Origin: Candidatus Omnitrophota bacterium
GTDB taxonomy: Bacteria > Omnitrophota > Gorgyraeia > JABMRN01 > RBG-13-46-9
Assembly: GCA_013203315.1 (NCBI GenBank)
Contig: JABMQJ010000001.1
Location: 16,382 to 80,381, forward strand
Length of the DNA stretch: 64,000 bases
Reading direction: 5' to 3'
Shown here: positions 1 to 64,000 of the stretch, piece by piece
How positions within the stretch are numbered: the stretch's first letter is position 1
How the letters are laid out: every line of letters begins with the position of its first letter
Notes under the pieces: generated by a model
What the model saw: only the letters and a program-made list of their open reading frames with translations
What the model was told of the DNA's origin: nothing
Database searches by the model: none
Program-made: the position numbers and the translations under genes

Positions 1-171
1 TACTACGAGCTGGGTAATCGCTACGTCAGGTGCTTTAAGTATTAAAAATACTATCGAAAGCCCGAGGCCCACCGCGCCCACCGCTACCACCGAAGAAAGT
101 AAATCCTTTACTTCAATGGCGATTATCGCCCCGACAATCATGAATATCAATAAAATATAAAGTTCTACCAT
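1..171 (-). CDS. Mrp/Mbh-type antiporter small membrane subunit (MnhB-like), N-terminal part only; gene runs past window start
   Basis: Minus-strand ATG near 171 overlaps the stop of the upstream ORF (ATGGTAG). Translation MVELYILLIFMIVGAIIAIEVKDLL... is hydrophobic and MnhB/MbhE-like. Not in the ORF track because it is truncated by the window edge. Confidence 0.45.
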   Translation of the reverse strand, partial: MVELYILLIFMIVGAIIAIEVKDLLSSVVAVGAVGLGLSIVFLILKAPDVAITQLVV

Positions 172-1829
172 ATGTGTTTAAATAAAATGTAAAAAAGAAT
201 TATCATCCCAAGAAGGCACCACGCCAGGTATGTAGGGAGTATCCCGTTATGGACATAACGCAGTATGCCGTTAAAGCCAAACGTTATGCTCTTCCCTACT
301 TCGTATATGTCAAAAAGTTTCTTTTCGGCCATTTTATAAATAAATTTCAAAATCCCTATATCGCTTACCGTATTATAAAACTCGGTTCCGGATACCCTCA
401 TGTCCGGGTTATCTTTAAGCGTCTCTCCGCCTACAAAAATCTCGGTCTGTCTTGTTTTAGTTGCCGTGCCCAATAAATAAATTATGAAACCTATTATTAT
501 GCCGACGATCAATAAAATAGTAGCCAACCCCGAACCCCAGAACCCGGTAAATACAACATTCATGTTGAGGCTCGGTAATATAAGCATTTTAAGCGGTATT
601 GCGAGGGCAAAAACACCAAAGATAACGCAAAGCGAAGCCAGTAAAACAGTCGGGATCCACATTGCCGGGCCGACTTCTGTAATTTTACGGTTTTTAGCCG
701 GTTGTCCCAAAAATACGGCATGTATTAATTTCATGAAGCTGGCCAGCGTAAGAGCGCTTCCGAACATGGCCGCTACGAGCCATACTATCCAAAGCCGCCC
801 GCCGGCTTTCGCTGTTTCAATTATTCCCTGGTAAACCATCCACTTCGACGCGAAGCCGTTAAAAGGCGGCACACCCGATATGGCGAATGAGGCTATTAAA
901 AATGTTATGAACGTAATCGGCATAAACTTTGCCAGCCCGCCCAGTTTACTCAGATCCGTTGTCCCGGTTTTCTTTTCAACTGCGCCGCCCGACAGGAATA
1001 AGCATGATTTGTATATGGCGTGGTTTAACATGTGAAAAATACCGCCGGCTATTCCTATGGGAACGCCTGTTCCTATTCCTAAAACCATGTAACCTACCTG
1101 GCTTACGGCGTGGTAACCCAAAAGTCTTTTTAGATCGTGCTGCACGAGCGCCATCATGACTGCGGCGATTATTGTTACGCTACCGACAATAAGAAGCACT
1201 CGATTCATGGCCGGATCCATCTGGAATACGTCTAAAGATATTCTCGCAAGAAAATATATGCCGAGTAATTTATCCAGTGATGCCGGTAAAAATGCCGTGA
1301 CAGGTGTCGGCGCATCTTCTGCGGTATCCGGAACCCATGTGTGAAAAGGCATGGCGCCCGCTTTTGCGAAGGCCCCGGCTGCCAGGCACAAATAAGCCAA
1401 AACAGCGAGTCTGGTATTAAACGCGATGCTTAATTTATCGATATTCAAAGAACCGTTGAGATGCCAGATAAAAGCGAGCCCGAGCAGCATGAACGCATCG
1501 GTCCCACCTATTATTATGAACGCTTTCTTTGCAGTGTAAGAGGTTCTTTCCTTTCCGCCAAAATCTATCAGAAGATATAGTAGCAAACCTAAGAATCCCC
1601 AGAATATCATGAGAATAATCAGGTTGTTGGCAAAAACCACACCGAGGGATGCAACTATCGTGAGCACTATATATAGGTAATAGTGGCCCAGGCCCTTTCT
1701 CTTTTTCATGAACCCAAGAGAATAGACTATGGTCAAAAGAGAAAAGAAGACAATGAATATTCCTATAAAAACGGACATACCATCGACTTTAAAAAGCGCT
1801 TTTCCCAGAAGATCAGGAACTAAATTCAT
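165..1829 (-). CDS. NuoL/M/N-family proton-translocating membrane subunit of group-4 hydrogenase (MbhH/HyfB-like)
   Basis: 554 aa polytopic membrane protein. Family resemblance to complex I subunit L / hydrogenase-4 subunit B. Lies in an operon with the NiFe large and small subunits. Confidence 0.8.
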   Translation of the reverse strand: MNLVPDLLGKALFKVDGMSVFIGIFIVFFSLLTIVYSLGFMKKRKGLGHYYLYIVLTIVASLGVVFANNLIILMIFWGFLGLLLYLLIDFGGKERTSYTAKKAFIIIGGTDAFMLLGLAFIWHLNGSLNIDKLSIAFNTRLAVLAYLCLAAGAFAKAGAMPFHTWVPDTAEDAPTPVTAFLPASLDKLLGIYFLARISLDVFQMDPAMNRVLLIVGSVTIIAAVMMALVQHDLKRLLGYHAVSQVGYMVLGIGTGVPIGIAGGIFHMLNHAIYKSCLFLSGGAVEKKTGTTDLSKLGGLAKFMPITFITFLIASFAISGVPPFNGFASKWMVYQGIIETAKAGGRLWIVWLVAAMFGSALTLASFMKLIHAVFLGQPAKNRKITEVGPAMWIPTVLLASLCVIFGVFALAIPLKMLILPSLNMNVVFTGFWGSGLATILLIVGIIIGFIIYLLGTATKTRQTEIFVGGETLKDNPDMRVSGTEFYNTVSDIGILKFIYKMAEKKLFDIYEVGKSITFGFNGILRYVHNGILPTYLAWCLLGMIILFYILFKHIW

Positions 1830-3013
1830 GCCTTTTTACCTAGCTTTCGCCTTATTTTTTCTGTCTTTTCCTGTGATAGACGAACCAAGTCCTCGCCGTT
1901 ATACAACATTTTCCCCTTGGTATTTCGTACAGCCATTCTTTCTGTGCAGCAATAGCACGGGTCGATAGCGGCCAGAATGATCGTAGCATCTGATATGGTT
2001 TGCCCAACAACAGTTGCTTTATACGTAGGCAGGTTCATGAATGTTGGGGCTCTCACCTTGTGGCGCACGGGCCTGTTCGTACCGTCTGTTTTTACGTAAT
2101 GGAAAGTTTCTCCGCGCGGCGCCTCTATATGGCCTATCCCTTCTCCCGCCGGAATACTCTTTAGATTTAAATCGATGTCACCTCCGGGAAGATTCTGGAG
2201 GCAATATTTAACTATTTTTATTGATTCAAAAGTCTCAAGTATCCTTACAACTGCTTTATCAAAAACATCACCGTTTTTGGTCACGATCATGTCCCATTGC
2301 ATTTTATCATAGGCGCCATAAGGACAATCTTTCCTGAGGTCCCTTGCAACACCGGAAGCACGGGAAGTTGGCCCTAGAGCCGAATAATTTATAGCATCTT
2401 CCTTGCTTAAAATGCCTACGCCTTTTGTTCTAGCATGCAAAACCGGGTCATCTATGACGGCTTTTTTTAGCATAATAAGCGTTGGCACAATGGAGTCTAT
2501 TTTCTTTAAACAAACAGGTATGTCTTCTGCTTTTATGTCGCGTCTTACGCCGCCGGGTTTAAACATGGCGTAGTTATTTCTATTACCCGAGAGAATCTCC
2601 ATGACATCTAAGATTTCTTCTCTCAACTTCCACGCCCACATGTAAACTGTGTTATATCCTAAAAAGTGTCCAGCAAGTCCGAGCCACAACAGATGTGAAT
2701 GAATTCTCTCACCCTCAGCGATTATGGTCCGTATAAATTTAGCTCTCTCGGGAACCTCTACGGATATTACGTCTTCTACGGCCCTGGTATGAGCATAAGG
2801 ATGGCTCGTTGAGCATATACCGCAAATTCTCTCTACGAGAAAAGTAGCCTGGTCAAAGGTTTTCGACTCGGAGAGTTTTTCTATGCCGCGATGGTTATAG
2901 CCGACCTTAACGTCTATGTCTATGACCGTTTCACCTTCAACAGTGAGCGTAAAAAATTCCGGCTCTTCCTGCAGCGGGTGATACGGGCCTATCGGCACTA
3001 TTGTCTTTGCCAT
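1826..3013 (-). CDS. [NiFe] hydrogenase group 4 large subunit (NuoD-like, EchE/MbhL-like)
   Basis: L1 motif RICGICSTSH and C-terminal L2 motif DPCYCCTER are both present, so the Ni-binding Cys pairs are intact and this is a true hydrogenase. Confidence 0.85.
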   Translation of the reverse strand: MAKTIVPIGPYHPLQEEPEFFTLTVEGETVIDIDVKVGYNHRGIEKLSESKTFDQATFLVERICGICSTSHPYAHTRAVEDVISVEVPERAKFIRTIIAEGERIHSHLLWLGLAGHFLGYNTVYMWAWKLREEILDVMEILSGNRNNYAMFKPGGVRRDIKAEDIPVCLKKIDSIVPTLIMLKKAVIDDPVLHARTKGVGILSKEDAINYSALGPTSRASGVARDLRKDCPYGAYDKMQWDMIVTKNGDVFDKAVVRILETFESIKIVKYCLQNLPGGDIDLNLKSIPAGEGIGHIEAPRGETFHYVKTDGTNRPVRHKVRAPTFMNLPTYKATVVGQTISDATIILAAIDPCYCCTERMAVRNTKGKMLYNGEDLVRLSQEKTEKIRRKLGKKA

Positions 3014-3489
3014 TAAACTCCTCTATCCCTGATTGCTTTTTTATCCCACTCTTTATAATCACGCCTTAGGGGATAAACGCCTTCGGGCCACTCGTCCGGT
3101 AAAAGTAATTTTCTTAAATCCGGATGGCCCTTAAAGTTTATTCCCAGAAGTTCGTGTATTTCTCTTTCGATCCAGTTGGCGGCTTCAAAAGTATTGGCAA
3201 GTGAATCGATTTCCAACTTTTTCGATTTTTCCAGTTTTACACGCAGAGAAATTATTAGATTAATTTCTTCAAAAGTAAAATGATAAAGAATTTCCATGTG
3301 GTCTCTCGCATCTAACCCAGAGGCTATGTTAAATCTGGCGCCGAGATCCTTAAAAATATATTTTGCGACCTTTACTATGGACTCGGGTTTAATTTCCATG
3401 TAAACCCTCTTCGAAGATTTATCAAATACGTCGATGATGTCCGAACTGAATCTCTCGCAAAGGTCTTTTATGATACTTGTTTTTGTCAT
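3013..3489 (-). CDS. NuoC-like subunit of group-4 hydrogenase
   Basis: 158 aa NuoC/HycE-N-terminal-like protein; position between the NuoB-like and NuoD-like genes fits. Confidence 0.7.
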   Translation of the reverse strand: MTKTSIIKDLCERFSSDIIDVFDKSSKRVYMEIKPESIVKVAKYIFKDLGARFNIASGLDARDHMEILYHFTFEEINLIISLRVKLEKSKKLEIDSLANTFEAANWIEREIHELLGINFKGHPDLRKLLLPDEWPEGVYPLRRDYKEWDKKAIRDRGV

Positions 3490-3920
3490 TTCTTTTTAAT
3501 GCTTTCCTGAACTTTACCGATTAACTTAACTACACCCGCGATAATTGCCTCCGGCTTGGGTGGGCAACCCGGTATGTACGCGTCTACCGGAATAATCTTA
3601 TCCAAAGGCTCGGGGCAGTTATAACTATGAATAAACATGCCCCTTGACATGGAGCATTCTCCTATGGCAACTACAAGACACGGTTTTGGAACCTGTTCAT
3701 ATAGCCTTTTTAATCTTTCGACTGATTTGCGGTTACATGAACCCGTAATCAAAAGAACGTCTGCGTGCTTTATGCTCCCCGCCAGAAGTATGCCGAACCT
3801 TTCGATATCAAATCTTGGTGTAAGACAATCCAGAATTTCTATGTCACAGTTGTTGCAGCTTCCCGTTGAAAGGTGAAACACCCAGGGAGATTTCAGCAAT
3901 GCTTTAAGTTTTAAGCTCAT
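3486..3920 (-). CDS. NuoB-like [4Fe-4S] small subunit of group-4 hydrogenase
   Basis: Cys motifs GSCNNC ... GCPPKP are typical of the NuoB/HycG/MbhJ family. Confidence 0.8.
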   Translation of the reverse strand: MSLKLKALLKSPWVFHLSTGSCNNCDIEILDCLTPRFDIERFGILLAGSIKHADVLLITGSCNRKSVERLKRLYEQVPKPCLVVAIGECSMSRGMFIHSYNCPEPLDKIIPVDAYIPGCPPKPEAIIAGVVKLIGKVQESIKKK

Positions 3921-3921
3921 A

Positions 3922-4845
3922 TTATAAACCCTTGAAAGCTAAAATAACAGCCACAATCGCAATTATAGTCATCGGGCCCCAGAAAAATCTGACGGCCTGG
4001 TCAATTCTTACGCGCGGATTAGTGTTTCTTATCACCGTGATAAGCGCCACTAAACCAACATATCTTAAGACACTGTATAAAAGTTGGATACCTTTTAATC
4101 GGAACCCACCCATGAATAAAATCATCACGAAGAAAGGAAGCGTAAATAAAAGCATGTTTTTCATGAGCTTGTAAACAGCAAGCCCTGAGCCGGAATATTC
4201 GATTAGGGCTCCGCCTGCAAGCTCTGTTTCCGCTTCCGGAACATCGAAAGGAACAAGCGCTAACTTGGCCTGCACGCACATTATGACAACGATTAAAGCC
4301 AAAGCACCGGACCAGCTTCCTACAATAGCGCCGTTTACGGCCTGAAACGCAATAATATCCCCTAACCTTATGGAAAACCCGGAATGTATAACAGGAACAA
4401 ATACCGCGAGCACGAACGGAAGTTCATAACCCAAGACGAGCTTCATTTCTCGAGATGCTCCTATGCTTGCAAGTGGGTTTGCCGACGCAAAGCCACCCAT
4501 TATGATGCTTATCGAAGGAATCGTCAAAAGATACACAGCGACAATTAAGTCTCCTATAAAAGTGTTGCTTGTATTAATATTGTTTAACCATAAAAGCGTT
4601 GATACCAGTATTACGCCACCTAATCCTACAAGTGGCGCTAGTAAAAAAGCGGTTTTCGATGCCCCTTTCGGAACAAGCGTTTCTTTTCCGAGAAGTTTTA
4701 CAATATCTATGAGAGGTTGTAAGATCGGCGGCCCTACACGATACTGCACGCGGGCGGTAACCTTTCTGTCTATCCAGCTTGCCACAAGGCCGACAACAGC
4801 TGTTAACAAGAAACCGTAAACTATAAGGTAAACAACATAAATCAT
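3922..4845 (-). CDS. NuoH-like membrane subunit (HycD/MbhM-like)
   Basis: 307 aa polytopic membrane protein of the NuoH family. Confidence 0.8.
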   Translation of the reverse strand: MIYVVYLIVYGFLLTAVVGLVASWIDRKVTARVQYRVGPPILQPLIDIVKLLGKETLVPKGASKTAFLLAPLVGLGGVILVSTLLWLNNINTSNTFIGDLIVAVYLLTIPSISIIMGGFASANPLASIGASREMKLVLGYELPFVLAVFVPVIHSGFSIRLGDIIAFQAVNGAIVGSWSGALALIVVIMCVQAKLALVPFDVPEAETELAGGALIEYSGSGLAVYKLMKNMLLFTLPFFVMILFMGGFRLKGIQLLYSVLRYVGLVALITVIRNTNPRVRIDQAVRFFWGPMTIIAIVAVILAFKGL

Positions 4846-5399
4846 GCTTTTTCCCGCTGCCAGTGCGTTGAGTGCACTATAAGATTATCTCCGACTAAAA
4901 AATTATTTTCATCCAGTTTAGTGTCGCTGTCTTTTAAGCTGAGCGCGCCGTAAGAACAGCTTTTTATACAAAGCGGTTCATTTTTCTTGTTTTGCCTATC
5001 CAGGCAAAAATCGCAATTGCGAATGAGTAAAGGAACAAGTTCCGGATAAATAGTGCCGTAAGGACAGGCGTGTGAGCAGGATTTACAGCTAACGCAACGC
5101 AGGTTATGCCTTTCCAGCAATTTATCCTTTTCCTTCTGTTGCTCGAGCGCTTCAAACGGGCACGCATTTACGCAATGCGGCTCATCGCATCTTCGACAGA
5201 CAAGCGCGTATGTTGCCAGTTCCGCTACCGATAAAATTCCGTTATTGTCAGGATGATAGAAGAAGCTGCACTTAATGTCGCATTTTTTGCATTCACCCGC
5301 GGCGCAAATATCGAGATCAATAAATAATCTCTTATCCTTGCCATTTGTCGGGCTAGCGTTTAATTTTCTGTGATGTATTTGTTCTGCGCTTGTGCTCAT
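4842..5399 (-). CDS. multi-cluster 4Fe-4S ferredoxin-like electron transfer subunit (HycB/HydN-like)
   Basis: Four Cys clusters: CxxCxxCx3C, CRRCDEPHC, CVSCKSCSHACP, CDFC...CIKSC. Confidence 0.7.
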   Translation of the reverse strand: MSTSAEQIHHRKLNASPTNGKDKRLFIDLDICAAGECKKCDIKCSFFYHPDNNGILSVAELATYALVCRRCDEPHCVNACPFEALEQQKEKDKLLERHNLRCVSCKSCSHACPYGTIYPELVPLLIRNCDFCLDRQNKKNEPLCIKSCSYGALSLKDSDTKLDENNFLVGDNLIVHSTHWQREKA

Positions 5400-5403
5400 A
5401 AAT

Positions 5404-6228
5404 TTATGCCCAAATCTCGTGGAAATTCTTTATTTTATCGTATGTAAAAACAGGGCCGTCCTTGCACGCGTAATATGTGCCAATCCTGCAATGACCGCAT
5501 TTACCGATACCGCAGGACATGTTCTTCTCCATTGAAAGATAAATATTTTCGTCTTTGAAGCCCAGGCTAAGTAGTTTCTGAGTAGAGAATTTCATTGCGA
5601 TAGGCGGGCCGCACACAACCGCGATGCCTTGCGAAAAGTCCATGTCTATCCCGTCCAGTATTGTCGTAACAACACCGACATTCCCGTCCCAGCCTTCCTC
5701 GCCCTTATCAACGGTAAGTTTTATATTTATATCTTTTTTTGCGATCCAACCGTCTATTTCTTTTTTATATAAAAATTCTGAGGGGGTCTTGCAGCCACCT
5801 CTGTAAAATACCTTCTTGAAGTCGCCTAACCTTGAAAAAACTTCATATACCAAACTTCGTATCGGCGCCAGGCCACATCCGCCTCCGACAATCAATAGTT
5901 CCTTGCCCTTAAAGTGATCCATCGGATAACCGTTGCCGAATGGCCCTCTTACCCCTATCGTGTCGCCGACTTTAAGCTCGTGCACCTTCTCGGTAACCTT
6001 GCCTACCTTCATTACCGTTACTTCCATGGTATCCTTAACGTCGGGCCTTGAAGACGGCGTAAAAGGCGCTTCTCCCAATCCGGGGATAGTTATTTCCACG
6101 AACTGGCCCGTTTCGAAAGATATGGGTTCGACCGGCTTAAACTTTATGGTTTTTATGGTAGGGGTTTCAGTCCTAACCTCTAAAACCTTTGCTTCAATGG
6201 GCCTGTATGGATTTTCGTTATGATGCAT
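5404..6228 (-). CDS. FAD/NAD(P)-binding oxidoreductase with C-terminal 2Fe-2S cluster (sulfhydrogenase gamma / AsrB-like)
   Basis: FNR-like fold with GGCGLAPI motif. C-terminal motif CGIGKCGHCRIG. Confidence 0.75.
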   Translation of the reverse strand: MHHNENPYRPIEAKVLEVRTETPTIKTIKFKPVEPISFETGQFVEITIPGLGEAPFTPSSRPDVKDTMEVTVMKVGKVTEKVHELKVGDTIGVRGPFGNGYPMDHFKGKELLIVGGGCGLAPIRSLVYEVFSRLGDFKKVFYRGGCKTPSEFLYKKEIDGWIAKKDINIKLTVDKGEEGWDGNVGVVTTILDGIDMDFSQGIAVVCGPPIAMKFSTQKLLSLGFKDENIYLSMEKNMSCGIGKCGHCRIGTYYACKDGPVFTYDKIKNFHEIWA

Positions 6229-7246
6229 TTCCCACCAGTCTCTTAAGCACTTTTCTTATATCTATTTTTGCAGGACACGCTGATATGCAGCGGCCGCATC
6301 CGGTGCAGGCATAGGTTTCCGCTACATTAGGGAAATAGTCGAACTTTTTCTCGAATCTGTTTCTAAGTCTTTGCTGAAGCTTCGCGCGCGGGTTAGCGCC
6401 GCCGGCGACCCTTGCAAAATCTTTTATCATGCACGAGTCCCACATGCGCAAACGCTCCATCTTGCCTTTGTCTTTCTGGTCATAAAGCAAAAAGCAGTGG
6501 CATGTCGGGCAAATAGTGTTACACGCCCCGCATTCCACGCAGGCTTTCGCTTCATCTTCCCAGATATCAGATTCAAACTTCTTCTCTACCATACCTTTAT
6601 ATAGGTCCTGATGCGGTACGTCATTTTCTTTTACGTTATTTTCTACCTCTTTTACCACCCTATCCCTGCGTTCCGCTACGTCTTCATCGATACCGGATCT
6701 GGCTTCCTGGAATAGTGAGGCGTGTTTCTTCGTAAGCGCGCGGCCCTTCTCGGACCCGGCTTCAGCGACAAACCCACCCCTTGTTTCGGAAAGATTAATA
6801 TCAAAATTTTCTTGCGGATGCGGTTTTATTCCAAGAGCCGTGCAAAAGCACGTCTCTATGGCCAAGGTACAGTCTGAGGTTATTATAAGATTTTGTTCGC
6901 GATTTTTAATATAGAAGGGATCTTTGTAATCGTGGTTTTTAAATACGTGGTCCTGGATTTTAAAGCCTTTCAGGTCACAAGCCTTTACCCCTACAATCGC
7001 GAAGGGTTTACGATCCGCGCCCGGCACGTCCGGCTTAAAGCCTTTGGCGACTACCTCACGCGCGAAACTGAAGAAAGCCTTCAGCGGCTCAAATGCCCTT
7101 ACCTCGCCGATTGTGATGTCATCTGTGGGGCGTTCATATTTTTTATAAAAACGCTGTTTGCCCTTTTTAACCGGCACATAAACGTCGTAGTCGGCCCTCA
7201 GGGCATCCAGTAGTTTAAAAAGATTCGCTTTTGAAATAAATTGCAT
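6218..7246 (-). CDS. 4Fe-4S dicluster protein (sulfhydrogenase beta / AsrA-like)
   Basis: Motifs CVECGACNTICPTCHC and CTGCGRCISACP. Paired with the gamma-like subunit downstream. Confidence 0.7.
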   Translation of the reverse strand: MQFISKANLFKLLDALRADYDVYVPVKKGKQRFYKKYERPTDDITIGEVRAFEPLKAFFSFAREVVAKGFKPDVPGADRKPFAIVGVKACDLKGFKIQDHVFKNHDYKDPFYIKNREQNLIITSDCTLAIETCFCTALGIKPHPQENFDINLSETRGGFVAEAGSEKGRALTKKHASLFQEARSGIDEDVAERRDRVVKEVENNVKENDVPHQDLYKGMVEKKFESDIWEDEAKACVECGACNTICPTCHCFLLYDQKDKGKMERLRMWDSCMIKDFARVAGGANPRAKLQQRLRNRFEKKFDYFPNVAETYACTGCGRCISACPAKIDIRKVLKRLVGNAS

Positions 7247-7248
7247 AA

Positions 7249-7878
7249 TTATCTTTTATTGGCCAAAAAATAAGAGAGCGTTTCAAGCTCTCTTGATAAA
7301 TCGACGTCTTTTACTTTAACTTTTTCCGGCATAGAAAGTGATGTTGGGGCAAAATTTAAAATGCACGAAACGCCGGCTGCTACAAGTTTTTCCGCCGCAT
7401 CCTGGGCGCTCTCGGACGGAACAGCCACGACACCTATCGAAATCTTTTTTTCTTTTATAATTTTCGGCATATCCTCGATGGAATCTATCATCACGCCGCT
7501 TATTTTCTTCCCTATTTTTTTGGTGTCCGCATCAAATGCCGCTACAACGCTTAGTTTGTGCTGCTTGAATCCGGGATAAGCCAAAAGTGCCGAACCTAGT
7601 TGTCCTGTTCCCACAACCGCGACGTTCCAGGTTTTATCTTTACCGAGGATTCTCTCAAGCGCAACCTTAAGTTCGCCCGTGTCGTACCCGGAACCGCTTA
7701 CGCCGAACTGTCCGAACTGCCCGAGGTCTTTTCTCACCTTTGCGTCGGTCAGGTTTGTCCTCTCGCCTAGCTCAGCGGATGATATCGTGCGGATATTCAT
7801 GCGAACAAGCGCTGTAATTTCTCTTAAGTATATAAAGAGCCGGGAGATCGTTCCTTCTGATATCTTCTTTGTACTCAT
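7249..7878 (-). CDS. rex: redox-sensing transcriptional repressor Rex
   Basis: N-terminal KISEGTISRLFIYLREI wHTH plus a CoA/NAD-binding Rossmann domain (VVGTGQLG). The ORF track starts at a TTG at 7917; the ATG giving MSTKK at ~7878 is more likely. Confidence 0.85.
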   Translation of the reverse strand: MSTKKISEGTISRLFIYLREITALVRMNIRTISSAELGERTNLTDAKVRKDLGQFGQFGVSGSGYDTGELKVALERILGKDKTWNVAVVGTGQLGSALLAYPGFKQHKLSVVAAFDADTKKIGKKISGVMIDSIEDMPKIIKEKKISIGVVAVPSESAQDAAEKLVAAGVSCILNFAPTSLSMPEKVKVKDVDLSRELETLSYFLANKR

Positions 7879-7944
7879 TTTCACAGACTTTGTACCATTT
7901 TTCACAGAATAAGTCAAGGGAAATATATGAAAATTATTACAGGT
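7879..7944 (-). promoter_or_regulatory. rex promoter with two tandem Rex-box-like sites
   Basis: Minus strand reads CCCTTGACTtattcTGTGAAaaatggTACAaagtcTGTGAAaATGagTACAaag. The -35 is TTGACT. There are two TGTGAA-N6-GTACA repeats resembling the Rex half-site TGTGA; the second overlaps the start codon. Confidence 0.45.
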
Positions 7945-8574
7945 TTATTTAAAAATGAATCCCGTGGCGTTAGACCAGAATAAAAGGTCCAGTTCCCCGA
8001 GGGGTATCTTTATTTTCTTAGCGAACTCCCTCATTCTGTTTTCGGTTTCAATGTAGGTTTTTCTGTTAAGTGAAGCCGGTATTTTCTCAATTACACCGAG
8101 CCTTTTTAAGTTCCTGAGAATGTGGACGTCCAGTATCGCTATGTCCCTACCAAGACCAATGTTCCTAAGGAAGTGACTTGATTCTTTATAGCCCAGTCCT
8201 TTAATATTTTTAACGAGCCACTCTCTTGTTTTAAGTACGTCGTTCCGGTCGAGTTTTTTATTAACCTCGAACTTTTTATTGTTTTTAAAAATTCTTCTTG
8301 CAGCGATGAGATAGTCGGCTTTTTTATTGTGAAATCTCGCGAGCCCCTTCAGCTTACACCTTATCCGCCGGGCAGTGCCCCCGGAAAGTAAATCTTCTTT
8401 TTTTAATTCTTTTACGGCCTTGTCGCAGGAAACCGCTTTAGATTGCGGGGTCAGTATGCAAAAGCAAAGTTCCGTAAAAAGGTCCTCATCTTTTTTATAA
8501 GGGCTTTCAAATTCTTTTAGTCTTTTTTTTATATTTGATCTTTTTTTGCGGTAGGCTGAAATAAGGCTCTTCAT
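7945..8574 (-). CDS. 8-oxoguanine DNA glycosylase / N-glycosylase-DNA lyase, archaeal Ogg2-type
   Basis: 209 aa, the length and N-terminal pattern of the Ogg2 family (Thermotoga/Methanocaldococcus type). Confidence 0.6.
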   Translation of the reverse strand: MKSLISAYRKKRSNIKKRLKEFESPYKKDEDLFTELCFCILTPQSKAVSCDKAVKELKKEDLLSGGTARRIRCKLKGLARFHNKKADYLIAARRIFKNNKKFEVNKKLDRNDVLKTREWLVKNIKGLGYKESSHFLRNIGLGRDIAILDVHILRNLKRLGVIEKIPASLNRKTYIETENRMREFAKKIKIPLGELDLLFWSNATGFIFK

Positions 8575-8580
8575 TTATTA

Positions 8581-8769
8581 CTAGGAAACCATTTCTATCA
8601 GTCTTTTTGCTACTTTTATGTGGGCAATTTCGTCGTTTCGAATGGAAATCAATTTTTCTTTTATTTTTTCGTCACTGATTTGCTCTATATAATGGTCGTA
8701 AAAATGTTTTGCCCTTTCTTCGAGGGTCAATATGTTTTGAAACTCTTTTTTAAGCATCTTAGTATTCAT
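8581..8769 (-). CDS. small ferritin-like (rubrerythrin-type ExxH) half-domain protein
   Basis: Carries LEERAKHFYDHY and DEIAHIK, two ExxH diiron-type motifs. Resembles the N-half of the 159-aa ferritin-like protein at 11342-11821. Start taken as MNTKMLKK, preceded by GAAGGG. It overlaps the upstream ORF's stop (ATGAATACTAA). Confidence 0.4.
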   Translation of the reverse strand: MNTKMLKKEFQNILTLEERAKHFYDHYIEQISDEKIKEKLISIRNDEIAHIKVAKRLIEMVS

Positions 8770-9001
8770 TTTTTGTACCCTTCGAAACCTCTTCAATCAT
8801 GTTGTCCACCATCTCTTTATGCTTTGAGGAGTCGCGATAAAGATAGGAAAGCATTTTTGTCATCTCTTCTTTTCTGTCCTTTTCTATCTCGCCCGCATGC
8901 TTTAAAATCGCTTTAGAAAAGTTGGCAAACAGGGTTACCATGCCCTCTTCGACATCAATGAGTTCGTTAAGCGCCGCGAGTAGTTTTTCCTTTGTAATCA
9001 T
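8759..9001 (-). CDS. small ferritin-like half-domain protein, partner of 8581-8769
   Basis: 80 aa helical protein resembling the C-half of the 11342-11821 protein. Appears translationally coupled to the downstream small ORF. Confidence 0.4.
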   Translation of the reverse strand: MITKEKLLAALNELIDVEEGMVTLFANFSKAILKHAGEIEKDRKEEMTKMLSYLYRDSSKHKEMVDNMIEEVSKGTKNEY

Positions 9002-9003
9002 GT

Positions 9004-9906
9004 TTATTTTTTGCGCGACAGAAAACTAAAGGCGTTTAAAAGCGCCTTGGACCCTTCTCCCGCCGCTATAATTATTTGTTTTGCCGGTATGTCGGTAACG
9101 TCTCCGGCAGCAAAGATGCCGGTAACGTTTGTCTCGTTAGAAGAATTTATCTTGATCTCGCCTTTTTCATTCTTATCCAGCTCTTTGGCAAAGTCGGAAT
9201 TCGGCATGAGCCCGATTTCTACAAAAATACCCTGCAGGGTAAGCGTTTTTTCTTTCGCTTTCTCTTTTATCTTTATGCCGGTAACCATTTTATCACCAAT
9301 GACTTCGGTCACACGGGTATCGTTTAAGATAGTCACGTTTTCGGCTCCTTCAACCTTGTCCTGCATGATTTTATCCCCGGTAAGCTCCGGGGTAATGTTT
9401 ATAAGGTGAACGTGCTTCGCTATTTTCATAAGTTGAAGGGTTGCGTCTAGGCCGGCATTCCCGCCGCCTATGACCGCTACGTCCTTTCCCGCAAAAATGG
9501 GCCCGTCGCATGTGGCACAATACGTAACCCCTTTGTTCTTGAACTCTTTTTCTCCGGGAACACCAAGTTCTTTTGAATGCTTACCTGAGGCTACTATCGC
9601 GGTTTTAGTTTCATACACGTCTTTATTGGTTTTAATTGAAATCAGAGCGCCCTTCTTTTTTAGCTCCAAAACACCTTCTTCTTTTAAGGGGACCTTGTAT
9701 TTTTTCATGTGCTCTTCAAATTTCGATACCAGATTAGCACCCGTAATGAATTGATAGCCTGTAAAATTTTCTATGTCACCGCTCCAGGCGGTCTGTCCCC
9801 CGATATCCTTGGAAATAACCAAAAAATTAATTCTCTTGCGGGCCGCGTATACGCTTGCAGTTATGCCTGCGGGTCCTGCTCCTATTATTATGAGATCATA
9901 CACCAT
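9004..9906 (-). CDS. trxB: thioredoxin-disulfide reductase
   Basis: GAGPAG FAD motif, CATC redox-active disulfide and GGGNAG NADPH motif; 300 aa. Confidence 0.9.
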   Translation of the reverse strand: MVYDLIIIGAGPAGITASVYAARKRINFLVISKDIGGQTAWSGDIENFTGYQFITGANLVSKFEEHMKKYKVPLKEEGVLELKKKGALISIKTNKDVYETKTAIVASGKHSKELGVPGEKEFKNKGVTYCATCDGPIFAGKDVAVIGGGNAGLDATLQLMKIAKHVHLINITPELTGDKIMQDKVEGAENVTILNDTRVTEVIGDKMVTGIKIKEKAKEKTLTLQGIFVEIGLMPNSDFAKELDKNEKGEIKINSSNETNVTGIFAAGDVTDIPAKQIIIAAGEGSKALLNAFSFLSRKK

Positions 9907-9915
9907 GTTGCCTCT

Positions 9916-11085
9916 CTAAAATATCTTATTAGCTATAAATCCAAGCACAATTACCTGCGGCACGGTTATAACAGGGAGCCAGATGGCTACGCGCCTTCCC
10001 ACGTTGTGCCATAAAAGGCCTATTTCGGTATAATCCGTAACTACGCCCCCCATTAGAAAAACAAAGCTATTGCCGAGAGCGCCGGTTTGCCTGAATATCT
10101 CGAATGCCATGGGCGCTGAGCCTTCGGAGCATACCTCTATAATAGTGGCTATTCCAAGCGTTATAAAAAGCCCGAGCACTGTCGGGCCCATATAATCATG
10201 GAAAAAGTTTGGCGGAATGTACGCCCCGGCTAAACTTGCCAGGCCCATACCTATAAGTACCCACCATAGCACCATGTTTGCCAGGGTAATTGTCCCGGCA
10301 TATATACCCTTCGCGTCAGCTTTAAGTGAGTCAGCAGAAAATTTATATTCCTTGAACCTTTTACGGATATCGGCCAGTACGGAAAAATCGTCTTCTGTTT
10401 CGATTATATTTTTGTTCTTTTCGATAAGGTTTTTCTTTTCAAGAACCTGGAAAATAAGCCCTGTCACTATCGCAATTAAAAATGCGGAAAATATTATATA
10501 CAGGGCTTTTAAACCGAAAAAACCTAGAAGCATTATTGTAAGCGTGAGATTGGACCATGGGCTTGCCAGCAAAAATGCCACAACCCCGGGATTGGATGCG
10601 CCCTTTTTGTGTAGCTCGATGGAAAGCGCTAAAATTCCGTGCGAGCACGCACTCATAAAAAACCCAAGGATAACCGAATAAAAAATAGTGCGCTTTCTTG
10701 GTTTTGCCAGTATGTGGGAAATATACTCCCGCGGAACGTAATAATCTAATAATCCGCCTAAAAATAAGCCGAGTATGATCGCCCACCAGATGGTTTTAAG
10801 ATAGCTAAAAAGAGACAGCCTGAAAGCCGTAAGAAAAGGTATAACATAAGATAGAAGGGCAAGCCCTGTTAAAACCGCGGCAACGATAATTGTTTTATTC
10901 TTATAAAAAGGGACGGTTGGCGCGGCAAGGCAGGCTGCCTGAATTACGTTTTTGGGGGTTTTGTTCTGTCCGGCGAATTTCTCAAGGCAAGTCTTGCTGC
11001 AGAAAAAATAAGTTTTTCTGTTTTGCGTCAGTTTAAGGCCGGTCTTTTCGTTAACCGACATCCCGCATATCGGATCCTTCGTCAT
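9916..11085 (-). CDS. permease (COG0701-like) with N-terminal YHS/TRASH metal-binding domain
   Basis: N-terminal DPICGMSV...FCSKTC is a TRASH/YHS-type motif, followed by about 10 TM helices. Confidence 0.6.
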   Translation of the reverse strand: MTKDPICGMSVNEKTGLKLTQNRKTYFFCSKTCLEKFAGQNKTPKNVIQAACLAAPTVPFYKNKTIIVAAVLTGLALLSYVIPFLTAFRLSLFSYLKTIWWAIILGLFLGGLLDYYVPREYISHILAKPRKRTIFYSVILGFFMSACSHGILALSIELHKKGASNPGVVAFLLASPWSNLTLTIMLLGFFGLKALYIIFSAFLIAIVTGLIFQVLEKKNLIEKNKNIIETEDDFSVLADIRKRFKEYKFSADSLKADAKGIYAGTITLANMVLWWVLIGMGLASLAGAYIPPNFFHDYMGPTVLGLFITLGIATIIEVCSEGSAPMAFEIFRQTGALGNSFVFLMGGVVTDYTEIGLLWHNVGRRVAIWLPVITVPQVIVLGFIANKIF

Positions 11086-11087
11086 GA

Positions 11088-11333
11088 TTATATACCCAGG
11101 CTCTCCTTGATGGCGTCTTTGTCAAAGCCGGTAATGATTTTACCGTCGATTTCCAGAACGGGCACGCCCATCTGGCCCGATTTATCAACCATCTCCTGCG
11201 CCTTCTCGGGATTTGTCGCAACATCGATATTCTCAAACTCTATATTGTTATCTTTCAAAAACTGCTTTGCTTTTATGCAATACGGACATGTAGGCGTGGA
11301 ATAAACTTTAACATTTTTTGCCATAAGTGTCAC
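11088..11333 (-). CDS. glutaredoxin
   Basis: CPYC active site and thioredoxin fold; 81 aa. Confidence 0.8.
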   Translation of the reverse strand: MTLMAKNVKVYSTPTCPYCIKAKQFLKDNNIEFENIDVATNPEKAQEMVDKSGQMGVPVLEIDGKIITGFDKDAIKESLGI

Positions 11334-11341
11334 CCCTTTAA

Positions 11342-11821
11342 TTAATCTAAAACCGCTTTAAGCTCGACTAATTGCCTCAAATGATCCTTTTCCTCATTAA
11401 TAACCACATCAATCATCTTATTGTCTTCCCCGGGCACGAGTTTCTTCATGCCTTCATAAAAGAGAATGGAGAATTTTTCGGCATTAATACCCAAATCAAG
11501 CGCTTCTTTCTCATTTTTTACATTTTTCGCGGTTTCTTTTCCCTTGTTTTTTTGAGCAAACACCTTGCCCTCGGCCAACGCGCGTATGTACGCGAAATAT
11601 TCTTCCGGATAGGCCCCTTCCGGCGCATCCGTCTTCACCGAATCCAGCATCTTCTGAAAGGTCTCGCGATGTTTTTCCTCTTCATCCGTTAGATGCCTAA
11701 AAATATCTTTCGCTTTTTCGTTTTTAGACTGCTTCGCCAAAATGTCATAAAAATCTTTTCCGTTTATTTCTATCTGGACCGCCAGTTCCAACACTTCGCT
11801 TATGGCAAATGTATCAGCCAT
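11342..11821 (-). CDS. rubrerythrin-like ferritin-fold diiron protein
   Basis: Motifs GKDFYD and EEEKHRETF, plus a C-terminal EEKDHL ExxH motif; 159 aa. Confidence 0.55.
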   Translation of the reverse strand: MADTFAISEVLELAVQIEINGKDFYDILAKQSKNEKAKDIFRHLTDEEEKHRETFQKMLDSVKTDAPEGAYPEEYFAYIRALAEGKVFAQKNKGKETAKNVKNEKEALDLGINAEKFSILFYEGMKKLVPGEDNKMIDVVINEEKDHLRQLVELKAVLD

Positions 11822-12261
11822 TATAGTTCAACCTCCTTAATCCACGCCCCGTGCACAGTACAAAATTCTATAGCGGCTAATTTTCCGCTGTTTGCTTTAA
11901 GGTGCAAAGCTGCTGCGGGATTAAGTTTTTCAGGGGTTAAATGAACCCTTGCGATAAATTCCTTATCAAGATAAAAATCGATATGATTAATGTAGTGTTG
12001 CGGCTGCATGGGATGGAGGATCTGCCCCATCTTTACATGCGCGTCTACGCAACCTTCCGGTATCAAGCCGCATTTCCTTAAAACAGTAATAACCGGCACG
12101 TGCTTTTTATCGCCTTCTGTTAAATTCTTTGGATCAGCCGGTGTATTTATAGCGTCTTTTTCCTGAAATGATGCTTTCGGCGCCCCGCATACAGGACAGT
12201 TATCAGGCGCACTTCCGTTTATCGCAATATAACCACAAACCTTGCATACATAACCTTTCAT
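11821..12261 (-). CDS. superoxide reductase (desulfoferrodoxin/neelaredoxin family) with N-terminal rubredoxin-like CxxC-x15-CxxC domain
   Basis: N-terminal CKVCGY...CPVCG, followed by the SOR signature EGDKKHVPVI (EKHVP-like). Confidence 0.8.
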   Translation of the reverse strand: MKGYVCKVCGYIAINGSAPDNCPVCGAPKASFQEKDAINTPADPKNLTEGDKKHVPVITVLRKCGLIPEGCVDAHVKMGQILHPMQPQHYINHIDFYLDKEFIARVHLTPEKLNPAAALHLKANSGKLAAIEFCTVHGAWIKEVEL

Positions 12262-12273
12262 AAATCACCCCGC

Positions 12274-12864
12274 TTAGTAGTTCTCACACACAACTTCGTA
12301 ATAGCTCTGAGGATGCTCGCACGCGGGACATACGTCCGGCGCGGCTTTTCCCTCATGCAAGTATCCGCAGTTACGGCATTTCCATTTAACAACAGCGTCC
12401 TTTTTGAACACCTTACCGTCTTTTATGTTCTTCAAAAGTTTTCTGTATCTTTTTTCGTGTTGCTCTTCAACTTCAGCGATCTCTTTGAACTGATCGGCTA
12501 CGTCTTCGAAGCCTTCTTTTCGTGCTGTTTCTGCGGCTTCTTTGTAGAGCTTTGTCCATTCCATGTTTTCTCCGGCTGCGGAAGCTTCCAGGTTCTTGGC
12601 TGTATCGTTAATTATGCCTGCCGGGTAGGAGGCTTGAATCTCCACGTCCCCGCCTTCAAGGAGTTTAAAGAACCTTTTTGCGTGTTCTTTTTCATTGTCG
12701 GCCGTTTCCAGAAAGATCGCGGCTATCTGCTCATATCCGGCCTTCTTTGCTACGCTTGCAAAATACGTGTAGCGGTTTCTTGCCTGTGACTCCCCTGCAA
12801 AAGAAGCCAGTAGATTGTGTTCGGTTTTAGTGCCCTTGATAGACTTTGTCCTCGTTTTCTGCAT
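12274..12864 (-). CDS. rbr: rubrerythrin
   Basis: N-terminal ferritin-like diiron domain (EHNLLASFAGESQARNRY, EKEH) plus a C-terminal rubredoxin domain (CRNCGY...CPAC). Confidence 0.9.
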   Translation of the reverse strand: MQKTRTKSIKGTKTEHNLLASFAGESQARNRYTYFASVAKKAGYEQIAAIFLETADNEKEHAKRFFKLLEGGDVEIQASYPAGIINDTAKNLEASAAGENMEWTKLYKEAAETARKEGFEDVADQFKEIAEVEEQHEKRYRKLLKNIKDGKVFKKDAVVKWKCRNCGYLHEGKAAPDVCPACEHPQSYYEVVCENY

Positions 12865-12876
12865 ATTTCACCCCTT

Positions 12877-13290
12877 TTATTTCAAAAAATCCATGTAAAT
12901 CGCCAGCAGCAACGCTGCTGCGGATAAAACAAATATAAAAAAGTAATTTATTCTTTCTTTCCTGGACCCCACGCCGCAAAGAATAGCGCCTATTGTCTCG
13001 TAGTCTTTCTTTTCGAGATTTTTTTGATTGTTAATTTTGCTGATAAGGCCCTGCTTTGCTATTAGCCTTGCCCTGTTTTGATTTATTCTGTATTTATAAA
13101 TAAAAAATGCCAGGAATCCGCCTATTCCTACATACCATGCTATCTTAGCATAAAGCGGGTTTAGGTGCATTAAAACAGTTACAAGCCTGACAGCTACTGT
13201 TGCTATAAGCCCTATTACAACGAAACCCCACGAAGCCAGGGAATCTTTACAATTTTTGTATTCACTGCACTTTATACATGTTTTTTTCAT
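12877..13290 (-). CDS. hypothetical membrane protein with Cys-rich N-terminus
   Basis: Starts MKKTCIKCSEYKNCKD and has 3 predicted TM segments. Confidence 0.4.
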   Translation of the reverse strand: MKKTCIKCSEYKNCKDSLASWGFVVIGLIATVAVRLVTVLMHLNPLYAKIAWYVGIGGFLAFFIYKYRINQNRARLIAKQGLISKINNQKNLEKKDYETIGAILCGVGSRKERINYFFIFVLSAAALLLAIYMDFLK

Positions 13291-14000
13291 TAGTATCCCG
13301 CGAAATTCTCAATCCTGATTTTATCGTTCCCAAGTGCAAGCTTATCTTTAAGGACACTCACCATGGCCCCTACCATGTTTGGAGGGCCGCATATATAAAA
13401 TATTCTTTCTTTGTAATCCGGAATTTCCTCTTTTATCATGGCATCGGTTATATAACCGGTTCTGCCCTTCCATATTTTTTTATCTATGTCAGGCGAGGTG
13501 AGCGTGTGCACAACACGCAAGTTGCCGCGCCCGGCCATGTCTTCGAAATCTTTCTCGAATATAATATTATCTTCCGTGCGGTTACTGTATAGTAATACTA
13601 TATCCGTTTTTAGCTTTTTGTCTATGACAAATTTACACATGCTCCTTATCGGAGTAATCCCTATGCCGCCTGAAAGAAACGCTATTTTTTCACATTCCCC
13701 TTCAAATGTGAATTTGCCGAGGGGCATCTTTATTTTTGCGATGTCGCCGGTTTTTAGCTTGTCCAGGGCCTTTGAAAATTCGCTTTCTGTTATTCTTTTT
13801 GTAAATTCGATGTAACCTGTTTCCGTAGGTGAGTTCGAAAACGAAAAATGCTTTGCCTTATCCTCGTTACCTACCTTGATCGTAAGCGTAAAAAACTGGC
13901 CCGGCTTGAAGCCTTCCCCCGGTTTTTCTCCGAACCTGAAGCTTTTCACGGTATTTGTCCGCTCTATTACATCTATAACGCGCGTTTCGAATTCAACCAT
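13290..14000 (-). CDS. FNR-like oxidoreductase, FAD/NAD(P)-binding domain protein
   Basis: Motifs PGQFFTL and FLSGGIGITP; no Fe-S motif. Candidate rubredoxin or ferredoxin reductase. Confidence 0.7.
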   Translation of the reverse strand: MVEFETRVIDVIERTNTVKSFRFGEKPGEGFKPGQFFTLTIKVGNEDKAKHFSFSNSPTETGYIEFTKRITESEFSKALDKLKTGDIAKIKMPLGKFTFEGECEKIAFLSGGIGITPIRSMCKFVIDKKLKTDIVLLYSNRTEDNIIFEKDFEDMAGRGNLRVVHTLTSPDIDKKIWKGRTGYITDAMIKEEIPDYKERIFYICGPPNMVGAMVSVLKDKLALGNDKIRIENFAGY

Positions 14001-14001
14001 T

Positions 14002-14409
14002 CTATTTACCTTTTTTAATCAAGGATCCTATGCTAATTGATTTTAAATCGGATACTATGTGTTTCTGTATCATGTCCAATTTTCCTTTTAAGGCGCAGGT
14101 CCTGATGTGAGGGCACAGGCTTTTTTTGAAAATATGTTCGTTGCATTTTAAAGGCCCCTGGAATATTTTCATTACATCGGCAACGAATATCGCGCCGGCG
14201 GCGCGTGATAATTCAAAACCCCCGCCTTTTCCTTTATAGGATTTCAGGAGCCCCGACTTATTCATGCGCTGTAATATCTTCCGCAGGAAGGGGCGCGGAA
14301 TTTTCAAATCGCGCACCAGTTTCTTTACCGAAACTATGCTCTTTTTGCGCTTTGCGATATAGCAAAGCGCCCTTATCGCGTAATCAGTGTCTCGTGTAAC
14401 TAATTTCAT
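14002..14409 (-). CDS. Rrf2 family transcriptional regulator (IscR/NsrR-like)
   Basis: Rrf2 wHTH N-terminus (DYAIRALCYIA) and C-terminal Cys residues. Confidence 0.8.
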   Translation of the reverse strand: MKLVTRDTDYAIRALCYIAKRKKSIVSVKKLVRDLKIPRPFLRKILQRMNKSGLLKSYKGKGGGFELSRAAGAIFVADVMKIFQGPLKCNEHIFKKSLCPHIRTCALKGKLDMIQKHIVSDLKSISIGSLIKKGK

Positions 14410-14960
14410 ATGCTATGCGCCACCACTTCCGATAAAACAACAATATCTTCGGTTCCAAAAATATCCGTAATGCTTTTGTCAAAAAGAAGATTGGCTTCCG
14501 GCCCAAATTCTTCATCCCCGCGCCAGAGCGTTATAAGGAAAGGCGTGCTCTCCTCGATTGTATCCAAGACTACGCTTACGTCCGCAAGCTCGGCTTTTTT
14601 AGCTCTGAAGCGCTCAACTAGCGTTAAAAGGGCTTCGGGATTTTTACCGTACTTTCGCGTAATCGTATTAATTACACGCTTCTTAAAATTTGGATAATAC
14701 CCTTCGCCGCCTACTAATTCCTTAAAAGAGATCCACTCGCCCTTTATTGAAGGCAGTCCTTTGATTTTGCGTATCAGGTAATGCAAAATCAAAATGGACG
14801 TATAAACTTTTGCTGGAACGTTGCATGAAACGGAAAAAACGGTTTTCTTGTCTACGTTAACCTCGTAATCATCGCCCAAAAACCGCAAAGAATGAGTCCT
14901 CTCCTCCATAACTTGCGCAAGACGCTCCCACGCATTGTTTAAAGCGACTTCGTATTCCAT
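14406..14960 (-). CDS. hypothetical protein (possibly DUF3786-like)
   Basis: The ORF track starts it at 15005, but an unannotated rubredoxin gene ends at ~14960 with a TAATG overlap onto MEYEV, so the start is probably the internal Met. Confidence 0.4.
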   Translation of the reverse strand: MEYEVALNNAWERLAQVMEERTHSLRFLGDDYEVNVDKKTVFSVSCNVPAKVYTSILILHYLIRKIKGLPSIKGEWISFKELVGGEGYYPNFKKRVINTITRKYGKNPEALLTLVERFRAKKAELADVSVVLDTIEESTPFLITLWRGDEEFGPEANLLFDKSITDIFGTEDIVVLSEVVAHSI

Positions 14961-15118
14961 TAAACCGGCTCGAACTTGTCTTTCCCAACCCCGCATTCCG
15001 GGCAAACCCAGTTCTCCGGTAAGCTTTCAAAAGATGTTCCGGGCTTTGCGCCGCTTTCCGGGTCGCCTTTTTCAGGATCATACACATACTGGCATATGGT
15101 GCATACGTATTGTTGCAT
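14960..15118 (-). CDS. rubredoxin
   Basis: Hand translation: [52 protein letters not shown]. This is the classic rubredoxin CxxC...CPxCG pattern, preceded by a strong SD (AAGGAGGAAGGC). Absent from the ORF track because it is under 60 aa. Confidence 0.8.
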
Positions 15119-15128
15119 GCCTTCCTCC

Positions 15129-15350
15129 TTATACTGATATAACTTCTTTTACTTCAGGCACTTCTTGTTTTACAATTCTTTCAACGCCGGCTTTTAAGGT
15201 CATCTGGCTCATTGGGCAACATCCGCATGCGCCGGTGAGTTTCACCTTGACGACGCCATCAGGTGTAACGTCTACAAGCACAACGTCTCCGCCGTCAGCC
15301 TGAAGTGATGGTCTTATTTTGTTTAGTGCAGCTTCTACTCTTTCTTTCAT
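15129..15350 (-). CDS. NifU-like (Nfu-type) Fe-S cluster assembly domain protein
   Basis: CGCCPMS motif; 73 aa NifU C-terminal-domain fold. Confidence 0.8.
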
Positions 15351-15370
15351 TTTGACCTCCGATTTTTTTA

Positions 15371-15859
15371 CTATTTTCTTTTTACAAGCTCTCCGTCTAC
15401 CTCAGAAATACCTTTTTCGTCTTTTCCTGCTTTACTGATTTTCTCGAGAATCCCGGCCGGTGTGGCCTCTTCCTCTTTCTGCTCTTTCACGTACCACTGC
15501 AAAAAGTCCTCTGTGGTTTTATCGTTTTCCTCCTGGGCCAGTTTAACGAGGTTATTGATTAACCCCGTAACTTTCTTTTCGTGCGCGAGGGTCTTTTCGA
15601 AAAGGTCCGGGCCTGAAGTGAAATCCTGCGGCGGATTATCAATAGCCTTTAGCGTGACCCTTTGGCCCTCTGCGTGCACGTAATCAAACATCTTTTTCGC
15701 GTGAAAAATCTCTTCGTTCCACTGCTTATAAAACCAGTTGGCAAAACCGGCTAGCCCTTTTGACGCCGCATATGCGGACATCCCGAGATAAAAGTAAGCA
15801 GAGTATATTTCCTTATTAATCTGCTCATCTAAAGCGTCTGTCATCTTTTTACTTAACAT
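15371..15859 (-). CDS. ftn: ferritin (non-heme)
   Basis: Motifs EIYSAYFYLGMS and EEIFHAKKMFDY are ferritin ferroxidase-centre motifs. Confidence 0.85.
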   Translation of the reverse strand: MLSKKMTDALDEQINKEIYSAYFYLGMSAYAASKGLAGFANWFYKQWNEEIFHAKKMFDYVHAEGQRVTLKAIDNPPQDFTSGPDLFEKTLAHEKKVTGLINNLVKLAQEENDKTTEDFLQWYVKEQKEEEATPAGILEKISKAGKDEKGISEVDGELVKRK

Positions 15860-16112
15860 TTTTCCCTCCCTCTTTCGTTTTCTTATTGTTTAGATATTTC
15901 TTATAAAGTTTTTCTCCTACGCACTCTTTGCCATATTTACACCAATCAAGGCATGTTGCGCCCCCGTTTCGTAATACGGTTTTTTTGCACTTCGGGCACC
16001 TCGCCTTCACCTCATCTGTCCATATCTCCATCTCTTCGCTGCAAAAAGGGCATTTTATACTCTCTGGATGCGGCTGACTAAAACTTTGTGACCCCGGACA
16101 CTTAAAATTCAT
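15849..16112 (-). CDS. small Cys-rich zinc-ribbon-like protein
   Basis: CPxxC...CPFC...CPKC...C pattern; 87 aa. Confidence 0.35.
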   Translation of the reverse strand: MNFKCPGSQSFSQPHPESIKCPFCSEEMEIWTDEVKARCPKCKKTVLRNGGATCLDWCKYGKECVGEKLYKKYLNNKKTKEGGKNVK

Positions 16113-16942
16113 TTCCTATCCCCTTTAATGCCGATATTAACGTCAGTAAACGGTATATTTTTACCTGAGGCCGCAAGCGCTTCCTGAACAATATTCAAAA
16201 GCCCGAAACAGCAAGGGACCTCCATATGCGCGCAGGTTACTGACTTTATGTTATTGGTTTTAAAGATTTCGGTGAACTTGTTCTTGTAGTATTCCGCGTC
16301 GTCTAACTTGGGACAGCCTACCAGCAGGATCTTCCCCTTCAATAAATCATCCTGGAAGCCTGCGTATGCGAATGAAGTGCAATCCGCCGCTATGAGTAAA
16401 TCCGAGTTGTCAAGATACGGAGCAAATGCCGGGACAAGCTTGATCTGGACCGGCCAGTTCTCGAGTTGCGACACGCCGCTTGGAGTGACTCCGCCCTTTT
16501 TGGTTTCTTTTCCGCGTAAATCCACTATTTTCGTTCCGGGACATCCAGAAGGTCCGCCGGCGTGCTTGTGCGCGTACGCTTTTTCAGTTAACGGGTTTTT
16601 TATGCCCTTTTCCTTCAGGACCTCTAATGCCTGATTTAGAAATTTTGTCTCTCCGTGTTCTTTCAGGTGTTCAAGGTGCGCTATTATTACGTTCTTCCCC
16701 TGTTTTACAATATTTTGCATTACTTTCTTTTCATCGTACTTTTCGGCTTCTCTTTCCTCTATATTTATCGCCCCTTCCGGACAATGCCCTATGCAGGCGC
16801 CCAGGCCGTCACAGAATAGATCACTTATAAGACGCGCCTTTCCGTCTATAATTTGAAGCGCCCCTTCCGGACAGTTTGGAATACACAGACTGCAACCGTT
16901 GCATTTCTTCTCATCGATTTTTATTATTTTTCTCTTTGCCAT
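16109..16942 (-). CDS. 4Fe-4S dicluster domain protein with C-terminal Cys-containing domain
   Basis: Motifs CNGCSLCIPNCP and CDGLGACIGHCP. Start taken as MAKRK, preceded by GGGAGGGAGAGC. Confidence 0.6.
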   Translation of the reverse strand: MAKRKIIKIDEKKCNGCSLCIPNCPEGALQIIDGKARLISDLFCDGLGACIGHCPEGAINIEEREAEKYDEKKVMQNIVKQGKNVIIAHLEHLKEHGETKFLNQALEVLKEKGIKNPLTEKAYAHKHAGGPSGCPGTKIVDLRGKETKKGGVTPSGVSQLENWPVQIKLVPAFAPYLDNSDLLIAADCTSFAYAGFQDDLLKGKILLVGCPKLDDAEYYKNKFTEIFKTNNIKSVTCAHMEVPCCFGLLNIVQEALAASGKNIPFTDVNIGIKGDRK

Positions 16943-16966
16943 AATGCTCTCCCTCCCTTGTTGCCT

Positions 16967-16998
16967 AAATGATACCACTTTAGTATCATTATGTCAAG
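16967..16998 (-). promoter_or_regulatory. promoter (TTGACA-17-TATCAT on minus) overlapped by palindrome AATGATACC-N5-GTATCATT
   Basis: Minus strand reads CCCTTGACAtaatgatactaaagtggTATCATttagg...GGGAGGGAGAGCattATG. The palindrome covers the spacer and -10. The same operator recurs at 21785-21807. Confidence 0.5.
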
Positions 16999-17006
16999 GG
17001 ATTTAT

Positions 17007-17972
17007 TTACTTTTTTAAAGCCCCTTCGCAGCTTGAGCCCGCGCCTGCCGTACAGCAGTAACAGTGATTTTCGAAAATTATTTCCCTCTCCTGCAATTCA
17101 TCAGGGCTTATGTCACTTACCTTTATCGTTTTATCACTCTTATCCTTAAGGGACAAGTTGAGCGCCTGGTTAAAGTCGCAATCGTACAAAGTACCGTCCC
17201 AACCGACGCTTAACAGTTTGCGGCACATTATATTACCGGCTACGTTCTCATTAAAATTATCCATTAAGAGTTTCATGTACTTGTCAAAATTGCCGTTTGC
17301 CTTAAGATACTGTTCAAATCTTTTTATCGGGGCATTCGTGATCGTCAAAAGATAGCTGAATGTCACCTGATACTTTTCTTTTAGAACTTTTTTGTAGTCT
17401 CTTTCGAGTCCGGACTGTTCTCCCGGTAAAACAGCGCCTCCCGGGTTATAGACAAGGTCAAGCACGAGATTTTCTTCTTTCCCGTATCCTAATTCATTGA
17501 GAATCCTGAGCGCTTTAATGCTCTTGTCAAAAACACCTTCGCCTCTTTGCTTGTCCACGTTCTCCCGGGTATAACAGGGCATCGAGCAAACAAGGTGGAC
17601 ACCTTGATCCTTGTAAAATTGCGCCATGCCCTCCATGCCCGGCTCAAGTAATACTGTAAGGTTACTTCTTACCTTTATTTCTTTTGCGTGTGGTTTGGCT
17701 TTTTCTATAAAATACTTAAAGTTAGGGTTAAGTTCGGGACACCCGCCTGTTACATCCAGGATAAGGTCCTTCTTTTTGGATAAAAATATTACGATATCGC
17801 CCATCACTTCTTTGGACATTATTTTAGCGCCACTCGGGCTTGCGTCAACATGGCAGTGCGCGCACTGCTGGTTACATCTATTGCCTAGATTCACTTGTAG
17901 CGTCTCCGGGTTAACGCGCCTTGAATAGGTTCTATCAATTGTGTAGACCTTTTCCTTAAAATCGCTTTTCAT
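17007..17972 (-). CDS. radical SAM / Cys-rich domain protein (ArsS-like, TIGR04167-type)
   Basis: CNQQCAHC radical SAM motif and a C-terminal CYCCTAGAGSSC Cys-rich tail. Confidence 0.7.
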   Translation of the reverse strand: MKSDFKEKVYTIDRTYSRRVNPETLQVNLGNRCNQQCAHCHVDASPSGAKIMSKEVMGDIVIFLSKKKDLILDVTGGCPELNPNFKYFIEKAKPHAKEIKVRSNLTVLLEPGMEGMAQFYKDQGVHLVCSMPCYTRENVDKQRGEGVFDKSIKALRILNELGYGKEENLVLDLVYNPGGAVLPGEQSGLERDYKKVLKEKYQVTFSYLLTITNAPIKRFEQYLKANGNFDKYMKLLMDNFNENVAGNIMCRKLLSVGWDGTLYDCDFNQALNLSLKDKSDKTIKVSDISPDELQEREIIFENHCYCCTAGAGSSCEGALKK

Positions 17973-17974
17973 TT

Positions 17975-19405
17975 TTACCTTAATATTTTGATGAAGAATT
18001 TCATCATGGCTTTAAACCAACCCGAAGACATGACCGACATATAACGCTGGTCAGCGGAACTTTTAACAACTTGAGACAATGTCGGATATATGTGTATAGA
18101 TGAGCTTAATTTATCAATGCTTAGCTTTGCCGACTTGGCAAGCACATATTCATGTATGAGCTCTCCTGCATTTGCCCCTACTATGTGCGCGCCAAGGATC
18201 TTGCCTTTCTTATCGCAAATAACCTTAGCCATCCCCTCCTTTTGGAGATCCGTAACAGCCCTATCGTTTGCGCTATATTGGGATCTGTATACATTTACAT
18301 TCTTATATTGCGAGCGCGCCTCAACTTCGGTAAGCCCGAGGTGCGCAAGTTCGGGTTCTGTAAATGTGCACCAGGGCACAGCGCCATAGTCGACCGCTCG
18401 CTTGAAAGGAAGAAGCGCGTTACCCAGGGCAATAATTGCCTGGTATTCTGCGATGTGGCTAAATTGATACGGCCCTACAATATCTCCGGCTGCGTATATA
18501 TTTGGAGCGTCTGTTTTTAACGTCTTATCTGCCTCTATACCTTTATTACTATACTTAACTCCGGCTTTTTCCAAGTCAAGGCCCCGAACGTTAGCAGATC
18601 TGCCAACCGCGACAAGAACCCTTTCAGAGGTAACCGTGGAAAGTTTTTTATCTTTGTCTTCGATGGTTACGGTAACGCTTTGTCTGTTTTTACTGAACTT
18701 AACCGCTTTTTTACCTGCATAAATTTTCACGCCGTCTTTTACGAGGTTTTCGCGTAGTACCCGGGCAAGTTCCTCGTCTTCCCTGAAAAGTATCCTGTCA
18801 AACATCTCTACGATCGAAACCTTAACGCCGAGCCTCGCAAGCGCCTGGGATAGCTCTATGCCGATGGGGCCTCCGCCAAGAACCGTTATCGATTCCGGGA
18901 GCGCTTCCAGATCGAAGATGTTTTCATTGGTAAGATAGTCGATGTCTTTGAGGCCCTCTATGGGTGGGACCATTGGATGCGAACCCGTGCATATGATAAA
19001 TCTCTTTGCGGACATGCGCTTACCGTCTAATAATATGGTTTTATTATCAACGAATTTGGGAGCCCCGAAAAGTACCTTTATGCCTTTTTTTTCAAAAACA
19101 CCGGCGGGATGGTGAGAGCTTATTTCCTTTATAATACTTCTTACGTGCGGCATTACGTTGTCGGTGTCAAATTTTGCGCCTTGTGCGGAGGATATTCCGT
19201 ATTTGTCCGAGTGCTTAAGCAGCGAAAAAACCTGAGATGACTTTAAGAGCGCTTTAGAGGGAATACATCCGTACCACGTACAGTCGCCACCCAGTTTATT
19301 CTTCTCAATAAGGGCCGTCTTAGCACCCATCATGGCTCCACCCGTAGCTGCCACTAGGCCCGCCGCTCCGCCGCCTATAACGATTAGATCGTAATCAGGT
19401 TTCAT
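17975..19405 (-). CDS. class I pyridine nucleotide-disulfide oxidoreductase (dihydrolipoamide dehydrogenase / MerA-like)
   Basis: Motifs DLIVIGGGAAG and GGDCTWYGCIPSK (redox-active CxxxxC), plus a dimerisation domain. Confidence 0.8.
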   Translation of the reverse strand: MKPDYDLIVIGGGAAGLVAATGGAMMGAKTALIEKNKLGGDCTWYGCIPSKALLKSSQVFSLLKHSDKYGISSAQGAKFDTDNVMPHVRSIIKEISSHHPAGVFEKKGIKVLFGAPKFVDNKTILLDGKRMSAKRFIICTGSHPMVPPIEGLKDIDYLTNENIFDLEALPESITVLGGGPIGIELSQALARLGVKVSIVEMFDRILFREDEELARVLRENLVKDGVKIYAGKKAVKFSKNRQSVTVTIEDKDKKLSTVTSERVLVAVGRSANVRGLDLEKAGVKYSNKGIEADKTLKTDAPNIYAAGDIVGPYQFSHIAEYQAIIALGNALLPFKRAVDYGAVPWCTFTEPELAHLGLTEVEARSQYKNVNVYRSQYSANDRAVTDLQKEGMAKVICDKKGKILGAHIVGANAGELIHEYVLAKSAKLSIDKLSSSIHIYPTLSQVVKSSADQRYMSVMSSGWFKAMMKFFIKILR

Positions 19406-19420
19406 CTATTTTTCTTTCCT

Positions 19421-19599
19421 CATTGCGGCTTCATCTGAGTTTTTAAATAATTATAGCACTTTTTGCATATTCCATCTTCCTCTTTCCAATCAGGGTGTTT
19501 CTTTTTTATTTCGTTAATGATGTGCTCTTCGGTGTGCGGTATAATAACGAGTAATTCTCTGGGAAGTGATTTCCCGCATGTAGGGCAAGTAAATTCCAT
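19421..19599 (-). CDS. small Cys4 zinc-ribbon protein
   Basis: Hand translation: MEFTCPTCGKSLPRELLVIIPHTEEHIINEIKKKHPDWKEEDGICKKCYNYLKTQMKPQ. It has a strong SD (GAGGAGGAC ATG). Under the ORF track cutoff. Confidence 0.4.
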
Positions 19600-19611
19600 A
19601 ATGTCCTCCTC

Positions 19612-20295
19612 TTATTTTTTGTTTCGTTTTTTAACACGCGTGTAAATTAAAGGTATTGCTATAATAAGAATAAGTAAACCAAGCGCAACCAAAAACTCCG
19701 TAGAAAGTAAATCTTTAAGGTTTTTTACTTCGCCGAGCGTTCCCCCGAAAAACGCGGATATTACAACCCCCGGGATAATGCCTAAAAACGTCGCCAAAAA
19801 ATAATCTTTTAATTTTATCTTTGAAAGCCCACAGGCGTAGTTTAATACTTCGTAGGGCACTATCGGGATAAGTCTGAAGAGAAGAACTGTTACGAACCCC
19901 TTTCTTTCCAGGAGCTCGTTCAGTTTTTTACCCTTGCCCTTAAGTATCCTGTCAACCAGGCTCCTTCCGAAGAATCGCGATATGAAAAAGGTGGAAGTTG
20001 TTCCGAGCATAGCACCTGTCATTAAATACACGGCACCCCAGACTTTACCGAAGGCAAGGCCTGCCGTAAGTGAAAGTAGGGCTATCGGCGGGATGATCGA
20101 AATCGTATTCAAGGCATATGCTATTATGTATATGACAGCGGCAAGGGTTCCGAAACCCTGTATGTAATCCCTTATGCTTGAGGGCGTGAGAGACTCCAGG
20201 TTGAGGCACTGGCATTTTACTATCCACCAGATACCTGCTACAAGTAAAACCCCTATGAGTACTTTAACTAAATTTTTAAGAATCTTCGTGTCCAT
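19612..20295 (-). CDS. TVP38/TMEM64 (DedA-family) membrane protein
   Basis: Motif FRLIPIVPYEVLNYACG is characteristic of DedA/SNARE-associated proteins. Confidence 0.75.
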   Translation of the reverse strand: MDTKILKNLVKVLIGVLLVAGIWWIVKCQCLNLESLTPSSIRDYIQGFGTLAAVIYIIAYALNTISIIPPIALLSLTAGLAFGKVWGAVYLMTGAMLGTTSTFFISRFFGRSLVDRILKGKGKKLNELLERKGFVTVLLFRLIPIVPYEVLNYACGLSKIKLKDYFLATFLGIIPGVVISAFFGGTLGEVKNLKDLLSTEFLVALGLLILIIAIPLIYTRVKKRNKK

Positions 20296-20915
20296 TTCGC
20301 CGATTTTTTATTTTTCTTTAGATCCCTAACAAGACGAAACAATTCAAGCGGTGTGTCAACATCATACCACTTATCCAAAAGAGCTACTTTTTTCTTAAGG
20401 CGCTTTGCCTTTTTAAGAGTGTCGCCCAACACCTCTTGAGAGCTCCATTTTATATTACTAAAGAGGGCACCACAAGGCTTTTTAAGTCCTATCAGGTAAT
20501 ACCCACCGTCACGGCTCGGCCCCAATACGAGGTCGTTTTTCTCGAGCTTGCGGAATGCTTTTTTAACGAGATCGGAAGGCAGGTTAGGGGCATCCGAACC
20601 GATAATAAGCGTTTTCGAATCCTCGTCTTTCGAGGCGTTCCTGAAAGCATTGTGCATTCTCCGGCCGAGATCTTTCCCCTTTTGCCTGTAGAATTTAAAG
20701 CGCGGCGCTATTTTTTTAAGGCTTCCGGGATTTTTTGATCTTGAATCATAAGCCATTATCCTCCGGTCGCATTTCACGCTTTTTGCAAGGTTCACGGTGT
20801 CTTTTAAAAAAGCCTTATATAAATCCACGCGATCCGTATCAGAGAGAAAGCTCGATAGTCTTGTTTTTATATCGTGTTTTTTCGGTTCTTTCGCGAAAAT
20901 GACTAAATTCTTCAT
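20268..20915 (-). CDS. DUF2064 family protein (TIGR04282-type; partner of a GT2)
   Basis: Motifs IFAKEPKKHDIKTRL and DGGYYLIG; paired with the upstream GT2 as in the TIGR04282/TIGR04283 gene pairs. Confidence 0.7.
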   Translation of the reverse strand: MKNLVIFAKEPKKHDIKTRLSSFLSDTDRVDLYKAFLKDTVNLAKSVKCDRRIMAYDSRSKNPGSLKKIAPRFKFYRQKGKDLGRRMHNAFRNASKDEDSKTLIIGSDAPNLPSDLVKKAFRKLEKNDLVLGPSRDGGYYLIGLKKPCGALFSNIKWSSQEVLGDTLKKAKRLKKKVALLDKWYDVDTPLELFRLVRDLKKNKKSAKWTRRFLKI

Positions 20916-21586
20916 CTCAAATCTTCATACAGATCTTTTATTTTATCAAGCGGGAATTTCAGGCAGTGTAATAACGTTACGTAATTATGTAGTAATATGG
21001 TGCTAAGCACTCCCTTTTTCTCCCATCTTCTCGGAGAAACGCTAACCTTGTTGCATAACACAACGGTTCTGCCTGACCTTCGCAACTTTCTAGTGAAAAG
21101 CACGTCCTCCATGATCGGGACTTCGGGGAAACCTTTAAGTTTTAAGAATTTATCTTTTTTTGTAAATATTGCCTGATCACCGTAAAAGACTTTAGTAGCC
21201 CTGGCTCTTAAGTTACCCTGCATTTCAAGTATCCTATATATCAGTCCTTTTCTATCTATCCTTTGCGTAAGGCAACCGCCTACACAACTGCTATTTTTTA
21301 ATCGTTTTTCAACGGCCGCGACTGTTCTGGGAGAAATTACATTATCGGCGTGTAAGAATAGGAGGATATTGCTTTCGGCGTGCCCTGCCCCACAATTCAT
21401 CTGGAGGGCACGGCCCTTGCCGGTGCGCACTACTTTGCCATAAACCTTAGCGACTTCTACACTTCTGTCAGAGCTACCGCCGTCTACAAAGATGAGCTCC
21501 GCTTTTTCGGCAAGCCTGCGAAACCCGGGCAGGTTCTTTGACAGGATCTTTTCTTCGTTATATATGGGAATAATTATGCTAACCAT
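20912..21586 (-). CDS. family 2 glycosyltransferase (TIGR04283-like)
   Basis: Motifs VSIIIPIYNEE and VDGGSSD. The ATG at ~21586 is preferred over the GTG at 21598. Confidence 0.75.
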   Translation of the reverse strand: MVSIIIPIYNEEKILSKNLPGFRRLAEKAELIFVDGGSSDRSVEVAKVYGKVVRTGKGRALQMNCGAGHAESNILLFLHADNVISPRTVAAVEKRLKNSSCVGGCLTQRIDRKGLIYRILEMQGNLRARATKVFYGDQAIFTKKDKFLKLKGFPEVPIMEDVLFTRKLRRSGRTVVLCNKVSVSPRRWEKKGVLSTILLHNYVTLLHCLKFPLDKIKDLYEDLR

Positions 21587-21655
21587 GTCCCCTAACACTT
21601 CGTGGGGACAGATCTCTCATCAAGCATGCTTAACAAGATGAGGAGATCCGTCCCC
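21587..21655 (-). promoter_or_regulatory. 5' leader alternative hairpins upstream of the GT2 gene
   Basis: A long inverted repeat, GGGGACGGATCTCCTCATC...GATGAGAGATCTGTCCCC, lies on the minus strand. Its 3' arm GTCCCC can instead pair with GGGGAC, which overlaps the GT2 SD and ATG. Confidence 0.4.
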
Positions 21656-21672
21656 ATATTTTTTCGGGCAGT

Positions 21673-21756
21673 TTAGAGTCTTACCCGGGACGATCTACTG
21701 CAGCCTTCGTCACAATGTGCTACAGGGCGTAACATGTACCTAATTGTAATTTGCAT
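21673..21756 (-). CDS. candidate leader peptide / uORF (27 aa)
   Basis: A strong SD (AAGGAGGGA) sits 7 nt upstream of ATG; peptide MQITIRYMLRPVAHCDEGCSRSSRVRL. It lies between the promoter at 21785-21814 and the leader hairpin. Confidence 0.3.
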   Translation of the reverse strand: MQITIRYMLRPVAHCDEGCSRSSRVRL

Positions 21757-21784
21757 CTTAATCCCTCCTTTTTAGTTCTGTATT

Positions 21785-21814
21785 AATGATACCTAATAGG
21801 TATCATTCTGTCAA
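21785..21814 (-). promoter_or_regulatory. promoter (TTGACA-17-TATCAT) with 11-1-11 perfect palindrome AATGATACCTA-A-TAGGTATCATT
   Basis: Minus strand reads CTCTTGACAgaatgatacctattaggTATCATtaat. The -35 overlaps the cusA stop codon. This is the same operator family as at 16967-16990. Confidence 0.5.
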
Positions 21815-24800
21815 GAGCTTTTTTTAAGCTCTTTCTCTTTCAGCCAGGCGTATAAGACCGGGACCAGTATTAGGTTGGCTAGGGTTGCGGTGACGAGTCC
21901 TCCTACAAGGGGCGATGCCATCGGCTTCATGACCTCAGAACCTGTCCCCGTCGATAGCATTACAGGCATTAGCGCTATGACTGTAGTCGTCGCGGTCATC
22001 ATTGCCGGTCTTAAACGTAATAGACAACCTTCGATTACTGTCTTACGTATGTCTTCTACTGTTTTCGGTAGTTTTTTCTTAAAGAGATTATCCAGTGTTG
22101 AAAGCAGTACGACCGCGTTGTCCGTGGCAACACCAAACAGGGCTATGAACCCTACCCATACGACAGTGGAAAATTTGAATCCCAGTAAGAATAAAAGTAT
22201 TACCCCTCCCGTAAGCGCTACGGGAATTCCCGTAGAGAGAATAAGAAGCGACTTAACGTTCCTAAACGCTATGTAGAGCAGGATCATGATTACGCCCAGG
22301 CATATTAAAAGTGACGGGATAAGCCTTTTTCTTGATTCCATCTCTGACTCAAACTGGCCTGACCAGGAAACATAATATCCCGACGGAAGCTTTATTTCTC
22401 CTTTTTTAATCTTTTCATCCACGGCCCTTTGCGCATTTTTTACGAAGTCTATAAGACCTACCTTGTCCTGATCAACGTTCACAAAAATTCTCGCGTATGA
22501 AAGCGTATTTTCCGAGTTGATAACGGCGGGGCCGGGAACGCGTTTCAGTTCGGCTATCTGCGCCAGCGGAATATGCTCCCCGCCGGATGTAGGAATAAAA
22601 ATTCTCTTAAGCGCTTCCGGATTGTCGCGTAACTCACGCATGTATCTTACGCGAACCGGATAACGCTCTCTTCCTTCAACGGTTGTAGTAATATTCATGC
22701 CGCCTATCGCGGTCATGATGACATGTTGAATGTCCCGGACGTTTATGCCGTATCTTGCAGCGGCCTCTCTATCTATTTCAATTTCGAAATAGGGCCTGTT
22801 CGATATGCGTTCGGCATAGGGGCTCACCGCGCCTTTTACCTTGGATACGACAGCCTCTATCTCGGTTGCGATCTCGACTATTTTATTAAGGTCCGGCCCG
22901 AAAACCTTGATACCTACGGGTGTTTGTATACCCGTAGCTAACATGTCTATCCTATTCCTTATGGGCTGAGTCATTATCGGGCTTACACCGGGCATACGCG
23001 TTTTTTCCTGTATTTCCAGTATGAGTTTCTCGCGCGTCATGCCCCTTCGCCAGAATTTTTTGTCTTTAAGATTAATAATTGTCTCTATCATTGCTACAGG
23101 CGCCGGGTCTGTCGCGGTTTCCGCGCGGCCAAGCTTACCCACGACCTGCTTTACCTCATTTGGGAATTCCTTTTTAATGATGATATCCTGCGTTCTCATT
23201 ACATCCATTACCTGCGTGAGAGACGCCCCCGGCAGAAGAACGGGCATGAAAAGAAGGTCCCCTTCATTTAAAGGCGGCATGAATTCCTGTTTTATCATGG
23301 AAGCGAATATTCCGCCCAATAGCAAAAGCGCGACTGTTATTATTATAATTTTTTGCTTATTTTTTAACGCCCAGCTGATCGTGGGTAAATAGTGCTTACG
23401 AAGATTACGCGAAGTAGCATTTTTATCAGGGTCCTGCAATTTTCCCCTTAAAAAATAATAACAAAGCGTCGGAAGAAGCGTAAGCGCGATTACCGCGGCG
23501 CCCACCATGACAAATGTCTTCGTAAAGGCAAGCGGCCTGAAAAGCTTGCCTGCCTGTCCTGTCAGAACAAAAACCGGCAGAAACCCTACAATAGTCGTAA
23601 GAAGAGCGAAAAGAACGGGCTTCCCTACTTCCTTGGCGCCGTCTATGCAGACGTCGAGTCTTTCTTCGGGCGCGAGACTATTTGCGCCCTTTTCTTTTCT
23701 TCTATCTACAATTCTTCTATAAATGTTTTCAACCAGCACACAACCCGAATCAACCATTATGCCTATGGCGATGGCGATACCGCCAAGCGACATTATGTTG
23801 GCATCCACGCCAAAGAGGCGCATGAGAATAAATGCGATCAATATGCCTACGGGCAGGACGATCGCTATGGCAGCGCTTGCCAGGAAGTGCGCGAGAAATA
23901 CCAGGATAACAAATACTGTTATTATAATTTCCTGTATAAGAGCGGTCTTAAGCGTATCAATAGAGCGCATGATAAGCCCTGTTCTGTCATAAAACGGTAC
24001 TATTTTAACACCGGGAGGCAGGCCCACGGATAGCTCTTCGATTTTTTCCTTTATGTCCTTTATTACTTTAAGCGGATTCTCACCGTAACGCATGAGAATC
24101 ACACCGCCTGTTACCTCTTTTCCTTCCTTGTCAAGGGCGCCCCTCCTGAATTCAGGGCCGATTGTCACCGTGGCTATGTTTTTTACATAAATAGGGGTGC
24201 CATTTTTCTCATCAATTACTATGTTTTCTATGTCGTCTGTGTTTTTTATGAAACCGAGGCCCCTTACTACAAATTCGGTCCCGCCTTCTTCAAAGACCTT
24301 GGCCCCTACGTCAATATTGGAGGCTTCTACCGCTTTTATTACCTCGTGAATCCTGACGTCATGCGCGAGCAGCTTATTTGGGTCTACGTCTATTTGATAT
24401 TGCTTTACATGACCGCCTACTGAAGCGACTTCTGATACGCCCTTTACGGCATTAAGCTGATACCTTATATACCAGTCCTGGATCGAACGCAACTCATCCA
24501 GGCTGTGACCCTCGCCTTCAACCGTATACCAGAAAATCTGGCCGAGCGCCGTTGCGTCAGGCCCTAAAGTGACAGAGACATCACTCGGGATACCCCTTTT
24601 CGCAAAATCAAGCCTTTCTAAAACGCGTGTCCTGGCCCAGTAAAAATCTGTTCCGTCCTCAAAGATCATGTTTACCAGGCCAAAGCCAAAAGCTGACGTG
24701 GAACGTACAACTTTTATATTGGGCGTTCCCATGAGCCCTGTCGTCAAAGGATATATAACCTGGTCTTCCACATCTTTAGGGCTTCTGCCTGGCCAATCCG

Positions 24801-24951
24801 CATAAACTATTATCTGAAGCTCGCCTATATCCGGTATAGCGTCCACAGGGGTTTCGCGCATGGAGTGAAACCCCCAGATCATGAGTAGTATGAAAACTGC
24901 TATAACAAGAAACCGGTTCCTAAGACAGGCTTCGATAATTTTATTTATCAT
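21811..24951 (-). CDS. cusA: CusA/CzcA-family heavy-metal efflux RND transporter
   Basis: 1046 aa with 12 TM helices and large periplasmic loops; HME-RND family. Confidence 0.9.
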   Translation of the reverse strand: MINKIIEACLRNRFLVIAVFILLMIWGFHSMRETPVDAIPDIGELQIIVYADWPGRSPKDVEDQVIYPLTTGLMGTPNIKVVRSTSAFGFGLVNMIFEDGTDFYWARTRVLERLDFAKRGIPSDVSVTLGPDATALGQIFWYTVEGEGHSLDELRSIQDWYIRYQLNAVKGVSEVASVGGHVKQYQIDVDPNKLLAHDVRIHEVIKAVEASNIDVGAKVFEEGGTEFVVRGLGFIKNTDDIENIVIDEKNGTPIYVKNIATVTIGPEFRRGALDKEGKEVTGGVILMRYGENPLKVIKDIKEKIEELSVGLPPGVKIVPFYDRTGLIMRSIDTLKTALIQEIIITVFVILVFLAHFLASAAIAIVLPVGILIAFILMRLFGVDANIMSLGGIAIAIGIMVDSGCVLVENIYRRIVDRRKEKGANSLAPEERLDVCIDGAKEVGKPVLFALLTTIVGFLPVFVLTGQAGKLFRPLAFTKTFVMVGAAVIALTLLPTLCYYFLRGKLQDPDKNATSRNLRKHYLPTISWALKNKQKIIIITVALLLLGGIFASMIKQEFMPPLNEGDLLFMPVLLPGASLTQVMDVMRTQDIIIKKEFPNEVKQVVGKLGRAETATDPAPVAMIETIINLKDKKFWRRGMTREKLILEIQEKTRMPGVSPIMTQPIRNRIDMLATGIQTPVGIKVFGPDLNKIVEIATEIEAVVSKVKGAVSPYAERISNRPYFEIEIDREAAARYGINVRDIQHVIMTAIGGMNITTTVEGRERYPVRVRYMRELRDNPEALKRIFIPTSGGEHIPLAQIAELKRVPGPAVINSENTLSYARIFVNVDQDKVGLIDFVKNAQRAVDEKIKKGEIKLPSGYYVSWSGQFESEMESRKRLIPSLLICLGVIMILLYIAFRNVKSLLILSTGIPVALTGGVILLFLLGFKFSTVVWVGFIALFGVATDNAVVLLSTLDNLFKKKLPKTVEDIRKTVIEGCLLRLRPAMMTATTTVIALMPVMLSTGTGSEVMKPMASPLVGGLVTATLANLILVPVLYAWLKEKELKKSS

Positions 24952-24966
24952 GATACAACTCCTCGC

Positions 24967-26199
24967 CTAGTGCTGATGCACCGGCGGTTTCTTCTCTTCG
25001 GCGCCTATTGACCCGCCATAAGCTGAGGCAGCGACACCGCTAATTTGGCTCTGTGAATCAATAAGGAAATTGGCCTTGGTCACGACAAGCTCGCCTTCGA
25101 CGAGGCCCTTTAACACAGGATAGAACTTTCTTTCTCTGCCGTCCACCAGAGCTCTTGCTTCCGGGCCGATAACAACGAGTCGGCCTTCATATTTTCCGTC
25201 TCCTACTTCAAGCCACACGATCTTTCGCGTGCCGGTATCAAGCACAGCGCTCTTAGGAATAGCAAGAACCTCATGCTCTCCTTCGGCGCCCATGTACATT
25301 CCCATGATAACCAAATCAACGTACATCCCCGGTTTTAGTTTAAGATCTGCGTTTTCGACTTCGGCTCTGAATTTGATCGAACGCGTCTTGGAATTTAACA
25401 CAGGATCTATTGAAGATATAACGCCCTGAAATTCTTCGCCCGGGATACCGGCGGCTATAACCTTTACTTTTTCTCCGACTTTTATCCAGGCCAATTCGTA
25501 CTCGTATATATCCCCGTAAATCCACATCTTCTTTTCCGGTAAAATAAGATTCGTATGAACCTTTTTCGTCTTTTCCAATTCCTTTATCTGTTCGGCGCTT
25601 AGGCCAAGCAACTTTAGTTTTCTCCTTGAGGATTCCACTAAATTCGCGGTTCTTTCTTTAATCTCTGGTATATTGCCTTCAGATATTTTCTCAAGGGAGC
25701 GAACCGCGGAAATAAATTCCTCTTCTGCGATGGCAAGTTGCGGGTCATAGGCTACCTTGCCTACGGTGCGTAGCTCTTTGTAAAGATGAAGCTTCCCTAT
25801 TGGCTCTGCTTTGACACCGGCCAGACGAAGCTGGTCTCCTTTTATTTTGACGCTGCTCACAACACCTTTTAAGCTATCCGCTTCCGCTTTCGATATTTTT
25901 TTAAGATCCATGCCGCATATAGGGCAGGTCATGCCTTCTGCGTCCTTCATGAGAAAAACGTGTTCTGCCCCTTCCATGCCGCATCCGTAATAATTGAGGC
26001 TCTCTTCGGCTTCCTCTTTGTATACAGGAATAAGTTTCATGTTGCAAATAGGGCAATTCACGCTGCCTTTGTCATACTCCTCCGGAGACACCCTCACACT
26101 CGGATGCATGCCGCAGGTATAGTATTCAATATCGTCGGCCCCGGCGTAGGTAACAATGGATGCTAACAACATAATTACAATAATAATTCGATACTTCAT
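24967..26199 (-). CDS. cusB: RND efflux periplasmic adaptor (CusB-like) with N-terminal metal-binding repeats
   Basis: N-terminal repeats YYTCGMHPSV, CPICNM, YYGCGMEGAEH, CPICGM, followed by a membrane-fusion-protein beta-barrel domain. Confidence 0.8.
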   Translation of the reverse strand: MKYRIIIVIMLLASIVTYAGADDIEYYTCGMHPSVRVSPEEYDKGSVNCPICNMKLIPVYKEEAEESLNYYGCGMEGAEHVFLMKDAEGMTCPICGMDLKKISKAEADSLKGVVSSVKIKGDQLRLAGVKAEPIGKLHLYKELRTVGKVAYDPQLAIAEEEFISAVRSLEKISEGNIPEIKERTANLVESSRRKLKLLGLSAEQIKELEKTKKVHTNLILPEKKMWIYGDIYEYELAWIKVGEKVKVIAAGIPGEEFQGVISSIDPVLNSKTRSIKFRAEVENADLKLKPGMYVDLVIMGMYMGAEGEHEVLAIPKSAVLDTGTRKIVWLEVGDGKYEGRLVVIGPEARALVDGRERKFYPVLKGLVEGELVVTKANFLIDSQSQISGVAASAYGGSIGAEEKKPPVHQH

Positions 26200-26218
26200 T
26201 TTATTTTCCTCCCGGTCG

Positions 26219-27481
26219 TTATAAATCTCGGCCTACTACCCTTTCCAGATACGCGATTGATTTCTCGTAATCTACTATAGCCTTATAATAAGCGAGCTTT
26301 GTCTTAAGAAGCACTCTCTCGGAATCAAGCCAGTTTAAAAAGTCTACCTTGCCCGCTTCATAGGCTGTCTTAGCGGCATTGAATGCCTGCTCTGTCTGCG
26401 GGACAAGCGCTGTTTTATACAAACTTACGATCTCTTTGTAAGTGTTTATCTTATAATAAACATCCTCCACTTCATATATAACGTTATTTTTCACGTCCTC
26501 GAAGTTTTCCCTGCTCGCGCGCAAGGATGCGGATTTTTCTTTTAGCTCGGCCACCTGCTTATCAAGCCAGATTGGTATGTGAACGGCAAATGTTGTCATC
26601 CAGGCGTCCTGGCCGTCGTCCGGAAGGGTCGTAGTATCATCGCCTACCTGGATGTAATCAAAACCAAATGTGAAGTCCGGAAGAAAATTAAGCCCCGCTA
26701 AAGACTTCTCGTATTTGGCTCTTTCTATGTTAATATTCGCTGCGAGCAATTCCTGCCTGCTCGTGCCGGCCAGATTATGCAAACTGTCTAAGGTATAATT
26801 GAACTTATCTAACTCTATGTCTTTTACCTTCCCCATCATAACCACGTTAGGCCTGCTAAGCAACGCGTTCAACTTGGCGGCGAGGCTTTTTCTGTGCTGT
26901 CTTAATTTAAACAGCTTATCTATTAATTTTGAAATCTCAACCTGGGCCTTGATAACATCCTGCTGCGGCGCATGAGCTACCTCGAACTTTTTTCCCGCTA
27001 CCTTTTCAAGGTTACTTAAGACACCTTTCTCCTCCTCGGTTATGTCAATCGCCCTGTCCACCCAGAAAATATCATAATAGACAAACTTTACGTCTTTTAT
27101 AATTTCGCGCTTTGTGGCTTCGTACTTCTCCCTCAGCACATCAGCCTTTTTAAACTCTGCCCTACCCTTAAGATGGAGCTTCCCGGGAAAAGGAACGCTT
27201 TGCGATACGCCGTACTTATGCTTCTGCGGGCCCACCTTTGTTTCAACGCTTTCACCGAAATACGTATACCGCGCCGTAGGGTCCGGAAGCACCGAAACCT
27301 GCTTTATCCTATATGTTGCAGCCTTCCAATTCTCATACGCCGCCTGAACACGAGGATTATTGTCTATAGCCTCGTTTATAAGAGCATCGAGGTCGCCGCC
27401 AGGAACTCCTTCTGCATGGATGTGACCTGTGGCGCTTGCAACAAAAGCGACGATTATAAACACAGTAAAAAATAAACGCAT
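26219..27481 (-). CDS. TolC-family outer membrane efflux protein (CusC-like)
   Basis: Signal peptide plus two outer-membrane efflux protein (OEP) repeats; 420 aa. Confidence 0.8.
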   Translation of the reverse strand: MRLFFTVFIIVAFVASATGHIHAEGVPGGDLDALINEAIDNNPRVQAAYENWKAATYRIKQVSVLPDPTARYTYFGESVETKVGPQKHKYGVSQSVPFPGKLHLKGRAEFKKADVLREKYEATKREIIKDVKFVYYDIFWVDRAIDITEEEKGVLSNLEKVAGKKFEVAHAPQQDVIKAQVEISKLIDKLFKLRQHRKSLAAKLNALLSRPNVVMMGKVKDIELDKFNYTLDSLHNLAGTSRQELLAANINIERAKYEKSLAGLNFLPDFTFGFDYIQVGDDTTTLPDDGQDAWMTTFAVHIPIWLDKQVAELKEKSASLRASRENFEDVKNNVIYEVEDVYYKINTYKEIVSLYKTALVPQTEQAFNAAKTAYEAGKVDFLNWLDSERVLLKTKLAYYKAIVDYEKSIAYLERVVGRDL

Positions 27482-27490
27482 GGTACCACC

Positions 27491-27772
27491 TCATATATTC
27501 TTCGTAAACCTCTTTAATAAATTTGTTATCTCGCCTATCTTCGTATACGTATCCCCTGTGCTTTTGCTCTTAAGCGCCCCGGCCACACAGCCTGCAAGGT
27601 GCTTACTAAAGACTTTCTCCCTTACCCTCATGAGAGCTCCGATGGTCGATTGGATCTGGGTCAGGATATCAACGCAATACCGACCATCATCGATCATCTT
27701 CTGCAGGCCACGAACCTGCCCCTCGATCTTCTTCAGGTAAATTATCTGCTCTTTATGGCTCATCTTTGCCAT
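27491..27772 (-). CDS. csoR: CsoR/RcnR-family metal-sensing transcriptional repressor
   Basis: 93 aa; motif GQVRGLQKMIDDGRYCVDILTQ...H...C is the CsoR-family metal-binding C-H-C pattern. Confidence 0.8.
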   Translation of the reverse strand: MAKMSHKEQIIYLKKIEGQVRGLQKMIDDGRYCVDILTQIQSTIGALMRVREKVFSKHLAGCVAGALKSKSTGDTYTKIGEITNLLKRFTKNI

Positions 27773-27825
27773 GGTAAAAGCCTCTCTTTCCGTGATACAA
27801 GTATACCATACCCCCCTACCCTATG

Positions 27826-27915
27826 TCAAGGGCTGGCGCTCACTATTTTTGCGGGTTTTACCCTACGGAATCAGCTGGTATTGGCCTGCGGCTTGGCACT
27901 TTCGCCGGAGCTCTT
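27826..27915. repeat. conserved ~90-bp divergent-promoter element, copy N1 (csoR / nifS intergenic)
   Basis: GTCAAGGG..CAC.ATTTTTGCGGGT..CCCTACGGAAT..GGTATTGGC.TGCGGCTTGGCA.TT..CGGAGC is about 80% identical to the copy at 35225-35345. The left end supplies the minus-strand -35 TTGACA for csoR (TTGACA-18-TATACT). Confidence 0.5.
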
Positions 27916-28030
27916 TCCGTTAGCCCTCCCCCTTCTATTGGTGCAACCTAGGCATAAAGCCCGCTAAAATAATTCGCTTGAAAAGTCCACTTATGTGTGT
28001 TATTAATATGTATTACGAAAGGAACGAATA

Positions 28031-29218
28031 ATGGCACGACACATATACATGGATAATAACGCAACGACCCCTCTCCACCCTGAGGTGAAGAAGGCTATCA
28101 AGGGTGCGCTCGATATGTTCGGCAATCCTTCGAGTCTGCATGAGTTCGGACGAGAAGCGAGGGCAGCTGTCGAGAGAGCCAGGGAACGCGTTGCTTCGTT
28201 TATTGGGGCAAGTCCTGATGAGATTATATTTACGGGAAGCGGCTCTGAGGCTAATAATACGGTGCTTTCGCTTGCGGCGTGCCCTGCTACATCCTGCTTA
28301 AATCTTCTCGACAAGAAGAAAACCGGTATTATCACCACTACCATTGAGCACCCCTGCGTGTTAGAGACTTCAAAATGTCTCACGGATAGAGGTGTCGATG
28401 TCACGTATCTTAAAGCCGATTGCCTGGGCAAGGTAAGCGTTGAAGAATTAGAGAACGTCCTCACCGAGAAGACCGGCATCGTTTCTATAATGATGGCAAA
28501 TAACGAAATCGGTACGACACAGGATATTAAGTTGCTTGCGAAGATGGCGCATAAACACGGTGCCCTGTTCCACACGGATGCGGTTCAGGCAGTGGGTAAG
28601 ATCCCTGTAGATGTAAAAGATTTAGATATTGATTTTCTGACGCTTTCGGCGCACAAGATATATGGGCCCAAGGGAATCGGCGCGCTTTATATTAAAAAAG
28701 ATATTCCGTTTTGTCCATTGATTCGCGGCGGTCACCAGGAAAGAGGCCGGCGTGCAGGGACAGAAAATACTTTAGGCATAGTAGGCCTCGAAAAAGCAGT
28801 CGAAATGCGCGCAAAAGAGATGAATGCCGAAGAAACACGCCTACTTCAGTTTAAAAATAAACTTAAAAAAGGTATCGAAGACAATATTAAGGATGCGCGT
28901 TTCAACGGACATCCGCACGATTGCCTTACCGGCACGACGAATGTTTCGTTTGATGGCGCAGAGGGTGAGGCGATTCTCCTATATCTTGACCAGAAGGGCG
29001 TCGCTGTCTCTACGGGTTCAGCCTGCGCGTCCGGTTCACTCGACCCTTCGCATGTGCTTCTTGCAACAGGCACACCGGCTGAAAGAGCGCATGGCTCGAT
29101 ACGCATAAGCATGGGCCGGGAAAATACTGAAAAAGAAGTAGACTACGTTCTAACAACGCTGATTGACGTGATAAAGAAAGTGCGTAGCATGTCAACAGCC
29201 TACGGAGATAAAAAATAA
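28031..29218 (+). CDS. nifS: cysteine desulfurase NifS/IscS
   Basis: Class V aminotransferase fold: PLP Lys motif SAHKIYGPKG and active-site loop SGSACASGS. Confidence 0.9.
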   Translation: MARHIYMDNNATTPLHPEVKKAIKGALDMFGNPSSLHEFGREARAAVERARERVASFIGASPDEIIFTGSGSEANNTVLSLAACPATSCLNLLDKKKTGIITTTIEHPCVLETSKCLTDRGVDVTYLKADCLGKVSVEELENVLTEKTGIVSIMMANNEIGTTQDIKLLAKMAHKHGALFHTDAVQAVGKIPVDVKDLDIDFLTLSAHKIYGPKGIGALYIKKDIPFCPLIRGGHQERGRRAGTENTLGIVGLEKAVEMRAKEMNAEETRLLQFKNKLKKGIEDNIKDARFNGHPHDCLTGTTNVSFDGAEGEAILLYLDQKGVAVSTGSACASGSLDPSHVLLATGTPAERAHGSIRISMGRENTEKEVDYVLTTLIDVIKKVRSMSTAYGDKK

Positions 29219-29832
29219 TGGCTAAAGAAGAATTTAGCTGGGTATATACAGGAATCGCCAAAGACCACTTCACTAATCCCAGGAATATTCTGGGAGATGA
29301 GGCCTCATTCAAGGATAACGGAAAAGGTACCGTTGGCAACATGAAGTGCGGCGACCAGATGCTGGTAGCGATTAAGGTAGATAAGAGTAAAGGTACGATT
29401 ACAGACTGTAAATGGAAAACCTACGGTTGCGCAAGCGCTATCGCGAGCACTTCCATCATGTCGGAGATGGTAATAGGTATGACAATCGAGAAGGCTTATC
29501 ACCTCTCCCCGAAAGACGTTGCCGCAGCACTTGGCGGTCTACCCGAACACAAAATACACTGCTCTGTACTAGGAGATAAAGCGTTACGCGCGGCAATAGA
29601 CGACTACTACAAGCGTAACGGAATGGAAGATAAGATCGTTAAAGAAAAAGCGCGCCTTGTATGTCAATGTATGAACGTAACCGACCACGAAATCGAGCAC
29701 GCTGTCTTAGAAGGCGCACGAACGCTCTACGAACTCCAGGAAAGAACCAAACTCGGCACCGTCTGCGGTCAGTGCAAACCCGAAGCAACTCGCCTCCTGC
29801 AACTCTACATCAAAAAACATTTCAGTAAGTAA
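29218..29832 (+). CDS. nifU: NifU Fe-S scaffold (IscU-like N-domain plus BFD-like [2Fe-2S] domain)
   Basis: Motifs GNMKCGDQM and YGCASAIAS are the IscU scaffold Cys residues. C-terminal CQCMNV...CGQC is a BFD-like domain. Confidence 0.85.
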   Translation: MAKEEFSWVYTGIAKDHFTNPRNILGDEASFKDNGKGTVGNMKCGDQMLVAIKVDKSKGTITDCKWKTYGCASAIASTSIMSEMVIGMTIEKAYHLSPKDVAAALGGLPEHKIHCSVLGDKALRAAIDDYYKRNGMEDKIVKEKARLVCQCMNVTDHEIEHAVLEGARTLYELQERTKLGTVCGQCKPEATRLLQLYIKKHFSK

Positions 29833-29892
29833 AATATTATTCTATTTTTGATTTTTATTATAAAGAAGCTTATAACGCGGTAGGGTTTTGGA

Positions 29893-29920
29893 TAGGCACT
29901 CTTAAGTGTGCCCTGCTTAC
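29893..29920. repeat. REP-like hairpin element, copy 1 (AGGCAC-TCTTAAGT-GTGCCCT-GCTTAC)
   Basis: Lies between convergent nifU and the 29987-30304 ORF. Near-identical to copy 2. Confidence 0.5.
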
Positions 29921-29986
29921 TTGAAAAATACAAAATAAGATGGCTCTACTTGAATTATTTAAACAAATAGAGCCATCCCGAATGCT

Positions 29987-30304
29987 TTATTTCTTATTTC
30001 CTAAAAGAAATTCCGGATTCTTAATTATTGGGCCATATTCAGGGAACGGAAAAGTAACTGTTTCAAACACTCCGCAAAGAACTCTTCCGCCAAATTTGAA
30101 AATCCCACCTAATGGTCCCCACGTTATGGCACCAAGAATTCCATCCTTCTCATACCCATCTTGGATTCCATTAAGTATTTCAAGCGGGCTTGTAACGATG
30201 TTTGTCACACCTCTGTAAAGTTTTTTGGCGGCTAGATCAGCATAAGCTGCGGTAGCGCTAAATAACATTACACCGATAAGAAGCAGGATAATTAGCTTTT
30301 TCAT
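29987..30304 (-). CDS. small secreted protein (signal peptide), hypothetical
   Basis: MKKLIILLLIGVMLFSATAAYA signal peptide; Gly-rich; 105 aa. Confidence 0.4.
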   Translation of the reverse strand: MKKLIILLLIGVMLFSATAAYADLAAKKLYRGVTNIVTSPLEILNGIQDGYEKDGILGAITWGPLGGIFKFGGRVLCGVFETVTFPFPEYGPIIKNPEFLLGNKK

Positions 30305-30374
30305 TTTTTTACCTCCTTATTTTAAATATAGTATACCCAATGAAAATCAATACTGCAAATATACTTCAGTTATC

Positions 30375-30410
30375 CACAGGGTAGGGCACTCTTAAGTGTG
30401 CCCTGCTTGC
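30375..30410. repeat. REP-like hairpin element, copy 2 (CACAGGGTAGGGCAC-TCTTAAGT-GTGCCCT-GCTTGC)
   Basis: Overlaps the 3' end of the tautomerase gene. The stop codon TAA lies inside the hairpin loop (CTTAAG). Confidence 0.5.
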
Positions 30411-30595
30411 TTTCTGTCGCAAATTAACTGGCCGCCGACTCCAACGTTTTCCGGTGCATTTTCCTTGATTACCGCTACAATAACCGCGGGAGGTAACTTA
30501 TATGCCTTTACTGCTGCTTCAGTCACTTCTTTGATTAAAGCTCGTTTCACCTCTAAATCTTTTATCTTTGGTCCTTCCACTGTAATATTAGGCAT
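30392..30595 (-). CDS. 4-oxalocrotonate tautomerase family protein
   Basis: 67 aa, starts MPNITVE with the catalytic Pro1 after Met; beta-alpha-beta tautomerase fold. Confidence 0.7.
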   Translation of the reverse strand: MPNITVEGPKIKDLEVKRALIKEVTEAAVKAYKLPPAVIVAVIKENAPENVGVGGQLICDRKQAGHT

Positions 30596-30624
30596 TCTTC
30601 CCCCTTTTTTGGATTTTTACTCTT

Positions 30625-30691
30625 GTGCCATTTCAGAATCTGAACTCCTGTCTGCCGGCAGGTAGACAGGCTATTTTTGAAAATGGTTCAC
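30625..30691. repeat. intergenic repeat family, copy A (GC palindrome plus conserved core ..TTCAGATTCTGAAAtGG..)
   Basis: Plus strand reads GTGCCATTTCAGAATCTGAACTCCTGTCTGCCGGCAGGTAGACAGGCTATTTTTGAAAATGGTTCAC. It is an imperfect ~65-bp palindrome, about 30 nt upstream of the tautomerase ATG. Confidence 0.6.
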
Positions 30692-30747
30692 TGTCCTCAA
30701 TTTTAACGGTGTTTAAGTGGGTATACAGGGTGAGGATATGCTATGGC

Positions 30748-31173
30748 TCAGTCTACCTGATGCGCAGTCAAGAACATAGACTTCTCGAGAACAGTGAAAA
30801 AATCCTGATAAGACTCCGGATTATCGACAGCCCTAAGCCCAAATTGAGCATTTGCCCTAACCAATAGTTGCGTTTCTCCTCTGGGCCTTACCGTAACAGT
30901 CATCTTTAATAAAGTATGCCTTGTAAATTTTGATGCTGTTACAGAGCCCAAGCTTAAATCTGCTCTATCAATAACAAATTCTAAATCTTGAAGAGTGCTT
31001 ATTACTGTCCTAAGCATTTTTTTTCTATCGGTAGTATCAAAAGCCCTTGTTTGTATGCTACGCAATTGAACTTGGCTCTGTTCGGCATCAATTGTTCGCT
31101 GGGCAGTTGTTGTACAACCCGCTAAAGATAAAACGAAAAATAAAAGAAGAAGACCTCTTAACATTATTTTCAT
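30748..31173 (-). CDS. lipoprotein, hypothetical (paralog of 31170-31742)
   Basis: Lipobox LSLAGC. Shares the pattern Q.R..Q.R.F.T...L....LQD.EF..D...SLG.V.ASK with the adjacent gene. Confidence 0.5.
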   Translation of the reverse strand: MKIMLRGLLLLFFVLSLAGCTTTAQRTIDAEQSQVQLRSIQTRAFDTTDRKKMLRTVISTLQDLEFVIDRADLSLGSVTASKFTRHTLLKMTVTVRPRGETQLLVRANAQFGLRAVDNPESYQDFFTVLEKSMFLTAHQVD

Positions 31174-31742
31174 ATTTCCTGCCCTTCAAGGAATATTGCT
31201 TTTGATACTTTGTCGAAGAAACCTTGGTATAATTCTGGTCCTTTCAAAGTCTCCAGTCTAGAAACGTTTCCCAGTCTGTTCCAGACAATTCTCTGAAAGG
31301 TAGTGCGGACGATTAATTTATTTCCTTCGGCGTTTAGCTTACTAACAACGGATACTCTAATTTTCTGCTCTTTATCAATATAGTCAAAAGCGTTTGTATT
31401 TGTGCCTGAGAGTGCGGCGAGGGCAACTGCTGCGGTTGCTGCCGCAACCTGAACTGCATCTGTTGCATCTCTACTTTTTGAAGCTACAACAAGCCCTAAT
31501 TCTGTTTCGCTATCGTCAAGCGTAAAGCCCATATCTTGAAGAGCACCGGCGCAGGCTGAGAGTACTTCTGCTTCGTTTATCGTTTCAAATTGCCGCATTT
31601 GTAACTGGCGTACTTGCAGACTGTCCTCTGATAGGGTAAATAATTTTTTAGGGGTGGTAGCAATACAACCTGTTATAGAAATGCACAAAACAAGGAGTGA
31701 CGGTAAGATAAAGTCTTTTTTTAATTTTGTAACTTTAAGCAT
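31170..31742 (-). CDS. lipoprotein, hypothetical (paralog of 30748-31173)
   Basis: Lipobox ISITGC; same domain pattern as the downstream paralog; 190 aa. Confidence 0.5.
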   Translation of the reverse strand: MLKVTKLKKDFILPSLLVLCISITGCIATTPKKLFTLSEDSLQVRQLQMRQFETINEAEVLSACAGALQDMGFTLDDSETELGLVVASKSRDATDAVQVAAATAAVALAALSGTNTNAFDYIDKEQKIRVSVVSKLNAEGNKLIVRTTFQRIVWNRLGNVSRLETLKGPELYQGFFDKVSKAIFLEGQEI

Positions 31743-31744
31743 AT

Positions 31745-32143
31745 TTAAAATTTAGAAGCGTGATATGCAAAATCTCTTACTTTGCCCTCATTGTCAAACT
31801 TGATAACAATGGTCAAGGTTCTCTGCGTAGTCGATTTTGCTCCGGCGGTCCCAGGTGTTAGAAATTTTAGACCGGCATTGCTATCCGAATATACTATATC
31901 AGTAGCTATTTTATCGTAGACCCATACTTCCCGTCGCTGCTCATCAGTGGTTACAACATTGGGAGAACCTAATGTCTCTACAACCTTCGATGAGGGCATT
32001 CCGATCAAAATTTCACGCTGGACTTTGCCCACAGTTATCCTATCCCCGGTATCATCCTGCACTTCTCTTCTATGATAACTAGCTGACGCACATCCCATTA
32101 AGAATATTAAAGAAACAACTACTATAATAAGTTTTTTATCCAT
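31745..32143 (-). CDS. lipoprotein with BamE/SmpA_OmlA-like motif
   Basis: Lipobox LMGC; GMPSSKVVETLGSPN resembles BamE-family motifs. Confidence 0.45.
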   Translation of the reverse strand: MDKKLIIVVVSLIFLMGCASASYHRREVQDDTGDRITVGKVQREILIGMPSSKVVETLGSPNVVTTDEQRREVWVYDKIATDIVYSDSNAGLKFLTPGTAGAKSTTQRTLTIVIKFDNEGKVRDFAYHASKF

Positions 32144-32176
32144 GATTCCCCCCTATTTTCATTAGTATTGTTTTAT

Positions 32177-32205
32177 ATTTTAGTCTTGCCGGTATTGAAT
32201 GTCAA
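32177..32205 (-). promoter_or_regulatory. sigma70-type promoter of the three-lipoprotein operon (TTGACA-17-TAAAAT)
   Basis: Minus strand reads cTTGACAttcaataccggcaagacTAAAATataaaac, about 35 nt upstream of the ATG at 32143. Confidence 0.6.
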
Positions 32206-32237
32206 GCCTATTTAGCGATTCTCTATCTGAACTACCC

Positions 32238-32300
32238 TTCGACCGTTTCAGAATCTAAATTCCTACCTAACGGTAGGCAGGCCGGCAGGTTATTTTTGAA
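32238..32300. repeat. intergenic repeat family, copy B
   Basis: Plus strand reads TTCGACCGTTTCAGAATCTAAATTCCTACCTAACGGTAGGCAGGCCGGCAGGTTATTTTTGAA. It abuts the arfB stop codon and lies upstream of the lipoprotein promoter. Confidence 0.6.
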
Positions 32301-32723
32301 TTAGAAGTCCTCGCTTTTTAAACCATGCCTTGAACGTAGTTTTTTCTTTTCCGCCCTCTTCTTTTTATTCCTAAGCATCTTTTCTTTTGCTCTGCGGGAT
32401 CGCCGGCGTTTTTGCCTTCTTATCTTTTCTATCCTTTTTCTTTCTTCCGAATGCCTTCCCAGTATGTGCGCTTCGATTTTGCCCGTGAGGCGCCTGCGCG
32501 CTATAAATCTATTTAAAGCCTGCGAGCGCTCTTCCTGGCATTTTACCTCTATGCCGGTCGGCCCATGCCTAAGATGCACGCAGGTAGATACCTTATTAAC
32601 ATTTTGACCGCCCTTTCCGCCTGAACGGACAAACCACTCCTCCATGTCCTGTTCGCGGATACCAAGCTTCCGCATCTTCGCCTTCAGGGCTTCTTCTTTA
32701 CTGCTGCTCACACCGAATTGCAT
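32301..32723 (-). CDS. arfB: alternative ribosome-rescue factor ArfB (peptidyl-tRNA hydrolase, GGQ motif)
   Basis: GGQ motif in [34 protein letters not shown], plus a basic C-terminal tail; 140 aa. Confidence 0.8.
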
Positions 32724-32736
32724 AATTGAAATCCAC

Positions 32737-32787
32737 TTTTCGACCGTTTAAGAATCTGAACTCCTGCCTGCCGGCTTTAAAGTAACA
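32737..32787. repeat. intergenic repeat family, copy C (truncated right half)
   Basis: Plus strand reads TTTTCGACCGTTTAAGAATCTGAACTCCTGCCTGCCGGC. On the minus strand the core ends 14-23 nt before the arfB ATG. Confidence 0.55.
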
Positions 32788-32796
32788 AATCGATCA

Positions 32797-33162
32797 CTAG
32801 GCGGAATAGACTAAGAGAGCTCCGAAAGCTAAGGCCAAAAGACTGATCAGGCGCATGGATAAAATAGGTTTTCCCTGCCACCAGTCAAGATAGGTATATA
32901 TCGATTTTGGTTTTATCACAAGTAAAAGCACACCCTTTATGATCGACCAGATACCAAGTACCTTAATCAGTAATACTATCCTGCACTGCGGGGCAGCAAT
33001 TAAAAAGACGATACCGAAAAGAAGTGCCAAAATACCGCCGACCTTTAGCCTTTTTTCATTTCTCCAGAACGCAATATATCCTTTTAAAGTATTTTTCCTT
33101 ACTAAAAAAAGGATTCCAATAACCATAATAATTACACCAAAAAGCCTGACAACCATAACCAT
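32797..33162 (-). CDS. hypothetical small membrane protein
   Basis: 121 aa with 3-4 TM helices. Confidence 0.4.
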   Translation of the reverse strand: MVMVVRLFGVIIMVIGILFLVRKNTLKGYIAFWRNEKRLKVGGILALLFGIVFLIAAPQCRIVLLIKVLGIWSIIKGVLLLVIKPKSIYTYLDWWQGKPILSMRLISLLALAFGALLVYSA

Positions 33163-33183
33163 AAGTACCTCCCTTTTTTACTC

Positions 33184-33242
33184 TTCGACCATTTCAGAAT
33201 CTGAACTACTGTCTGCTAGCAGGTAGGCTCTACTTTGTCTTA
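33184..33242. repeat. intergenic repeat family, copy D
   Basis: Plus strand reads TTCGACCATTTCAGAATCTGAACTACTGTCTGCTAGCAGGTAGGCTCTACTTTGTCTTAA. It overlaps the stop codon of the upstream zinc-ribbon gene. Confidence 0.55.
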
Positions 33243-33734
33243 AAACCCAAGAAACATTAGCCACCTGGCACGCCTTCCCAGTAAATCAGCTCGTTCAACC
33301 CTGTTAATATCTCGCAGTAATTTATCACGCGTTTCCGTTATGCCACGTTCAGTAATTTTTAGCTTCTCATATTCTATTCCGCCGGCTTTAATAAACTCAA
33401 CGGCTTTCTGCAATTCTCCTTCATCGAAAAACGTCCCATGTTTTTTACACTTATCGACAACAATTCCCGAGTGATGCATGTAGTTTTTGCGCCACATCAA
33501 TCTACTACAACGGGGGCATTTGCAATACTTTACTTTTTCCGTACGCCCCAAAGGTTTATATACCTTGTGTAAATCACGTAGCTCACTCACGGTAAAGACT
33601 TCCGGAATTATCTTCAATACCTGTTTTTCTTCGAACTTATCTACCCATACACCTTTACATTTTGGACAAATGTCGGTTTCGATACCGTTTTCCTTGAACA
33701 CCTTCATTTCAATATCACATTTGGGACATTTCAT
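33240..33734 (-). CDS. double zinc-ribbon (zf-TFIIB-like) protein
   Basis: Two CPxC...CPxCxGxWxD modules (CPKCDIEM...CPKCKGVWVD; CKCPRCSRLM...CKKHGTFFDEGEL). Confidence 0.5.
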   Translation of the reverse strand: MKCPKCDIEMKVFKENGIETDICPKCKGVWVDKFEEKQVLKIIPEVFTVSELRDLHKVYKPLGRTEKVKYCKCPRCSRLMWRKNYMHHSGIVVDKCKKHGTFFDEGELQKAVEFIKAGGIEYEKLKITERGITETRDKLLRDINRVERADLLGRRARWLMFLGF

Positions 33735-33807
33735 TTTCCTCTCCTATATAAACTTCTCCCTGCCTATTTAAAATCGCGGACGTTATAAAGCTACCGCCGG
33801 GACAGGC

Positions 33808-34473
33808 CTAAGATCGTGCTTTGCCCCGCCCCATACCTTCCCGGAGGCCAACCACCAGAAATAACATTCCGACTATCTGGATAAGATGAAAAATACCGTT
33901 GTTATCAAATTTCCAAATAAGCCGGGCAGCAATATCCTTGTTAGCTTGAAAAATTGCGGCGATGATTGTGAAGAGAACCCCGATCGCTATTAATCCGGCG
34001 CCGCCGAGTCGCTTTCGCAAGGCCAACCAGCTGTAAGCGATCAAAACAAAGGTCATGGTAATTGCCTCGTAAATAATAAAAACCAGAAAAGTTCTCGGAA
34101 AAAGCAGGTTCACCGCGTAAAAGGCTACCCCAATCGCAAGCATGACCGGAAGCATCCGACGGACAGCAGCGCGGCCCAGCATGTCGTAGATGGCCCCAAG
34201 GATAAATAAAACAACCACGAAACCCAATGCCAAAAAGAGTGGTTGCCACAGAATATTCTCTAATGCCTCGGACATTTTAAGGCCATGCAGTAATGCCCCC
34301 GATGCGGACGAAAAGGTGACCAGCCCAAAGAACCATGACCAGATATTTGTTCTCTGCATATCACGCTGCTTGGTTCGGCGCAGGTAAAAGAGGCAAGCCG
34401 CGGCAACTAAGGCTAAAACCGCATCTGTCACGGCTGTCGTTTGCTCTATTGGTATATTAGTGATTTCCAGCAT
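33808..34473 (-). CDS. hypothetical polytopic membrane protein
   Basis: 221 aa with about 6 TM helices. Confidence 0.4.
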   Translation of the reverse strand: MLEITNIPIEQTTAVTDAVLALVAAACLFYLRRTKQRDMQRTNIWSWFFGLVTFSSASGALLHGLKMSEALENILWQPLFLALGFVVVLFILGAIYDMLGRAAVRRMLPVMLAIGVAFYAVNLLFPRTFLVFIIYEAITMTFVLIAYSWLALRKRLGGAGLIAIGVLFTIIAAIFQANKDIAARLIWKFDNNGIFHLIQIVGMLFLVVGLREGMGRGKARS

Positions 34474-34509
34474 TAAATTCGTAACCTTAGACCGTTTTCG
34501 ATAAAATGA

Positions 34510-35148
34510 TTATCTATCTATCAGTTTACTGACCGTCTCCATGCAATGATTCACAATCTCTTTAATAATATTTAACATATCAAGATATCGGACCTTTGCC
34601 CATTCATCACAAATTCCCTTTGCTGACCTATCTATATGGTTAAGGCGACTTTTTTCTATTAATGCGTAGAGGGATGATTTATTTTTTAAAATATTTTTGC
34701 CTAACTTCCTATCATTAGTCTTCACCGCCACAATTGTAACTGACAAAATCTCTTCTATATTGTTACATAGCTCCTTATATTCTTGCAATGCTTTGTCACT
34801 AAATAACAATTTTTCACTAACTTTATACTCAATTCGTTCTACTAAATCTACACATAGATCTCCCATCCTCTTAATTGCGCCGATAATGCTTACCAAATCA
34901 ATGACTATTTTTTTAGCTTTGCCTGATGATTTCTTTTTGGAAATTTCGATTGCTAAGGTAGTTAAATTAGTATAAGCTTCATTAATTTTTGTTTCATTCT
35001 TAAGCACCTGATCTAAGAGCTTGATATCGTTCTTCATCAAACCATTAAAGTTAGTACGAAACATTATTTGAACCCGTTCTAACATTTCTATGGTCTCTTG
35101 TCTTAATGAAGCTATTTTTCTTAATTCAGCTTTATTTAATTTGGCCAT
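34510..35148 (-). CDS. PhoU-like domain protein
   Basis: 212 aa all-helical protein with two PhoU-like repeats (ETKINEAYTNLTTLAIEI; IEYKVSEKLL...). Confidence 0.45.
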   Translation of the reverse strand: MAKLNKAELRKIASLRQETIEMLERVQIMFRTNFNGLMKNDIKLLDQVLKNETKINEAYTNLTTLAIEISKKKSSGKAKKIVIDLVSIIGAIKRMGDLCVDLVERIEYKVSEKLLFSDKALQEYKELCNNIEEILSVTIVAVKTNDRKLGKNILKNKSSLYALIEKSRLNHIDRSAKGICDEWAKVRYLDMLNIIKEIVNHCMETVSKLIDR

Positions 35149-35162
35149 AGTTTTACTCCCTC

Positions 35163-35230
35163 TTTTACCGTCTCAGAATCTAAAACCTGCCTACTACTAA
35201 TATTGTAGGCTTGGCGTTGTTCAAAGTCAA
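35163..35230. repeat. intergenic repeat family, copy E (degenerate)
   Basis: Plus strand reads TTTTACCGTCTCAGAATCTAAAACCTGCCTACTACTAATATTGTAGGCTTGG. It is in the 5' leader of the PhoU-like gene, downstream of TTGACT-17-TACAAT. Confidence 0.5.
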
Positions 35231-35345
35231 GGGGCAAAAAAGTGACATTTTTGCGGGTACTGCCCTACGGAATGAGAGGGTATTGGCGTGCGGCTTGGCA
35301 TTTAACGACGGAGCCCTGCCAATACCCTCTCATTCCGTTGATTGG
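35225..35345. repeat. conserved divergent-promoter element, copy N2 (PhoU-like / nitroreductase intergenic)
   Basis: Shares the same conserved blocks as N1. It also contains a perfect 20-bp inverted repeat, CGGAATGAGAGGGTATTGGC...GCCAATACCCTCTCATTCCG. Confidence 0.5.
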
Positions 35346-35438
35346 CAGGGACTCGCAAAAATATGCTTTTATATTGAGGGGTTTTTTGTTATAATTTTAG
35401 TCATTCAAACCGATAAACTATCAAGAAGGAGGAAATCA

Positions 35439-36095
35439 ATGAAGATATTAATTTTAATAGTAGCGATGTGCATGATGGCAGCGAATGTGTTTGCCGAGGG
35501 GGATATGGCAACGCAGGCAAGTCCTTCGGTGACGATAAAACTTCCGACGCCCGAGACGAGCGGAGGCAAACCGTTGATGCAGGCGCTGAAAGATAGAAAA
35601 TCGAGTAGAAACTTTAGTGACAAGGAGTTACCACAGCAGGTATTATCCGACCTTTTGTGGGCAGCGTTCGGCATAAACAGGCCGGATTCAGGAATGCGCA
35701 CGGCACCCACAGCGCATAATATGCAGGAAATCTATATTTTTGTGGCAATGTCCAAAGGCCTTTATCTTTATGAACCAAAGCAGCATATATTGAAGCTGAT
35801 GCTAGCCGAAGATATACGCGCTGTAACCGGTATGCAGGAGTTTGTGGCAACAGCACCGGTGAACCTTATCTATGTGGCGGAATATTCCAAGATGGCCAAT
35901 ATAGGCAGTGAGAAAGACTTTTACTCAGCTACAGACACCGGATTTATTTCTCAGAATGTATATTTATATTGCGCATCGAAGGGCCTGGCAACAGTCGTAC
36001 GCGGCTGGGTAGACAGGAAAGCTCTGGGAAAAGCAATGAACCTACGCCCCGACCAGAAGATAATCCTTGCCCAGACGGTCGGGTACGAAAAATAA
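35439..36095 (+). CDS. nitroreductase-family protein with N-terminal signal peptide
   Basis: Starts at ATG after AAGGAGGAAATCA. MKILILIVAMCMMAANVFAEG signal peptide, then a nitroreductase fold (DLLWAAFGINR, TAPTAHNMQ). The ORF-track N-terminal extension is spurious. Confidence 0.7.
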   Translation: MKILILIVAMCMMAANVFAEGDMATQASPSVTIKLPTPETSGGKPLMQALKDRKSSRNFSDKELPQQVLSDLLWAAFGINRPDSGMRTAPTAHNMQEIYIFVAMSKGLYLYEPKQHILKLMLAEDIRAVTGMQEFVATAPVNLIYVAEYSKMANIGSEKDFYSATDTGFISQNVYLYCASKGLATVVRGWVDRKALGKAMNLRPDQKIILAQTVGYEK

Positions 36096-36107
36096 CGAAG
36101 AGTTATT

Positions 36108-36143
36108 CACAGGGCAGGGCGCTCTTGGGGGTGCCCTGCTTGC
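36108..36143. repeat. REP-like hairpin element, copy 3 (CACAGGGCAGGGCGC-TCTTGGGGG-TGCCCT-GCTTGC)
   Basis: Lies between the convergent nitroreductase and NYN genes. The 3' end abuts the NYN stop codon. Confidence 0.5.
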
Positions 36144-36643
36144 TATAGCACGCCTTTACCCTCTAGATATTCCTCGTAATAATCAGTTACTTTTCTGTTT
36201 TTCGTTGCGCTAAACGACTTATCCGCATGCATGGCCGGTTTATTGGCATGTTTTTTGGTTTTTTGCAAGAATGTTGGGTATTCAACCCGCGCACCGTGCA
36301 CGCGAGAGCCATTTCGTACCCGGTTATCATGCGATATGACAGTTATGCTAGATGGCTCCTTCGAATTCTTCACCATGCTTATTATGCGATCATCCGCTGC
36401 TTCTTTGGCGCGCGTAAAAACGCAGTCAATGCCGCCTATCTTTGTGCGGGAATAATCCATAAAGTCGACATCCCTCCCGTCAAATACTATAATAATTTCC
36501 GCATTAACACGGCTACGCTTCCATCCCGCCACATGCATTGCCAGGGCGCTCCTGGCTTCGGCAAGGCTTTCCTTAAGCTTCGCCGTGAGCTCCGAAATCC
36601 GGTAAATAACGTTATATCCGTCTAGTATAAATATCTTTTTCAT
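36143..36643 (-). CDS. NYN-domain protein, YacP/Rae1-like predicted ribonuclease
   Basis: ILDGYNVIY N-terminus plus PIN-like acidic residues; 166 aa. Confidence 0.7.
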   Translation of the reverse strand: MKKIFILDGYNVIYRISELTAKLKESLAEARSALAMHVAGWKRSRVNAEIIIVFDGRDVDFMDYSRTKIGGIDCVFTRAKEAADDRIISMVKNSKEPSSITVISHDNRVRNGSRVHGARVEYPTFLQKTKKHANKPAMHADKSFSATKNRKVTDYYEEYLEGKGVL

Positions 36644-36655
36644 ATCCGTGAGTTA

Positions 36656-36693
36656 TCTTTCGACCGTTTCAGAATTTGGGCTCAACGCAGAAC
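36656..36693. repeat. intergenic repeat family, copy F (core only)
   Basis: Plus strand reads TCTTTCGACCGTTTCAGAATTTGGGCTC. It lies in the 5' leader of the NYN gene, 13 nt from ATG and downstream of a TATAAT box. Confidence 0.55.
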
Positions 36694-36721
36694 AGTGTAT
36701 TTAAATTATACCCCTAAAATA

Positions 36722-36768
36722 GAAACGCCTCAAGGAAAACCTTGAGGCGTCACGGTACACTGTTTCGT
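36722..36768 (-). terminator. rho-independent terminator of 36776-37603, overlapped by the TTGAGG-17-TATAAT promoter for the NYN gene
   Basis: Minus strand reads CGCCTCAAGGttttCCTTGAGGCG followed by TTTCTATTTT. The same region reads ccTTGAGGcgtttctattttaggggTATAAT. Confidence 0.6.
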
Positions 36769-36775
36769 TCAAATT

Positions 36776-37603
36776 TTATTCTATATCCTCGTCTTTCCCG
36801 TTAATGAATTGCAACATGGATGCTCTGTTTTTTTGAATACGGTTTGCAATAAGTTTCAGGGACCCTTCGTCTAACTCCGGTTTTTCTGTCTCGGTTTCGG
36901 ATTGCGCGGGTGTTTCTGTAATCTTGGTGGTTACTGCAATTGTGCAACCCGTGTTACGAGACGCCTCGAGATCGCTTGAAAAAAAGTTAACCATATACGG
37001 CTTAGGGTCGTGGTACACAATCGTCTGAACAAGCCAAGCGTCTTCATACCACATTTCACCCTTATCAAGAGGTTCTCCCGGCTGTGGCAGATGTGGCTGA
37101 TTATATACAATTAACTGGACAAGCCGGCCATCCTTATAGTTATACTCGGGATAACCGTCTATTTCGCTGGGATCTATCGGAAGGTACTCCCTTATATCCA
37201 TATTGGGAAACTTCAGGTCCACCGGGTATTTTTCGTATTCTTTTTTTGGTATCAACGGTTCTCTGGGCAACTCTATTATCCTGGCAATCGGGTTTTCTAA
37301 GCCTGGCTTCGGAGCCAAACCGCGTACGGGATCGGACCCTATGTCTTTATTAGGGTATTTAATTATCTCGAAACCCTTTTCGGGCAGCTCGATATTATCC
37401 CCTATTTCTTTTTTCACGATCAACTCTTTTTTCGTTTCTAGCACTTCCTTAAACTGTTTCACGGATCTGCTCGGAATTTCTTTGAGTTCTTTATCTTTAT
37501 ATGCATTCGCTTTGCCTTTTTCGGCAAGGCAAGGACTCTGAGAAACCACAATACCCAAACAGATTACGAGCACGATAACCTTAATTGTCATTCTGCCATT
37601 CAT
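36776..37603 (-). CDS. secreted Pro/Glu-rich protein, hypothetical
   Basis: Signal peptide MNGRMTIKVIVLVICLGIVVSQSPCLA; 275 aa. Confidence 0.4.
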   Translation of the reverse strand: MNGRMTIKVIVLVICLGIVVSQSPCLAEKGKANAYKDKELKEIPSRSVKQFKEVLETKKELIVKKEIGDNIELPEKGFEIIKYPNKDIGSDPVRGLAPKPGLENPIARIIELPREPLIPKKEYEKYPVDLKFPNMDIREYLPIDPSEIDGYPEYNYKDGRLVQLIVYNQPHLPQPGEPLDKGEMWYEDAWLVQTIVYHDPKPYMVNFFSSDLEASRNTGCTIAVTTKITETPAQSETETEKPELDEGSLKLIANRIQKNRASMLQFINGKDEDIE

Positions 37604-37733
37604 TTCATTTACCCCCTTCTTGCTTACGGTTTTTAAAACTCTTTACTTTCGTGTCAAAAAAATAACTCGAATCTCATACTCTATAACAAAATCACAGCTT
37701 GTTTACTCCTGTTATTTTCTGACTATTTTATTC

Positions 37734-39167
37734 TTAATTTTGCTTACTTCTTATCATTTGAGCTTCAGGGCTTCTCGGGTATTTTCGTAATACAAGCGCA
37801 TAATAGTGCTCTGCTTCCTTTGTATTATTCAGTCTTTCTTCATATATAATTCCCGTAGCATACAGTGCCATGCTTGCAAACGTAGACTCGGGATATTTAC
37901 GAGAGACCTTTTGGAAAGTCTCTATCGCTTTCTCGGACATGCCAAGATAGTTGTAATAGGCACCTATAAAAAGGAAGATCTGTGGCTTATGGCCCAAACT
38001 CGGATGCATGGCCATTATCGCTTCCAGCGTCCTAATTCCCTGCAAGTGTTTACTTCTGTCCTTTGTCTTTATCGCATTGTCTATTAACTCAATCGCCTTC
38101 CTAAGGTCAAGAGCGGCTTCTTTCGGCTCGAGGTCAGATATATATAATGGGGCGGGCCTTAAGAGCTCTCTTGTCCTGTATTTTCCATTACTGATTAAAA
38201 GCGCAACCTGGACTTTCTCTCCGATTTCATAGAACTCCGTCATTTCCTGCCATTCTTTTTCCAATAGCTGGCGCGGGGCCATGGGTGCCTCCCCCTTAAA
38301 TACTTCTGTTGCCTCCCCGCCACCTAGTATTACCTGCTGCTGTTTAAGCGCTCCTTCTGGTATGAATGTTGACACAACCTTTACCCTGCCGTTTAATACA
38401 CCAAGCCGCGTCATCATTGAGGGCTGTGCGGAAACATCTACTAAAAAATCAGTTCCCAGCGCCGTGGCTGTGGCTTCGGGAGTTGCCATGACAAAACGTG
38501 ACCCCTTGAATTTTTTGCTTAAACGCACCAGCGTTTTACCTTTTTTGAGGTTGTATACTGTCTTGCCGGGCACATATTTTGGCAATAACTTCGCTATTTT
38601 TATTTCAGAATTCTGCTTAATCCTGACCCTGTATTTATTTGTATGCGCTATGTCAACAAAAGATCCACTGTCAACGGTTAGCGTATCGTTCTTGCCGAGT
38701 AGTAGCCCTTTGGTTCCTTTGGCCCACTTACGCCCCCTATGACTGTAAATCATTACTTTGCCCTTTACCGTCACAATCTGTACGGGCTGGACCACTAAAT
38801 ATGTAAGAACCCCGTATGCCGACACAAACAAAAGGAGCGTTACGACAACCCTTGCAAGCATGGGCGCAGGCAGGACAAAGACTTCCCGGGTTCTTTGAAG
38901 AACGCGAGTTACAATGAAACCTATCCTGTTTTCTTCCCTGCTTTTTAAAGTGTTACGCAGTTTTTGATTGAAGGCCCGGTCGAAAGAGGTAGACAGCTTT
39001 TCTCTATCCGCATGCCTAATGACCAGATTCGAATTCTTTAATAAAAGGGCTGTTTTCCTGCAGGATTCGCACTCGCTAAGATGGCTCTCTACCCTTTCCC
39101 TTTCAGGGAGAGAGCACCTCTGATCTATATATCTCGATAATAATTCGAAAGGCATTTTGTGCTTCAT
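37734..39167 (-). CDS. anti-sigma factor (zf-HC2 N-terminus, TM, FecR-like domain, C-terminal TPR repeats)
   Basis: N-terminal HLSECESCRK; one TM helix; FecR-like beta domain; C-terminal TPR repeats (YYNYLGMSEKAIETFQKV...). Overlaps the sigma factor gene by 4 nt. Confidence 0.65.
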   Translation of the reverse strand: MKHKMPFELLSRYIDQRCSLPERERVESHLSECESCRKTALLLKNSNLVIRHADREKLSTSFDRAFNQKLRNTLKSREENRIGFIVTRVLQRTREVFVLPAPMLARVVVTLLLFVSAYGVLTYLVVQPVQIVTVKGKVMIYSHRGRKWAKGTKGLLLGKNDTLTVDSGSFVDIAHTNKYRVRIKQNSEIKIAKLLPKYVPGKTVYNLKKGKTLVRLSKKFKGSRFVMATPEATATALGTDFLVDVSAQPSMMTRLGVLNGRVKVVSTFIPEGALKQQQVILGGGEATEVFKGEAPMAPRQLLEKEWQEMTEFYEIGEKVQVALLISNGKYRTRELLRPAPLYISDLEPKEAALDLRKAIELIDNAIKTKDRSKHLQGIRTLEAIMAMHPSLGHKPQIFLFIGAYYNYLGMSEKAIETFQKVSRKYPESTFASMALYATGIIYEERLNNTKEAEHYYALVLRKYPRSPEAQMIRSKQN

Positions 39168-39811
39168 TTTACGCCACTTTTTTGCGGAATTTTAATTTTC
39201 TTTATAAACTGTTTCCGTGCCCTTGCAAGCCGCGAAGAAATTGTCTTCATATTTGTTTTCAGCACTTTGGCTGCCTCTTCGTAAGAAAGGCCTTCTATTA
39301 CGCAGAGCGCAATGACATCCCTGTAAAGCGGATGAAGGCTTTTCAGGGCATTTTCTATCGCTTCCTTGAGTTCCTTATTTTTCACGAAGGAATCTGCCGA
39401 AAACCCGTCTTTCGTCAATACGCCTTCGAGGTTGATATCCATGTCCCCTTTTCCCGCTCGACCGGACAAAGATACCTGCCGCATCGAACTCCTTTTCTTT
39501 AATTCGTTTTTTGCCAGATTCGAAGCTATTGTATAAATCCAGGCCTTAAAAAGCCCCCTGGGCTCGTATCTATTGATGTTAAGGTATATGTTTATAAAAA
39601 CTTCCTGCGTAAGCTCTTCGGCAACCGCCCTATCGCCTATCTTTCTGTTGATGAAATTAAATATTCTTTCCTTGTACGCATTATACAATTCATCAAAGCA
39701 GGCCCGGTCGCCTTCCCTGAATTTCCTTACCAGGGCATCGTCTTTATTCATTACCCTCTCTATATATATTAAACAATATTTTGTGCCGAAAACTCCACGT
39801 TCTATAGACAT
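39164..39811 (-). CDS. ECF (sigma-24-type) RNA polymerase sigma factor
   Basis: Region 2 (YNAYKERIFNFINRKIGDRAVAEELTQEVFINIY) and region 4 (SYEEAAKVLKTNMKTISSRLARARK). Start is probably the internal MNKDD near 39751. Confidence 0.8.
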   Translation of the reverse strand: MSIERGVFGTKYCLIYIERVMNKDDALVRKFREGDRACFDELYNAYKERIFNFINRKIGDRAVAEELTQEVFINIYLNINRYEPRGLFKAWIYTIASNLAKNELKKRSSMRQVSLSGRAGKGDMDINLEGVLTKDGFSADSFVKNKELKEAIENALKSLHPLYRDVIALCVIEGLSYEEAAKVLKTNMKTISSRLARARKQFIKKIKIPQKSGVK

Positions 39812-39840
39812 TCTGTATCAGCTTGCTTTTTTTGTCAATA

Positions 39841-39880
39841 AAAAAAACGGGACTGGTTTTTACCAAATCCCGTTTTTTTT
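39841..39880 (-). terminator. bidirectional rho-independent terminator
   Basis: Sequence A8-ACGGGACTGGtttttaCCAAATCCCGT-T8. On the minus strand the hairpin is followed by a T8 run, after the stop of 39910-41463. Confidence 0.75.
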
Positions 39881-39909
39881 GTTATCTGCGATTTAACGCT
39901 GATTGTTAC

Positions 39910-41463
39910 TTATTCATCTTCCTCTTCGCTTCCTGTCTCATCTTCGGCATCGTATGAGCTGAAGGCCTCCAGGAGAATTATGGCGCCTTTACCGCCTGAA
40001 TAAACAGCACCCGGCGTTTCCCGGAGAATACCTTTAAATGCTTCCTGCAACTTATTTTTGTGCTGCATCCATTCGTTTTCCAACAACGAAATCTTGTTAA
40101 CCCGGCCTGTGTTGAAGTTTTTTGCGAAATCCATTTTTGCGGCAGGTACTTTTCCGCGTGTCCCAAACTTTTCGGCTTTTTCAAAAAGATTATTTGGCTT
40201 TGATGCGGATCCCCCCTCCTGTATCGGGCTTTGGTTTTTGCCGGTCTTATAGGCGTAAATCGGTTGCGCTTCATATGCTGCTTTTTGATCTTCGATAACC
40301 TGTGGCTTATACAATTTAATATCTACGCTTTCGGTTCGCTCATCGTTTAATTTTCCGGCAATCTTTTGCTTGGTAACATTGAGGCCAACGAAAATTTCCT
40401 TTATTTCTGTTATTCTTCCGGGCTCTACGCCGGGTGGCCGCGTATATGTTACTGCTATTGTCCAATCATCATTGGTAATGGTAAGGGTGTATCCTCCGCC
40501 GTAAGCTGATTCTGACAAGCTCAAAACAGTATCTCCAAACTGTTGCGGCATGGGTTGTCCCCAATAGTTTCTGGCAAACCACACCAGTATGACTCCTAAA
40601 AGCTCGCGCATTTCACCGTCCATGCGGGATACGCCAAAACCGCTACTTTCCGGGCCTTCATACCGCGAATACCAGCCCCCGTGAGGCAGCCTATAAAAGT
40701 TTCTGTATTCTTCTATATCATCCAAATCATTGAACTCGCCATCCCCGTTTGTATCAAGGAGATTCTTTGCGAGTTCGTCCAAAAAGTCTCGTAAATCCTC
40801 GTCGATTTGACGCTGAAAAAGTTCGGCGAAGGATTCTTCAACGGGATCCCTTGCATCAACGGGATCCCTTGCATCAATAATAATAAGCTTGCTGTTTTCG
40901 TCGTCCCACTTAATCGTAAAACCATCACCGATCGGTATCTTCATAGAGACACCTTCGTCTTTCTCTTTATCCCCGTCCGGATCTCCGTTATTACCTTTAA
41001 GCGCTTCGAGCGCGCTTTCAAGATCTCTTAATCTAATATCTAATTTTTCACGAATATCTTTTTCCGAATCGTCATCCTGATATATACTGATTATATCTTC
41101 CAGAATATCCGAGAGCCCCTTGCTTGGCAGTCCCTTGTTTAGCAGATTTTCGATCTCTTTATTCAGCAAGCCTTTGTATGTTTCAAGGATTTTTGGCAAA
41201 GGCGGATCATTCTTCGGCTTTATCGTTATGGACAAGTTATCTCTGGATTTCTCAGAGAGACTATTTTTCAATTCCAGGTACTGACTCACCAGGGCTTCCC
41301 GTTGGGGGTTATATACAGCGACAATCTTGCCGGAAACCTTTGCCTTGGGCTTCTCCGAAATGCTTTTTGCGTGCGCAAAATCACAGGGAAGCGTCGAAGA
41401 GACAAAAGCCACCACCACTGACATCGCTAAAATCCTATTAAATATTCTTTTCCTGTTTAACAC
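39910..41463 (-). CDS. secreted acidic protein with internal DARDPV tandem repeat, hypothetical
   Basis: GTG start. Signal-like N-terminus; Asp/Glu-rich; an 18-nt direct DNA repeat at 40840-40877 encodes DARDPVDARDPV. Confidence 0.4.
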   Translation of the reverse strand: MLNRKRIFNRILAMSVVVAFVSSTLPCDFAHAKSISEKPKAKVSGKIVAVYNPQREALVSQYLELKNSLSEKSRDNLSITIKPKNDPPLPKILETYKGLLNKEIENLLNKGLPSKGLSDILEDIISIYQDDDSEKDIREKLDIRLRDLESALEALKGNNGDPDGDKEKDEGVSMKIPIGDGFTIKWDDENSKLIIIDARDPVDARDPVEESFAELFQRQIDEDLRDFLDELAKNLLDTNGDGEFNDLDDIEEYRNFYRLPHGGWYSRYEGPESSGFGVSRMDGEMRELLGVILVWFARNYWGQPMPQQFGDTVLSLSESAYGGGYTLTITNDDWTIAVTYTRPPGVEPGRITEIKEIFVGLNVTKQKIAGKLNDERTESVDIKLYKPQVIEDQKAAYEAQPIYAYKTGKNQSPIQEGGSASKPNNLFEKAEKFGTRGKVPAAKMDFAKNFNTGRVNKISLLENEWMQHKNKLQEAFKGILRETPGAVYSGGKGAIILLEAFSSYDAEDETGSEEEDE

Positions 41464-41687
41464 TTTTTTAACTCCGTTCTAAAGTGGGTAAAAAAAATAC
41501 CCCTCACACACGGTGTGCCTTGTATATACAAGTGTACCATAAATTAAAGGGTCTTGTGGGGGGAAATATCTTACTTTTTTATAGCCTAACAAGGTTAAGT
41601 GGCATTAGGAATTATTCTAGGGACGGTTCTCGCTAAGTCTTTTATTTACAGTTGGTTGCGGATTGCTTCATCTACTCTTGTACCGTT

Positions 41688-41719
41688 TCGGGCGCTCTTG
41701 GGGGTGTCCTGCTTGTTCA
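41688..41719. repeat. REP-like hairpin element, copy 4 (GGGCGC-TCTTGGGGG-TGTCCT-GCTTGTTCA)
   Basis: Near-identical to copy 3. It overlaps the last codons and TGA stop of 41717-41950. Confidence 0.5.
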
Positions 41720-41950
41720 CTTCCCCTTTGACCCTCTAATTGCCCAGAGGATAAGACGGATAAGTAAATAGACGGGGTATCCGAGAAGCATAAACATGAA
41801 CGCGAATGTGACTATTTGCTGACCGGCTTGTTCACCAACTATTGCAAACTCGGTCATACGCAGGGCAAATATGACAATTGCGGATATGACCACGATGCCG
41901 AGCAATATGAGCCCTTCCTTCTTTATGATTTTTTTTATACCATCTTTCAT
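41717..41950 (-). CDS. small membrane protein, hypothetical
   Basis: 77 aa with 2 TM helices; SD AAGGAG. Confidence 0.35.
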   Translation of the reverse strand: MKDGIKKIIKKEGLILLGIVVISAIVIFALRMTEFAIVGEQAGQQIVTFAFMFMLLGYPVYLLIRLILWAIRGSKGK

Positions 41951-41964
41951 CCAGACATCTCCTT

Positions 41965-41978
41965 GCCTGCCGGCAGGC
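41965..41978. repeat. GC palindrome GCCTGCCGGCAGGC (same palindrome as in the intergenic repeat family) directly upstream of the SD of 41717-41950
   Basis: Perfect palindrome; the same CTGCC(T)GCCGGCAGG motif is seen in copies A, B and C. Confidence 0.5.
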
Positions 41979-41993
41979 AGACTTTAATTAGGC

Positions 41994-42028
41994 CCCAGGG
42001 ACAGTTCTTAATCTGTCCCTTGCCTGAA
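41994..42028. repeat. REP-like hairpin element, copy 5 (CCAGGGACAG-TTCTTAAT-CTGTCCCT-TGCCTG)
   Basis: Same architecture as the other copies (AGGGnnn-TCTTAAnT-nnnCCCT-TGC). Lies 25 nt after the stop of 42053-42280. Confidence 0.45.
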
Positions 42029-42052
42029 CCGTTCCTATTTTCAATTTTTGAC

Positions 42053-42280
42053 TTACAGCTCGAACTTGCTTTTATCTACTCTCGCGGTTTTAGAAAATTT
42101 TTCTTTAACACCATCCAGAGTATCCTGGAGAGCCTTAAATATTTTCTCCACCTCTTCCGGCGTGGATTCGTAACCGGCACCCGATAAATTACCCAACAGT
42201 TCTATCTTCTTTATCGCATTCGTTACCCTCTGCGTCGCGAGTCTTTTAAACTTATCATGTTTGCTTTCAGATTCTGCCAT
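42053..42280 (-). CDS. small hypothetical protein
   Basis: 75 aa helical protein; strong SD AAGGAGGAAAAT. Confidence 0.35.
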   Translation of the reverse strand: MAESESKHDKFKRLATQRVTNAIKKIELLGNLSGAGYESTPEEVEKIFKALQDTLDGVKEKFSKTARVDKSKFEL

Positions 42281-42315
42281 ATTTTCCTCCTTTTTTTAAA
42301 ATCGTTATTGTTTAG

Positions 42316-42360
42316 CTTTCGACCGTTTCAGAATCCGGAAATTCTTATCAGCTCGTGCAT
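42316..42360. repeat. intergenic repeat family, copy G (variant palindrome AGAATTTCCGGATTCT)
   Basis: Plus strand reads CTTTCGACCGTTTCAGAATCCGGAAATTCTTATCAG. On the minus strand the core ends about 36 nt before the ATG of 42053-42280. Confidence 0.55.
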
Positions 42361-42373
42361 ATCTTCCTCCTAT

Positions 42374-42886
42374 CTAATTTTCGGTTACATGCTCGATTAC
42401 GCTGCTTTTTGCGATGTCACCCGGGGATGTAGTGTCTGCTGTCGGGACTTCTGGGACTATGTCGAGCCCGCCGGAGTTGAAAGCCTCGTAGCAGAGCTCC
42501 GAACAGAAATAATCTTTATCCTTTTGCCACGTATTGGCGATATCTTCAAAGGGGAGTTTAAGCTTTGAGAGAAGTTTTAAAAAACCCAGAAAAAATACGC
42601 CAAGGTAGTCATATTTATTGTTTAACGCGTCTACTAAATACGATATTGTGTTGTTTATATCAAAGCTATGCCCTTCTTTTATTCTATAAACATCATAGCC
42701 CTGTTTTATTTTCCTTATATCACGGGCCCTTACGCCGCCTTTTGTTATCGCTTCTATCACAAGATTCATTTCCGGGGATACACAAACAGCGACGTGTGAA
42801 TATTTACTACCAGTTCCCCACTGTATGATCTTAGATATCCCGTCTTCTCCTTCAAATAAAAGTATATCGCCGGTTTTCATCTGCAT
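42374..42886 (-). CDS. YiiX/YaeF-like permuted papain-fold (NlpC/P60 superfamily) hydrolase
   Basis: Motifs GDILLF...SHVAVCV and a conserved Cys/His pattern; 170 aa. Confidence 0.5.
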   Translation of the reverse strand: MQMKTGDILLFEGEDGISKIIQWGTGSKYSHVAVCVSPEMNLVIEAITKGGVRARDIRKIKQGYDVYRIKEGHSFDINNTISYLVDALNNKYDYLGVFFLGFLKLLSKLKLPFEDIANTWQKDKDYFCSELCYEAFNSGGLDIVPEVPTADTTSPGDIAKSSVIEHVTEN

Positions 42887-42888
42887 AA

Positions 42889-43554
42889 TTAAAACAATAG
42901 TTTTATTTTTGTGCCCAGCACGTTATAGCTTATCCAATGCTTGGACTTCTTGCTGAATTGCCAGAGATAAAATACGTCCAGGCTTAAGTTTTTTATGATT
43001 TTAAAGTTGGCGCCTGCGTAGAGCCTGTTTCTGTTTAGTTCGCCCGCATCGAAATCAACAAATACCTCATCAGCTACATACGGCGTAAATTTAAACTGGT
43101 CTAGTTCCAGCGGATACCCCACCGTAAATTTATTTCTATAGCGCCACTTGGTGTTGGAATTTTCGGGCATTCTCCACTCCAACCTACCACGATTACTCAA
43201 CGAAAAACCATCTGTCTTATGTTTAAGCGTGGCATTAAAGTGCGGCCTGTTTTCATATTCCCAACCGTTACTTCCCTCTTCAAAAGCCAAGCGATAGTTA
43301 ACCCCTACATCGAGCCATTCGGCGAGACCCGCATACGTTACCCCTACATCAGAATGCTGATAATAAAAATCGCTTACGCCGTCTCCGAACCGAAATTCTT
43401 CTTCTACTTTTATTTTCCAGTCCTCATTTATTTTATATGATATATTTTCCGTGTTCCAATACTGAAAATCACCGTCATCAAAAGCAAAACATGCGCCTGA
43501 TAAAAACAATATTACAGTTAAAGCAACAAAGAAAATCTTTCCCCGATTCGACAT
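42889..43554 (-). CDS. outer membrane beta-barrel protein, hypothetical
   Basis: Signal peptide, alternating aromatic strands, C-terminal ...KLLF. Confidence 0.45.
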   Translation of the reverse strand: MSNRGKIFFVALTVILFLSGACFAFDDGDFQYWNTENISYKINEDWKIKVEEEFRFGDGVSDFYYQHSDVGVTYAGLAEWLDVGVNYRLAFEEGSNGWEYENRPHFNATLKHKTDGFSLSNRGRLEWRMPENSNTKWRYRNKFTVGYPLELDQFKFTPYVADEVFVDFDAGELNRNRLYAGANFKIIKNLSLDVFYLWQFSKKSKHWISYNVLGTKIKLLF

Positions 43555-43571
43555 TTTCTCCAGTTTCCTCC

Positions 43572-44789
43572 TTATTTTAGTTCGTATAAAAATACCTTAT
43601 CGTTACGACGGGCCTTGAAGGGTAGCTTTATACCCACCCGGTCGCCTTTTTTCGCGGAATCCACGGGGATTTCGTCTTTGTGCATTTCATCTATTTTCGC
43701 AACTCTGGCGGGGGTGGTTTTTCCGCAAATTAATACGTTCTGGCCTTTCTTGATGCCATTATCTATTACAGATACTCCCGCAACATTCACTTTGTTGTAG
43801 AAATTAATAACCTTTCCCACAAAAAGCTTATTGTAGGCGCTCTGCCCCTTTTTGCTGCCGGTATCATTGGGTTGCGAGAAGAAGAAGCCGTCTGTAAAAC
43901 CCCTGTTATACGTAAGCGAGAGCCTAATTTTAAGCGCTTTTTTACTTTTCGGGTCAAGCTTGCCGGCGAAAAAAGAATCTATCGCTTCCCTGTAAACGGC
44001 AGTAACCTCCCCCACGTATTCGGCCGAACGCATACGGCCTTCTATCTTAAAAGCGCTTATACCGGACTCTATTAGTTTATCAATAAACTCAATAGTGCAC
44101 AAATCCTTTGTGCTCAACACGTAATCGGTACCTAAAACGTAATCGTTTTCTTTATCTCTGGTATCTTTGATTAAAAATGCGCGCCTGCACGGCTGGAGGC
44201 ACATGCCGCGGTTTGCTGATTTTGAAAATGAAGCGTGCGAAAGAAAACATCTGCCGGATATGCTGACGCATAAGGCCCCGTGGATAAAAGTTTCTATTTC
44301 ACAATCCAATTTTTCTTTCTTTACATTTTTAATTATTTCTTTTATATCCGAAAGATTGCACTCCCTGGCAAGAACGATTCTTTTTACGCCTTGGGAATGG
44401 TAAAATTTGAGCGCGGTGAAATTGGCGACACTTGCCTGTGTTGAGAGGTGGGTTTTTAGTTTCAGGTCTTTTGCGTATTGTAGTGCCGCCATGTCCCAGA
44501 GCATGACAGCGTCAACATTGGCTTTCTTGGCATTTTCTAAAATTTTCTTTATCTTTTTCATGTCGCTATTATACATGATGGTATTAAGCGCAAGATAACC
44601 CTTCTTCCCGTTATCGTGAAGACGCGACATTACCTTTTTTATTTCGAGCATATCAAAATTAGCGGCCCAGTGCCGCATGTTTAAATTCTTTATGCCGAAA
44701 TATACGCTATCTGCGCCGGCTTCTATCGCCGTATTTAAAGCGCACCAATCCCCTGCCGGGGATATTAGTTCCGGTTTTTTGTGCTTCAT
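43572..44789 (-). CDS. peptidase U32 family protein
   Basis: ELISPAGDW N-terminus and conserved Cys in the U32 domain; 405 aa. Confidence 0.8.
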   Translation of the reverse strand: MKHKKPELISPAGDWCALNTAIEAGADSVYFGIKNLNMRHWAANFDMLEIKKVMSRLHDNGKKGYLALNTIMYNSDMKKIKKILENAKKANVDAVMLWDMAALQYAKDLKLKTHLSTQASVANFTALKFYHSQGVKRIVLARECNLSDIKEIIKNVKKEKLDCEIETFIHGALCVSISGRCFLSHASFSKSANRGMCLQPCRRAFLIKDTRDKENDYVLGTDYVLSTKDLCTIEFIDKLIESGISAFKIEGRMRSAEYVGEVTAVYREAIDSFFAGKLDPKSKKALKIRLSLTYNRGFTDGFFFSQPNDTGSKKGQSAYNKLFVGKVINFYNKVNVAGVSVIDNGIKKGQNVLICGKTTPARVAKIDEMHKDEIPVDSAKKGDRVGIKLPFKARRNDKVFLYELK

Positions 44790-45514
44790 TACATGGCTCG
44801 GGCGAGGTTATTTAGCTTTTCGCGTATGAGCTCTCTTAGGCGTGCATAGTCTTCGATTTTGTAAGGCGTTGTATCGATCGGCGGCAGAACGGTGAGTTTG
44901 CCGGATACTTTTGTTTTAAAAACCCAGCTACCCTTGGGGATCGCTTCCCTTGTGCCGCCCATAAAAACAGGAAGAATGGGTTTGCCTTCCCTTATGGCTA
45001 GCTTGAAGGCCCCATTCTGGAATTCGTTCATGTCGTCTGTATCACTGCGTGTGCCTTCCGGGAAAAAGAGTACCGACTTACCTTCCCTTAACTTCTGGGC
45101 CGCGGCCCTATACACTTTTTTAATGCTCGCAAAGTCTCCCCTGTTTAGCAAAATATGGTTATTGACCCTGAGAAGGCCTCCGATAAACGGAACCTTAAGG
45201 AGGTTTTTTTTGGCCACCCATTTGAATTGCGTGCGTATTTTGTATATTAGGACAATATCGGCAAGACTCTGGTGATTGGCAACTATGACATATGTTTTTT
45301 TGTGGTCAATATTCTCTAATCCGCTTACCTCCAGATTCCAATAAGGATTTAAGGATACCAAGGCATCCGACCACCAGAAGCACTGCGCGTGGACTATTTT
45401 TTCTCGCTTGTCAGGCGGAAAAGGCATCTTCGACAGGACCCGGCTCACAAAAATCACAGTCGCGGTAAGGATAGTGCCCACGACCCATATCACGATTGAT
45501 ATTATAAATCTCAT
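44789..45514 (-). CDS. plsC: 1-acyl-sn-glycerol-3-phosphate acyltransferase
   Basis: HQSLADIVL (HX4D) and FPEGTRS acyltransferase motifs. Confidence 0.8.
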   Translation of the reverse strand: MRFIISIVIWVVGTILTATVIFVSRVLSKMPFPPDKREKIVHAQCFWWSDALVSLNPYWNLEVSGLENIDHKKTYVIVANHQSLADIVLIYKIRTQFKWVAKKNLLKVPFIGGLLRVNNHILLNRGDFASIKKVYRAAAQKLREGKSVLFFPEGTRSDTDDMNEFQNGAFKLAIREGKPILPVFMGGTREAIPKGSWVFKTKVSGKLTVLPPIDTTPYKIEDYARLRELIREKLNNLARAM

Positions 45515-45517
45515 AGG

Positions 45518-45982
45518 TTATCTTGATATCTTCAATATCTTATATTTCAGGGTCCCAGCGGGAACCTGAATTTCAACGATTTCCTTTACCTTGTGGCCCA
45601 ATAGGCCCTTACCTACCGGGGAAGTTACGGAAATCTTGTTTTGCGCGAAATCTGCCTCTAATTCGGCTACCAGCATATATTCAAGTTCTTCCCCCGAATC
45701 CATATCTTTTAGTTTAACTGTTGCGCCGATAAGCGCCTCGTCTTTGGCAATTTTTGTATCATCGAGTATTTGCGAGCTGGCTAATTTCCCTTCTAATTCG
45801 GCGATTCTTTTCTCATTCATCCCCTGCGCGTCTTTGGCCGCGTCATATTCGGCGTTTTCGCTTATATCTCCGTGCGCGCGCGCCTCCCCTATCGCCTTGG
45901 ACAACTTTCGGCGCTTGGTTGTTTTCAGGGTCTCGAGTTTCTTTCTAAGCTTCTCATATCCTTCGGGCGTTAAATAAGACAT
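45518..45982 (-). CDS. greA: transcription elongation factor GreA
   Basis: N-terminal coiled coil plus an FKBP-like C-domain; 154 aa. Confidence 0.9.
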   Translation of the reverse strand: MSYLTPEGYEKLRKKLETLKTTKRRKLSKAIGEARAHGDISENAEYDAAKDAQGMNEKRIAELEGKLASSQILDDTKIAKDEALIGATVKLKDMDSGEELEYMLVAELEADFAQNKISVTSPVGKGLLGHKVKEIVEIQVPAGTLKYKILKISR

Positions 45983-45995
45983 TTTTTCTCCCTTT

Positions 45996-46343
45996 TTATT
46001 TTTTTATAAACGCAATTTTTACGGTAGTATGGGTGTCATCCTGCCAGGGCCAAAACATCGCTATTATAGTACCGTCTTCAAACTCTTTCTTAAAAAGTGT
46101 CTGATTATCAAAAACACCGCCACACTCTTGTGTAATGCGCACGTCTTCTTTTGTGGGTTTTACCTTTGCGGGTTTTGTCGCAGGCCCCAAAATACCGGTA
46201 AGCATCTTTTCCCATTTATTTATTTCATCGGTAGCTACGACATATTCGCAATATTCGTCGTTTACTGTGCGTTTTTCGAAAATATCAAGCGTCTTAGATT
46301 TTTCAATGATTTCTTTTAGCATGTTATCCGCTTTTTCTGCCAT
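45996..46343 (-). CDS. hypothetical protein
   Basis: 115 aa; no recognisable motif. Confidence 0.3.
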   Translation of the reverse strand: MAEKADNMLKEIIEKSKTLDIFEKRTVNDEYCEYVVATDEINKWEKMLTGILGPATKPAKVKPTKEDVRITQECGGVFDNQTLFKKEFEDGTIIAMFWPWQDDTHTTVKIAFIKK

Positions 46344-46361
46344 ATAAAGCGCTCCTCTTGT

Positions 46362-46781
46362 TTACTCGCCGATCAGCTTAACGAGGATGCGTTTCCGGCG
46401 GCGTCCGTCAAATTCACCGTAGAAGATCTGCTCCCACGGCCCGAAATCAAATTTACCTTTAGTAACAGCGACGACTACCTCGCGCCCCATTATGGTTCTT
46501 TTAAGATGCGCGTCGGCGTTGTCTTCGCCGGTAAGATTATGCTTATATTGCGAGATAGGCGCGTGTGGGGCAAGTTTTTCGAGCCACTTTTCAAAATCTG
46601 CGTGAAGGCCTTTTTCGTCATCGTTTATAAAAACGCTCGCTGTTATGTGCATTGTGTTTACAAGGCACAGGCCTTCTTTTATGCCACTTTTTCGTAGGAT
46701 CTCTTCAGCCTCGGGGGTTATGTTTATAAACTCTCTCTCGTTTTTCGTATTAACCCAAAGGTATTCGGTATGTGTCTTCAT
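46362..46781 (-). CDS. yjbQ: YjbQ-family (UPF0047) secondary thiamine-phosphate synthase-like protein
   Basis: 139 aa, YjbQ fold pattern ([11 protein letters not shown]...HLKR). The TATAAT box is only about 8 nt upstream of the ATG, so the mRNA may be leaderless. Confidence 0.75.
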
Positions 46782-46814
46782 GTATACTAATTATACCCCT
46801 AAAAATAAATAGCC

Positions 46815-47624
46815 TCAAGATTTATCTAAGGTTTCGTCGAACCAATCGAGTATTAACTTTCTTAGCTTATCGGGATAGAATTGAACAAGCCTTTCCGCAT
46901 GAAGGCCGTTTTCTATTATTTCTATTTTTTTGTAAGTCGGCGCCGCATTGTAAAGCGTTTCGGAATGATAGTCTTTAATAATCCAGTCTTTGTCCCCGTG
47001 TATGAAAAACATCGGCGTACGCTTTACTAAGGTTATCGTATCAATGGGTTTTTTCTTCGGAAGAAAAATGTGATCAACCCTTGCGCCCTTTCCTTCCCAT
47101 TTACAATCGATATTGTCTTTTAAATCTGATAGCATCCCGGGTTCCCAGAAGTGAAAGTTCACACCCTTAAAACTCGAGGGACAACTTATCAGTATCATGC
47201 TATCCACGTCATCTCTTTCGGAGACAGCGTTTATTGAGGAAGCGGCGCCCAATGAAAAGGCTAATATGCCTATTTTTTTGTATCCTTCAAGTTTTGCGTA
47301 ATCCAATATAGCGTTAATATCCAAATGTTCCCGGGCCCCCCACGAGTATTTTCCCGTGCTCTTTCCGTGCCCCCTTAAATCAAATATTATGACATCGTGT
47401 TCGGACAAGAGTAAATCGACGGTCTTCCGCATCCATCGATTTTCCATGCTGTTATAGAACCCCGGGCATACTACAATTACAGAGTCGAATTCATTTTTGT
47501 ACTGCTCGTAAGCAATTGTAATATTATCTTCCGTATAAAGCGTGCCGCTTGTGCAGTTCGGGTTACTCTCCGCATACGCACTTAAAGATAACGTTACTAT
47601 TGCAAGTATAATTATTATCCGCAT
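46815..47624 (-). CDS. secreted alpha/beta hydrolase
   Basis: Signal peptide; GxSxG motif (AFSLGA); HGDKD region. Confidence 0.6.
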   Translation of the reverse strand: MRIIIILAIVTLSLSAYAESNPNCTSGTLYTEDNITIAYEQYKNEFDSVIVVCPGFYNSMENRWMRKTVDLLLSEHDVIIFDLRGHGKSTGKYSWGAREHLDINAILDYAKLEGYKKIGILAFSLGAASSINAVSERDDVDSMILISCPSSFKGVNFHFWEPGMLSDLKDNIDCKWEGKGARVDHIFLPKKKPIDTITLVKRTPMFFIHGDKDWIIKDYHSETLYNAAPTYKKIEIIENGLHAERLVQFYPDKLRKLILDWFDETLDKS

Positions 47625-47639
47625 CGCTACTCTTGGTTA

Positions 47640-48632
47640 TTAAACCCTTAACGCGTTTAGTTCTTCTTCACCCATGGGTAAGACTTCGGGGTGGCCGGTA
47701 CTTTTCTCTTTGCAGGTAATTTTTAATGGTTGGTTCGGCTCCCCGTCGCTATACCTTGCGACTATACGCCCGGCCTTTAGAATAGAATCTTCGTCAAAAG
47801 CGCCTCTCCCGATGCCGGTCGGGCCGGTTGTATCTAGAGGATAAAAATGAAAATCGTTTTCCTTGGAGAGGCTTGATAGTTTCTTGTTTTCTTCATCGTT
47901 TCTGCCTACAATTAATTTGGCTTTTGTGTTTAGGCGAAAGTGCCTGCCGACTTTGAGAAGCTGCACGTCATTTATAGTGATATCGGGTTTATGTTTTAGC
48001 AAATCACGCATTCTCCTGGCAAAACCCGGATCCGTTAAAAGACATCCGCCCGCGGGACAAGGATAGTCATTGATGCCAAAGTCTTTGGCGAGTTGTATTT
48101 GCGGTTTTCTTGAGCGTCCGCTTATGGATAGGAACTTTTCCCTGTCAACCAGGCCTTCTTTTTCCGGGATGCTGGGCTCCATGAGCTTGGACGAAAGCGG
48201 CCTTACGATGAATCCCTTTAATCCGCTCTCGTTCTCTATGGTTCGCATGGCGTCTTTTCTCTGCGACATCGGGCGTTCTCCCAATACCTCTCCGGTGAAA
48301 ATAAAAGAAGCGCCCGTTTGCTTCATGTACTCACCTGCTTTTCTAAATATGAATATGCGGCAGTCAAGGCACGGATTCATGTTGCTGCCGTAGCCGTGCT
48401 TGGGATTTTTGACTATCTCCAAATATTCTTTGGTTATTTCGAAGACCTTAAGAGGAACACCGAGGGTATCAGCTGCTGATTTGCTGGCAAGGCATGTTTT
48501 TCCGTGGGCAGTACAGTTGCAGAATACGGTTAAAAAGTTAAGCGCTTCTACTTCTATGCCCTGTTCCAGCATAAGCTTCGTAGCTAATATGCTGTCTAAT
48601 CCCCCGGAAAGTAATGCTATTGCTTTAGTCAT
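47640..48632 (-). CDS. PP-loop ATPase (ThiI/TtuA-like sulfurtransferase candidate)
   Basis: SGGLDS PP-loop plus two Cys pairs (CNC...C and CLDC). Sits at the end of a thiazole / sulfur-carrier cluster. Confidence 0.5.
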   Translation of the reverse strand: MTKAIALLSGGLDSILATKLMLEQGIEVEALNFLTVFCNCTAHGKTCLASKSAADTLGVPLKVFEITKEYLEIVKNPKHGYGSNMNPCLDCRIFIFRKAGEYMKQTGASFIFTGEVLGERPMSQRKDAMRTIENESGLKGFIVRPLSSKLMEPSIPEKEGLVDREKFLSISGRSRKPQIQLAKDFGINDYPCPAGGCLLTDPGFARRMRDLLKHKPDITINDVQLLKVGRHFRLNTKAKLIVGRNDEENKKLSSLSKENDFHFYPLDTTGPTGIGRGAFDEDSILKAGRIVARYSDGEPNQPLKITCKEKSTGHPEVLPMGEEELNALRV

Positions 48633-48659
48633 TTAAAAAAAGTAACAGCGACTATCCTT

Positions 48660-48700
48660 CATTAATAGAAAAATAGTCGCTGCTCCTTCGTATCTTGTTT
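48660..48700 (-). terminator. candidate terminator after thi4
   Basis: AGCGACTA...TAGTCGCT 8-bp stem, followed on the minus strand by GTTACTTTTTTT. Confidence 0.4.
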
Positions 48701-48706
48701 ATAAGG

Positions 48707-49531
48707 TTACGCTACTGCTGCTTCCAGTTTGGTAGCTGCCGGTTGCGGTTTGGTGCCGTCTTTTGAAAGCATTTTCATCGCTACCTCAGCCGCTTTTTTA
48801 CCGGAAAGGAGCATTCCGCCAAAAGTCGGGCCCATGCGCGGAATTCCGTAAGCAGTGGAAACTGCCATGCCTGCTACGATAAGACCCGGAAAAATCTCGC
48901 CTGTTCTTTTCACTACTAAGTCTTCTGAAGTGTCTGCGTCCATCGGACCGAAAGTGGCCAACTTCAGCATGTGTCTTTTCTCAAGGCTTCTGCATACACA
49001 GGCGTCGTGCCCCGTAGCGTCAATTACAACCTTGGACTCCATGGAAATAGGATCAACGCAGGTGATTTGTCTTGGTAGGGCCGCTACAGGTGTCCAGTTG
49101 ATAACCGCGCCCTCTACTCTTTTGTTGCGATATACAACGTCGTCAAACCTTGTCATGTTCAAGATCTTTACGCCGGCGTCGCATGCTGACGCTATGAGTT
49201 TTGAGCAGGCGTGCGGGCCATCGGCAACTAATAAGCCGTCTTCTCTTTCCCTGTAGGGGATACCGATCTCGTCTAAAACAGTTTCTGCGGGGGATCTAAA
49301 GGTTATCGTGTTCATCAGATAACCACCTATCCAGAAACCGCCGCCGATATAATTGTTGGCCTCTACTATGAGGGTCTTAACACCCTGTCTCGAAAGGTCC
49401 CTTCCGGCTACAAGGCCACTTGGGCCTCCACCAACTATGATTACGTCGGAAATTATGTAGTCCTCGAACCATTTCGTGAATTCACTTACGATTGCTTTAC
49501 TTATTTGCGCTTCACTTACTTTTTTAAACAT
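48707..49531 (-). CDS. thi4: thiazole biosynthesis enzyme Thi4 family
   Basis: Motif DVIIVGGGPSGL and conserved Thi4 regions; 274 aa. Promoter TTGACA-17-TGTAAT at ~49540-49575. Confidence 0.8.
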   Translation of the reverse strand: MFKKVSEAQISKAIVSEFTKWFEDYIISDVIIVGGGPSGLVAGRDLSRQGVKTLIVEANNYIGGGFWIGGYLMNTITFRSPAETVLDEIGIPYREREDGLLVADGPHACSKLIASACDAGVKILNMTRFDDVVYRNKRVEGAVINWTPVAALPRQITCVDPISMESKVVIDATGHDACVCRSLEKRHMLKLATFGPMDADTSEDLVVKRTGEIFPGLIVAGMAVSTAYGIPRMGPTFGGMLLSGKKAAEVAMKMLSKDGTKPQPAATKLEAAVA

Positions 49532-49615
49532 ACGTACCTCCTTTTTATTATATTACACCACAGACGTGTTTACATGTCAATGATATTTCTAGAGATCCGG
49601 TTCTATTTTTTTGTA

Positions 49616-49855
49616 TTACTCTACTATGTCTCCCAGGAGCGACTCAACCTTTATGCCTTGCCCGGTAAGATACTTGATGCCTTTTTCGAGATTTTCCTTC
49701 GTGCCCTCCAATTCGAGCGTTACCTCACCTACTGTTTCGGTTACCTTTGCCCTCCTGATGTTGGGAATTACATCGTATTTTTTGGCCATTGTAAAAATAG
49801 CAGGCTCTTTAATGAGTTTCTGCGGGAATATTAAATGCACCATTTTCTTTGGCAT
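49616..49855 (-). CDS. NIL-domain (ferredoxin-like fold) small protein
   Basis: 79 aa; resembles the C-terminal NIL domain of MetN. Confidence 0.45.
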   Translation of the reverse strand: MPKKMVHLIFPQKLIKEPAIFTMAKKYDVIPNIRRAKVTETVGEVTLELEGTKENLEKGIKYLTGQGIKVESLLGDIVE

Positions 49856-49857
49856 AA

Positions 49858-50673
49858 TTACTCCTCCTTTTTCTTTTTTATACTGCAGAACTGTTCATAA
49901 TCTATTAGCTTAGTTACCGTAGGTTTTTCGCCGCAAATCGGGCACTTTGGGTCTTTTGGGACCTTTACCTGGCGAAAGCTGGAGTCCAGCGCATTAAACA
50001 CAAGGAGTTTTCCGGCTAAAAGATCACCTATGTTTAAAATGTATTTAAGGACCTCGTTTGCCTGGATTACACCGATTGCACCTGCAACTGCGCCGAGGAT
50101 CCCTGCTTCCTGACAGCTTGGCACAAACCCCGGAGGCGGCGGTTCGGGAAATAGGCATCTGTAGCATGCGCTTTTGCCCGGTAAAATTGTTATCGCCTGG
50201 CCGTCAAACCTGAATATTCCTCCGTGGGAGAGTGGTTTCTTTTCCAGAACGCATGCATCGTTTACCAAATATCGCGTAGGAAAATTGTCCGATCCGTCTA
50301 CAACGATGTCGTATTCTTTTATAACATCGGTTATATTCTTTGACGTGAGACGCATGTTTAACGCTTTTACTTTGACATCCGGATTTATGGCGTTTAATCT
50401 TTGTTTGGCAGATTCAACTTTTGCGACACCTACGGTATTCGTATCGTGCACAATTTGTCTCTGCAAATTGTTGAGCTCTACTTTATCCGAATCTACGATA
50501 CCGATCGTGCCGATACCGGCTGAGGCCAGATATAAAGCGCATGGCGAGCCTAAGCCACCTGCGCCTATTATGAGAACTTTGCCTCCGAGAAGTTTTTCCT
50601 GGCCCTTTCCGCCGACTCTAGGCAATATAATTTGCCTTGAATAACGTTCTATCTGATCTTCTTTTAGGCTCAT
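49858..50673 (-). CDS. ThiF/MoeB-type E1-like sulfur-carrier adenylyltransferase
   Basis: Motif GAGGLGSP and two C-terminal CxxC pairs (CYRC...CPIC). Confidence 0.85.
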
Positions 50674-50951
50674 CGACTTCCACCTGCTATTGCCGGAATT
50701 ATCGAAACTTCGTCCCCGTCTTTTAAGGGTGTGGCGTCCTGTTTTAAGAAACGCACATCCTCCTCATTTACGTAGATATTTATAAATCTGCGAACCTTAC
50801 CTTGGTCGTCACAGATCCTCTCTTTTATCCCGGGAAAATCTTTTTCCAGGTTCTCGATTAACTCCCCTACATTTTTACCGTTTACCTCTACTTCGGCCCT
50901 GTTGCCGGTAAGTTTTTGTAACGGTGTCGGAACTCTTACTTTTACTGCCAT
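50670..50951 (-). CDS. ThiS/MoaD-like sulfur carrier protein with C-terminal GG-SR extension
   Basis: 93 aa beta-grasp ending ...[10 protein letters not shown]. Start taken as MAVKV; its ATG overlaps the ThrC-like stop. Confidence 0.6.
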
Positions 50952-50952
50952 C

Positions 50953-52188
50953 TTAAACCCCCAGTCGTTTATTTTTAGCTTTTTCAAACGCTTCCAAACT
51001 CGGTTTTATCTTGAGCGGTTTTCCTATTTTTTCCGCAACAGCTTCCTGAGTTTTTAAACCATTGCCTGTTATACACACGACAATTGATTCATTCTTCGGA
51101 ATTTTTCCCTGTTCTATCAGTTTCTTTGTAACGCCAAGCGTTACGCCTCCTGCGGTTTCGGTAAATACGCCTTCGGTCTTGGCCAAAAGCTTAATCGCTT
51201 CTACTATTTCCTCGTCCGATACGTCTTCCGCAAAACCACCCGATTCCTTTACAGTTCCGACAGCATATATGCCGTCAGCAGGATTCCCGATGGCTAAAGA
51301 CTTCGCAATGGTATTTGGCTTAATAGGCTTTATGATATCCGAACCTTCTTTTATCGCGGTAACTATCGGCGCGCATCCTGTGGCCTGGGCAGCATAAATT
51401 TTTGTGTCGACTTTATCAATCAGCCCCAGTTTCTTAAATTCGTGCAAGCCCTTCCATATTTTCGTGATAAGTGAGCCGCCCGCGCAAGGAACTACGATGT
51501 GCTTGGGCGCTTTCCATCCCAGCTGTTCGGCAATTTCATATCCGTATGTTTTCGACCCTTCGGCGTAATACGGCCTTATGTTTATGTTAACAAAGGCCCA
51601 TTTATATTTTGCTGCGACTTCCGAACAAAGCCTGTTAACCTGGTCATAATTCCCTTCGACAGCCACCAAATTTGGATCATATATAAGTGTCCCTATAACC
51701 TTTCCTTTTTCAAGGTCAGCGGGTATAAATATATATCTTTCCAGGTTAGCTATGGCGGACTGCGCTGCTACTGAATTCGCAAGATTACCCGTCGAAGCGC
51801 ATGCAACAGTTTTGAAACCGAATTCCTTCGCCTTTGATAGCGCTACCGCGACCACTCTATCTTTGAAGGAAAGTGTCGGGTGGTTTACAGAGTCGTCTTT
51901 TATGTAGAGTTCTTTCACGCCCAGCACCTTTTCAAGATTCCTGGCTCTTATTAAAGGTGTGTATCCTGAATTTAGACCGTCTGTAGGGTCTTTGTCTATG
52001 GGCATAAGTTCTCTATAACGCCATAGGTTCTTGGGTCTTGACTCTATTTCCTTCCTGGTCAATATCTTCTTTATCCATTCGTAATCATAGTCCACCTCTA
52101 GCGGCCCGAAACAGTATTCGCATACATATATGGGGTCCTTCGGATAAGCCCTGCCGCATTCCCTGCACTTTAATCCTTTTACATAACT
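50953..52188 (-). CDS. threonine-synthase-like PLP enzyme (ThrC family) with N-terminal zinc ribbon
   Basis: N-terminal CRECG...CEYC zinc ribbon plus a PLP fold II domain (SFKDR). Sits immediately upstream of the sulfur carrier; candidate MetM-like homocysteine synthase. Confidence 0.65.
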
Positions 52189-52195
52189 CATTTTG

Positions 52196-52435
52196 TCACC
52201 TCGATTTCCTGACAATAAGATTCCAATACCCGTTTTTTTCTTCAACTTTTAAAATTTCGTGCCCTTCTTCCTTAGTGCTGGCCGTAACGTTCTTAATCGG
52301 CTCACCGTCGTCAAGGAGAACCTCCAGTATCTTGCCCGCTTGCATCGATTCAAGTTTTAATTTCGTTTTTACAAAATTCATCGGGCAAGGAACGCCCTTT
52401 AAGTCTAATATCTGATCTATTTTTATATCACTCAT
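52196..52435 (-). CDS. TusA/SirA-like sulfurtransferase
   Basis: 79 aa two-layered alpha/beta fold with Cys in GVPCPMNFV. Confidence 0.6.
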   Translation of the reverse strand: MSDIKIDQILDLKGVPCPMNFVKTKLKLESMQAGKILEVLLDDGEPIKNVTASTKEEGHEILKVEEKNGYWNLIVRKSR

Positions 52436-53322
52436 AAAATCTTGTCCTTTGCTTTCTTAAGCCCTGTCCTGTCCAGCGCTTCTCCAAATCGCTCACCCTT
52501 GTTTGCTATTTCTTTATAGTACTCGACTGATTTTTCTATGATTTTGGGGATCTTTTTTTCCTCTACAAACTCTGCTATTTCAGTTCCGAATCGAGGAAAA
52601 CGTCCCACCTTACCGCCTATGTAAACCTTAAAACCGACTTTCTTTGTTTTCCAGGCGCTTACCGGGCATACCCTCACACAATCCCCTTCGAAGTAACAAT
52701 TTTCTTTTCTGTACACGGGTTTTTTGTCTTTATCCATTACAATAGCCGGTTGCCCTTTTCCCCTTGCGCAGACTTTTTCACAAACCTTTGCGCAAAGCGT
52801 ACAGTGTATGCACGCATCAAGATCTACTTCGGGTTCGCCCTGCGCCTGGAATCCCAAATCGTTCTCCTGCGGCTTGGCGCAAGAATTCATGCAGCCTGTA
52901 ATTGCTACTTTGAATTTTTTGGGAACCTCTTTGCCAAACGCGACTTTATCAAGTTTCATAGCCAACTTTTCAGCATCAACAAAACCAAATCTACATACGC
53001 TCGACCCCGGACAGGCAATGAGGTTTCTGGATCTCGGGCCGCATGCGCCTTTTAATATTCCGAACTTCTTCATATCTTTGAGTAAACTATTTATATTTTT
53101 TATGTGTATCCACGGAATTTCTATCCCCTGCCGGGTCGAGACGTGGACATAATCTTTGCCGTATTTTTTGGCAAGTATGGCGTATTTTTTTAGTTTTTCC
53201 GCTTTTAAATGCCCGCCGGGAATTCTTGTACGCAGGATAAAATAATCCTTTTGTATTTGTTTCAAGACCCCGCCGGTTCTCAGATCCAAAAGTTCTGTTT
53301 CATTGTATTTTTTTAATGCCAT
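52432..53322 (-). CDS. small nitrite/sulfite reductase-like protein (siroheme/4Fe-4S domain plus ferredoxin motif)
   Basis: CPGSSVCRFG...TGCMNSC siroheme-[4Fe-4S] Cys motif, plus CIHCTLCAKVC. Confidence 0.6.
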   Translation of the reverse strand: MALKKYNETELLDLRTGGVLKQIQKDYFILRTRIPGGHLKAEKLKKYAILAKKYGKDYVHVSTRQGIEIPWIHIKNINSLLKDMKKFGILKGACGPRSRNLIACPGSSVCRFGFVDAEKLAMKLDKVAFGKEVPKKFKVAITGCMNSCAKPQENDLGFQAQGEPEVDLDACIHCTLCAKVCEKVCARGKGQPAIVMDKDKKPVYRKENCYFEGDCVRVCPVSAWKTKKVGFKVYIGGKVGRFPRFGTEIAEFVEEKKIPKIIEKSVEYYKEIANKGERFGEALDRTGLKKAKDKIL

Positions 53323-53334
53323 CTCTTTGTCTCC

Positions 53335-54477
53335 TTAGGCCCCAAAATACCTTTCCATCGAAAAGTATCTCTCACCCGTATCGGGTAAAATTGTAACTAC
53401 AAGTTTATCTTTTCCCAACTTTTTAGCGACCTCAAGCGCCGCCCAGACTGCCGCACCTGCGGATATCCCCACAAACAATCCTTCGAGTGTGGCAAGCTTT
53501 CTTGAGGTTGTAAAAGCATCGTCGTCATTTACCTGTATTATTTCATCAATCACTTTTTTATTAAGGACATCCGGAATAAATCCGGCGCCGATACCCTGTA
53601 TTTTATGTGGACCGGGCTTCCCGCCGGATAATACTGGGCTCGCCTTTGGTTCAACAGCAATAATTTTAACTTCCGGATATTCTTTTTTTAATGCTTCTCC
53701 TACACCTGTTATGGTCCCGCCCGTCCCAACGCCGGAAACAAAGGCGTCTATCTTTTTATCAACTGCCTCAAGTATTTCTTGAGCGGTTGTATCTCTATGA
53801 GCCTGCGGGTTTGCCTTATTTTTAAACTGCTGAGGCATAAAGCTATTCGGTGTTTTCTTAAGAAGCTGTTCGGCTTTTTTTATGGAGCCCTGCATCCCCT
53901 CTGCGCCCGGGGTAAGAACTACTTGTGCGCCAAAAGACTTAAGTATGTAAATTCTTTCGAGACTCATGGTTTCAGGCATTGTAAGAATGCATTTATAACC
54001 CTTTACAGCAGATACCATGGCAAGGCCAATTCCGGTATTCCCGCTTGTCGGTTCAATTATGGTTGCACCTTTTTTCAGGAGGCCCTTACGCTCGGCGTCT
54101 TCTACCATCGAAAGGCATATCCTGTCTTTAACACTGCCGCCGGGATTATAAAATTCAAGTTTTCCAAAAATATCCGCCATGCCGGGCTCGACAATATTAT
54201 TCAGCTTGACCATGGGGGTGTTGCCTATCAATTCTAATATATTGCGCGCCGCTTTTCGGCCGCCTTTTTCACAGCCGCCGCCCATGAAATATACAAATTC
54301 CAGCTTGTCATTGGTTTTAAGCGAGGTGTCGCTGTATTTACCTCTCTCTATAATCTTCTCGTTTAATTCGACCGTAACGACTTCCGGCTTTATATTCTTG
54401 TCCGCCAGGAGCTCGGCAACGCTCATGTCATCGCCGATTTCTTCCTTTTTGCCATTTAAATAGATTGTCGTCATCAT
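53335..54477 (-). CDS. fusion of an N-terminal ThiS/MoaD-like domain to cysteine synthase (CysK/CysM family)
   Basis: The first ~65 aa form a ThiS-like beta-grasp ending FVYFMGGG; then cysteine synthase motifs GNTPMV, KLEFYNPGGSVKDR and TSGNTGIGLA. Confidence 0.7.
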   Translation of the reverse strand: MMTTIYLNGKKEEIGDDMSVAELLADKNIKPEVVTVELNEKIIERGKYSDTSLKTNDKLEFVYFMGGGCEKGGRKAARNILELIGNTPMVKLNNIVEPGMADIFGKLEFYNPGGSVKDRICLSMVEDAERKGLLKKGATIIEPTSGNTGIGLAMVSAVKGYKCILTMPETMSLERIYILKSFGAQVVLTPGAEGMQGSIKKAEQLLKKTPNSFMPQQFKNKANPQAHRDTTAQEILEAVDKKIDAFVSGVGTGGTITGVGEALKKEYPEVKIIAVEPKASPVLSGGKPGPHKIQGIGAGFIPDVLNKKVIDEIIQVNDDDAFTTSRKLATLEGLFVGISAGAAVWAALEVAKKLGKDKLVVTILPDTGERYFSMERYFGA

Positions 54478-54489
54478 CCCGATACCTCC

Positions 54490-55773
54490 TTATTTTTTTA
54501 AAACCTCACTGATTACTTCCAAAGTTTTCTCTATGTCCCCCTTGCTGTGCGCAAGGGATAAGAAATTCGCTTCAAATCCGGACGGAGAAAAATATATACC
54601 TTGTTTCAATAAGCCGTGAAAAAATCTTTTAAATGAATCCGTATCTTGTTTTTTCGCGGTCCTGTAGTCTACGACAGCCTCATTTGTAAAAAATACGCTA
54701 AACATTGAACCGACGCGGTTTACTCTAAGGGCTATTTTGTCCGCAGCGGCTATTTTTTCTATTCCCTCACATAATTCTTCGGTTTTGTTTTTCAGTTCTG
54801 CGTAAGGATTTTTTTCTTTCAATATATTTAAAGTTGTGATGCCAGCTTTTACGGCTATGGGGTTACCTGATAATGTCCCCGCCTGGTAAACACCACCCTG
54901 GGGCGCCAGAAGCGATATAACATCTTTCCTGCCGCCAAAAGCGCCTACCGGCAGTCCGCCTCCTATGATCTTTCCGAGGCAGGTTATATCCGGTATTATA
55001 CCAAAAAGTGCCTGTGCGCCACCATATAAATACCGAAATCCGGTAATAACCTCATCAAATATTAAAAGTGCACCATGTTGATCAGCTATTTTTCTTAACC
55101 CTTTAAGGAAACCCGCCTCCGGAGGAATGACGCCACAATTTCCGGCTACAGGTTCAACAATTATGGCGGCCAAATCTTCTTTGTACTTTTCGGCTATTTT
55201 TTCCGTTTCCTCGATATCATTGTAAGGCGCTACAATCGTGTGCTTGGTAAAGTCTTTCGGCACTCCTAGACTATCGGGCATGCTAAGCGTAGCAGCACCG
55301 GATCCTGATTTTACCAAAAGATAGTCCGCGTGGCCGTGATATGCGCCTTCGAATTTTATAATTTTGTTTCTTTTGGTATAGCCCCTTGCAAGTCTTATAG
55401 CACTCATTACCGCTTCTGTGCCGGAGCTGGTAAGCCTCACCTGTTCGACCGAAGGGATCGCTTCAACAATAAGTCGCGCCAACTCTGTCTCTTTTGTAGT
55501 GGCCGCACCGAAGCTCGTCCCATCTTTTACGGCTTTTTCAAGCGCCTTTGTTACTTCCGGATACGCGTGGCCGAGTATCATAGTGCCCCATGAAAGGCAA
55601 TAGTCGATGAATTCGCCGCCGCACTCACCGTAAAGCTTTGAGCCGCTGCCGCGCTTTACGAACACGGGATAGCCGCCGACAGCCTTGAAAGATCTTACGG
55701 GGCTATTTACGCCACCCGGGATGAATCTCTTGGCATCATTTAATAAATCTTTCGCGATTCCTACCCCAGCCAT
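54490..55773 (-). CDS. hemL: glutamate-1-semialdehyde 2,1-aminomutase
   Basis: Class III aminotransferase; 427 aa; HemL family pattern. Confidence 0.9.
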   Translation of the reverse strand: MAGVGIAKDLLNDAKRFIPGGVNSPVRSFKAVGGYPVFVKRGSGSKLYGECGGEFIDYCLSWGTMILGHAYPEVTKALEKAVKDGTSFGAATTKETELARLIVEAIPSVEQVRLTSSGTEAVMSAIRLARGYTKRNKIIKFEGAYHGHADYLLVKSGSGAATLSMPDSLGVPKDFTKHTIVAPYNDIEETEKIAEKYKEDLAAIIVEPVAGNCGVIPPEAGFLKGLRKIADQHGALLIFDEVITGFRYLYGGAQALFGIIPDITCLGKIIGGGLPVGAFGGRKDVISLLAPQGGVYQAGTLSGNPIAVKAGITTLNILKEKNPYAELKNKTEELCEGIEKIAAADKIALRVNRVGSMFSVFFTNEAVVDYRTAKKQDTDSFKRFFHGLLKQGIYFSPSGFEANFLSLAHSKGDIEKTLEVISEVLKK

Positions 55774-56720
55774 TTTATAACCTCTTTTCCGAAATAAGTT
55801 ATTATACGATCCGCACCTGCTCTTTTCATAGAAGTTAGCGCCTCCAGCACAAGTTCTTTTTCCTTGGCACTGTCTCCATCGGCAAGTTTTTTAATCATGG
55901 TATATTCTCCGCTTACGCTGAAAGCGGCTATTGGTGTCTTAAATTTTTTCTTTGCTTTGTAAAGGATGTCCAGGTACGCAAGTGCGGGTTTAACCATGAC
56001 GAGATCCGCACCTTCTTTAATATCCTCTTCTATTTTCGCTAAACCCCGATCGGTGTTTCTGGGGTCCAGTTGATAACTCGTTCTATCCCCAAACTTGGGC
56101 GACGAATTAAGCGCCTCTCTAAACGGCCCATAGAAATTAGACGCGTACTTGGCTGAATAAGCCAGTATCTTTGTGGATTTGAAGCCTTCGCAGTCTAAGG
56201 CGTGTCTTATCACCGCGACTTGGCCGTCCATCACAGCAGAAGGCGCAACAAAATCCGCCCCTGCCCTAGCGTGTGAGACGGCAATTTTAGCCAGCGTCTC
56301 CAATGTAGCTTTTTTATCTACGGCCAGCTTCGCTTTTTGCTTTCCTTTTTTTAATATCCTGCAATGCCCGTGAGAGGTATAAGCGCAAAGGCAAACATCC
56401 GTAACAACTTTTAAGTTTTTGAATTCTTTCTTTATTGCCCTTATGGCTTTCTGGATGAGGCCGAATTCATGATAAGCGGCAGAAGCTGTATCGTTTTTTG
56501 TTTTGGACACGCCAAAAAGAAGCACCTCTTCGATGCCCCGGGCCGATCTTATGTCCTTGATCAAGTTATCGACAGAAAAGTGATAAATACCGGGCATCGA
56601 ACGGATAGGCCGCTTCACATCCTTACCACCAACAACAAAATAAGGAGTAATTATGTCTTTTTTCTTTAGTTTAAAAGTCCGCATCGTTTCGCCTCTTTTA
56701 GTGTCACGCGACCTATGCAT
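55761..56720 (-). CDS. hemB: porphobilinogen synthase (delta-aminolevulinate dehydratase)
   Basis: Conserved active-site Lys region; start is likely the internal MRTFKLKK. Confidence 0.9.
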   Translation of the reverse strand: MHRSRDTKRGETMRTFKLKKKDIITPYFVVGGKDVKRPIRSMPGIYHFSVDNLIKDIRSARGIEEVLLFGVSKTKNDTASAAYHEFGLIQKAIRAIKKEFKNLKVVTDVCLCAYTSHGHCRILKKGKQKAKLAVDKKATLETLAKIAVSHARAGADFVAPSAVMDGQVAVIRHALDCEGFKSTKILAYSAKYASNFYGPFREALNSSPKFGDRTSYQLDPRNTDRGLAKIEEDIKEGADLVMVKPALAYLDILYKAKKKFKTPIAAFSVSGEYTMIKKLADGDSAKEKELVLEALTSMKRAGADRIITYFGKEVIKWLG

Positions 56721-58069
56721 CTAATCTTTACGGCCTTGGGCACTTTCTTATATCTTTTTTTGAAACTTCTCACCGTTGACGGGCTCGTAAACATTATCTC
56801 GTCGAAATTCGTAATATCAAGATCCGGAAGATTATCCGGTATTGTATTTTTGTAAGCTACGCATGGAAAAATCGTGGCGCCTTCTTTTTTTAATCCCTCG
56901 GTCAGGCCCTTGTCAGCAATATCCGAACGCGGTAACAAAATATTCTTTTTGATAAGATTTATTTTTTTCAGTTCCGCAAGCAACCCCTTCGAAGATTCGT
57001 CCTTCGGGACAAGATCCGGAAATACGCCGAACTCTTTTAATTTTTCGGCAGTAGAGTTTCCGATAGCGGCAACCTTGATACCCCCCATTTTACGGGTGTC
57101 GAGCCTGAGTTTAAACAGCCGCTCGAAGAAGTAGAGCGCGGCGTAACGGCTCGTAAAGACAATCCAATCAAAAGCTTTAAGTTTTCTTATAAGCTCGTCA
57201 AGCTTTGTATAATCTTTTAGAGGTTTTATTTCAATAAGCGGAAGATGAAAAATTAAACCCTTCTCATAAGGCCTGTGATTTGAGAGTCCCGTGAAAAGAA
57301 TTTTCCTGGATTTTTTAAACCAGCCAAATTCTTTTTCTTTCCTCACCACTTCGCCGATTATAATAATTGCGGGCGCTTTTATATTTTCTTTTTTGACAAT
57401 AGCGCCTATATACTTTAATCTGCCGGTTACTGTCCTTTGGTTTATTTTCGAAACGTTGGAAATAACGGCAACGCTTGTGTTTTTGTTTTTGCCTTTTGAG
57501 ATAAGCGTATCCGCGATCCGGGAAATGCTTCCTACTGCCATGTATAAAACAATCGTTCCACCTTTTGCAAGCTCATCCCAATTGATAGAGCTTTTTTTCT
57601 TTTTAGGGTCCTCATGCCCGGTAACAAATGCAACGCTTGAAGCGAAACCCTTTGACGTAAGCGGAATACCACTATAACAGGCTGCCGCTTGAGCTGCGGT
57701 AACTCCGGGAATCACGGAAAACTCTATTCCTTTCTTGATTAAACCCCTGATTTCTTCAGTGGCCCTGCCAAAGACAAAAGGATCTCCGTTTTTTAGCCTC
57801 ATTACATTTTTACCCTTTTGGGCCCTATCTACAAGCAGCTTGTTTATCAAATTCTGCCTTTTGGAAAATCCGTCGCTATGACGGACCCTGTCCAGTTTAT
57901 CGGCGCATACGAGTTCTGAGGCGGGGTTTGCGTATTGCAAAACCCTCTTATCTACAAGCCGGTCGTATACAATAACATCGGCCTGCTTAAGAGCCTCTAG
58001 GCCCTTGACCGTGATCAAATCCGGCTCGCCGGGCCCTGCGCCTGCTAAAAAAACTTTACCCTTTTTCAT
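56666..58069 (-). CDS. uroporphyrinogen-III C-methyltransferase / uroporphyrinogen-III synthase fusion (CobA-HemD)
   Basis: N-terminal SUMT motifs (FLAGAGPGEPDLIT) plus a C-terminal HemD domain; 467 aa. Confidence 0.85.
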   Translation of the reverse strand: MKKGKVFLAGAGPGEPDLITVKGLEALKQADVIVYDRLVDKRVLQYANPASELVCADKLDRVRHSDGFSKRQNLINKLLVDRAQKGKNVMRLKNGDPFVFGRATEEIRGLIKKGIEFSVIPGVTAAQAAACYSGIPLTSKGFASSVAFVTGHEDPKKKKSSINWDELAKGGTIVLYMAVGSISRIADTLISKGKNKNTSVAVISNVSKINQRTVTGRLKYIGAIVKKENIKAPAIIIIGEVVRKEKEFGWFKKSRKILFTGLSNHRPYEKGLIFHLPLIEIKPLKDYTKLDELIRKLKAFDWIVFTSRYAALYFFERLFKLRLDTRKMGGIKVAAIGNSTAEKLKEFGVFPDLVPKDESSKGLLAELKKINLIKKNILLPRSDIADKGLTEGLKKEGATIFPCVAYKNTIPDNLPDLDITNFDEIMFTSPSTVRSFKKRYKKVPKAVKIRCIGRVTLKEAKRCGLLN

Positions 58070-58746
58070 ATTACAGCCGTTTCTCTTGAATCTATTTTTG
58101 AGAGAATTTCTATTAAGTCAGAATCCTCCGCCCTTGCGATAACTGCAAGACGCCCCTGCAAGGGGTGCGGCTCAAGTATATGTGGCGGTAAAATTTCGGT
58201 TATTCTTTCTTCTAATCCCAGACGAATCAAGCCTGCAGCGGCTATTACTATGGCATTTAAGCTTGTTGTTTCCAATATCTTAAGTCTTTCCTGGATATTA
58301 CCCCGGATATCTACAAGCTCAAAATCCGGCCTGAATTTCTTCAATGCCTCTTTACGGCGAATGCTGCTTGTCCCGATCCGCGCGCCAAATGGTAGACTAT
58401 CTAACTTTAATCCATCTCTTGAAACTAAAACATCGTACGGATCGATCGATTCCGTAAGCGCTGCTATGTGAAACCCCTCCGCTAAAACAAAAGGCACGTC
58501 TTTTGCGCTATGCACGGCAAAATCAATTTCACCTAAAAGAAGCGCCTGATCTATCTCTTTTGTAAAGAAGTCCTCACCTTCTATATACGATATGGGTGTG
58601 AACTTATCTTTGTCGCCGCAGGTATCTATACCCACTATTTCGGCTTTAAGGGACGTTCCTGCGTCATTTAAAGCATTTAAAATTTCTTCTACCTGCTTTA
58701 ACGCGAGAGGACTAGTTCTGGTTCCGATTTTGTAAGTTTTCGCCAT
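58066..58746 (-). CDS. hemC: hydroxymethylbilane synthase (porphobilinogen deaminase), apparently lacking C-terminal domain 3
   Basis: N-terminus KIGTRTSPLALKQ and domains 1-2 are present, but the ORF stops at 226 aa (...SRETAVI). The region carrying the dipyrromethane-cofactor Cys (GGCQVP in E. coli) is missing. Confidence 0.65.
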   Translation of the reverse strand: MAKTYKIGTRTSPLALKQVEEILNALNDAGTSLKAEIVGIDTCGDKDKFTPISYIEGEDFFTKEIDQALLLGEIDFAVHSAKDVPFVLAEGFHIAALTESIDPYDVLVSRDGLKLDSLPFGARIGTSSIRRKEALKKFRPDFELVDIRGNIQERLKILETTSLNAIVIAAAGLIRLGLEERITEILPPHILEPHPLQGRLAVIARAEDSDLIEILSKIDSRETAVI

Positions 58747-59729
58747 ACTGTACCTGCTTCTATATCTATAATTTGTCTTACTTTTTTTGCGATTTCTGTT
58801 TTCTTTTCTATATTTTCTTTAATCACAGTATCCAAGTCTTCCAGGCCGAATAAATCTACGTTTTCGATTCTTTTTACCTCGGGATCAACGTCCCTTGGTA
58901 AGGCAAGATCTATTATTAATAGTTTCCCGTTTTGCTTCTCTTTGAAGGTTTCTTTCTTGATTATAAAATGCGGGCTGGCGGTAGCCGTTATAACGATATC
59001 CGCCTTACCCAGTGATTCTCTTAGGTTATCAAATCTTACCGCCTGCGCCCCGATCTGGGAAGCAAACTCTCGTGCCCTGGAAAAGGTCCTATTTGATACG
59101 AAAACTACAGAGGCCCTTTCTTTTTCCAGGTATTTCAAAACAAGTTCCGTAACCTTCCCTACCCCTATGATCAAAATTATTTTATTTTCCAGCCGGCCTA
59201 TTTTTTTCTTTATAAAGTCTATGGCCACGCTTCCCACCGATACTTTCCCCTCGGATATCTTCGTCGTCGCATGCATGTCCTTGGCAAAGAAGAACGCAGA
59301 ATTAAATACGCCGTCTAATAGCTTATCCGTAAAACCAATGCTTTGACTTTTTAAAAAGGAGGCCCTAACCTGGCCCAGCACTTGTGTTTCGCCGAGTATA
59401 AGAGAATCAGTTCCACTCGCAACTGAGAACAAATGCTTTAACGCTCCCTCGTCCGCATACCTATATAGGTAAGGCGAGATACTTTCTTTATCGATTTGGT
59501 GATACCGTGAAATAAAGTCTTCCAATTCCCATAGCCCCTTATCTTTATTGTCTGTGCTTGCATAAATCTCTGTTCTATTACACGTCGAGATTATAATAGC
59601 TCCGTTTAAACCGGTGTTTTCCTTTAAAAAAGAGATCTCATCCCTTACCCGCTTTTTGGAAAAAGCGATTCTTTCCCTGAACTCTACCGGACTATATTTA
59701 TGGTTTGTTCCTACTAATATGAGATTCAC
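58698..59729 (-). CDS. hemA: glutamyl-tRNA reductase (short form)
   Basis: IISTCNRTEIY catalytic Cys motif and NADPH domain; 343 aa, with a shortened C-terminal dimerisation region. Confidence 0.8.
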   Translation of the reverse strand: MNLILVGTNHKYSPVEFRERIAFSKKRVRDEISFLKENTGLNGAIIISTCNRTEIYASTDNKDKGLWELEDFISRYHQIDKESISPYLYRYADEGALKHLFSVASGTDSLILGETQVLGQVRASFLKSQSIGFTDKLLDGVFNSAFFFAKDMHATTKISEGKVSVGSVAIDFIKKKIGRLENKIILIIGVGKVTELVLKYLEKERASVVFVSNRTFSRAREFASQIGAQAVRFDNLRESLGKADIVITATASPHFIIKKETFKEKQNGKLLIIDLALPRDVDPEVKRIENVDLFGLEDLDTVIKENIEKKTEIAKKVRQIIDIEAGTVWRKLTKSEPELVLSR

Positions 59730-60169
59730 TTTATTTCTATTTCCTCTTCGGTGATCTTGCCTTCTACGATCTTAAATGATCTTACGCTTGGACTTGCCTC
59801 ATCCTTTATTGAAACTATCACGTATGACGAGTCAGGATAGTAGGCCAGCTTCACATCATGCGACGAAGGAAAGGCTTCTGTTTCTAAATGTGAGTGGTAT
59901 ATGCCAACCATTTCCAGGCCCAGGGTTCTTATCTCTTTGGTGACTTTAAGCTGTTCTTTAGGGTCCATTAAAAATGTCTGTCCGCTGTTGTCCGCATTGG
60001 CCATAAGATATATCTTCGTTACTTTTGATATCCGCCGAAGCCTACCTGCTGCGAATTTCTCCTCTGGCGTAGGCGGACCGGCAAGTATACCGCAAGCCTC
60101 GCTGGGGGCCTCTTTCTTTGAATACTCCACTAAATCATCTATATGCTTCCGGCTTAAAGAAATCATCAC
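59726..60169 (-). CDS. JAMM/MPN+ metalloprotease (Mec+-like)
   Basis: JAMM motif HSHLETEAFPSSHD (HxHx7Sx2D); 147 aa. Confidence 0.75.
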   Translation of the reverse strand: MMISLSRKHIDDLVEYSKKEAPSEACGILAGPPTPEEKFAAGRLRRISKVTKIYLMANADNSGQTFLMDPKEQLKVTKEIRTLGLEMVGIYHSHLETEAFPSSHDVKLAYYPDSSYVIVSIKDEASPSVRSFKIVEGKITEEEIEIK

Positions 60170-60177
60170 AGGGCTCC

Positions 60178-61143
60178 TTAAATCTTGTCAAGTACTGCTG
60201 TCAGTAAAAATGATATGATAAGCGCAATAATCGGTGTCACGATCCAGGTCATATATGTTTTTCTTGTTACAGGGTTAGTAAATGTTGTCTTATGTCCGTT
60301 TTTTAGACCTCCTACGGCAAACAGACAAGCCACTTTGATCATTACAAAGGACTGCGGCACACCTAAGAGAGAGGCCACTATCATAAGCGTTCCGGTAACA
60401 AGGCATACAATCGTCGCCGATAAAACGCCTAACGGCACTATTTTTTCGCCCGCGGTCTTAAGCGAGCCATGGAATACAAGGCTTCCTAACCCAAAAATAG
60501 GCGCGATTAAAATAAGTCCGAGCGTTGTACTTAAAATTCCGGCCCCGGAAAGCGGACCCACGACATTGGCTACATTATTCGCGCCCACTGAAAAGGCGTT
60601 ATAGCAACTTGCAATTATCACGAATAGTTTCAACCTATCGGTGTGATTAACCAGTTTTTCATAGATCCAGAAATTATTATTTTTCGGCGGATATACGACT
60701 TTTCCCAAAAGATATGTTAAGAAATAGCCTAAAACCGGCAAAAGTACCCAAAAAGGCACCAGGTATAATAAGGTTTTGGTGTATACACTCCTGTAATACA
60801 GACCCACACCTAATATAGATGCGACCGTAACCAGGCTCGTGGACTGTGGCACATGCAATCTATTCGCCACAAATAAACTGAGCGTCGCTGAAATCAAAAT
60901 CACGAGGATAACGTTAATCCCCATAAGCTCATGCGGAATGATCTTATTGCCCAAAGTCTCTGAAACAGGCTTACCTATAAGAACAGCCCCTAGAAAGACA
61001 AATATAGCAAAAAGAATCTGCGCCCGAGCTCTGGTGATAATTTTGCCACCGTGCGCGGCGGCAAAAGAAGCGCCAAAGTTGCTTCCGCCCATATTAAGAG
61101 CGAAAAGAATAGCCAGTATTGCTAAAACGATATAGTGTGCCAA
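60178..61143 (-). CDS. PiT-family inorganic anion permease (candidate sulfate permease CysP-like)
   Basis: PHO4/PiT-family repeats (GANNVAN, two halves); sits in a sulfur-assimilation context. Confidence 0.65.
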   Translation of the reverse strand: MAHYIVLAILAILFALNMGGSNFGASFAAAHGGKIITRARAQILFAIFVFLGAVLIGKPVSETLGNKIIPHELMGINVILVILISATLSLFVANRLHVPQSTSLVTVASILGVGLYYRSVYTKTLLYLVPFWVLLPVLGYFLTYLLGKVVYPPKNNNFWIYEKLVNHTDRLKLFVIIASCYNAFSVGANNVANVVGPLSGAGILSTTLGLILIAPIFGLGSLVFHGSLKTAGEKIVPLGVLSATIVCLVTGTLMIVASLLGVPQSFVMIKVACLFAVGGLKNGHKTTFTNPVTRKTYMTWIVTPIIALIISFLLTAVLDKI

Positions 61144-61164
61144 GTATTGCCTCTTCTAGATACC

Positions 61165-61887
61165 TTAGATGCCGTCGCCGCCAATATTTTTAAGGGGTCT
61201 GGTGTGAATACCGCATTCACCGCCGCATTTGCTCGTGCCGATCCAGCGGCCCGCGCGCTCATCGTCTTCAACTGTAATTTTTGTGCAGGGCGCGCAGCCC
61301 AATGAACGGTACCCTAACCCATAGAGAGGATTTACTTTTACTTCGTTAAGCGCCAGATACTCCCAGACCTCTCTTTCCTTCCAGATAAGAATCGGATTTA
61401 ATTTTACAAGGCCCTTGTCCCGCTCCTCTACCTCTTTAAAGTCTGTACGAGTTCTGCCTTCGGTGCAACGCAGGCCCGTAATCCAGCATGTTACCTTCAT
61501 CTCTTCTACGGCTTTTCTTGTGGGCTCTACCTTTAATATATCGCAGCACTTATCAGGTTTAGTTTCGTAAAGCTTATCCGGTATTTCAACGTCATTTTTG
61601 TAAACCTTGAGCTCCGGGAACCTGGCAACTTCTTCATTCATAAATTTAATGGTTGCCTTTGGTTTATAGCGCGTAGTTACTATAAAGCCTCTTATCTTGG
61701 GGTTTACTTTTCTTGCAAGATCCCAAATAGCAACGGAATCTTTCCCCAGGCTATTGGCCACCACAAGCCCATCACCGTATTTCTTATACGCTTCTTCGAT
61801 AAGCGCAAGCGACCTTTCAACTTTTTCTTTAAAATTCAGCGTGTCGACTAGTTTTTTTAGATCATCGTTGTTCTTCAATATGCTCAC
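61165..61887 (-). CDS. APS/PAPS reductase family protein with Fe-S Cys motifs (CysH-like)
   Basis: PAPS reductase PP-loop-like fold; KCCDIL...GCAPC...KCGGEC Cys pattern. Confidence 0.75.
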   Translation of the reverse strand: MSILKNNDDLKKLVDTLNFKEKVERSLALIEEAYKKYGDGLVVANSLGKDSVAIWDLARKVNPKIRGFIVTTRYKPKATIKFMNEEVARFPELKVYKNDVEIPDKLYETKPDKCCDILKVEPTRKAVEEMKVTCWITGLRCTEGRTRTDFKEVEERDKGLVKLNPILIWKEREVWEYLALNEVKVNPLYGLGYRSLGCAPCTKITVEDDERAGRWIGTSKCGGECGIHTRPLKNIGGDGI

Positions 61888-61914
61888 TTTCTTTTCCTCC
61901 TTTACAATACATCG

Positions 61915-62337
61915 TTATATTTGGTAAGCAAATGCTCCCCTTTTTCCTTTGGACCTCTCCGCTATATCTTCAAAAGTGACTTTATCCAGTATTTTGGCTA
62001 TAGCGCCATCGACCTCATCCCAAATCGCCGCAAATACAGATTCTCTTTTTGCAACTGATTTGGACGCAGTTAAAAGAGGGCCTCCTATCCGGCGCATCAC
62101 TTCGCCCAGCGTTATTTCATTCGGAGGCTTGGCCAGGTTATACCCGCCGTCCTTACCTCTTATGCTCGAGACCTGACCCATTCTTTTGAGTTGAATTAGA
62201 ATTTGTACCAAGTATCTAATAGGTATACTCTGTCTATCGGATATAGTGTGAATTTGTAGCGGCGCATCCCCCGGCCAATGCAGTGATAGCTCCAAAAGCG
62301 CCTTACATGCATAGTCACATCTTGCTGAAATTCTCAT
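61915..62337 (-). CDS. Rrf2 family transcriptional regulator (CymR/IscR-like)
   Basis: Rrf2 wHTH N-terminus (MRISARCDYACKALLELS); 140 aa. Confidence 0.8.
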   Translation of the reverse strand: MRISARCDYACKALLELSLHWPGDAPLQIHTISDRQSIPIRYLVQILIQLKRMGQVSSIRGKDGGYNLAKPPNEITLGEVMRRIGGPLLTASKSVAKRESVFAAIWDEVDGAIAKILDKVTFEDIAERSKGKRGAFAYQI

Positions 62338-62373
62338 ATTAACTCCCTACTTGCCGCCGGCAAGCTTTATTGC

Positions 62374-62440
62374 TATACTTTACTATGTTTATCAACATAG
62401 TAAAGTATACACTAAAAGAGCCATACTGTCAAGAAAAACT
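62374..62440 (-). promoter_or_regulatory. promoter TTGACA-17-TATACT with perfect 14-bp inverted repeat operator TATACTTTACTATG-N8-CATAGTAAAGTATA, upstream of the Rrf2 gene
   Basis: Minus strand reads tTTGACAgtatggctcttttagtgTATACTttactatgttgataaacatagtaaagtata. The inverted repeat spans the -10 and TSS and is followed by the GC palindrome TTGCCGCCGGCAA. Confidence 0.55.
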
Positions 62441-62477
62441 TTATTTTTTTATAGGTGTGTTTAAAAGCCGGCTTGCG

Positions 62478-63044
62478 CTACTCGACCAGGTCTTTTCCAA
62501 GCTCAAATGCCTTATCCAGGTAATCGGGGTGTTTTAAGATGTCTTCCTTCCCCTCAATCCCCTGGCAGAAAAGCTCAAGCTTATAGGCCGCATCTATGCT
62601 GACGAAGAAATTCTTCACTATGGATTTGGCGTTATCGAAAAAGTCCTGCCTTTTTGAGGCCTCTACGGAAATAAAGGCGCCTCGTTTGGTTTTTTCACGG
62701 TGAGCTTCCTTATTTAATATGTATTTATATCTCCAATCGCACTGAAAGCGATCAATCATGATTTTGGTCTGCGCACTTAAAGATCCGAAAAATATGGGAG
62801 ACGCTATAATAATGGCGTCGGCTTTTTTAATCTTCTCGTAAACCGGCTGAAAGTCGTCTTCCAGTATACATGTCCCGTCATCCCTTACATATTCGCATTC
62901 CTGGCAGGCCATTATTCTAAAGGTATTCAAAATAACCTTCTCTACTTCAGCGCCTTTTGATTTTGCGCCTTCGAGGGCCTTATCGAGCAGGGTATCGGTA
63001 TTTCCGTGTATTCTAGGGCTACCATTTATTCCCAATACGTACAT
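62478..63044 (-). CDS. NAD(P)H-dependent FMN reductase / iron-sulfur flavoprotein-like protein
   Basis: Flavodoxin-like fold (LGINGSPR...IIASPIFFGS) with a Cys cluster CQECEY...C. Confidence 0.6.
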   Translation of the reverse strand: MYVLGINGSPRIHGNTDTLLDKALEGAKSKGAEVEKVILNTFRIMACQECEYVRDDGTCILEDDFQPVYEKIKKADAIIIASPIFFGSLSAQTKIMIDRFQCDWRYKYILNKEAHREKTKRGAFISVEASKRQDFFDNAKSIVKNFFVSIDAAYKLELFCQGIEGKEDILKHPDYLDKAFELGKDLVE

Positions 63045-63068
63045 CTTTGTGTCCTCCGTTCGTTTTTT

Positions 63069-64000
63069 TTAAAGATACGTTCCGCTTTCTAAGTAATTTA
63101 CGTAATCTTTTACAGCTTTCTCTAAACTATGGAATTCGTGAAGATCGAAAAACTTATGTATTTTGTTCGCTTCTTTCAGCTTCTTAAGATCCGCTTCGGT
63201 GAAATACTGGTATTTATCTTTAAGGGTCTCCGGCATGTCAAAATATTCGATTTTGGGTTTCATGCCAAGGGCTGAAAAGATCGCGTTTGCCAGTTCGTTC
63301 CAGGTCCCGGCCTTACCGGTTCCTATATTGTAAAGGCCTCTTGCCTCGGGGTGCTCAACAAAATGATACACAAGCTCCACGGCGTCTTTTACGTAAACAA
63401 AATCTCTTTTTTGTTCTCCGGCTTTATATTTTGGTTTATACGAATTAAAAAGGCGTATCATGCCTTTTGTTTTTATCTGTTTGTACCCTTTATTAACCAT
63501 GCTGCGCATGTCGCCCTTATGGCCTTCGTTTGGGCCGAAGACATTGAAAAATTTAAATCCTACGAATTCCTCCTCGAGGCCGTTTCTTAAAACCCACAGA
63601 TCAAAGGCGTGCTTGGAATAACCATAGACGTTTAGCGGCTTAAGCCTGGGGGTTACTTCATCGGTGTCGGAATAACCCTCTTCGCCTGCGCCGTAGGTTG
63701 CCGCGCTTGAGGCATATAAAAATCTTTTCTTAGTTTTAAGAGCCCAATCGGCAATTCTTCTTGAATAGACATAGTTATTCTCCATCATGTATGTTGCGTT
63801 TTGCTCGGTTGTGGAAGTGCATGCGCCCAGATGAATAACAATGTCTATATTCCGATTTAGCTTACCGCTTTCCAGGTAATCCAAAAATTTGTCCTTCTCA
63901 AAGTAGTTCTCAAAACGTTTTCCGGTTAAATTTTTCCACTTCTCGGAGGAACCCAGATGGTCAACTACCGTAATATCCGTAATCCCGGCGTTATTAAGCC
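63069..64000 (-). CDS. hldD: ADP-L-glycero-D-manno-heptose-6-epimerase, 5' end beyond window
   Basis: The reading frame continues upstream of the track's TTG at 63884 (LNNAGITDITVVDHLGSSEKWKNL...). SDR-family epimerase with HldD-like C-terminus. Confidence 0.7.
   Translation of the reverse strand, partial: LNNAGITDITVVDHLGSSEKWKNLTGKRFENYFEKDKFLDYLESGKLNRNIDIVIHLGACTSTTEQNATYMMENNYVYSRRIADWALKTKKRFLYASSAATYGAGEEGYSDTDEVTPRLKPLNVYGYSKHAFDLWVLRNGLEEEFVGFKFFNVFGPNEGHKGDMRSMVNKGYKQIKTKGMIRLFNSYKPKYKAGEQKRDFVYVKDAVELVYHFVEHPEARGLYNIGTGKAGTWNELANAIFSALGMKPKIEYFDMPETLKDKYQYFTEADLKKLKEANKIHKFFDLHEFHSLEKAVKDYVNYLESGTYL

Follow-up and report, generated by a model that had tools for sequence, protein, structure and literature searches.

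The window analysed here, a 64-kb stretch of DNA that is an ordinary segment of an Omnitrophota chromosome, contains a run of small same-strand genes separated by closely related intergenic repeats, and this raises the question of what these repeats are. An earlier note had proposed either attC-like or MITE-like boundaries of a cassette array or a shared motif defining a regulon, perhaps linked to a nearby ECF sigma factor. We consider it most likely that they represent a new family of REP-type short repeats, spread by a small single-strand DNA transposase. The reading in its specific form, a lineage-specific mosaic REP/TIR-type family tied to a RAYT-like transposase and clustered in a plasticity zone, is given a probability of roughly 0.55. 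The repeats mark a stretch of Omnitrophota chromosome in which single genes were reshuffled between sister species.

Seven copies of a core motif (A to G), all on the minus strand, which is the coding strand, were found between 30.6 and 42.3 kb where the earlier note had placed them, with zero in the remainder of the 64 kb (Table 1). A search with TCTGARAYGGTMRAARR at up to 2 mismatches returned 8 matches against 0.55 expected, 7 of the 8 being copies A to G. An nhmmer profile built from the seven copies recovered the seven alone in the 64 kb (E 1.6e-8 to 6e-6), the variant core and the core remnant of Table 1 appearing as additional weak partial matches. The copy number looks low and local, with 7 copies within 12 kb and 0 within the other 52 kb, and a strict search with the 19-mer described below gave a single match in the GTDB representative of the sister species.

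The core had been described as near-identical throughout. This holds for the right-hand 19 nt, ATTCTGAAACGGTCGAAAG, which form the truly conserved portion, whereas over the full 29-nt consensus no copies other than B, C and D stay within 3 mismatches. Similarly, the perfect 13-bp palindrome TTCAGA-T-TCTGAA ascribed to the core is present in A and D, but has one mismatch in B and C and two in E (sequence read by eye), and is missing from F and G. The combination of a near-invariant right arm and a variable left arm, with compensatory changes absent, fits a protein recognition box and does not fit a hairpin. The 19-mer is identical among copies with unrelated flanks (B, F, G and a copy in the genome RBG_13_46_9, see below). 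This suggests selection on the box, and a cis-regulatory role would account for it equally well.

Table 1. Repeat copies and related modules in the window. For copies A to G, spacing is the distance between the 19-mer end and the ATG.
Feature	Position	Strand	Composition	Spacing (nt)	Downstream gene and context
Copy A	30618..30691	-	Complete mosaic: outer arm GTGAACCATTTTCAAAAATAG, GC hairpin CCTGT[CTAC]CTGCCGGCAGACAGG, core AGTTCAGATTCTGAAATGGCACAAGAGTA	25	Tautomerase
Copy B	32225..32300	-	TTCAAAAATAA directly 3' of the ArfB stop codon, then CCTGCCGG, hairpin CCTACC-gtta-GGTAGG, core, truncated second left arm GTAGTTCAGAT	92	Lipoprotein; TTGACA-17-TAAAAT promoter in between
Copy C	32733..32775	-	5'-truncated: half palindrome GCCGGCAGGCAGG and core with G-to-T change	13	ArfB
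Copy D	33179..33228	-	GCCTAC-CTGCTAGCAG-ACAGTAG, then core	19	121-aa membrane protein
Copy E	35158..35210	-	Hairpin GCCTAC-N10-GTAGGC, then degenerate core TTTTAGATTCTGAGACGGTAAAAGAG	12	PhoU-like; copy downstream of TTGACT-17-TACAAT promoter-like site
Copy F	36655..36687	-	Canonical in right 19-mer only	13	NYN/YacP; terminator and TTGAGG-17-TATAAT promoter-like site upstream
Copy G	42314..42341	-	Canonical right 19-mer, divergent left arm TTTCCGG	35	75-aa protein
Variant core	41673..41690	-	GAAACGGTACAAGAGTA, joined to D3-type hairpin		
Weak degenerate core remnant	34484..34497	-	GAAAACGGTCTAAGG; profile E=1.2	10	DUF6962
Stand-alone GC palindrome module	41964..41977	.	CCTGCCGGCAGGCA		Upstream of 77-aa ORF

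The core had been reported to lie 13-36 nt before start codons. Six of the seven copies do end 12-35 nt ahead of one, with the exception of B at 92 nt. As this spot is what would be expected of an expression signal, we count it against the transposase reading. Copy E lies downstream of a promoter-like site and would thus belong to a 5' leader, and F holds a corresponding position; B is located upstream of its promoter, in keeping with the variable geometry noted previously. Pfam agrees with the gene assignments made from the sequence (tautomerase, RF-1/ArfB, PhoU, NYN_YacP and an ECF sigma with a FecR-type anti-sigma). The genes behind the copies have no common function. The 121-aa and ArfB genes are conserved Omnitrophota genes, not accessory cargo, contrary to the mixed cargo envisaged earlier.

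The GC palindrome, of the form (CCTG)n(CAGG)n, constitutes a module of its own, complete in A, half-length in C and also present as a stand-alone unit. Although it had been thought to precede the core in most copies, F and G lack it, and other hairpins take its place in B, D and E. Copy A does have inverted ends, which appear only in the centroid fold and not in the minimum-energy fold. Across the alignment, 73% of cells were paired in the hairpin, compared with 75.8% in shuffles. Other repeats of mobile type, a MITE-like D6 family with terminal inverted repeats and D3 hairpins, occupy the same zone of 27.8-42.4 kb, outside of which the window is repeat-poor.

The link to a transposase comes from a single locus (L020) in a different genome, Omnitrophica RBG_13_46_9, which has no nucleotide similarity to the window apart from the box. 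An ORF at this locus, broken by a run of 20 N, matches Pfam Y1_Tnp (E=1.3e-17), and its best NCBIfam model is the REP-associated tyrosine transposase, with 64.6 bits (below the curated cut-off of 80) vs 21 bits for IS200. A core variant frames the ORF as a perfect inverted repeat of 18 bp (TTGTACCGTTTGCGATTT / AAATCGCAAACGGTACAA), and the canonical ATTCTGAAACGGTCGAAAG follows 22 nt past the downstream inverted repeat. The left flank is the one inverted copy in the set, having 25 of 32 nt, including CAGGTTGAAC, in common with a copy at another locus, L069 (sequences read by eye). The variant core of the window belongs to the same sub-family as these inverted ends, and the MITE-like nature suggested in the earlier note is supported to this extent. 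Neither the window nor any of the related loci compared contained a Y1 gene, and we infer that one is encoded elsewhere in the window's own genome.

Comparison with a sister genome (loci L116, L124 and L125; 82-95% nucleotide identity to the window) reveals the unit-wise variation that had been predicted. The flanks, represented by the anti-sigma gene and NifU/IscS, are kept, and the PhoU, NYN, 75-aa, 121-aa and ArfB genes are found singly in changed order or context. Shared blocks (anti-sigma to F, 121-aa, ArfB, and NifU/IscS) are 87-95% identical, while all between them differs, the PhoU, NYN and 75-aa genes being relocated. The homology blocks end right at the repeats: one break lies approximately 5 nt beyond core F, another at 33179, which is 2 nt 3' of the 19-mer of copy D (ending at 33182), and others inside GC palindromes on both sides of ArfB, with homology starting at 32775 within the palindrome of copy C. 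In the sister genome the 121-aa gene is found without copy D, neither it nor the 94-aa gene has a core upstream, and no copy was detectable at the NYN gene. The 75-aa, ArfB and PhoU genes have a copy upstream in both genomes despite unlike upstream neighbours. Orthologous copies (C/C', E/E' and G/G') have diverged no more slowly than the adjoining coding sequence. The 19-mer AAATCGCAAACGGTACAAG is identical in the sister genome, where it takes a leader position behind the promoter module of copy E (L116, ~7268-7290), and this variant also occurs in L082 and at the variant core of the window. At L082, one small ORF is located between two copies, the second of which is an orphan abutting the convergent NifU 3' end. 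The arrays of five samples from the same population are 100% identical, and hence give no sign of current activity.

We propose that the repeats are of the short extragenic REP/BIME kind, or 'TIR repeats' in the term of Di Nocera et al. (2013). The mosaic unit comprises a sequence-specific box of ~19-32 nt, CAGG..AGATTCTGAAACGGTCGAAAG or the variant ..TCGCAAACGGTACAAG, in most cases with a GC-rich hairpin attached and in some with an A-rich arm, TTTTCAAAAATAG, placed against the upstream stop codon. The box corresponds to the inverted repeats found at both gene ends of a small Y1 HUH transposase (RAYT/TIRYT-like, IS200 superfamily). This putative enzyme, encoded elsewhere in the genome, would recognise the box, nick it on one DNA strand and in this way have mobilised and spread the copies. 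Leaving aside the L020 transposase flank, each of the 15 non-redundant copies lies on the gene-sense strand, here the G-rich one (plus-strand GC skew -0.11), which is the strand expected for the lagging-strand template; the copies are thus co-oriented with the genes. Piled up in one plasticity zone between conserved flanks, and present as direct repeats around single genes, the copies would serve as, or at least mark, break points at which gene deletion, insertion and re-ordering have set the sister species apart, and they may well cause these rearrangements as opposed to merely marking them.

The position of the copies could also be explained if the box were a cis-acting 5'-leader or intercistronic RNA element, selected whatever its origin, that acts as a processing site or as a binding site for a protein or small RNA and provides each small gene with its own translation or stability control. 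Every copy is on the sense strand, 11 of the 15 non-redundant copies end 10-35 nt ahead of a start codon (counted by eye), and E and F together with their orthologues E' and F' are downstream of sigma70-like promoter matches and would hence lie in the leader. The copies retained at the 75-aa, ArfB and PhoU genes and the identical 19-mers in otherwise unrelated flanks also fit this, and the invariant AUU with a purine two positions upstream, present in 15 of 15 copies, would match an RN↓WUU RNase E-type consensus. We nevertheless regard such an element as rather unlikely. The search of Rfam produced no match, even at E up to 5, and TTCAGA-T-TCTGAA, the sole recurrent hairpin, is without covariation. 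Both B and the L020 copy are followed by a promoter, copy L082b lacks any downstream gene, and the genes that follow copies share no function. In more distant Omnitrophota (L119, L121 and L131) the same genes have no box upstream, orthologous copies are no better conserved than the coding sequence beside them, and a transposase gene carries the sequence of the box as inverted repeats at its ends. A DNA operator or promoter element, used by a local transcription factor or by the ECF sigma (39164-39811), has very little to recommend it overall, despite the dyad in A and D, a -10-like TA following TTCAGA at a constant 19-nt spacer and the presence of the ECF sigma/anti-sigma pair within the zone. 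The dyad is missing or imperfect in the other copies, the geometry to promoter-like sites is variable, and with the box 12-13 nt from the ATG a transcription start past it would leave no leader. The proposed ECF-sigma regulon is not supported: the sigma operon itself has no copy upstream and an ordinary promoter, TTGACA-17-CAGAAT.

Simple duplication of an intergenic spacer within the locus, with gene conversion but neither mobilising enzyme nor function, and with rearrangements that are ordinary island turnover and fall in intergenic DNA by chance, would account for the restriction of copies to 12 kb, for truncated or tandem partial copies in the mosaic (the tail of B; L116 9409-9428 in the sister genome) and for sister indels without a core at their edges, such as the Cus-like operon at 21.8-27.9 kb. 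We consider it improbable, as the same box frames a transposase gene in the otherwise dissimilar RBG_13_46_9 and neutral decay would not leave identical 19-mers between unrelated flanks. The idea of integron-like cassette sites, served by an unknown recombinase for which the GC palindrome, or a point immediately 3' of the core, would be the site of excision and re-insertion, draws on several features of the array: single-gene units are found between direct repeats of ~50-70 nt with inverted arms, the repeat ends shortly ahead of the next ORF, and gene content varies among relatives. Single genes are re-ordered with precise breaks in the palindrome or a few nt past the core, an orphan terminal copy adjoins the conserved flank in L082, and the outer inverted arms of complete copies display one compensating change (CCGTTTT/GAAACGG in C' vs CCATTTT/GAAATGG in A). 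The attC/CALIN identity is nonetheless ruled out: R''/R' boxes (RYYYAAC/GTTRRRY) are absent, with GTTCAGA and ATTTAGA not fitting GTTRRRY, the outer repeats (GTTTT...GAAAC) have the opposite polarity to attC, and no consistent or conserved single bulged hairpin is formed. Cassette recombination in the broader sense is very improbable, as the 40 window proteins scanned include no integrase (IntI) or other tyrosine or serine recombinase, the conserved part and the ORF upstream of it do not move together, and shared units (121-aa, 94-aa and NYN in the sister genome) have moved without a repeat. In addition, breaks are not at one fixed position of the element, the genes are conserved core genes, several with their own promoters and terminators, gene order varies also in relatives without the motif, and the five samples contain identical arrays.

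The REP/TIR-type reading was compared with REPtrons and TIRtrons (Nunvar 2010; Bertels & Rainey 2011, PMC3116915; Di Nocera 2013, PMC3733652), described from phyla that do not include Omnitrophota. RAYT and TIRYT genes are flanked by REPs or long TIRs, and known TIR repeat families are moderately abundant, some of them clustered and some supplying stop codons to flanking ORFs (PMC3733652; PMC5581495). The present family likewise consists of short extragenic repeats with sequence variants, combined with other stem-loops and abutting or supplying stop codons; a Y1_Tnp gene lies between inverted copies (here at L020), and clustering is known e.g. from T. roseum GTAG-23. It differs in that array copies are all direct and on the gene-sense strand, with no inverted doublets (REPINs) in the array, in the low and local copy number seen, in the GTAG tag being present in some copies only, and in a conserved box that is asymmetric and no clean palindrome. 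Copies are located just upstream of start codons, whereas classical REPs are found close to the 3' end of the preceding ORF (PMC3733652). IS200/IS605 elements and their PATE derivatives resemble the system in the Y1 HUH superfamily, sub-terminal hairpins, strand-specific copies and lack of target-site duplications. The two ends of an IS200/IS605 element, however, do not form an inverted repeat, and around the window copies no LE/RE pair is recognisable. The BIMEs of E. coli and the NIMEs/dRS3 of Neisseria are mosaic intergenic elements that join palindromic units to other conserved motifs. Their sequences are unrelated to the repeats described here, and the palindromic units of BIMEs occur in alternating orientation, which the array does not share. 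Neisseria minimal mobile elements turn over by transformation and flank homology. As in BIMEs and NIMEs/dRS3 'minimal mobile elements', differing genes are found between conserved flanks in related genomes, with break points of rearrangements at the repeats.

A repeat family between the small ORFs, as proposed in the earlier note, proved to be real. In the window, TTCAGATTCTGAA marks four sites at ≤1 mismatch (0.15 chance matches expected), and TCTGARAYGGTMRAARR at ≤2 mismatches recovers every one of copies A-G (7/7; 0.55 expected). Run over the 64 kb, an nhmmer profile built from these copies found only the same seven (E 1.6e-8 to 6e-6), each on the minus strand and together spanning 30.6-42.3 kb, besides two weak partial copies. 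The uniformity of the 28-nt consensus had been overstated; no copies but B, C and D come within 3 mismatches of it. Similarly, the 13-bp palindrome stands as a perfect repeat in A and D only, and F and G lack it. The part common to all copies is the right-hand 19-mer ATTCTGAAACGGTCGAAAG, referred to here as the box. Its end lies 25 (A), 13 (C), 19 (D), 12 (E), 13 (F) or 35 nt (G) from the ATG, and 92 nt in the case of copy B, where a TTGACA-17-TAAAAT promoter-like site intervenes. GTAG directly precedes the unit on its 5' side in D, B, E, G' (the sister-genome counterpart of G), the short contig L069 and the sister-genome contig L116, and is absent from this position in F, G and C.

A module map of all intergenic regions reveals that the element is a mosaic, with truncated and tandem partial copies present too. 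Two additional repeat families occur in the zone at 27.8-42.4 kb, the remainder of the window being repeat-poor. One is MITE-like, with a perfect inverted repeat of 21 nt, ACGGAATGAGAGGGTATTGGC, in its interior. As a multicopy element would lead one to expect, contigs of the same population break off at 27801-27803, ~40 nt away from the 27845 copy, and at 35267, within the other copy. The promoter-like site of copy E starts just past the right end of a MITE-like copy. The third family is a hairpin, followed in two copies by a DnaA-box-like sequence and in one copy fused to a variant core. The terminator-tail and TATAAT promoter module that precedes copy F also has a duplicate (79% identity) ahead of a different gene 10 kb distant.

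Features of the repeat zone and its counterparts (window coordinates unless a contig is named)
Feature	Position	Sequence	Remark
Module: A-rich arm		TTTTCAAAAATAG	adjoins or contains upstream stop codon
Module: GC palindrome		(CCTG)n(CAGG)n	also found alone; other hairpins in its place, e.g. CCTACC/GGTAGG
Module: left arm		CAGGAGTTCAG	
Module: box		ATTCTGAAACGGTCGAAAG	
Weak partial copies (nhmmer)	41673-41689; 34484-34497		
Variant core	41673-41690; L082	GAAACGGTACAAGAG	
MITE-like family	35247-35362; 27845-27917; L116 6918-7079, 10451-10620; L125 about 120-260	TIRs ATTTTTGCGGGT/ACCCGCAAAAAT	
Third-family hairpin	29878-29921; 30368-30411; 36101-36144; 41674-41717	GCAGGGCAC..GTGCCCTGC	directly after stop codons
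DnaA-box-like sequence	30371-30379; 36104-36112	TTATCCACA or TTATTCACA	
Terminator-tail + TATAAT module	36696-36734; duplicate 46781-46819		
Common block 1			anti-sigma gene, next gene, terminator, TATAAT promoter, copy F
Common block 2			121-aa gene
Common block 3			copy C + ArfB
Common block 4			NifU/IscS
Cus-like RND efflux operon	about 21800-27960		OEP, membrane-fusion protein, ACR_tran; with CsoR-type repressor
Remnant of 77-aa ORF 5' end	L125 1050-1138	aaggaaatgtttagATGaaagatgatataaag	upstream of sister NYN
Post-stop repeat of L131	L131 10367-10459; 11305-11340	GTCCTGCGACCGAAGGGA	around ArfB neighbourhood
Promoter-like site	7875-7925	TTGACT-17-TACAAA; spacer ATTCTGTGAAAAATGG	~10 nt before possible ATG

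The organism is an Omnitrophota bacterium, from a phylum known almost only from metagenomes. Pfam bears out the gene identities, which are tautomerase, RF-1/ArfB, Zn-ribbon, DUF6962, PhoU, nitroreductase (plus strand), NYN_YacP, ECF sigma, FecR-type anti-sigma, C92 peptidase and DUF2490. As a whole the window is a normal stretch of chromosome, encoding Nuo/hydrogenase subunits, thiamine and haem biosynthesis, GreA, NifU/IscS and a Cus-like efflux operon. Among the 40 window proteins scanned there was no recombinase or transposase, and no IntI-type tyrosine recombinase. Almost all window genes lie on the minus strand, with a plus-strand GC skew of -0.11 throughout, and the same-strand layout of the array is therefore not special. 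Contigs from five samples of one population are 100% identical to the window over the array region.

We compared the window with the sister genome (L008, L116, L124 and L125), the two having 82-95% nucleotide identity in common blocks. Four such blocks were identified, and all sequence between them differs. The sister order is PhoU, NYN, 75-aa, 94-aa, 582-aa, sigma, anti-sigma, 348-aa, F' (the counterpart of copy F), Memo/AMMECR1 and so on, whereas in the window copy F is followed by NYN and PhoU, and the 75-aa gene is placed after the C92 peptidase. The homology blocks approximate a Shine-Dalgarno site plus an ORF. Their ends fall ~5 nt past core F, 2 nt 3' of the D 19-mer (33179), within the GC palindromes either side of ArfB, or directly past stop codons. 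The differing order and context, together with these block ends, demonstrate that unit-wise variation between relatives, raised in the earlier note as the mark of cassette behaviour, does exist. The 75-aa, ArfB and PhoU genes retain their upstream copy in both genomes despite different neighbours, the 121-aa and 94-aa genes are each found both with and without one, and NYN has copy F upstream in the window and no detectable copy in the sister genome. In the short contig L082, two copies bracket one small ORF, the second adjoining the convergent NifU end and followed by no gene. The array genes are conserved across Omnitrophota, and their order also varies in relatives without the motif. Upstream of the sister NYN, a leftover 5' piece of the window 77-aa ORF looks like the scar of a past rearrangement. 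The Cus-like operon and its repressor are absent from the sister genome, where homology skips from 27960 to 21823.

Scans of public collections with the strict 19-mer pattern ATTCTGAAAYGGTCGAARR returned 34 genome and 76 metagenome matches, nearly all of which are chance matches, mostly within coding sequence. Genuine matches are those in L008 (the Black Sea sister species), in Omnitrophica RBG_13_46_9 (L020, the same as L078) and in the short contigs L069 and L082. The GTDB representative of the sister species yields one strict match; degenerate copies escape the pattern, and the MAG is incomplete. Two intergenic-looking matches (L012 and L013) have no downstream gene and no second copy, and were treated as chance; the viral scans gave chance coding matches only. 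No copy was found in the more distant relatives L119, L121, L128, L129 and L131, nor in relatives with ArfB at 83-85% or the anti-sigma at 87% or 49% identity. The repeat family is therefore young or narrowly distributed.

Several readings of the element were considered and set aside. Rfam 15 gave 0 matches at gathering score across the whole window, and an E-value scan of 30.3-42.5 kb (E up to 5) gave none at the copies. Across 15 aligned non-redundant copies, the only recurrent hairpin, GTTCAG-ATT-CTGAAAC, shows 0 compensatory pairs, and its pairing (73.3%) is no better than that of shuffles (75.8%); the 3' arm is nearly invariant and the 5' arm drifts. The lack of paired changes and the invariant 3' arm beside a drifting 5' arm point to a sequence-specific box as opposed to a helix. 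A coding reading, with a frame DSETVE(E/S/R) closed by TAA/TAG in 8/14 copies, was ruled out, as there is no start codon, no consistent upstream-frame link and no clear three-base periodicity. The suggested regulon of the ECF sigma factor was not supported, as no copy lies upstream of the sigma operon; upstream of 39811 there is a terminator and an ordinary TTGACA-17-CAGAAT promoter-like site, and no box. An ECF, MerR-type or sigma70 promoter with a 19-nt spacer was rejected on the inconsistent geometry and on the sigma gene lacking a copy, and no conserved element was found 16-17 nt downstream of TGAAAC in the copies compared, where the -35/-10 spacing of an ECF promoter would place one. For a MITE with TIRs and a target-site duplication, imperfect inverted arms are seen in A, C' (the counterpart of copy C) and partly L082b only, and no duplicated flanking bases were found at any copy.

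We examined the likeness to attC sites and CALIN arrays, which had been put forward in the earlier note, and which fails with respect to terminal sites, single bulged hairpin and travel with the upstream ORF. An attC carries R'' (RYYYAAC) at its 5' end and R' (GTTRRRY) at its 3' end, forms, when single-stranded, a single imperfect hairpin of 57-141 nt with extrahelical bases, and sits 3' of the cassette ORF with which it travels; IntI is not required inside a CALIN. Reading the seven copies and eight relatives for R''/R' sites gave GTTCAGA and ATTTAGA as candidates, with C or T at the required purine position of GTTRRRY. The outer arms GTTTT...GAAAC read as GTT...AAC on both strands, with attC polarity reversed. 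Single-strand minimum-energy folds consist of two small independent hairpins with modest z-scores, no better than shuffles for C (+0.65), D (+0.08) and L082b (-0.29), and only the centroid folds of A and C' show a long hairpin. Only the A-rich arm and half of the palindrome travel with the upstream ORF (ArfB, 94-aa gene), the core remaining with the downstream gene or with neither. A recombinase-driven cassette system is unsupported and, in our view, very improbable. Nothing relevant on integrons or attC in Omnitrophota was found in the literature searched. In practice, an array like the present one can be taken in error for an array of integron cassettes.

A link to a Y1 HUH transposase is provided by L020, where a box lies at the 3' flank of the transposase ORF (Pfam Y1_Tnp, PF01797, E=1.3e-17, above cut-off). 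The best NCBIfam model is NF047646, REP-associated tyrosine transposase, at 64.6 bits (equivalog cut-off 80), the IS200 model scoring far lower at 21 bits. No solved structure matching the transposase by sequence was found, and the ORF, in MHFD01000009.1, is broken by a run of 20 N. The gene is situated between 18-bp perfect inverted repeats of a variant core, TTGTACCGTTTGCGATTT ... AAATCGCAAACGGTACAA, with the canonical box 22 nt past the downstream arm. The variant 19-mer AAATCGCAAACGGTACAAG occurs identically in the sister genome, where it follows the promoter module that also precedes copy E, and by reading the sequences the L020 left flank shares 25/32 nt with the L069 copy. A tblastn search for a RAYT homologue across the collected loci identified L020 only. 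This Y1 gene flanked by inverted repeat copies corresponds to a REPtron or TIRtron, defined as a Y1 transposase gene between inverted dispersed-repeat copies or between longer inverted repeats, respectively (PMC3733652, PMC5581495). Moderately abundant TIR families in dimers or clusters, clustered REP families and stop-codon-providing repeats are all on record (PMC3733652, PMC5581495).

We favour, with a rough probability of 0.55, REP/TIR-type repeats tied to a RAYT/TIRYT-like Y1 transposase. Like REPs (20-40 nt), the copies are short, extragenic and multicopy, with seven full and two partial copies, all intergenic, and more outside the window (L116/L125, L082, L069 and L020). The palindromic unit of REPs bears an unpaired GTAG or CGTC tag; here ~10/15 copies carry the imperfect palindrome GTTCAG-ATT-CTGAAAC, which lacks covariation, and GTAG accompanies some copies only. 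REP families usually number tens to hundreds of copies across a genome, often in inverted dimers; those in the 64 kb are few and local, confined to 12 kb and all direct, with no inverted doublets (REPINs) in the array, and the Y1 gene with inverted repeat copies was seen at one locus, in the related genome L020. On the preferred reading, the box would be the recognition sequence of the enzyme, acting on one DNA strand. Copies would be seeded on the G-rich strand, which would match the lagging-strand-template preference established for IS200/IS605. Copies and local hairpins would then give rise to mosaics, and the direct repeats around single genes would be sites, or at least markers, of deletion, insertion and re-ordering. 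We infer that the genome of the window itself encodes such an enzyme, that it would mobilise the window copies, and that the repeats would cause rearrangements beyond marking them.

A selected leader function for the box, which is compatible with a REP origin, would also suit the placement of copies shortly upstream of start codons, as well as identical 19-mers within unrelated flanks; as an explanation we regard it as rather unlikely. It is a long shot that the box copies are functional ends for the Y1 transposase, with a gene between two direct copies excised as ssDNA and re-inserted beside another copy, so that a RAYT-like HUH enzyme would drive a cassette system in place of an integron integrase. 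Single core genes would in that case be shuffled within a chromosomal hotspot, each being given a common leader. As for REP/TIR-type repeats with a Y1 transposase, as far as our searches show REP/RAYT-type repeats were previously undescribed in Omnitrophota. In contrast to the usual REP/RAYT kind, the copies are strictly co-oriented outside the transposase locus, lie shortly upstream of start codons, and cluster in a single zone of re-ordered single conserved genes. If the transposase link holds in the genome of the window, this would offer a compact natural case for studying whether domesticated Y1 transposases, with their repeats, reshape gene order and provide shared leaders.

Some minor observations concern the box and its surroundings. 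RNase E prefers to cleave at RN↓WUU, and all 15 core copies have an invariant AUU with a purine two positions upstream, making this a candidate site on sequence grounds. Elsewhere in the window, the spacer of the promoter-like site at 7875-7925 resembles the box, which is probably a coincidence. The more distant Omnitrophota relative L131 carries its own, unrelated post-stop repeat, and lineage-specific intergenic repeats may be common in Omnitrophota.

Follow-up and report, generated by a model that had tools for sequence, protein, structure and literature searches.

A probable sulfur-assimilation operon in an Omnitrophota bacterium, with a ThiS-CysK fusion and a possible two-carrier route to cysteine and homocysteine

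Eighteen genes, each an intact open reading frame with its domains confirmed by Pfam or NCBIfam, follow one another on the minus strand of the window, the 64-kb stretch of DNA analysed here. Read 5' to 3', they encode an Rrf2 regulator, CysH, a PiT permease, a JAB protease, HemA, HemC, CobA-HemD, HemB, HemL, a ThiS+PALP fusion, a sulfite reductase, TusA, a ThrC-like enzyme, a carrier, an E1, a NIL-domain protein, Thi4 and a PP-loop protein; the single gene string with these domains that the initial annotation had described is thus borne out. The genes are closely packed or overlapping, with one strong promoter and a presumed operator in front and a hairpin after Thi4. All coordinates below refer to the minus strand, save those of the inverted repeat, to which no strand was assigned.

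The promoter, TTGACA-17-TATACT (62,404-62,432), is of the sigma-70 type, agreeing at 11 of 12 positions, and is the best match in the scanned region. Its -10 box is overlapped by a perfect inverted repeat, TATACTTTACTATGTT-N4-AACATAGTAAAGTATA (62,374-62,409), with 100% complementary 16-nt arms at 62,374-62,389 and 62,394-62,409 standing 4 nt apart; the repeat occurs once in the window, against none expected from 100 shuffles. A half-site, TACTAWGTT, lies just past the -10 box and recurs upstream of Rrf2 genes at five other loci (L005, L006, L010, L014 and L070). The Rrf2-family regulator (61,915-62,337; PF02082, 102 bits) is CymR-like, CymR being its best specific NCBIfam match, at 84 bits and under the cutoff of 195; it lacks the Fe-S cysteine ligands, with no Cys in residues 85-110. 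The perfect palindromic operator first proposed for this regulator is therefore exact and unique in the window as a repeat, while its role as Rrf2 operator is presumed.

The second gene encodes CysH, an Fe-S-type APS/PAPS reductase (61,165-61,887; PF01507; NF002537 at 163.5 bits, cutoff 154) with the motifs KCCD...GCAPC (CC...CxxC, Fe-S) and ECGIH. It is followed by a CysP-like permease of the PiT (PHO4) family (60,178-61,143; PF01384), whose sole NCBIfam match, SulfPermCysPBac, scores 238 bits, under its cutoff of 400, and whose role in sulfate uptake is putative. Judged from their Pfam and NCBIfam matches, hemA, hemC, cobA-hemD, hemB and hemL (54,490-59,729) together cover the siroheme precursor branch from glutamyl-tRNA to precorrin-2; sirB and sirC were not found in the window. 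The small siroheme sulfite reductase (52,432-53,322; NIR_SIR_ferr, NIR_SIR and Fer4) carries a 2x[4Fe-4S] ferredoxin insert and the motifs CX5C and CX3C, with an AsrC-like match of 154 bits, below cutoff. The TusA/SirA sulfurtransferase beside it (52,196-52,435; PF01206, 82.6 bits) has the CPxN active-site cysteine; in L005, L011 and L012 its counterpart forms one protein with the sulfite reductase, and in P0258 and P0299 with a member of the ThiS subfamily of the fusion discussed next. As had been noted at the outset, ATP sulfurylase and APS kinase are missing: neither the window nor the 9 kb past its right end contains sat, cysC, cysDN or cysE, and APS formation must be encoded elsewhere.

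The 379-aa fusion protein (53,335-54,477; ThiS and cysK models) begins with a ThiS-type carrier domain, residues 1-68 (54,274-54,477), that ends in FVYFMGGG. This domain scores 68.8 bits with TIGR01683 over residues 5-68 (cutoff 37.45) and 45.6 with PF02597 (against 22.5); the ThiS-like character of the N-terminal region, on which the proposal had been staked beforehand, is thus upheld by both models well above threshold. A linker, CEKGGRKAARN (54,241-54,273), whose N-terminal edge is the candidate site of JAMM cleavage, leads into a CysK-type O-acetylserine sulfhydrylase domain (53,335-54,240; TIGR01139 at 468.6 bits, cutoff 350.95, residues 81-375). The cysM model reaches just 291.5 bits, so of the initial assignment of a ThiS domain joined to CysK or CysM, the fusion and the CysK half stand and the CysM half falls away. 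MGGG occupies invariant columns in 53 aligned homologues and is seen at every junction inspected, whereas the linker behind it varies from 6 to 19 aa and differs in sequence. In the AF2 model the beta-grasp fold of ThiS is confident and pLDDT falls below 50 at residues 62-73; the linker is predicted to be flexible or disordered.

All 120 of the closest database clusters (from JGI, ENA, NCBI and Logan; 71-77% identity, one exact match aside) carry ThiS+PALP, and most are from Omnitrophota, so that an architecture at first taken as unusual is not rare within that phylum. A search of related genomes, as the initial annotation had proposed, found the in-frame fusion in five Omnitrophota species and one Saganbacteria genome, and the identical 379-aa protein is present on 8 contigs from several samples. 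The idea that it is an artefact of sequencing, assembly or gene calling, through a lost stop or a frameshift between thiS and cysK, draws on loci L009 and L013, where the two genes lie in different overlapping frames and a single indel could convert one state into the other; the 8 contigs, the 120 clusters and the in-frame fusions in six genomes effectively refute it, and its probability is close to nil. In many fusion homologues the ancestral CysK start Met has been replaced by S, L or E, and there CysK would be made only as the fusion. Taken on these sequence comparisons, the ThiS-CysK fusion is under selection.

Where the two proteins are separate, the carrier bears a short tail. In Saganbacteria L018 and the Planctomycetia MAG L020, thiS overlaps cysK by ATGA and its product ends GGG-LL and GGG-SL, respectively; longer tails are found in L007, L009 and L013, the split orthologues as a whole ending in GGG plus 2-21 residues. 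In L012 a free ThiS is followed by MetY, E1, JAMM and a sulfite reductase-TusA fusion, and in L047 ThiS comes after cysK and before MetY. An exact GGG end is seen in only 2 of the 44 top representatives of the ThiS subfamily, the others being tailed or fused to CysK, TusA or MetY; members of this subfamily would thus almost always be pro-proteins needing JAMM trimming.

The operon encodes a protease that could do this, a JAMM/MPN+ metalloprotease of the Prok-JAB type (59,726-60,169; PF14464, 78 bits), Mec/HcyD/desampylase-like, with the motif E24...H92-S-H94-x7-S102-x2-D105 intact and a match of 74 bits to the desampylase model NF041370, below the cutoff of 130. It also encodes an E1 adenylyltransferase of the MoeB/ThiF/UbaA type (49,858-50,673; PF00899, 283 bits, with NCBIfam MoeB/UbaA matches), in which Pfam and NCBIfam find no rhodanese domain and whose gene overlaps that of the free carrier by 4 nt. 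As ThiS is made as the front end of a cysteine synthase, its release would fall to the JAMM protease of the operon. JAMM cleavage of a linear carrier-enzyme fusion has a precedent in MoaD-MoaE (PMC4326299, PMC8832034), and the comparative data add support: the invariant MGGG, the GGG tails of the split orthologues, and Saganbacteria L011, where E1 and JAMM are accompanied by no carrier other than the fused ThiS. Alternatively, ThiS might never be cleaved, and serve CysK as a docking or regulatory module, not as a sulfur carrier, by recruiting E1, TusA or the CymR-like repressor. A regulatory complex of CysK and CymR, an Rrf2-family repressor, is formed in Bacillus, and the Rrf2 protein of this operon resembles CymR. 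There are also Ubl domains that stay uncleaved at the N terminus and have functions other than that of a carrier, Ubl-ThiF fusions being an example (PMC1779556). A docking role nevertheless seems quite improbable, as the GGG tail is constant and the residues behind it are not, free ThiS orthologues run only a few residues beyond GGG, JAMM and E1 are kept in synteny with the fusion in relatives, and L011 offers these two enzymes no other carrier.

Cleavage of ThiS being the preferred reading, it remains to ask what sulfur source the synthase uses. Its domain differs in type from the CysM of M. tuberculosis, and since it is of the CysK type, thiocarboxylate dependence is not readable from the sequence. 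Among PDB entries the domain comes closest to canonical CysK (2EGU, 402 bits), and it shares 60-65% identity with the ordinary sulfide-using CysK of Bacillales and about 72% with the CysK of Omnitrophota locus L010, which is unfused, so it may simply use free sulfide. The string might then be a conventional sulfate-to-sulfide operon, with CysK working mainly on free sulfide and the carriers having a secondary or protective part (such as storing or channelling sulfur when sulfide is low or under oxidative stress). In favour are the canonical type of the CysK domain, the Omnitrophota clusters L010 and L015, which resemble this one except that their CysK is unfused, and Thi4 in the same operon (48,707-49,531; TIGR00292 at 248 bits against 148), a sulfide-dependent ADP-thiazole synthase whose presence implies a supply of free sulfide. 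Unlike the yeast suicide enzyme, Thi4 here is of the non-suicide type, with His in place of the suicide Cys (DATGHDA); it needs no carrier, which amends the thiazole branch suggested earlier. We regard such facultative use as unlikely, though not negligible: in the fused lineages CysK cannot be produced without ThiS, and the invariance of MGGG points to a functional tie between carrier and enzyme rather than an accessory part for the carrier.

The second putative carrier-enzyme pair comprises a ThrC-family PLP enzyme with an N-terminal zinc ribbon (50,953-52,191; PALP), proposed to be a MetM-like homocysteine synthase, and a MoaD/SAMP-type carrier ending AIAGG-SR (50,670-50,951; PF02597, 70 bits), proposed to be MetO-like. 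The former is 53% identical (423 bits) to the product of a Nonomuraea ThrC-like gene lying directly before a MoaD-like gene, and the carrier is 51% identical to that neighbour, which ends AVAGG; with structurally solved ThrCs the score is just 176-197 bits. In a neighbour-joining tree the carrier- or NIL-linked ThrC-like proteins form a clade (bootstrap 100/100) apart from four bacterial ThrCs of solved structure, contrary to the clustering with canonical threonine synthases that had been named in advance as telling against the proposal. The two genes are translationally coupled and the pair is conserved in actinomycetes. Carrier orthologues end in AGG, AGGR or AGGSQ or run from AGG into NIL, as in L020. 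Through this syntenic actinomycete proxy, rather than the characterised S. albulus sequences, the pair fits MetM/MetO. A stand-alone NIL-domain protein (49,616-49,855; PF09383, 58 bits) is possibly a methionine sensor or partner subunit; in loci of Omnitrophota and Chloroflexi its gene comes after that of the ThrC-like enzyme, and the Chloroflexi members of the clade have NIL nearby and no carrier.

The last gene encodes a ThiI/MnmA-like PP-loop ATPase with a C-terminal NFACT-R_2 RNA-binding domain (47,640-48,632; Pfam/NCBIfam), a probable tRNA thiolase. Between it and Thi4 lies a 17-bp hairpin with a T-run (48,644-48,684), a terminator or attenuator; the T-run abuts the PP-loop ATG, and the gene can be reached by read-through only. 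Its presence at the 3' end could suggest that cofactor or tRNA thiolation is what the two carriers are for, with ThiS acting in thiamin synthesis and the MoaD-like protein in that of molybdopterin or in a TtuB-type tRNA thiolation by the PP-loop protein, and that the ThrC-like enzyme is a true threonine synthase which merely lies in the operon; the ThiS domain does pass the thiS equivalog model, the free carrier matches archaeal MoaD/SAMP1 models, and the ThrC-like protein is above the TIGR00260 threshold. MetM, however, is routinely misannotated as threonine synthase (GapMind authors), and the coupled pair is kept in actinomycetes and stands apart from solved ThrCs. No thiG, thiH, moaE or TtuA-type gene is present, thiazole would come from Thi4, and the PP-loop gene, besides lying behind the hairpin, is found elsewhere beside Rrf2 and CysK rather than carriers (adjoining Rrf2 in L005 and L010; upstream of or near Rrf2/CysK in L014, L021, L072 and L074). 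A thiolation role for the carriers is accordingly given very little credence.

The reading we favour, with somewhat better than even confidence, is that two ubiquitin-like carriers receive reduced sulfur, each for a PLP enzyme of its own, to yield cysteine and homocysteine. We infer its chemical steps and cleavages by analogy, and the pairing of carriers with enzymes from adjacency. Sulfate would be imported by the permease, and CysH would reduce APS or PAPS to sulfite, which the small siroheme enzyme, supplied with precursors by the five hem products, would reduce further, TusA taking the reduced sulfur. The single JAMM protease would mature both carriers, cutting after MGGG of ThiS-CysK and trimming SR from the MoaD-like protein, and the single rhodanese-less E1 would adenylate each exposed Gly-Gly terminus for conversion to the thiocarboxylate. 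CysK would combine ThiS-COSH with activated serine, and the MetM-like enzyme would combine the MoaD-like thiocarboxylate with O-phosphohomoserine, though no thrB is found in the window; after an S-to-N acyl shift, JAMM would hydrolyse the adducts to cysteine and homocysteine and the carriers would be recycled. Thi4 would make the thiamin thiazole directly from sulfide.

Clusters with a carrier, JAB, a rhodanese-less E1, SirA/TusA, PAPS reductase and sulfite reductase were described as a class in 2006 by Iyer et al. (PMC1779556, Table 1 row 4e), with one characterised member, in Wolinella; the rhodanese-less E1 and TusA are present here exactly as in class 4e. The gene string is probably an autoregulated operon for sulfur assimilation, about 13.8 kb in length, of an anaerobic Omnitrophota bacterium; it belongs to an already known class of clusters, of which the ThiS-CysK architecture is the new variant.

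The minus-strand genes from 62432 to about 48640 run head to tail, with short gaps or overlaps between them, and Pfam and NCBIfam recovered every domain that the initial annotation had named for this string. In order, genes 1-17 encode a cluster-less Rrf2 regulator; an Fe-S type CysH; a PiT permease whose sole NCBIfam match is the Bacillus-type sulfate permease CysP; a Prok-JAB (JAMM) protease (PF14464, 78 bits) with an intact E...HSHx7SxxD site; HemA, HemC, CobA-HemD, HemB and HemL; the ThiS-CysK fusion (53335-54477); a 296-aa siroheme sulfite reductase with a ferredoxin insert; TusA, with the cysteine of its CPxN motif present; a ThrC-family enzyme with a zinc ribbon at its N-terminus (50953-52191); a 93-aa MoaD/SAMP-like carrier (50670-50951), free-standing and ending in AGGSR just as had been read from the DNA; a 271-aa MoeB/ThiF E1 that consists of the ThiF domain only, without a rhodanese; a 79-aa NIL protein; and a Thi4 of the sulfide-dependent type. 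Beyond a 17-bp hairpin and T-run lies gene 18 (47640-48632, also minus strand), whose PP-loop ThiI/MnmA-like product has several Cys motifs and an NFACT-R_2 domain at its C-terminus; since the T-run abuts its start codon, this gene is probably expressed by read-through past the hairpin. The hairpin itself (48633-48688, minus strand) matched the Rfam plastid psbA 3'UTR element at 25 bits, against a gathering threshold of 55.8 (E = 0.037), which is almost certainly a chance similarity between stem-loops. The window sequence corresponds to a JGI metagenome contig about 105 kb long, and the identical fusion protein is encoded on 8 contigs that come from several samples.

The strongest promoter match in the region, TTGACA-17-TATACT, lies upstream of the Rrf2 gene. 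The perfect palindrome earlier taken for a putative operator is indeed there, as an inverted repeat with 16-nt arms that overlaps the -10 box; it occurs once in the window, with 0 occurrences expected by chance, and several related genomes, one of them from Chloroflexi, have its half-site TACTAWGTT at the corresponding place ahead of Rrf2. Against the CymR equivalog model the regulator scores 84.3 bits, below the cutoff of 195, though this is still its best specific match, with IscR next at 71. Bacillus subtilis has a CymR (Rrf2)-CysK regulatory pair, a cysH-cysP-sat-cysC-ylnDEF operon and the arrangement cymR-yrvO-mnmA. The Omnitrophota operon resembles it in that a PiT-family CysP comes after CysH, in that siroheme genes are part of the operon, and in a cluster-less Rrf2 regulator of cysteine metabolism with a PP-loop tRNA thiolase gene tied to it; it differs in having no sat or cysC, in the sub-cutoff score of its Rrf2, and in its carriers, E1 and JAMM, which lack a Bacillus counterpart. 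The PP-loop/NFACT-R_2 gene also recurs by Rrf2-CysK in six of the loci compared (L005, L010, L014, L021, L072 and L074), a neighborhood spread over Omnitrophota, Planctomycetia, Deltaproteobacteria and Elusimicrobiota MAGs that recalls the Bacillus cymR-mnmA linkage.

ATP sulfurylase and APS kinase had been placed outside the window, and this holds for a further 9 kb: no sat, cysC, cysDN, cysE, thrB or metX/Y was found in the window or that extension (about 73 kb of contig), nor was a second thrC found within about 73 kb. The window also lacks sirB and sirC, for the last siroheme steps, and gave no Rfam match of any kind at gathering thresholds, hence neither a SAM nor a TPP riboswitch. Among the siroheme precursor genes, hemC (58066-58746, minus strand) encodes 226 aa and ends at profile position 221 of 293, so that its product is without the C-terminal domain, while the 343-aa HemA (58698-59729, minus strand) is without the C-terminal dimerization region; hemA and hemC overlap by 49 nt, and in related locus L008 hemC is fused to cobA-hemD.

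The fusion of an N-terminal ThiS carrier domain to CysK in one 379-aa polypeptide is real, common and under selection. All 120 of the best database clusters carry both PF02597 and PF00291 and are, one exact match aside, 71-77% identical to it; the named members among them belong to Candidatus Omnitrophota, and "cysteine synthase A" is their only label. The question raised earlier of whether related genomes share the architecture is also answered by six GTDB genomes with an in-frame fusion, from five Omnitrophota species and one member of Saganbacteria. The junction M-G-G-G forms invariant columns in a 53-sequence alignment and is present in every junction inspected, while the 6-19 residues after GGG vary in both length and sequence up to the conserved CysK N-terminus, VLELIGxTP. 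Many fusions read MPFSD, SPFSD or LPFSD after GGG, which points to an ancestral CysK start codon that was joined in frame and often mutated, so that separate translation of CysK is no longer possible in those cases. The AlphaFold model (mean pLDDT 78) shows a CysK fold and, at residues 1-62, a confident beta-grasp; pLDDT drops below 50 over residues 62-73, which indicates an exposed, flexible linker there. In Saganbacteria locus L011, the fused ThiS is the sole carrier adjoining the E1 and JAMM genes, a genomic arrangement that argues for its being a working carrier.

The synthase half had been annotated as CysK/CysM, and only the first of these labels stands, with 468.6 bits to the cysK model and 291.5 to that for cysM. 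Its nearest structures are ordinary CysKs, the top 60 PDB matches being of the CysK/CBS type without M. tuberculosis CysM among them, and its identity is 60-65% to Bacillales enzymes and about 72% to one unfused Omnitrophota CysK. With these relatives, the domain may accept free sulfide, which would equally be needed by the sulfide-dependent Thi4 of the same operon.

Full-length tblastn matches made loci L007, L013, L018 and L020 look like further fusions, but in each of them two genes, read in different frames, lie side by side or overlap, and thiS and cysK are split likewise in Omnitrophota L009. In Saganbacteria L018 ThiS ends with GGG-LL and in the Planctomycetia-labelled MAG L020 with GGG-SL, in both cases with an ATGA overlap with cysK, while the tail after GGG is 3 residues long in L009, 19 in L013 and 21 in L007. 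Other relatives place the same carrier beside MetY, which Pfam confirmed in L011, L012 and L018: in L012, the genes after a free ThiS (GGG-K) encode a MetY-type enzyme, E1, JAMM and a sulfite reductase-TusA fusion; L018 carries thiS twice, once before CysK and once before MetY; and Bacteroidales L047 has the order cysK, thiS (GGG-EK) and a MetY-like ORF, known from N-terminal sequence only. With the 68 residues of the ThiS domain as query, an exhaustive HMMER search gave 66 representatives below E = 1e-10. Only two of the best 44, which were inspected, end exactly at GGG, while the remaining 42 continue past GGG, with a tail of 1-35 residues or as a fusion to CysK, TusA or a MetY-like enzyme; judging from these ends, the subfamily is nearly always synthesized as a pro-protein, with the CysK fusion as the extreme case. 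The TusA fusions, again after GGG, are the metagenomic proteins P0258 and P0299 (with P0255 listed beside them); a further one, P0304, looks like a partial ThiS-MetY fusion. Sulfite reductases of about 700-775 aa with a C-terminal TusA are encoded at L005:11226-13553, L011:13582-15678 and L012:3996-6329, with the L011 fusion confirmed by Pfam; the window has its shorter reductase and a separate TusA. Orthologs of the MoaD-like carrier end in AGG, AGGR, AGGSQ or AGGSR, and at L020:14169-14711 this (MetO-like) carrier is fused in frame to NIL after AGG and a 14-residue linker, by its sequence a second kind of carrier pro-protein and one that suggests a functional link between NIL and the carrier.

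The ThrC-like protein passes generic threonine synthase models but scores only 176-197 bits against solved bacterial ThrCs. Its gene abuts that of the carrier, ending at 50953 where the latter starts at 50951, and conservation of the pair extends over Omnitrophota, a Planctomycetia MAG and Nonomuraea. The Nonomuraea gene (found by tblastn in plasmid and chromosome records) has the same zinc ribbon and 53% identity, at 423 bits, and is directly followed by a 91-aa MoaD-like gene that ends in AVAGG and is 51% identical to the window carrier; a homolog search from the Nonomuraea protein gave Streptosporangiales matches only. A neighbor-joining tree (319 columns, 100 bootstraps, Arabidopsis ThrC as outgroup) speaks to the earlier suggestion that this is not a canonical threonine synthase: the protein does not cluster with those enzymes, and the carrier- or NIL-linked proteins, from Omnitrophota, the Planctomycetia MAG, two Chloroflexi and Nonomuraea, form one clade in 100/100 bootstraps, separate from four solved bacterial ThrCs, from Arabidopsis ThrC and from zinc-ribbon "ThrC" genes without a carrier neighbor. 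Plasmid-borne "threonine synthases" of Haloterrigena, Chlorohelix, Aliarcobacter and Priestia, 34-41% identical, have the zinc ribbon too, with no carrier nearby, and since all lie outside the carrier-linked clade, the ribbon by itself is not diagnostic. NIL, which in MetN serves as the regulatory domain that binds methionine, is also found in the methanogen homocysteine system, and its recurrence as a partner points to methionine metabolism. For Microcystis "ThrC" and the characterized Streptomyces albulus MetM, an identity of 51.6% has been reported, with 47% for their neighboring carriers; the identities to the Nonomuraea pair are at this same level. The GapMind authors state that MetM is routinely misannotated as threonine synthase. 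On these sequence comparisons, the window pair probably belongs to MetM/MetO.

In two Chloroflexi loci (L051:12249-13745 and L070:15454-16976), NIL comes after a ThrC-like gene of this clade, with CysK and a cystathionine-type enzyme close by. Neither locus has a carrier, E1 or JAMM in the vicinity; their carrier is encoded elsewhere, or else the clade can work without one.

The HcyS/HcyD/HcyF/MetY/Sir system of Wolinella succinogenes, attributed to Krishnamoorthy and Begley in 2011, is reportedly a characterized member of gene-neighborhood class 4e, and the extension past GG in its carrier HcyS is said to be a single alanine. The operon class was predicted in 2006, along with the rule that an E1 without a rhodanese goes with SirA/TusA (Iyer, Burroughs & Aravind 2006, PMC1779556). 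The window cluster agrees in its ThiS-type carrier extended after GG (MGGG, linker and CysK; compare AGG-SR), its JAMM protease with an intact metal site, its rhodanese-less E1 together with SirA/TusA, and its sulfite reductase and PAPS/APS reductase; MetY adjoins the same ThiS subfamily in relatives L011, L012, L018 and, as a MetY-like ORF, L047. Unlike Wolinella, the ThiS extension is here a whole enzyme, siroheme precursor genes and Thi4 lie inside the operon, sat and cysC are missing from it, and no MetY (Cys_Met_Meta_PP) gene is present in the window; CysK and the ThrC-like enzyme stand in its place, and the homocysteine step is assigned to the latter and its own MoaD-type carrier.

The M. 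tuberculosis CysO-CysM-Mec+-MoeZ cysteine pathway (Burns et al. 2005; PMC3227635), cited together with the Wolinella HcyS system in PMC6225789, offers by analogy a PLP cysteine synthase that takes its sulfide from a carrier thiocarboxylate, a JAMM hydrolase that would free cysteine, and one E1 common to the carriers. It differs in that its CysM is O-phosphoserine-specific where the window synthase is of CysK type, in that the window carrier is ThiS-type and covalently fused, and in MoeZ, an E1 fused to rhodanese, where the window has a rhodanese-less E1 and TusA. The MetM/MetO homocysteine pathway of Streptomyces albulus (Hasebe et al. 2024, as described in bioRxiv 10.1101/2024.10.14.618325 and PMC12172450) shares the ThrC homolog followed immediately by a MoaD-like carrier, the JAMM (Mec) and E1 (MoeZ) helpers, and cross-phylum identities of about 50%, as reported between Microcystis and S. 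albulus MetM; the window pair has no SAM riboswitch and lies inside a sulfate-reduction operon with a NIL-domain protein. By this analogy, the ThrC-like enzyme is proposed to make homocysteine from O-phosphohomoserine and the carrier thiocarboxylate. For linear carrier-enzyme fusions, the direct precedent for JAMM cleavage is that of the MoaD-MoaE molybdopterin synthases, M. tuberculosis MoaX (PMC4326299) and Deinococcus DR2607, cleaved by DRJAMM (PMC8832034): cleavage after Gly-Gly is required for their activity and is carried out by JAMM in Deinococcus and archaea. There too the carrier is N-terminal to its partner, with an internal Gly-Gly at the junction, though the partner in the window is a cysteine synthase rather than MoaE, and the pathway another.

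Elsewhere in the window, an oxidative-stress cluster (9004-16000, minus strand) has a second Rrf2 regulator at about 14002-14409, two rubrerythrins, desulfoferrodoxin, rubredoxin, ferritin, a NifU-like protein, glutaredoxin, a thioredoxin-reductase-like flavoprotein and a YHS/ArsP_1 permease. A NifS-like cysteine desulfurase and NifU scaffold (28031-29832) are among the few plus-strand genes, and GC and AT skew change sign in their 2-kb bin; adjoining them are a CsoR-like repressor and a CusCBA-like RND efflux system (21811-27772, minus strand). Positions 1-7246 (minus strand) encode an Mbh/Mrp-type membrane-bound [NiFe] hydrogenase or complex-I-like module, and CODH/ACS Wood-Ljungdahl genes lie on the contig past the right end of the window (L087); together these two point to an anaerobic, possibly acetogenic lifestyle.

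By analogy with the M. tuberculosis CysO, Wolinella HcyS and Streptomyces MetM/MetO systems, a pathway is proposed in which sulfate would be taken up and then activated by enzymes encoded elsewhere, CysH would yield sulfite, and the small siroheme reductase and TusA would deliver reduced sulfur. The JAMM protease would mature both carriers, the E1 would adenylate them on the way to thiocarboxylates, CysK and the MetM-like enzyme would use these, and JAMM would then hydrolyze the carrier-amino acid adducts, recycling the carriers. The fusions of TusA to sulfite reductase and to ThiS in relatives support a direct sulfur hand-over. Conserved JAMM synteny and the MoaD-MoaE precedent suggest that cleavage after Gly-Gly would be needed for activity of the fusion; which carrier serves which enzyme is proposed purely from adjacency. 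A wider reading, tentative and in our estimate falling somewhat short of probable, is that Omnitrophota and some Saganbacteria make CysK solely as a ubiquitin-like pro-protein from which the operon's JAMM frees ThiS, comparable to eukaryotic ubiquitin-ribosomal-protein fusions; that the same JAMM and one E1 serve two chemically different carriers; that all cysteine and homocysteine sulfur passes through protein thiocarboxylates and not free sulfide; and that the carrier fusions (to CysK, TusA, MetY and NIL) are a general pro-carrier strategy fixing stoichiometry and gating sulfur flux by proteolysis.

The 2006 survey (PMC1779556) lists ThiS-ThiG, MoaD-MoaE and ThiS at the C-terminus of sulfite reductase and no ThiS-cysteine synthase fusion. 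No description of the latter was found in the literature searched, coverage of which was incomplete, so that an earlier one is possible. Three features appear to be new: ThiS fused to CysK, ThiS-type and MoaD-type carriers in one operon, each with its own PLP enzyme, and C-terminal pro-sequences as a general property of a ThiS carrier subfamily. All are variations on known themes, in an operon class known since 2006 with members characterized since. Only a few organisms (M. tuberculosis, Wolinella and Streptomyces) have been shown to reach cysteine or methionine by way of protein thiocarboxylates, and this operon suggests that carrier routes to both exist side by side in a widespread uncultured phylum. 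With carrier and client enzyme as one polypeptide, an invariant GGG junction and a dedicated JAMM, it is also a clean biochemical test case. Databases label every fusion that has a source name "cysteine synthase A" and MetM-like enzymes "threonine synthase"; with such labels, methionine and threonine synthesis are probably misassigned, and the dependence on carriers overlooked, when the metabolism of Omnitrophota and related MAGs is reconstructed.
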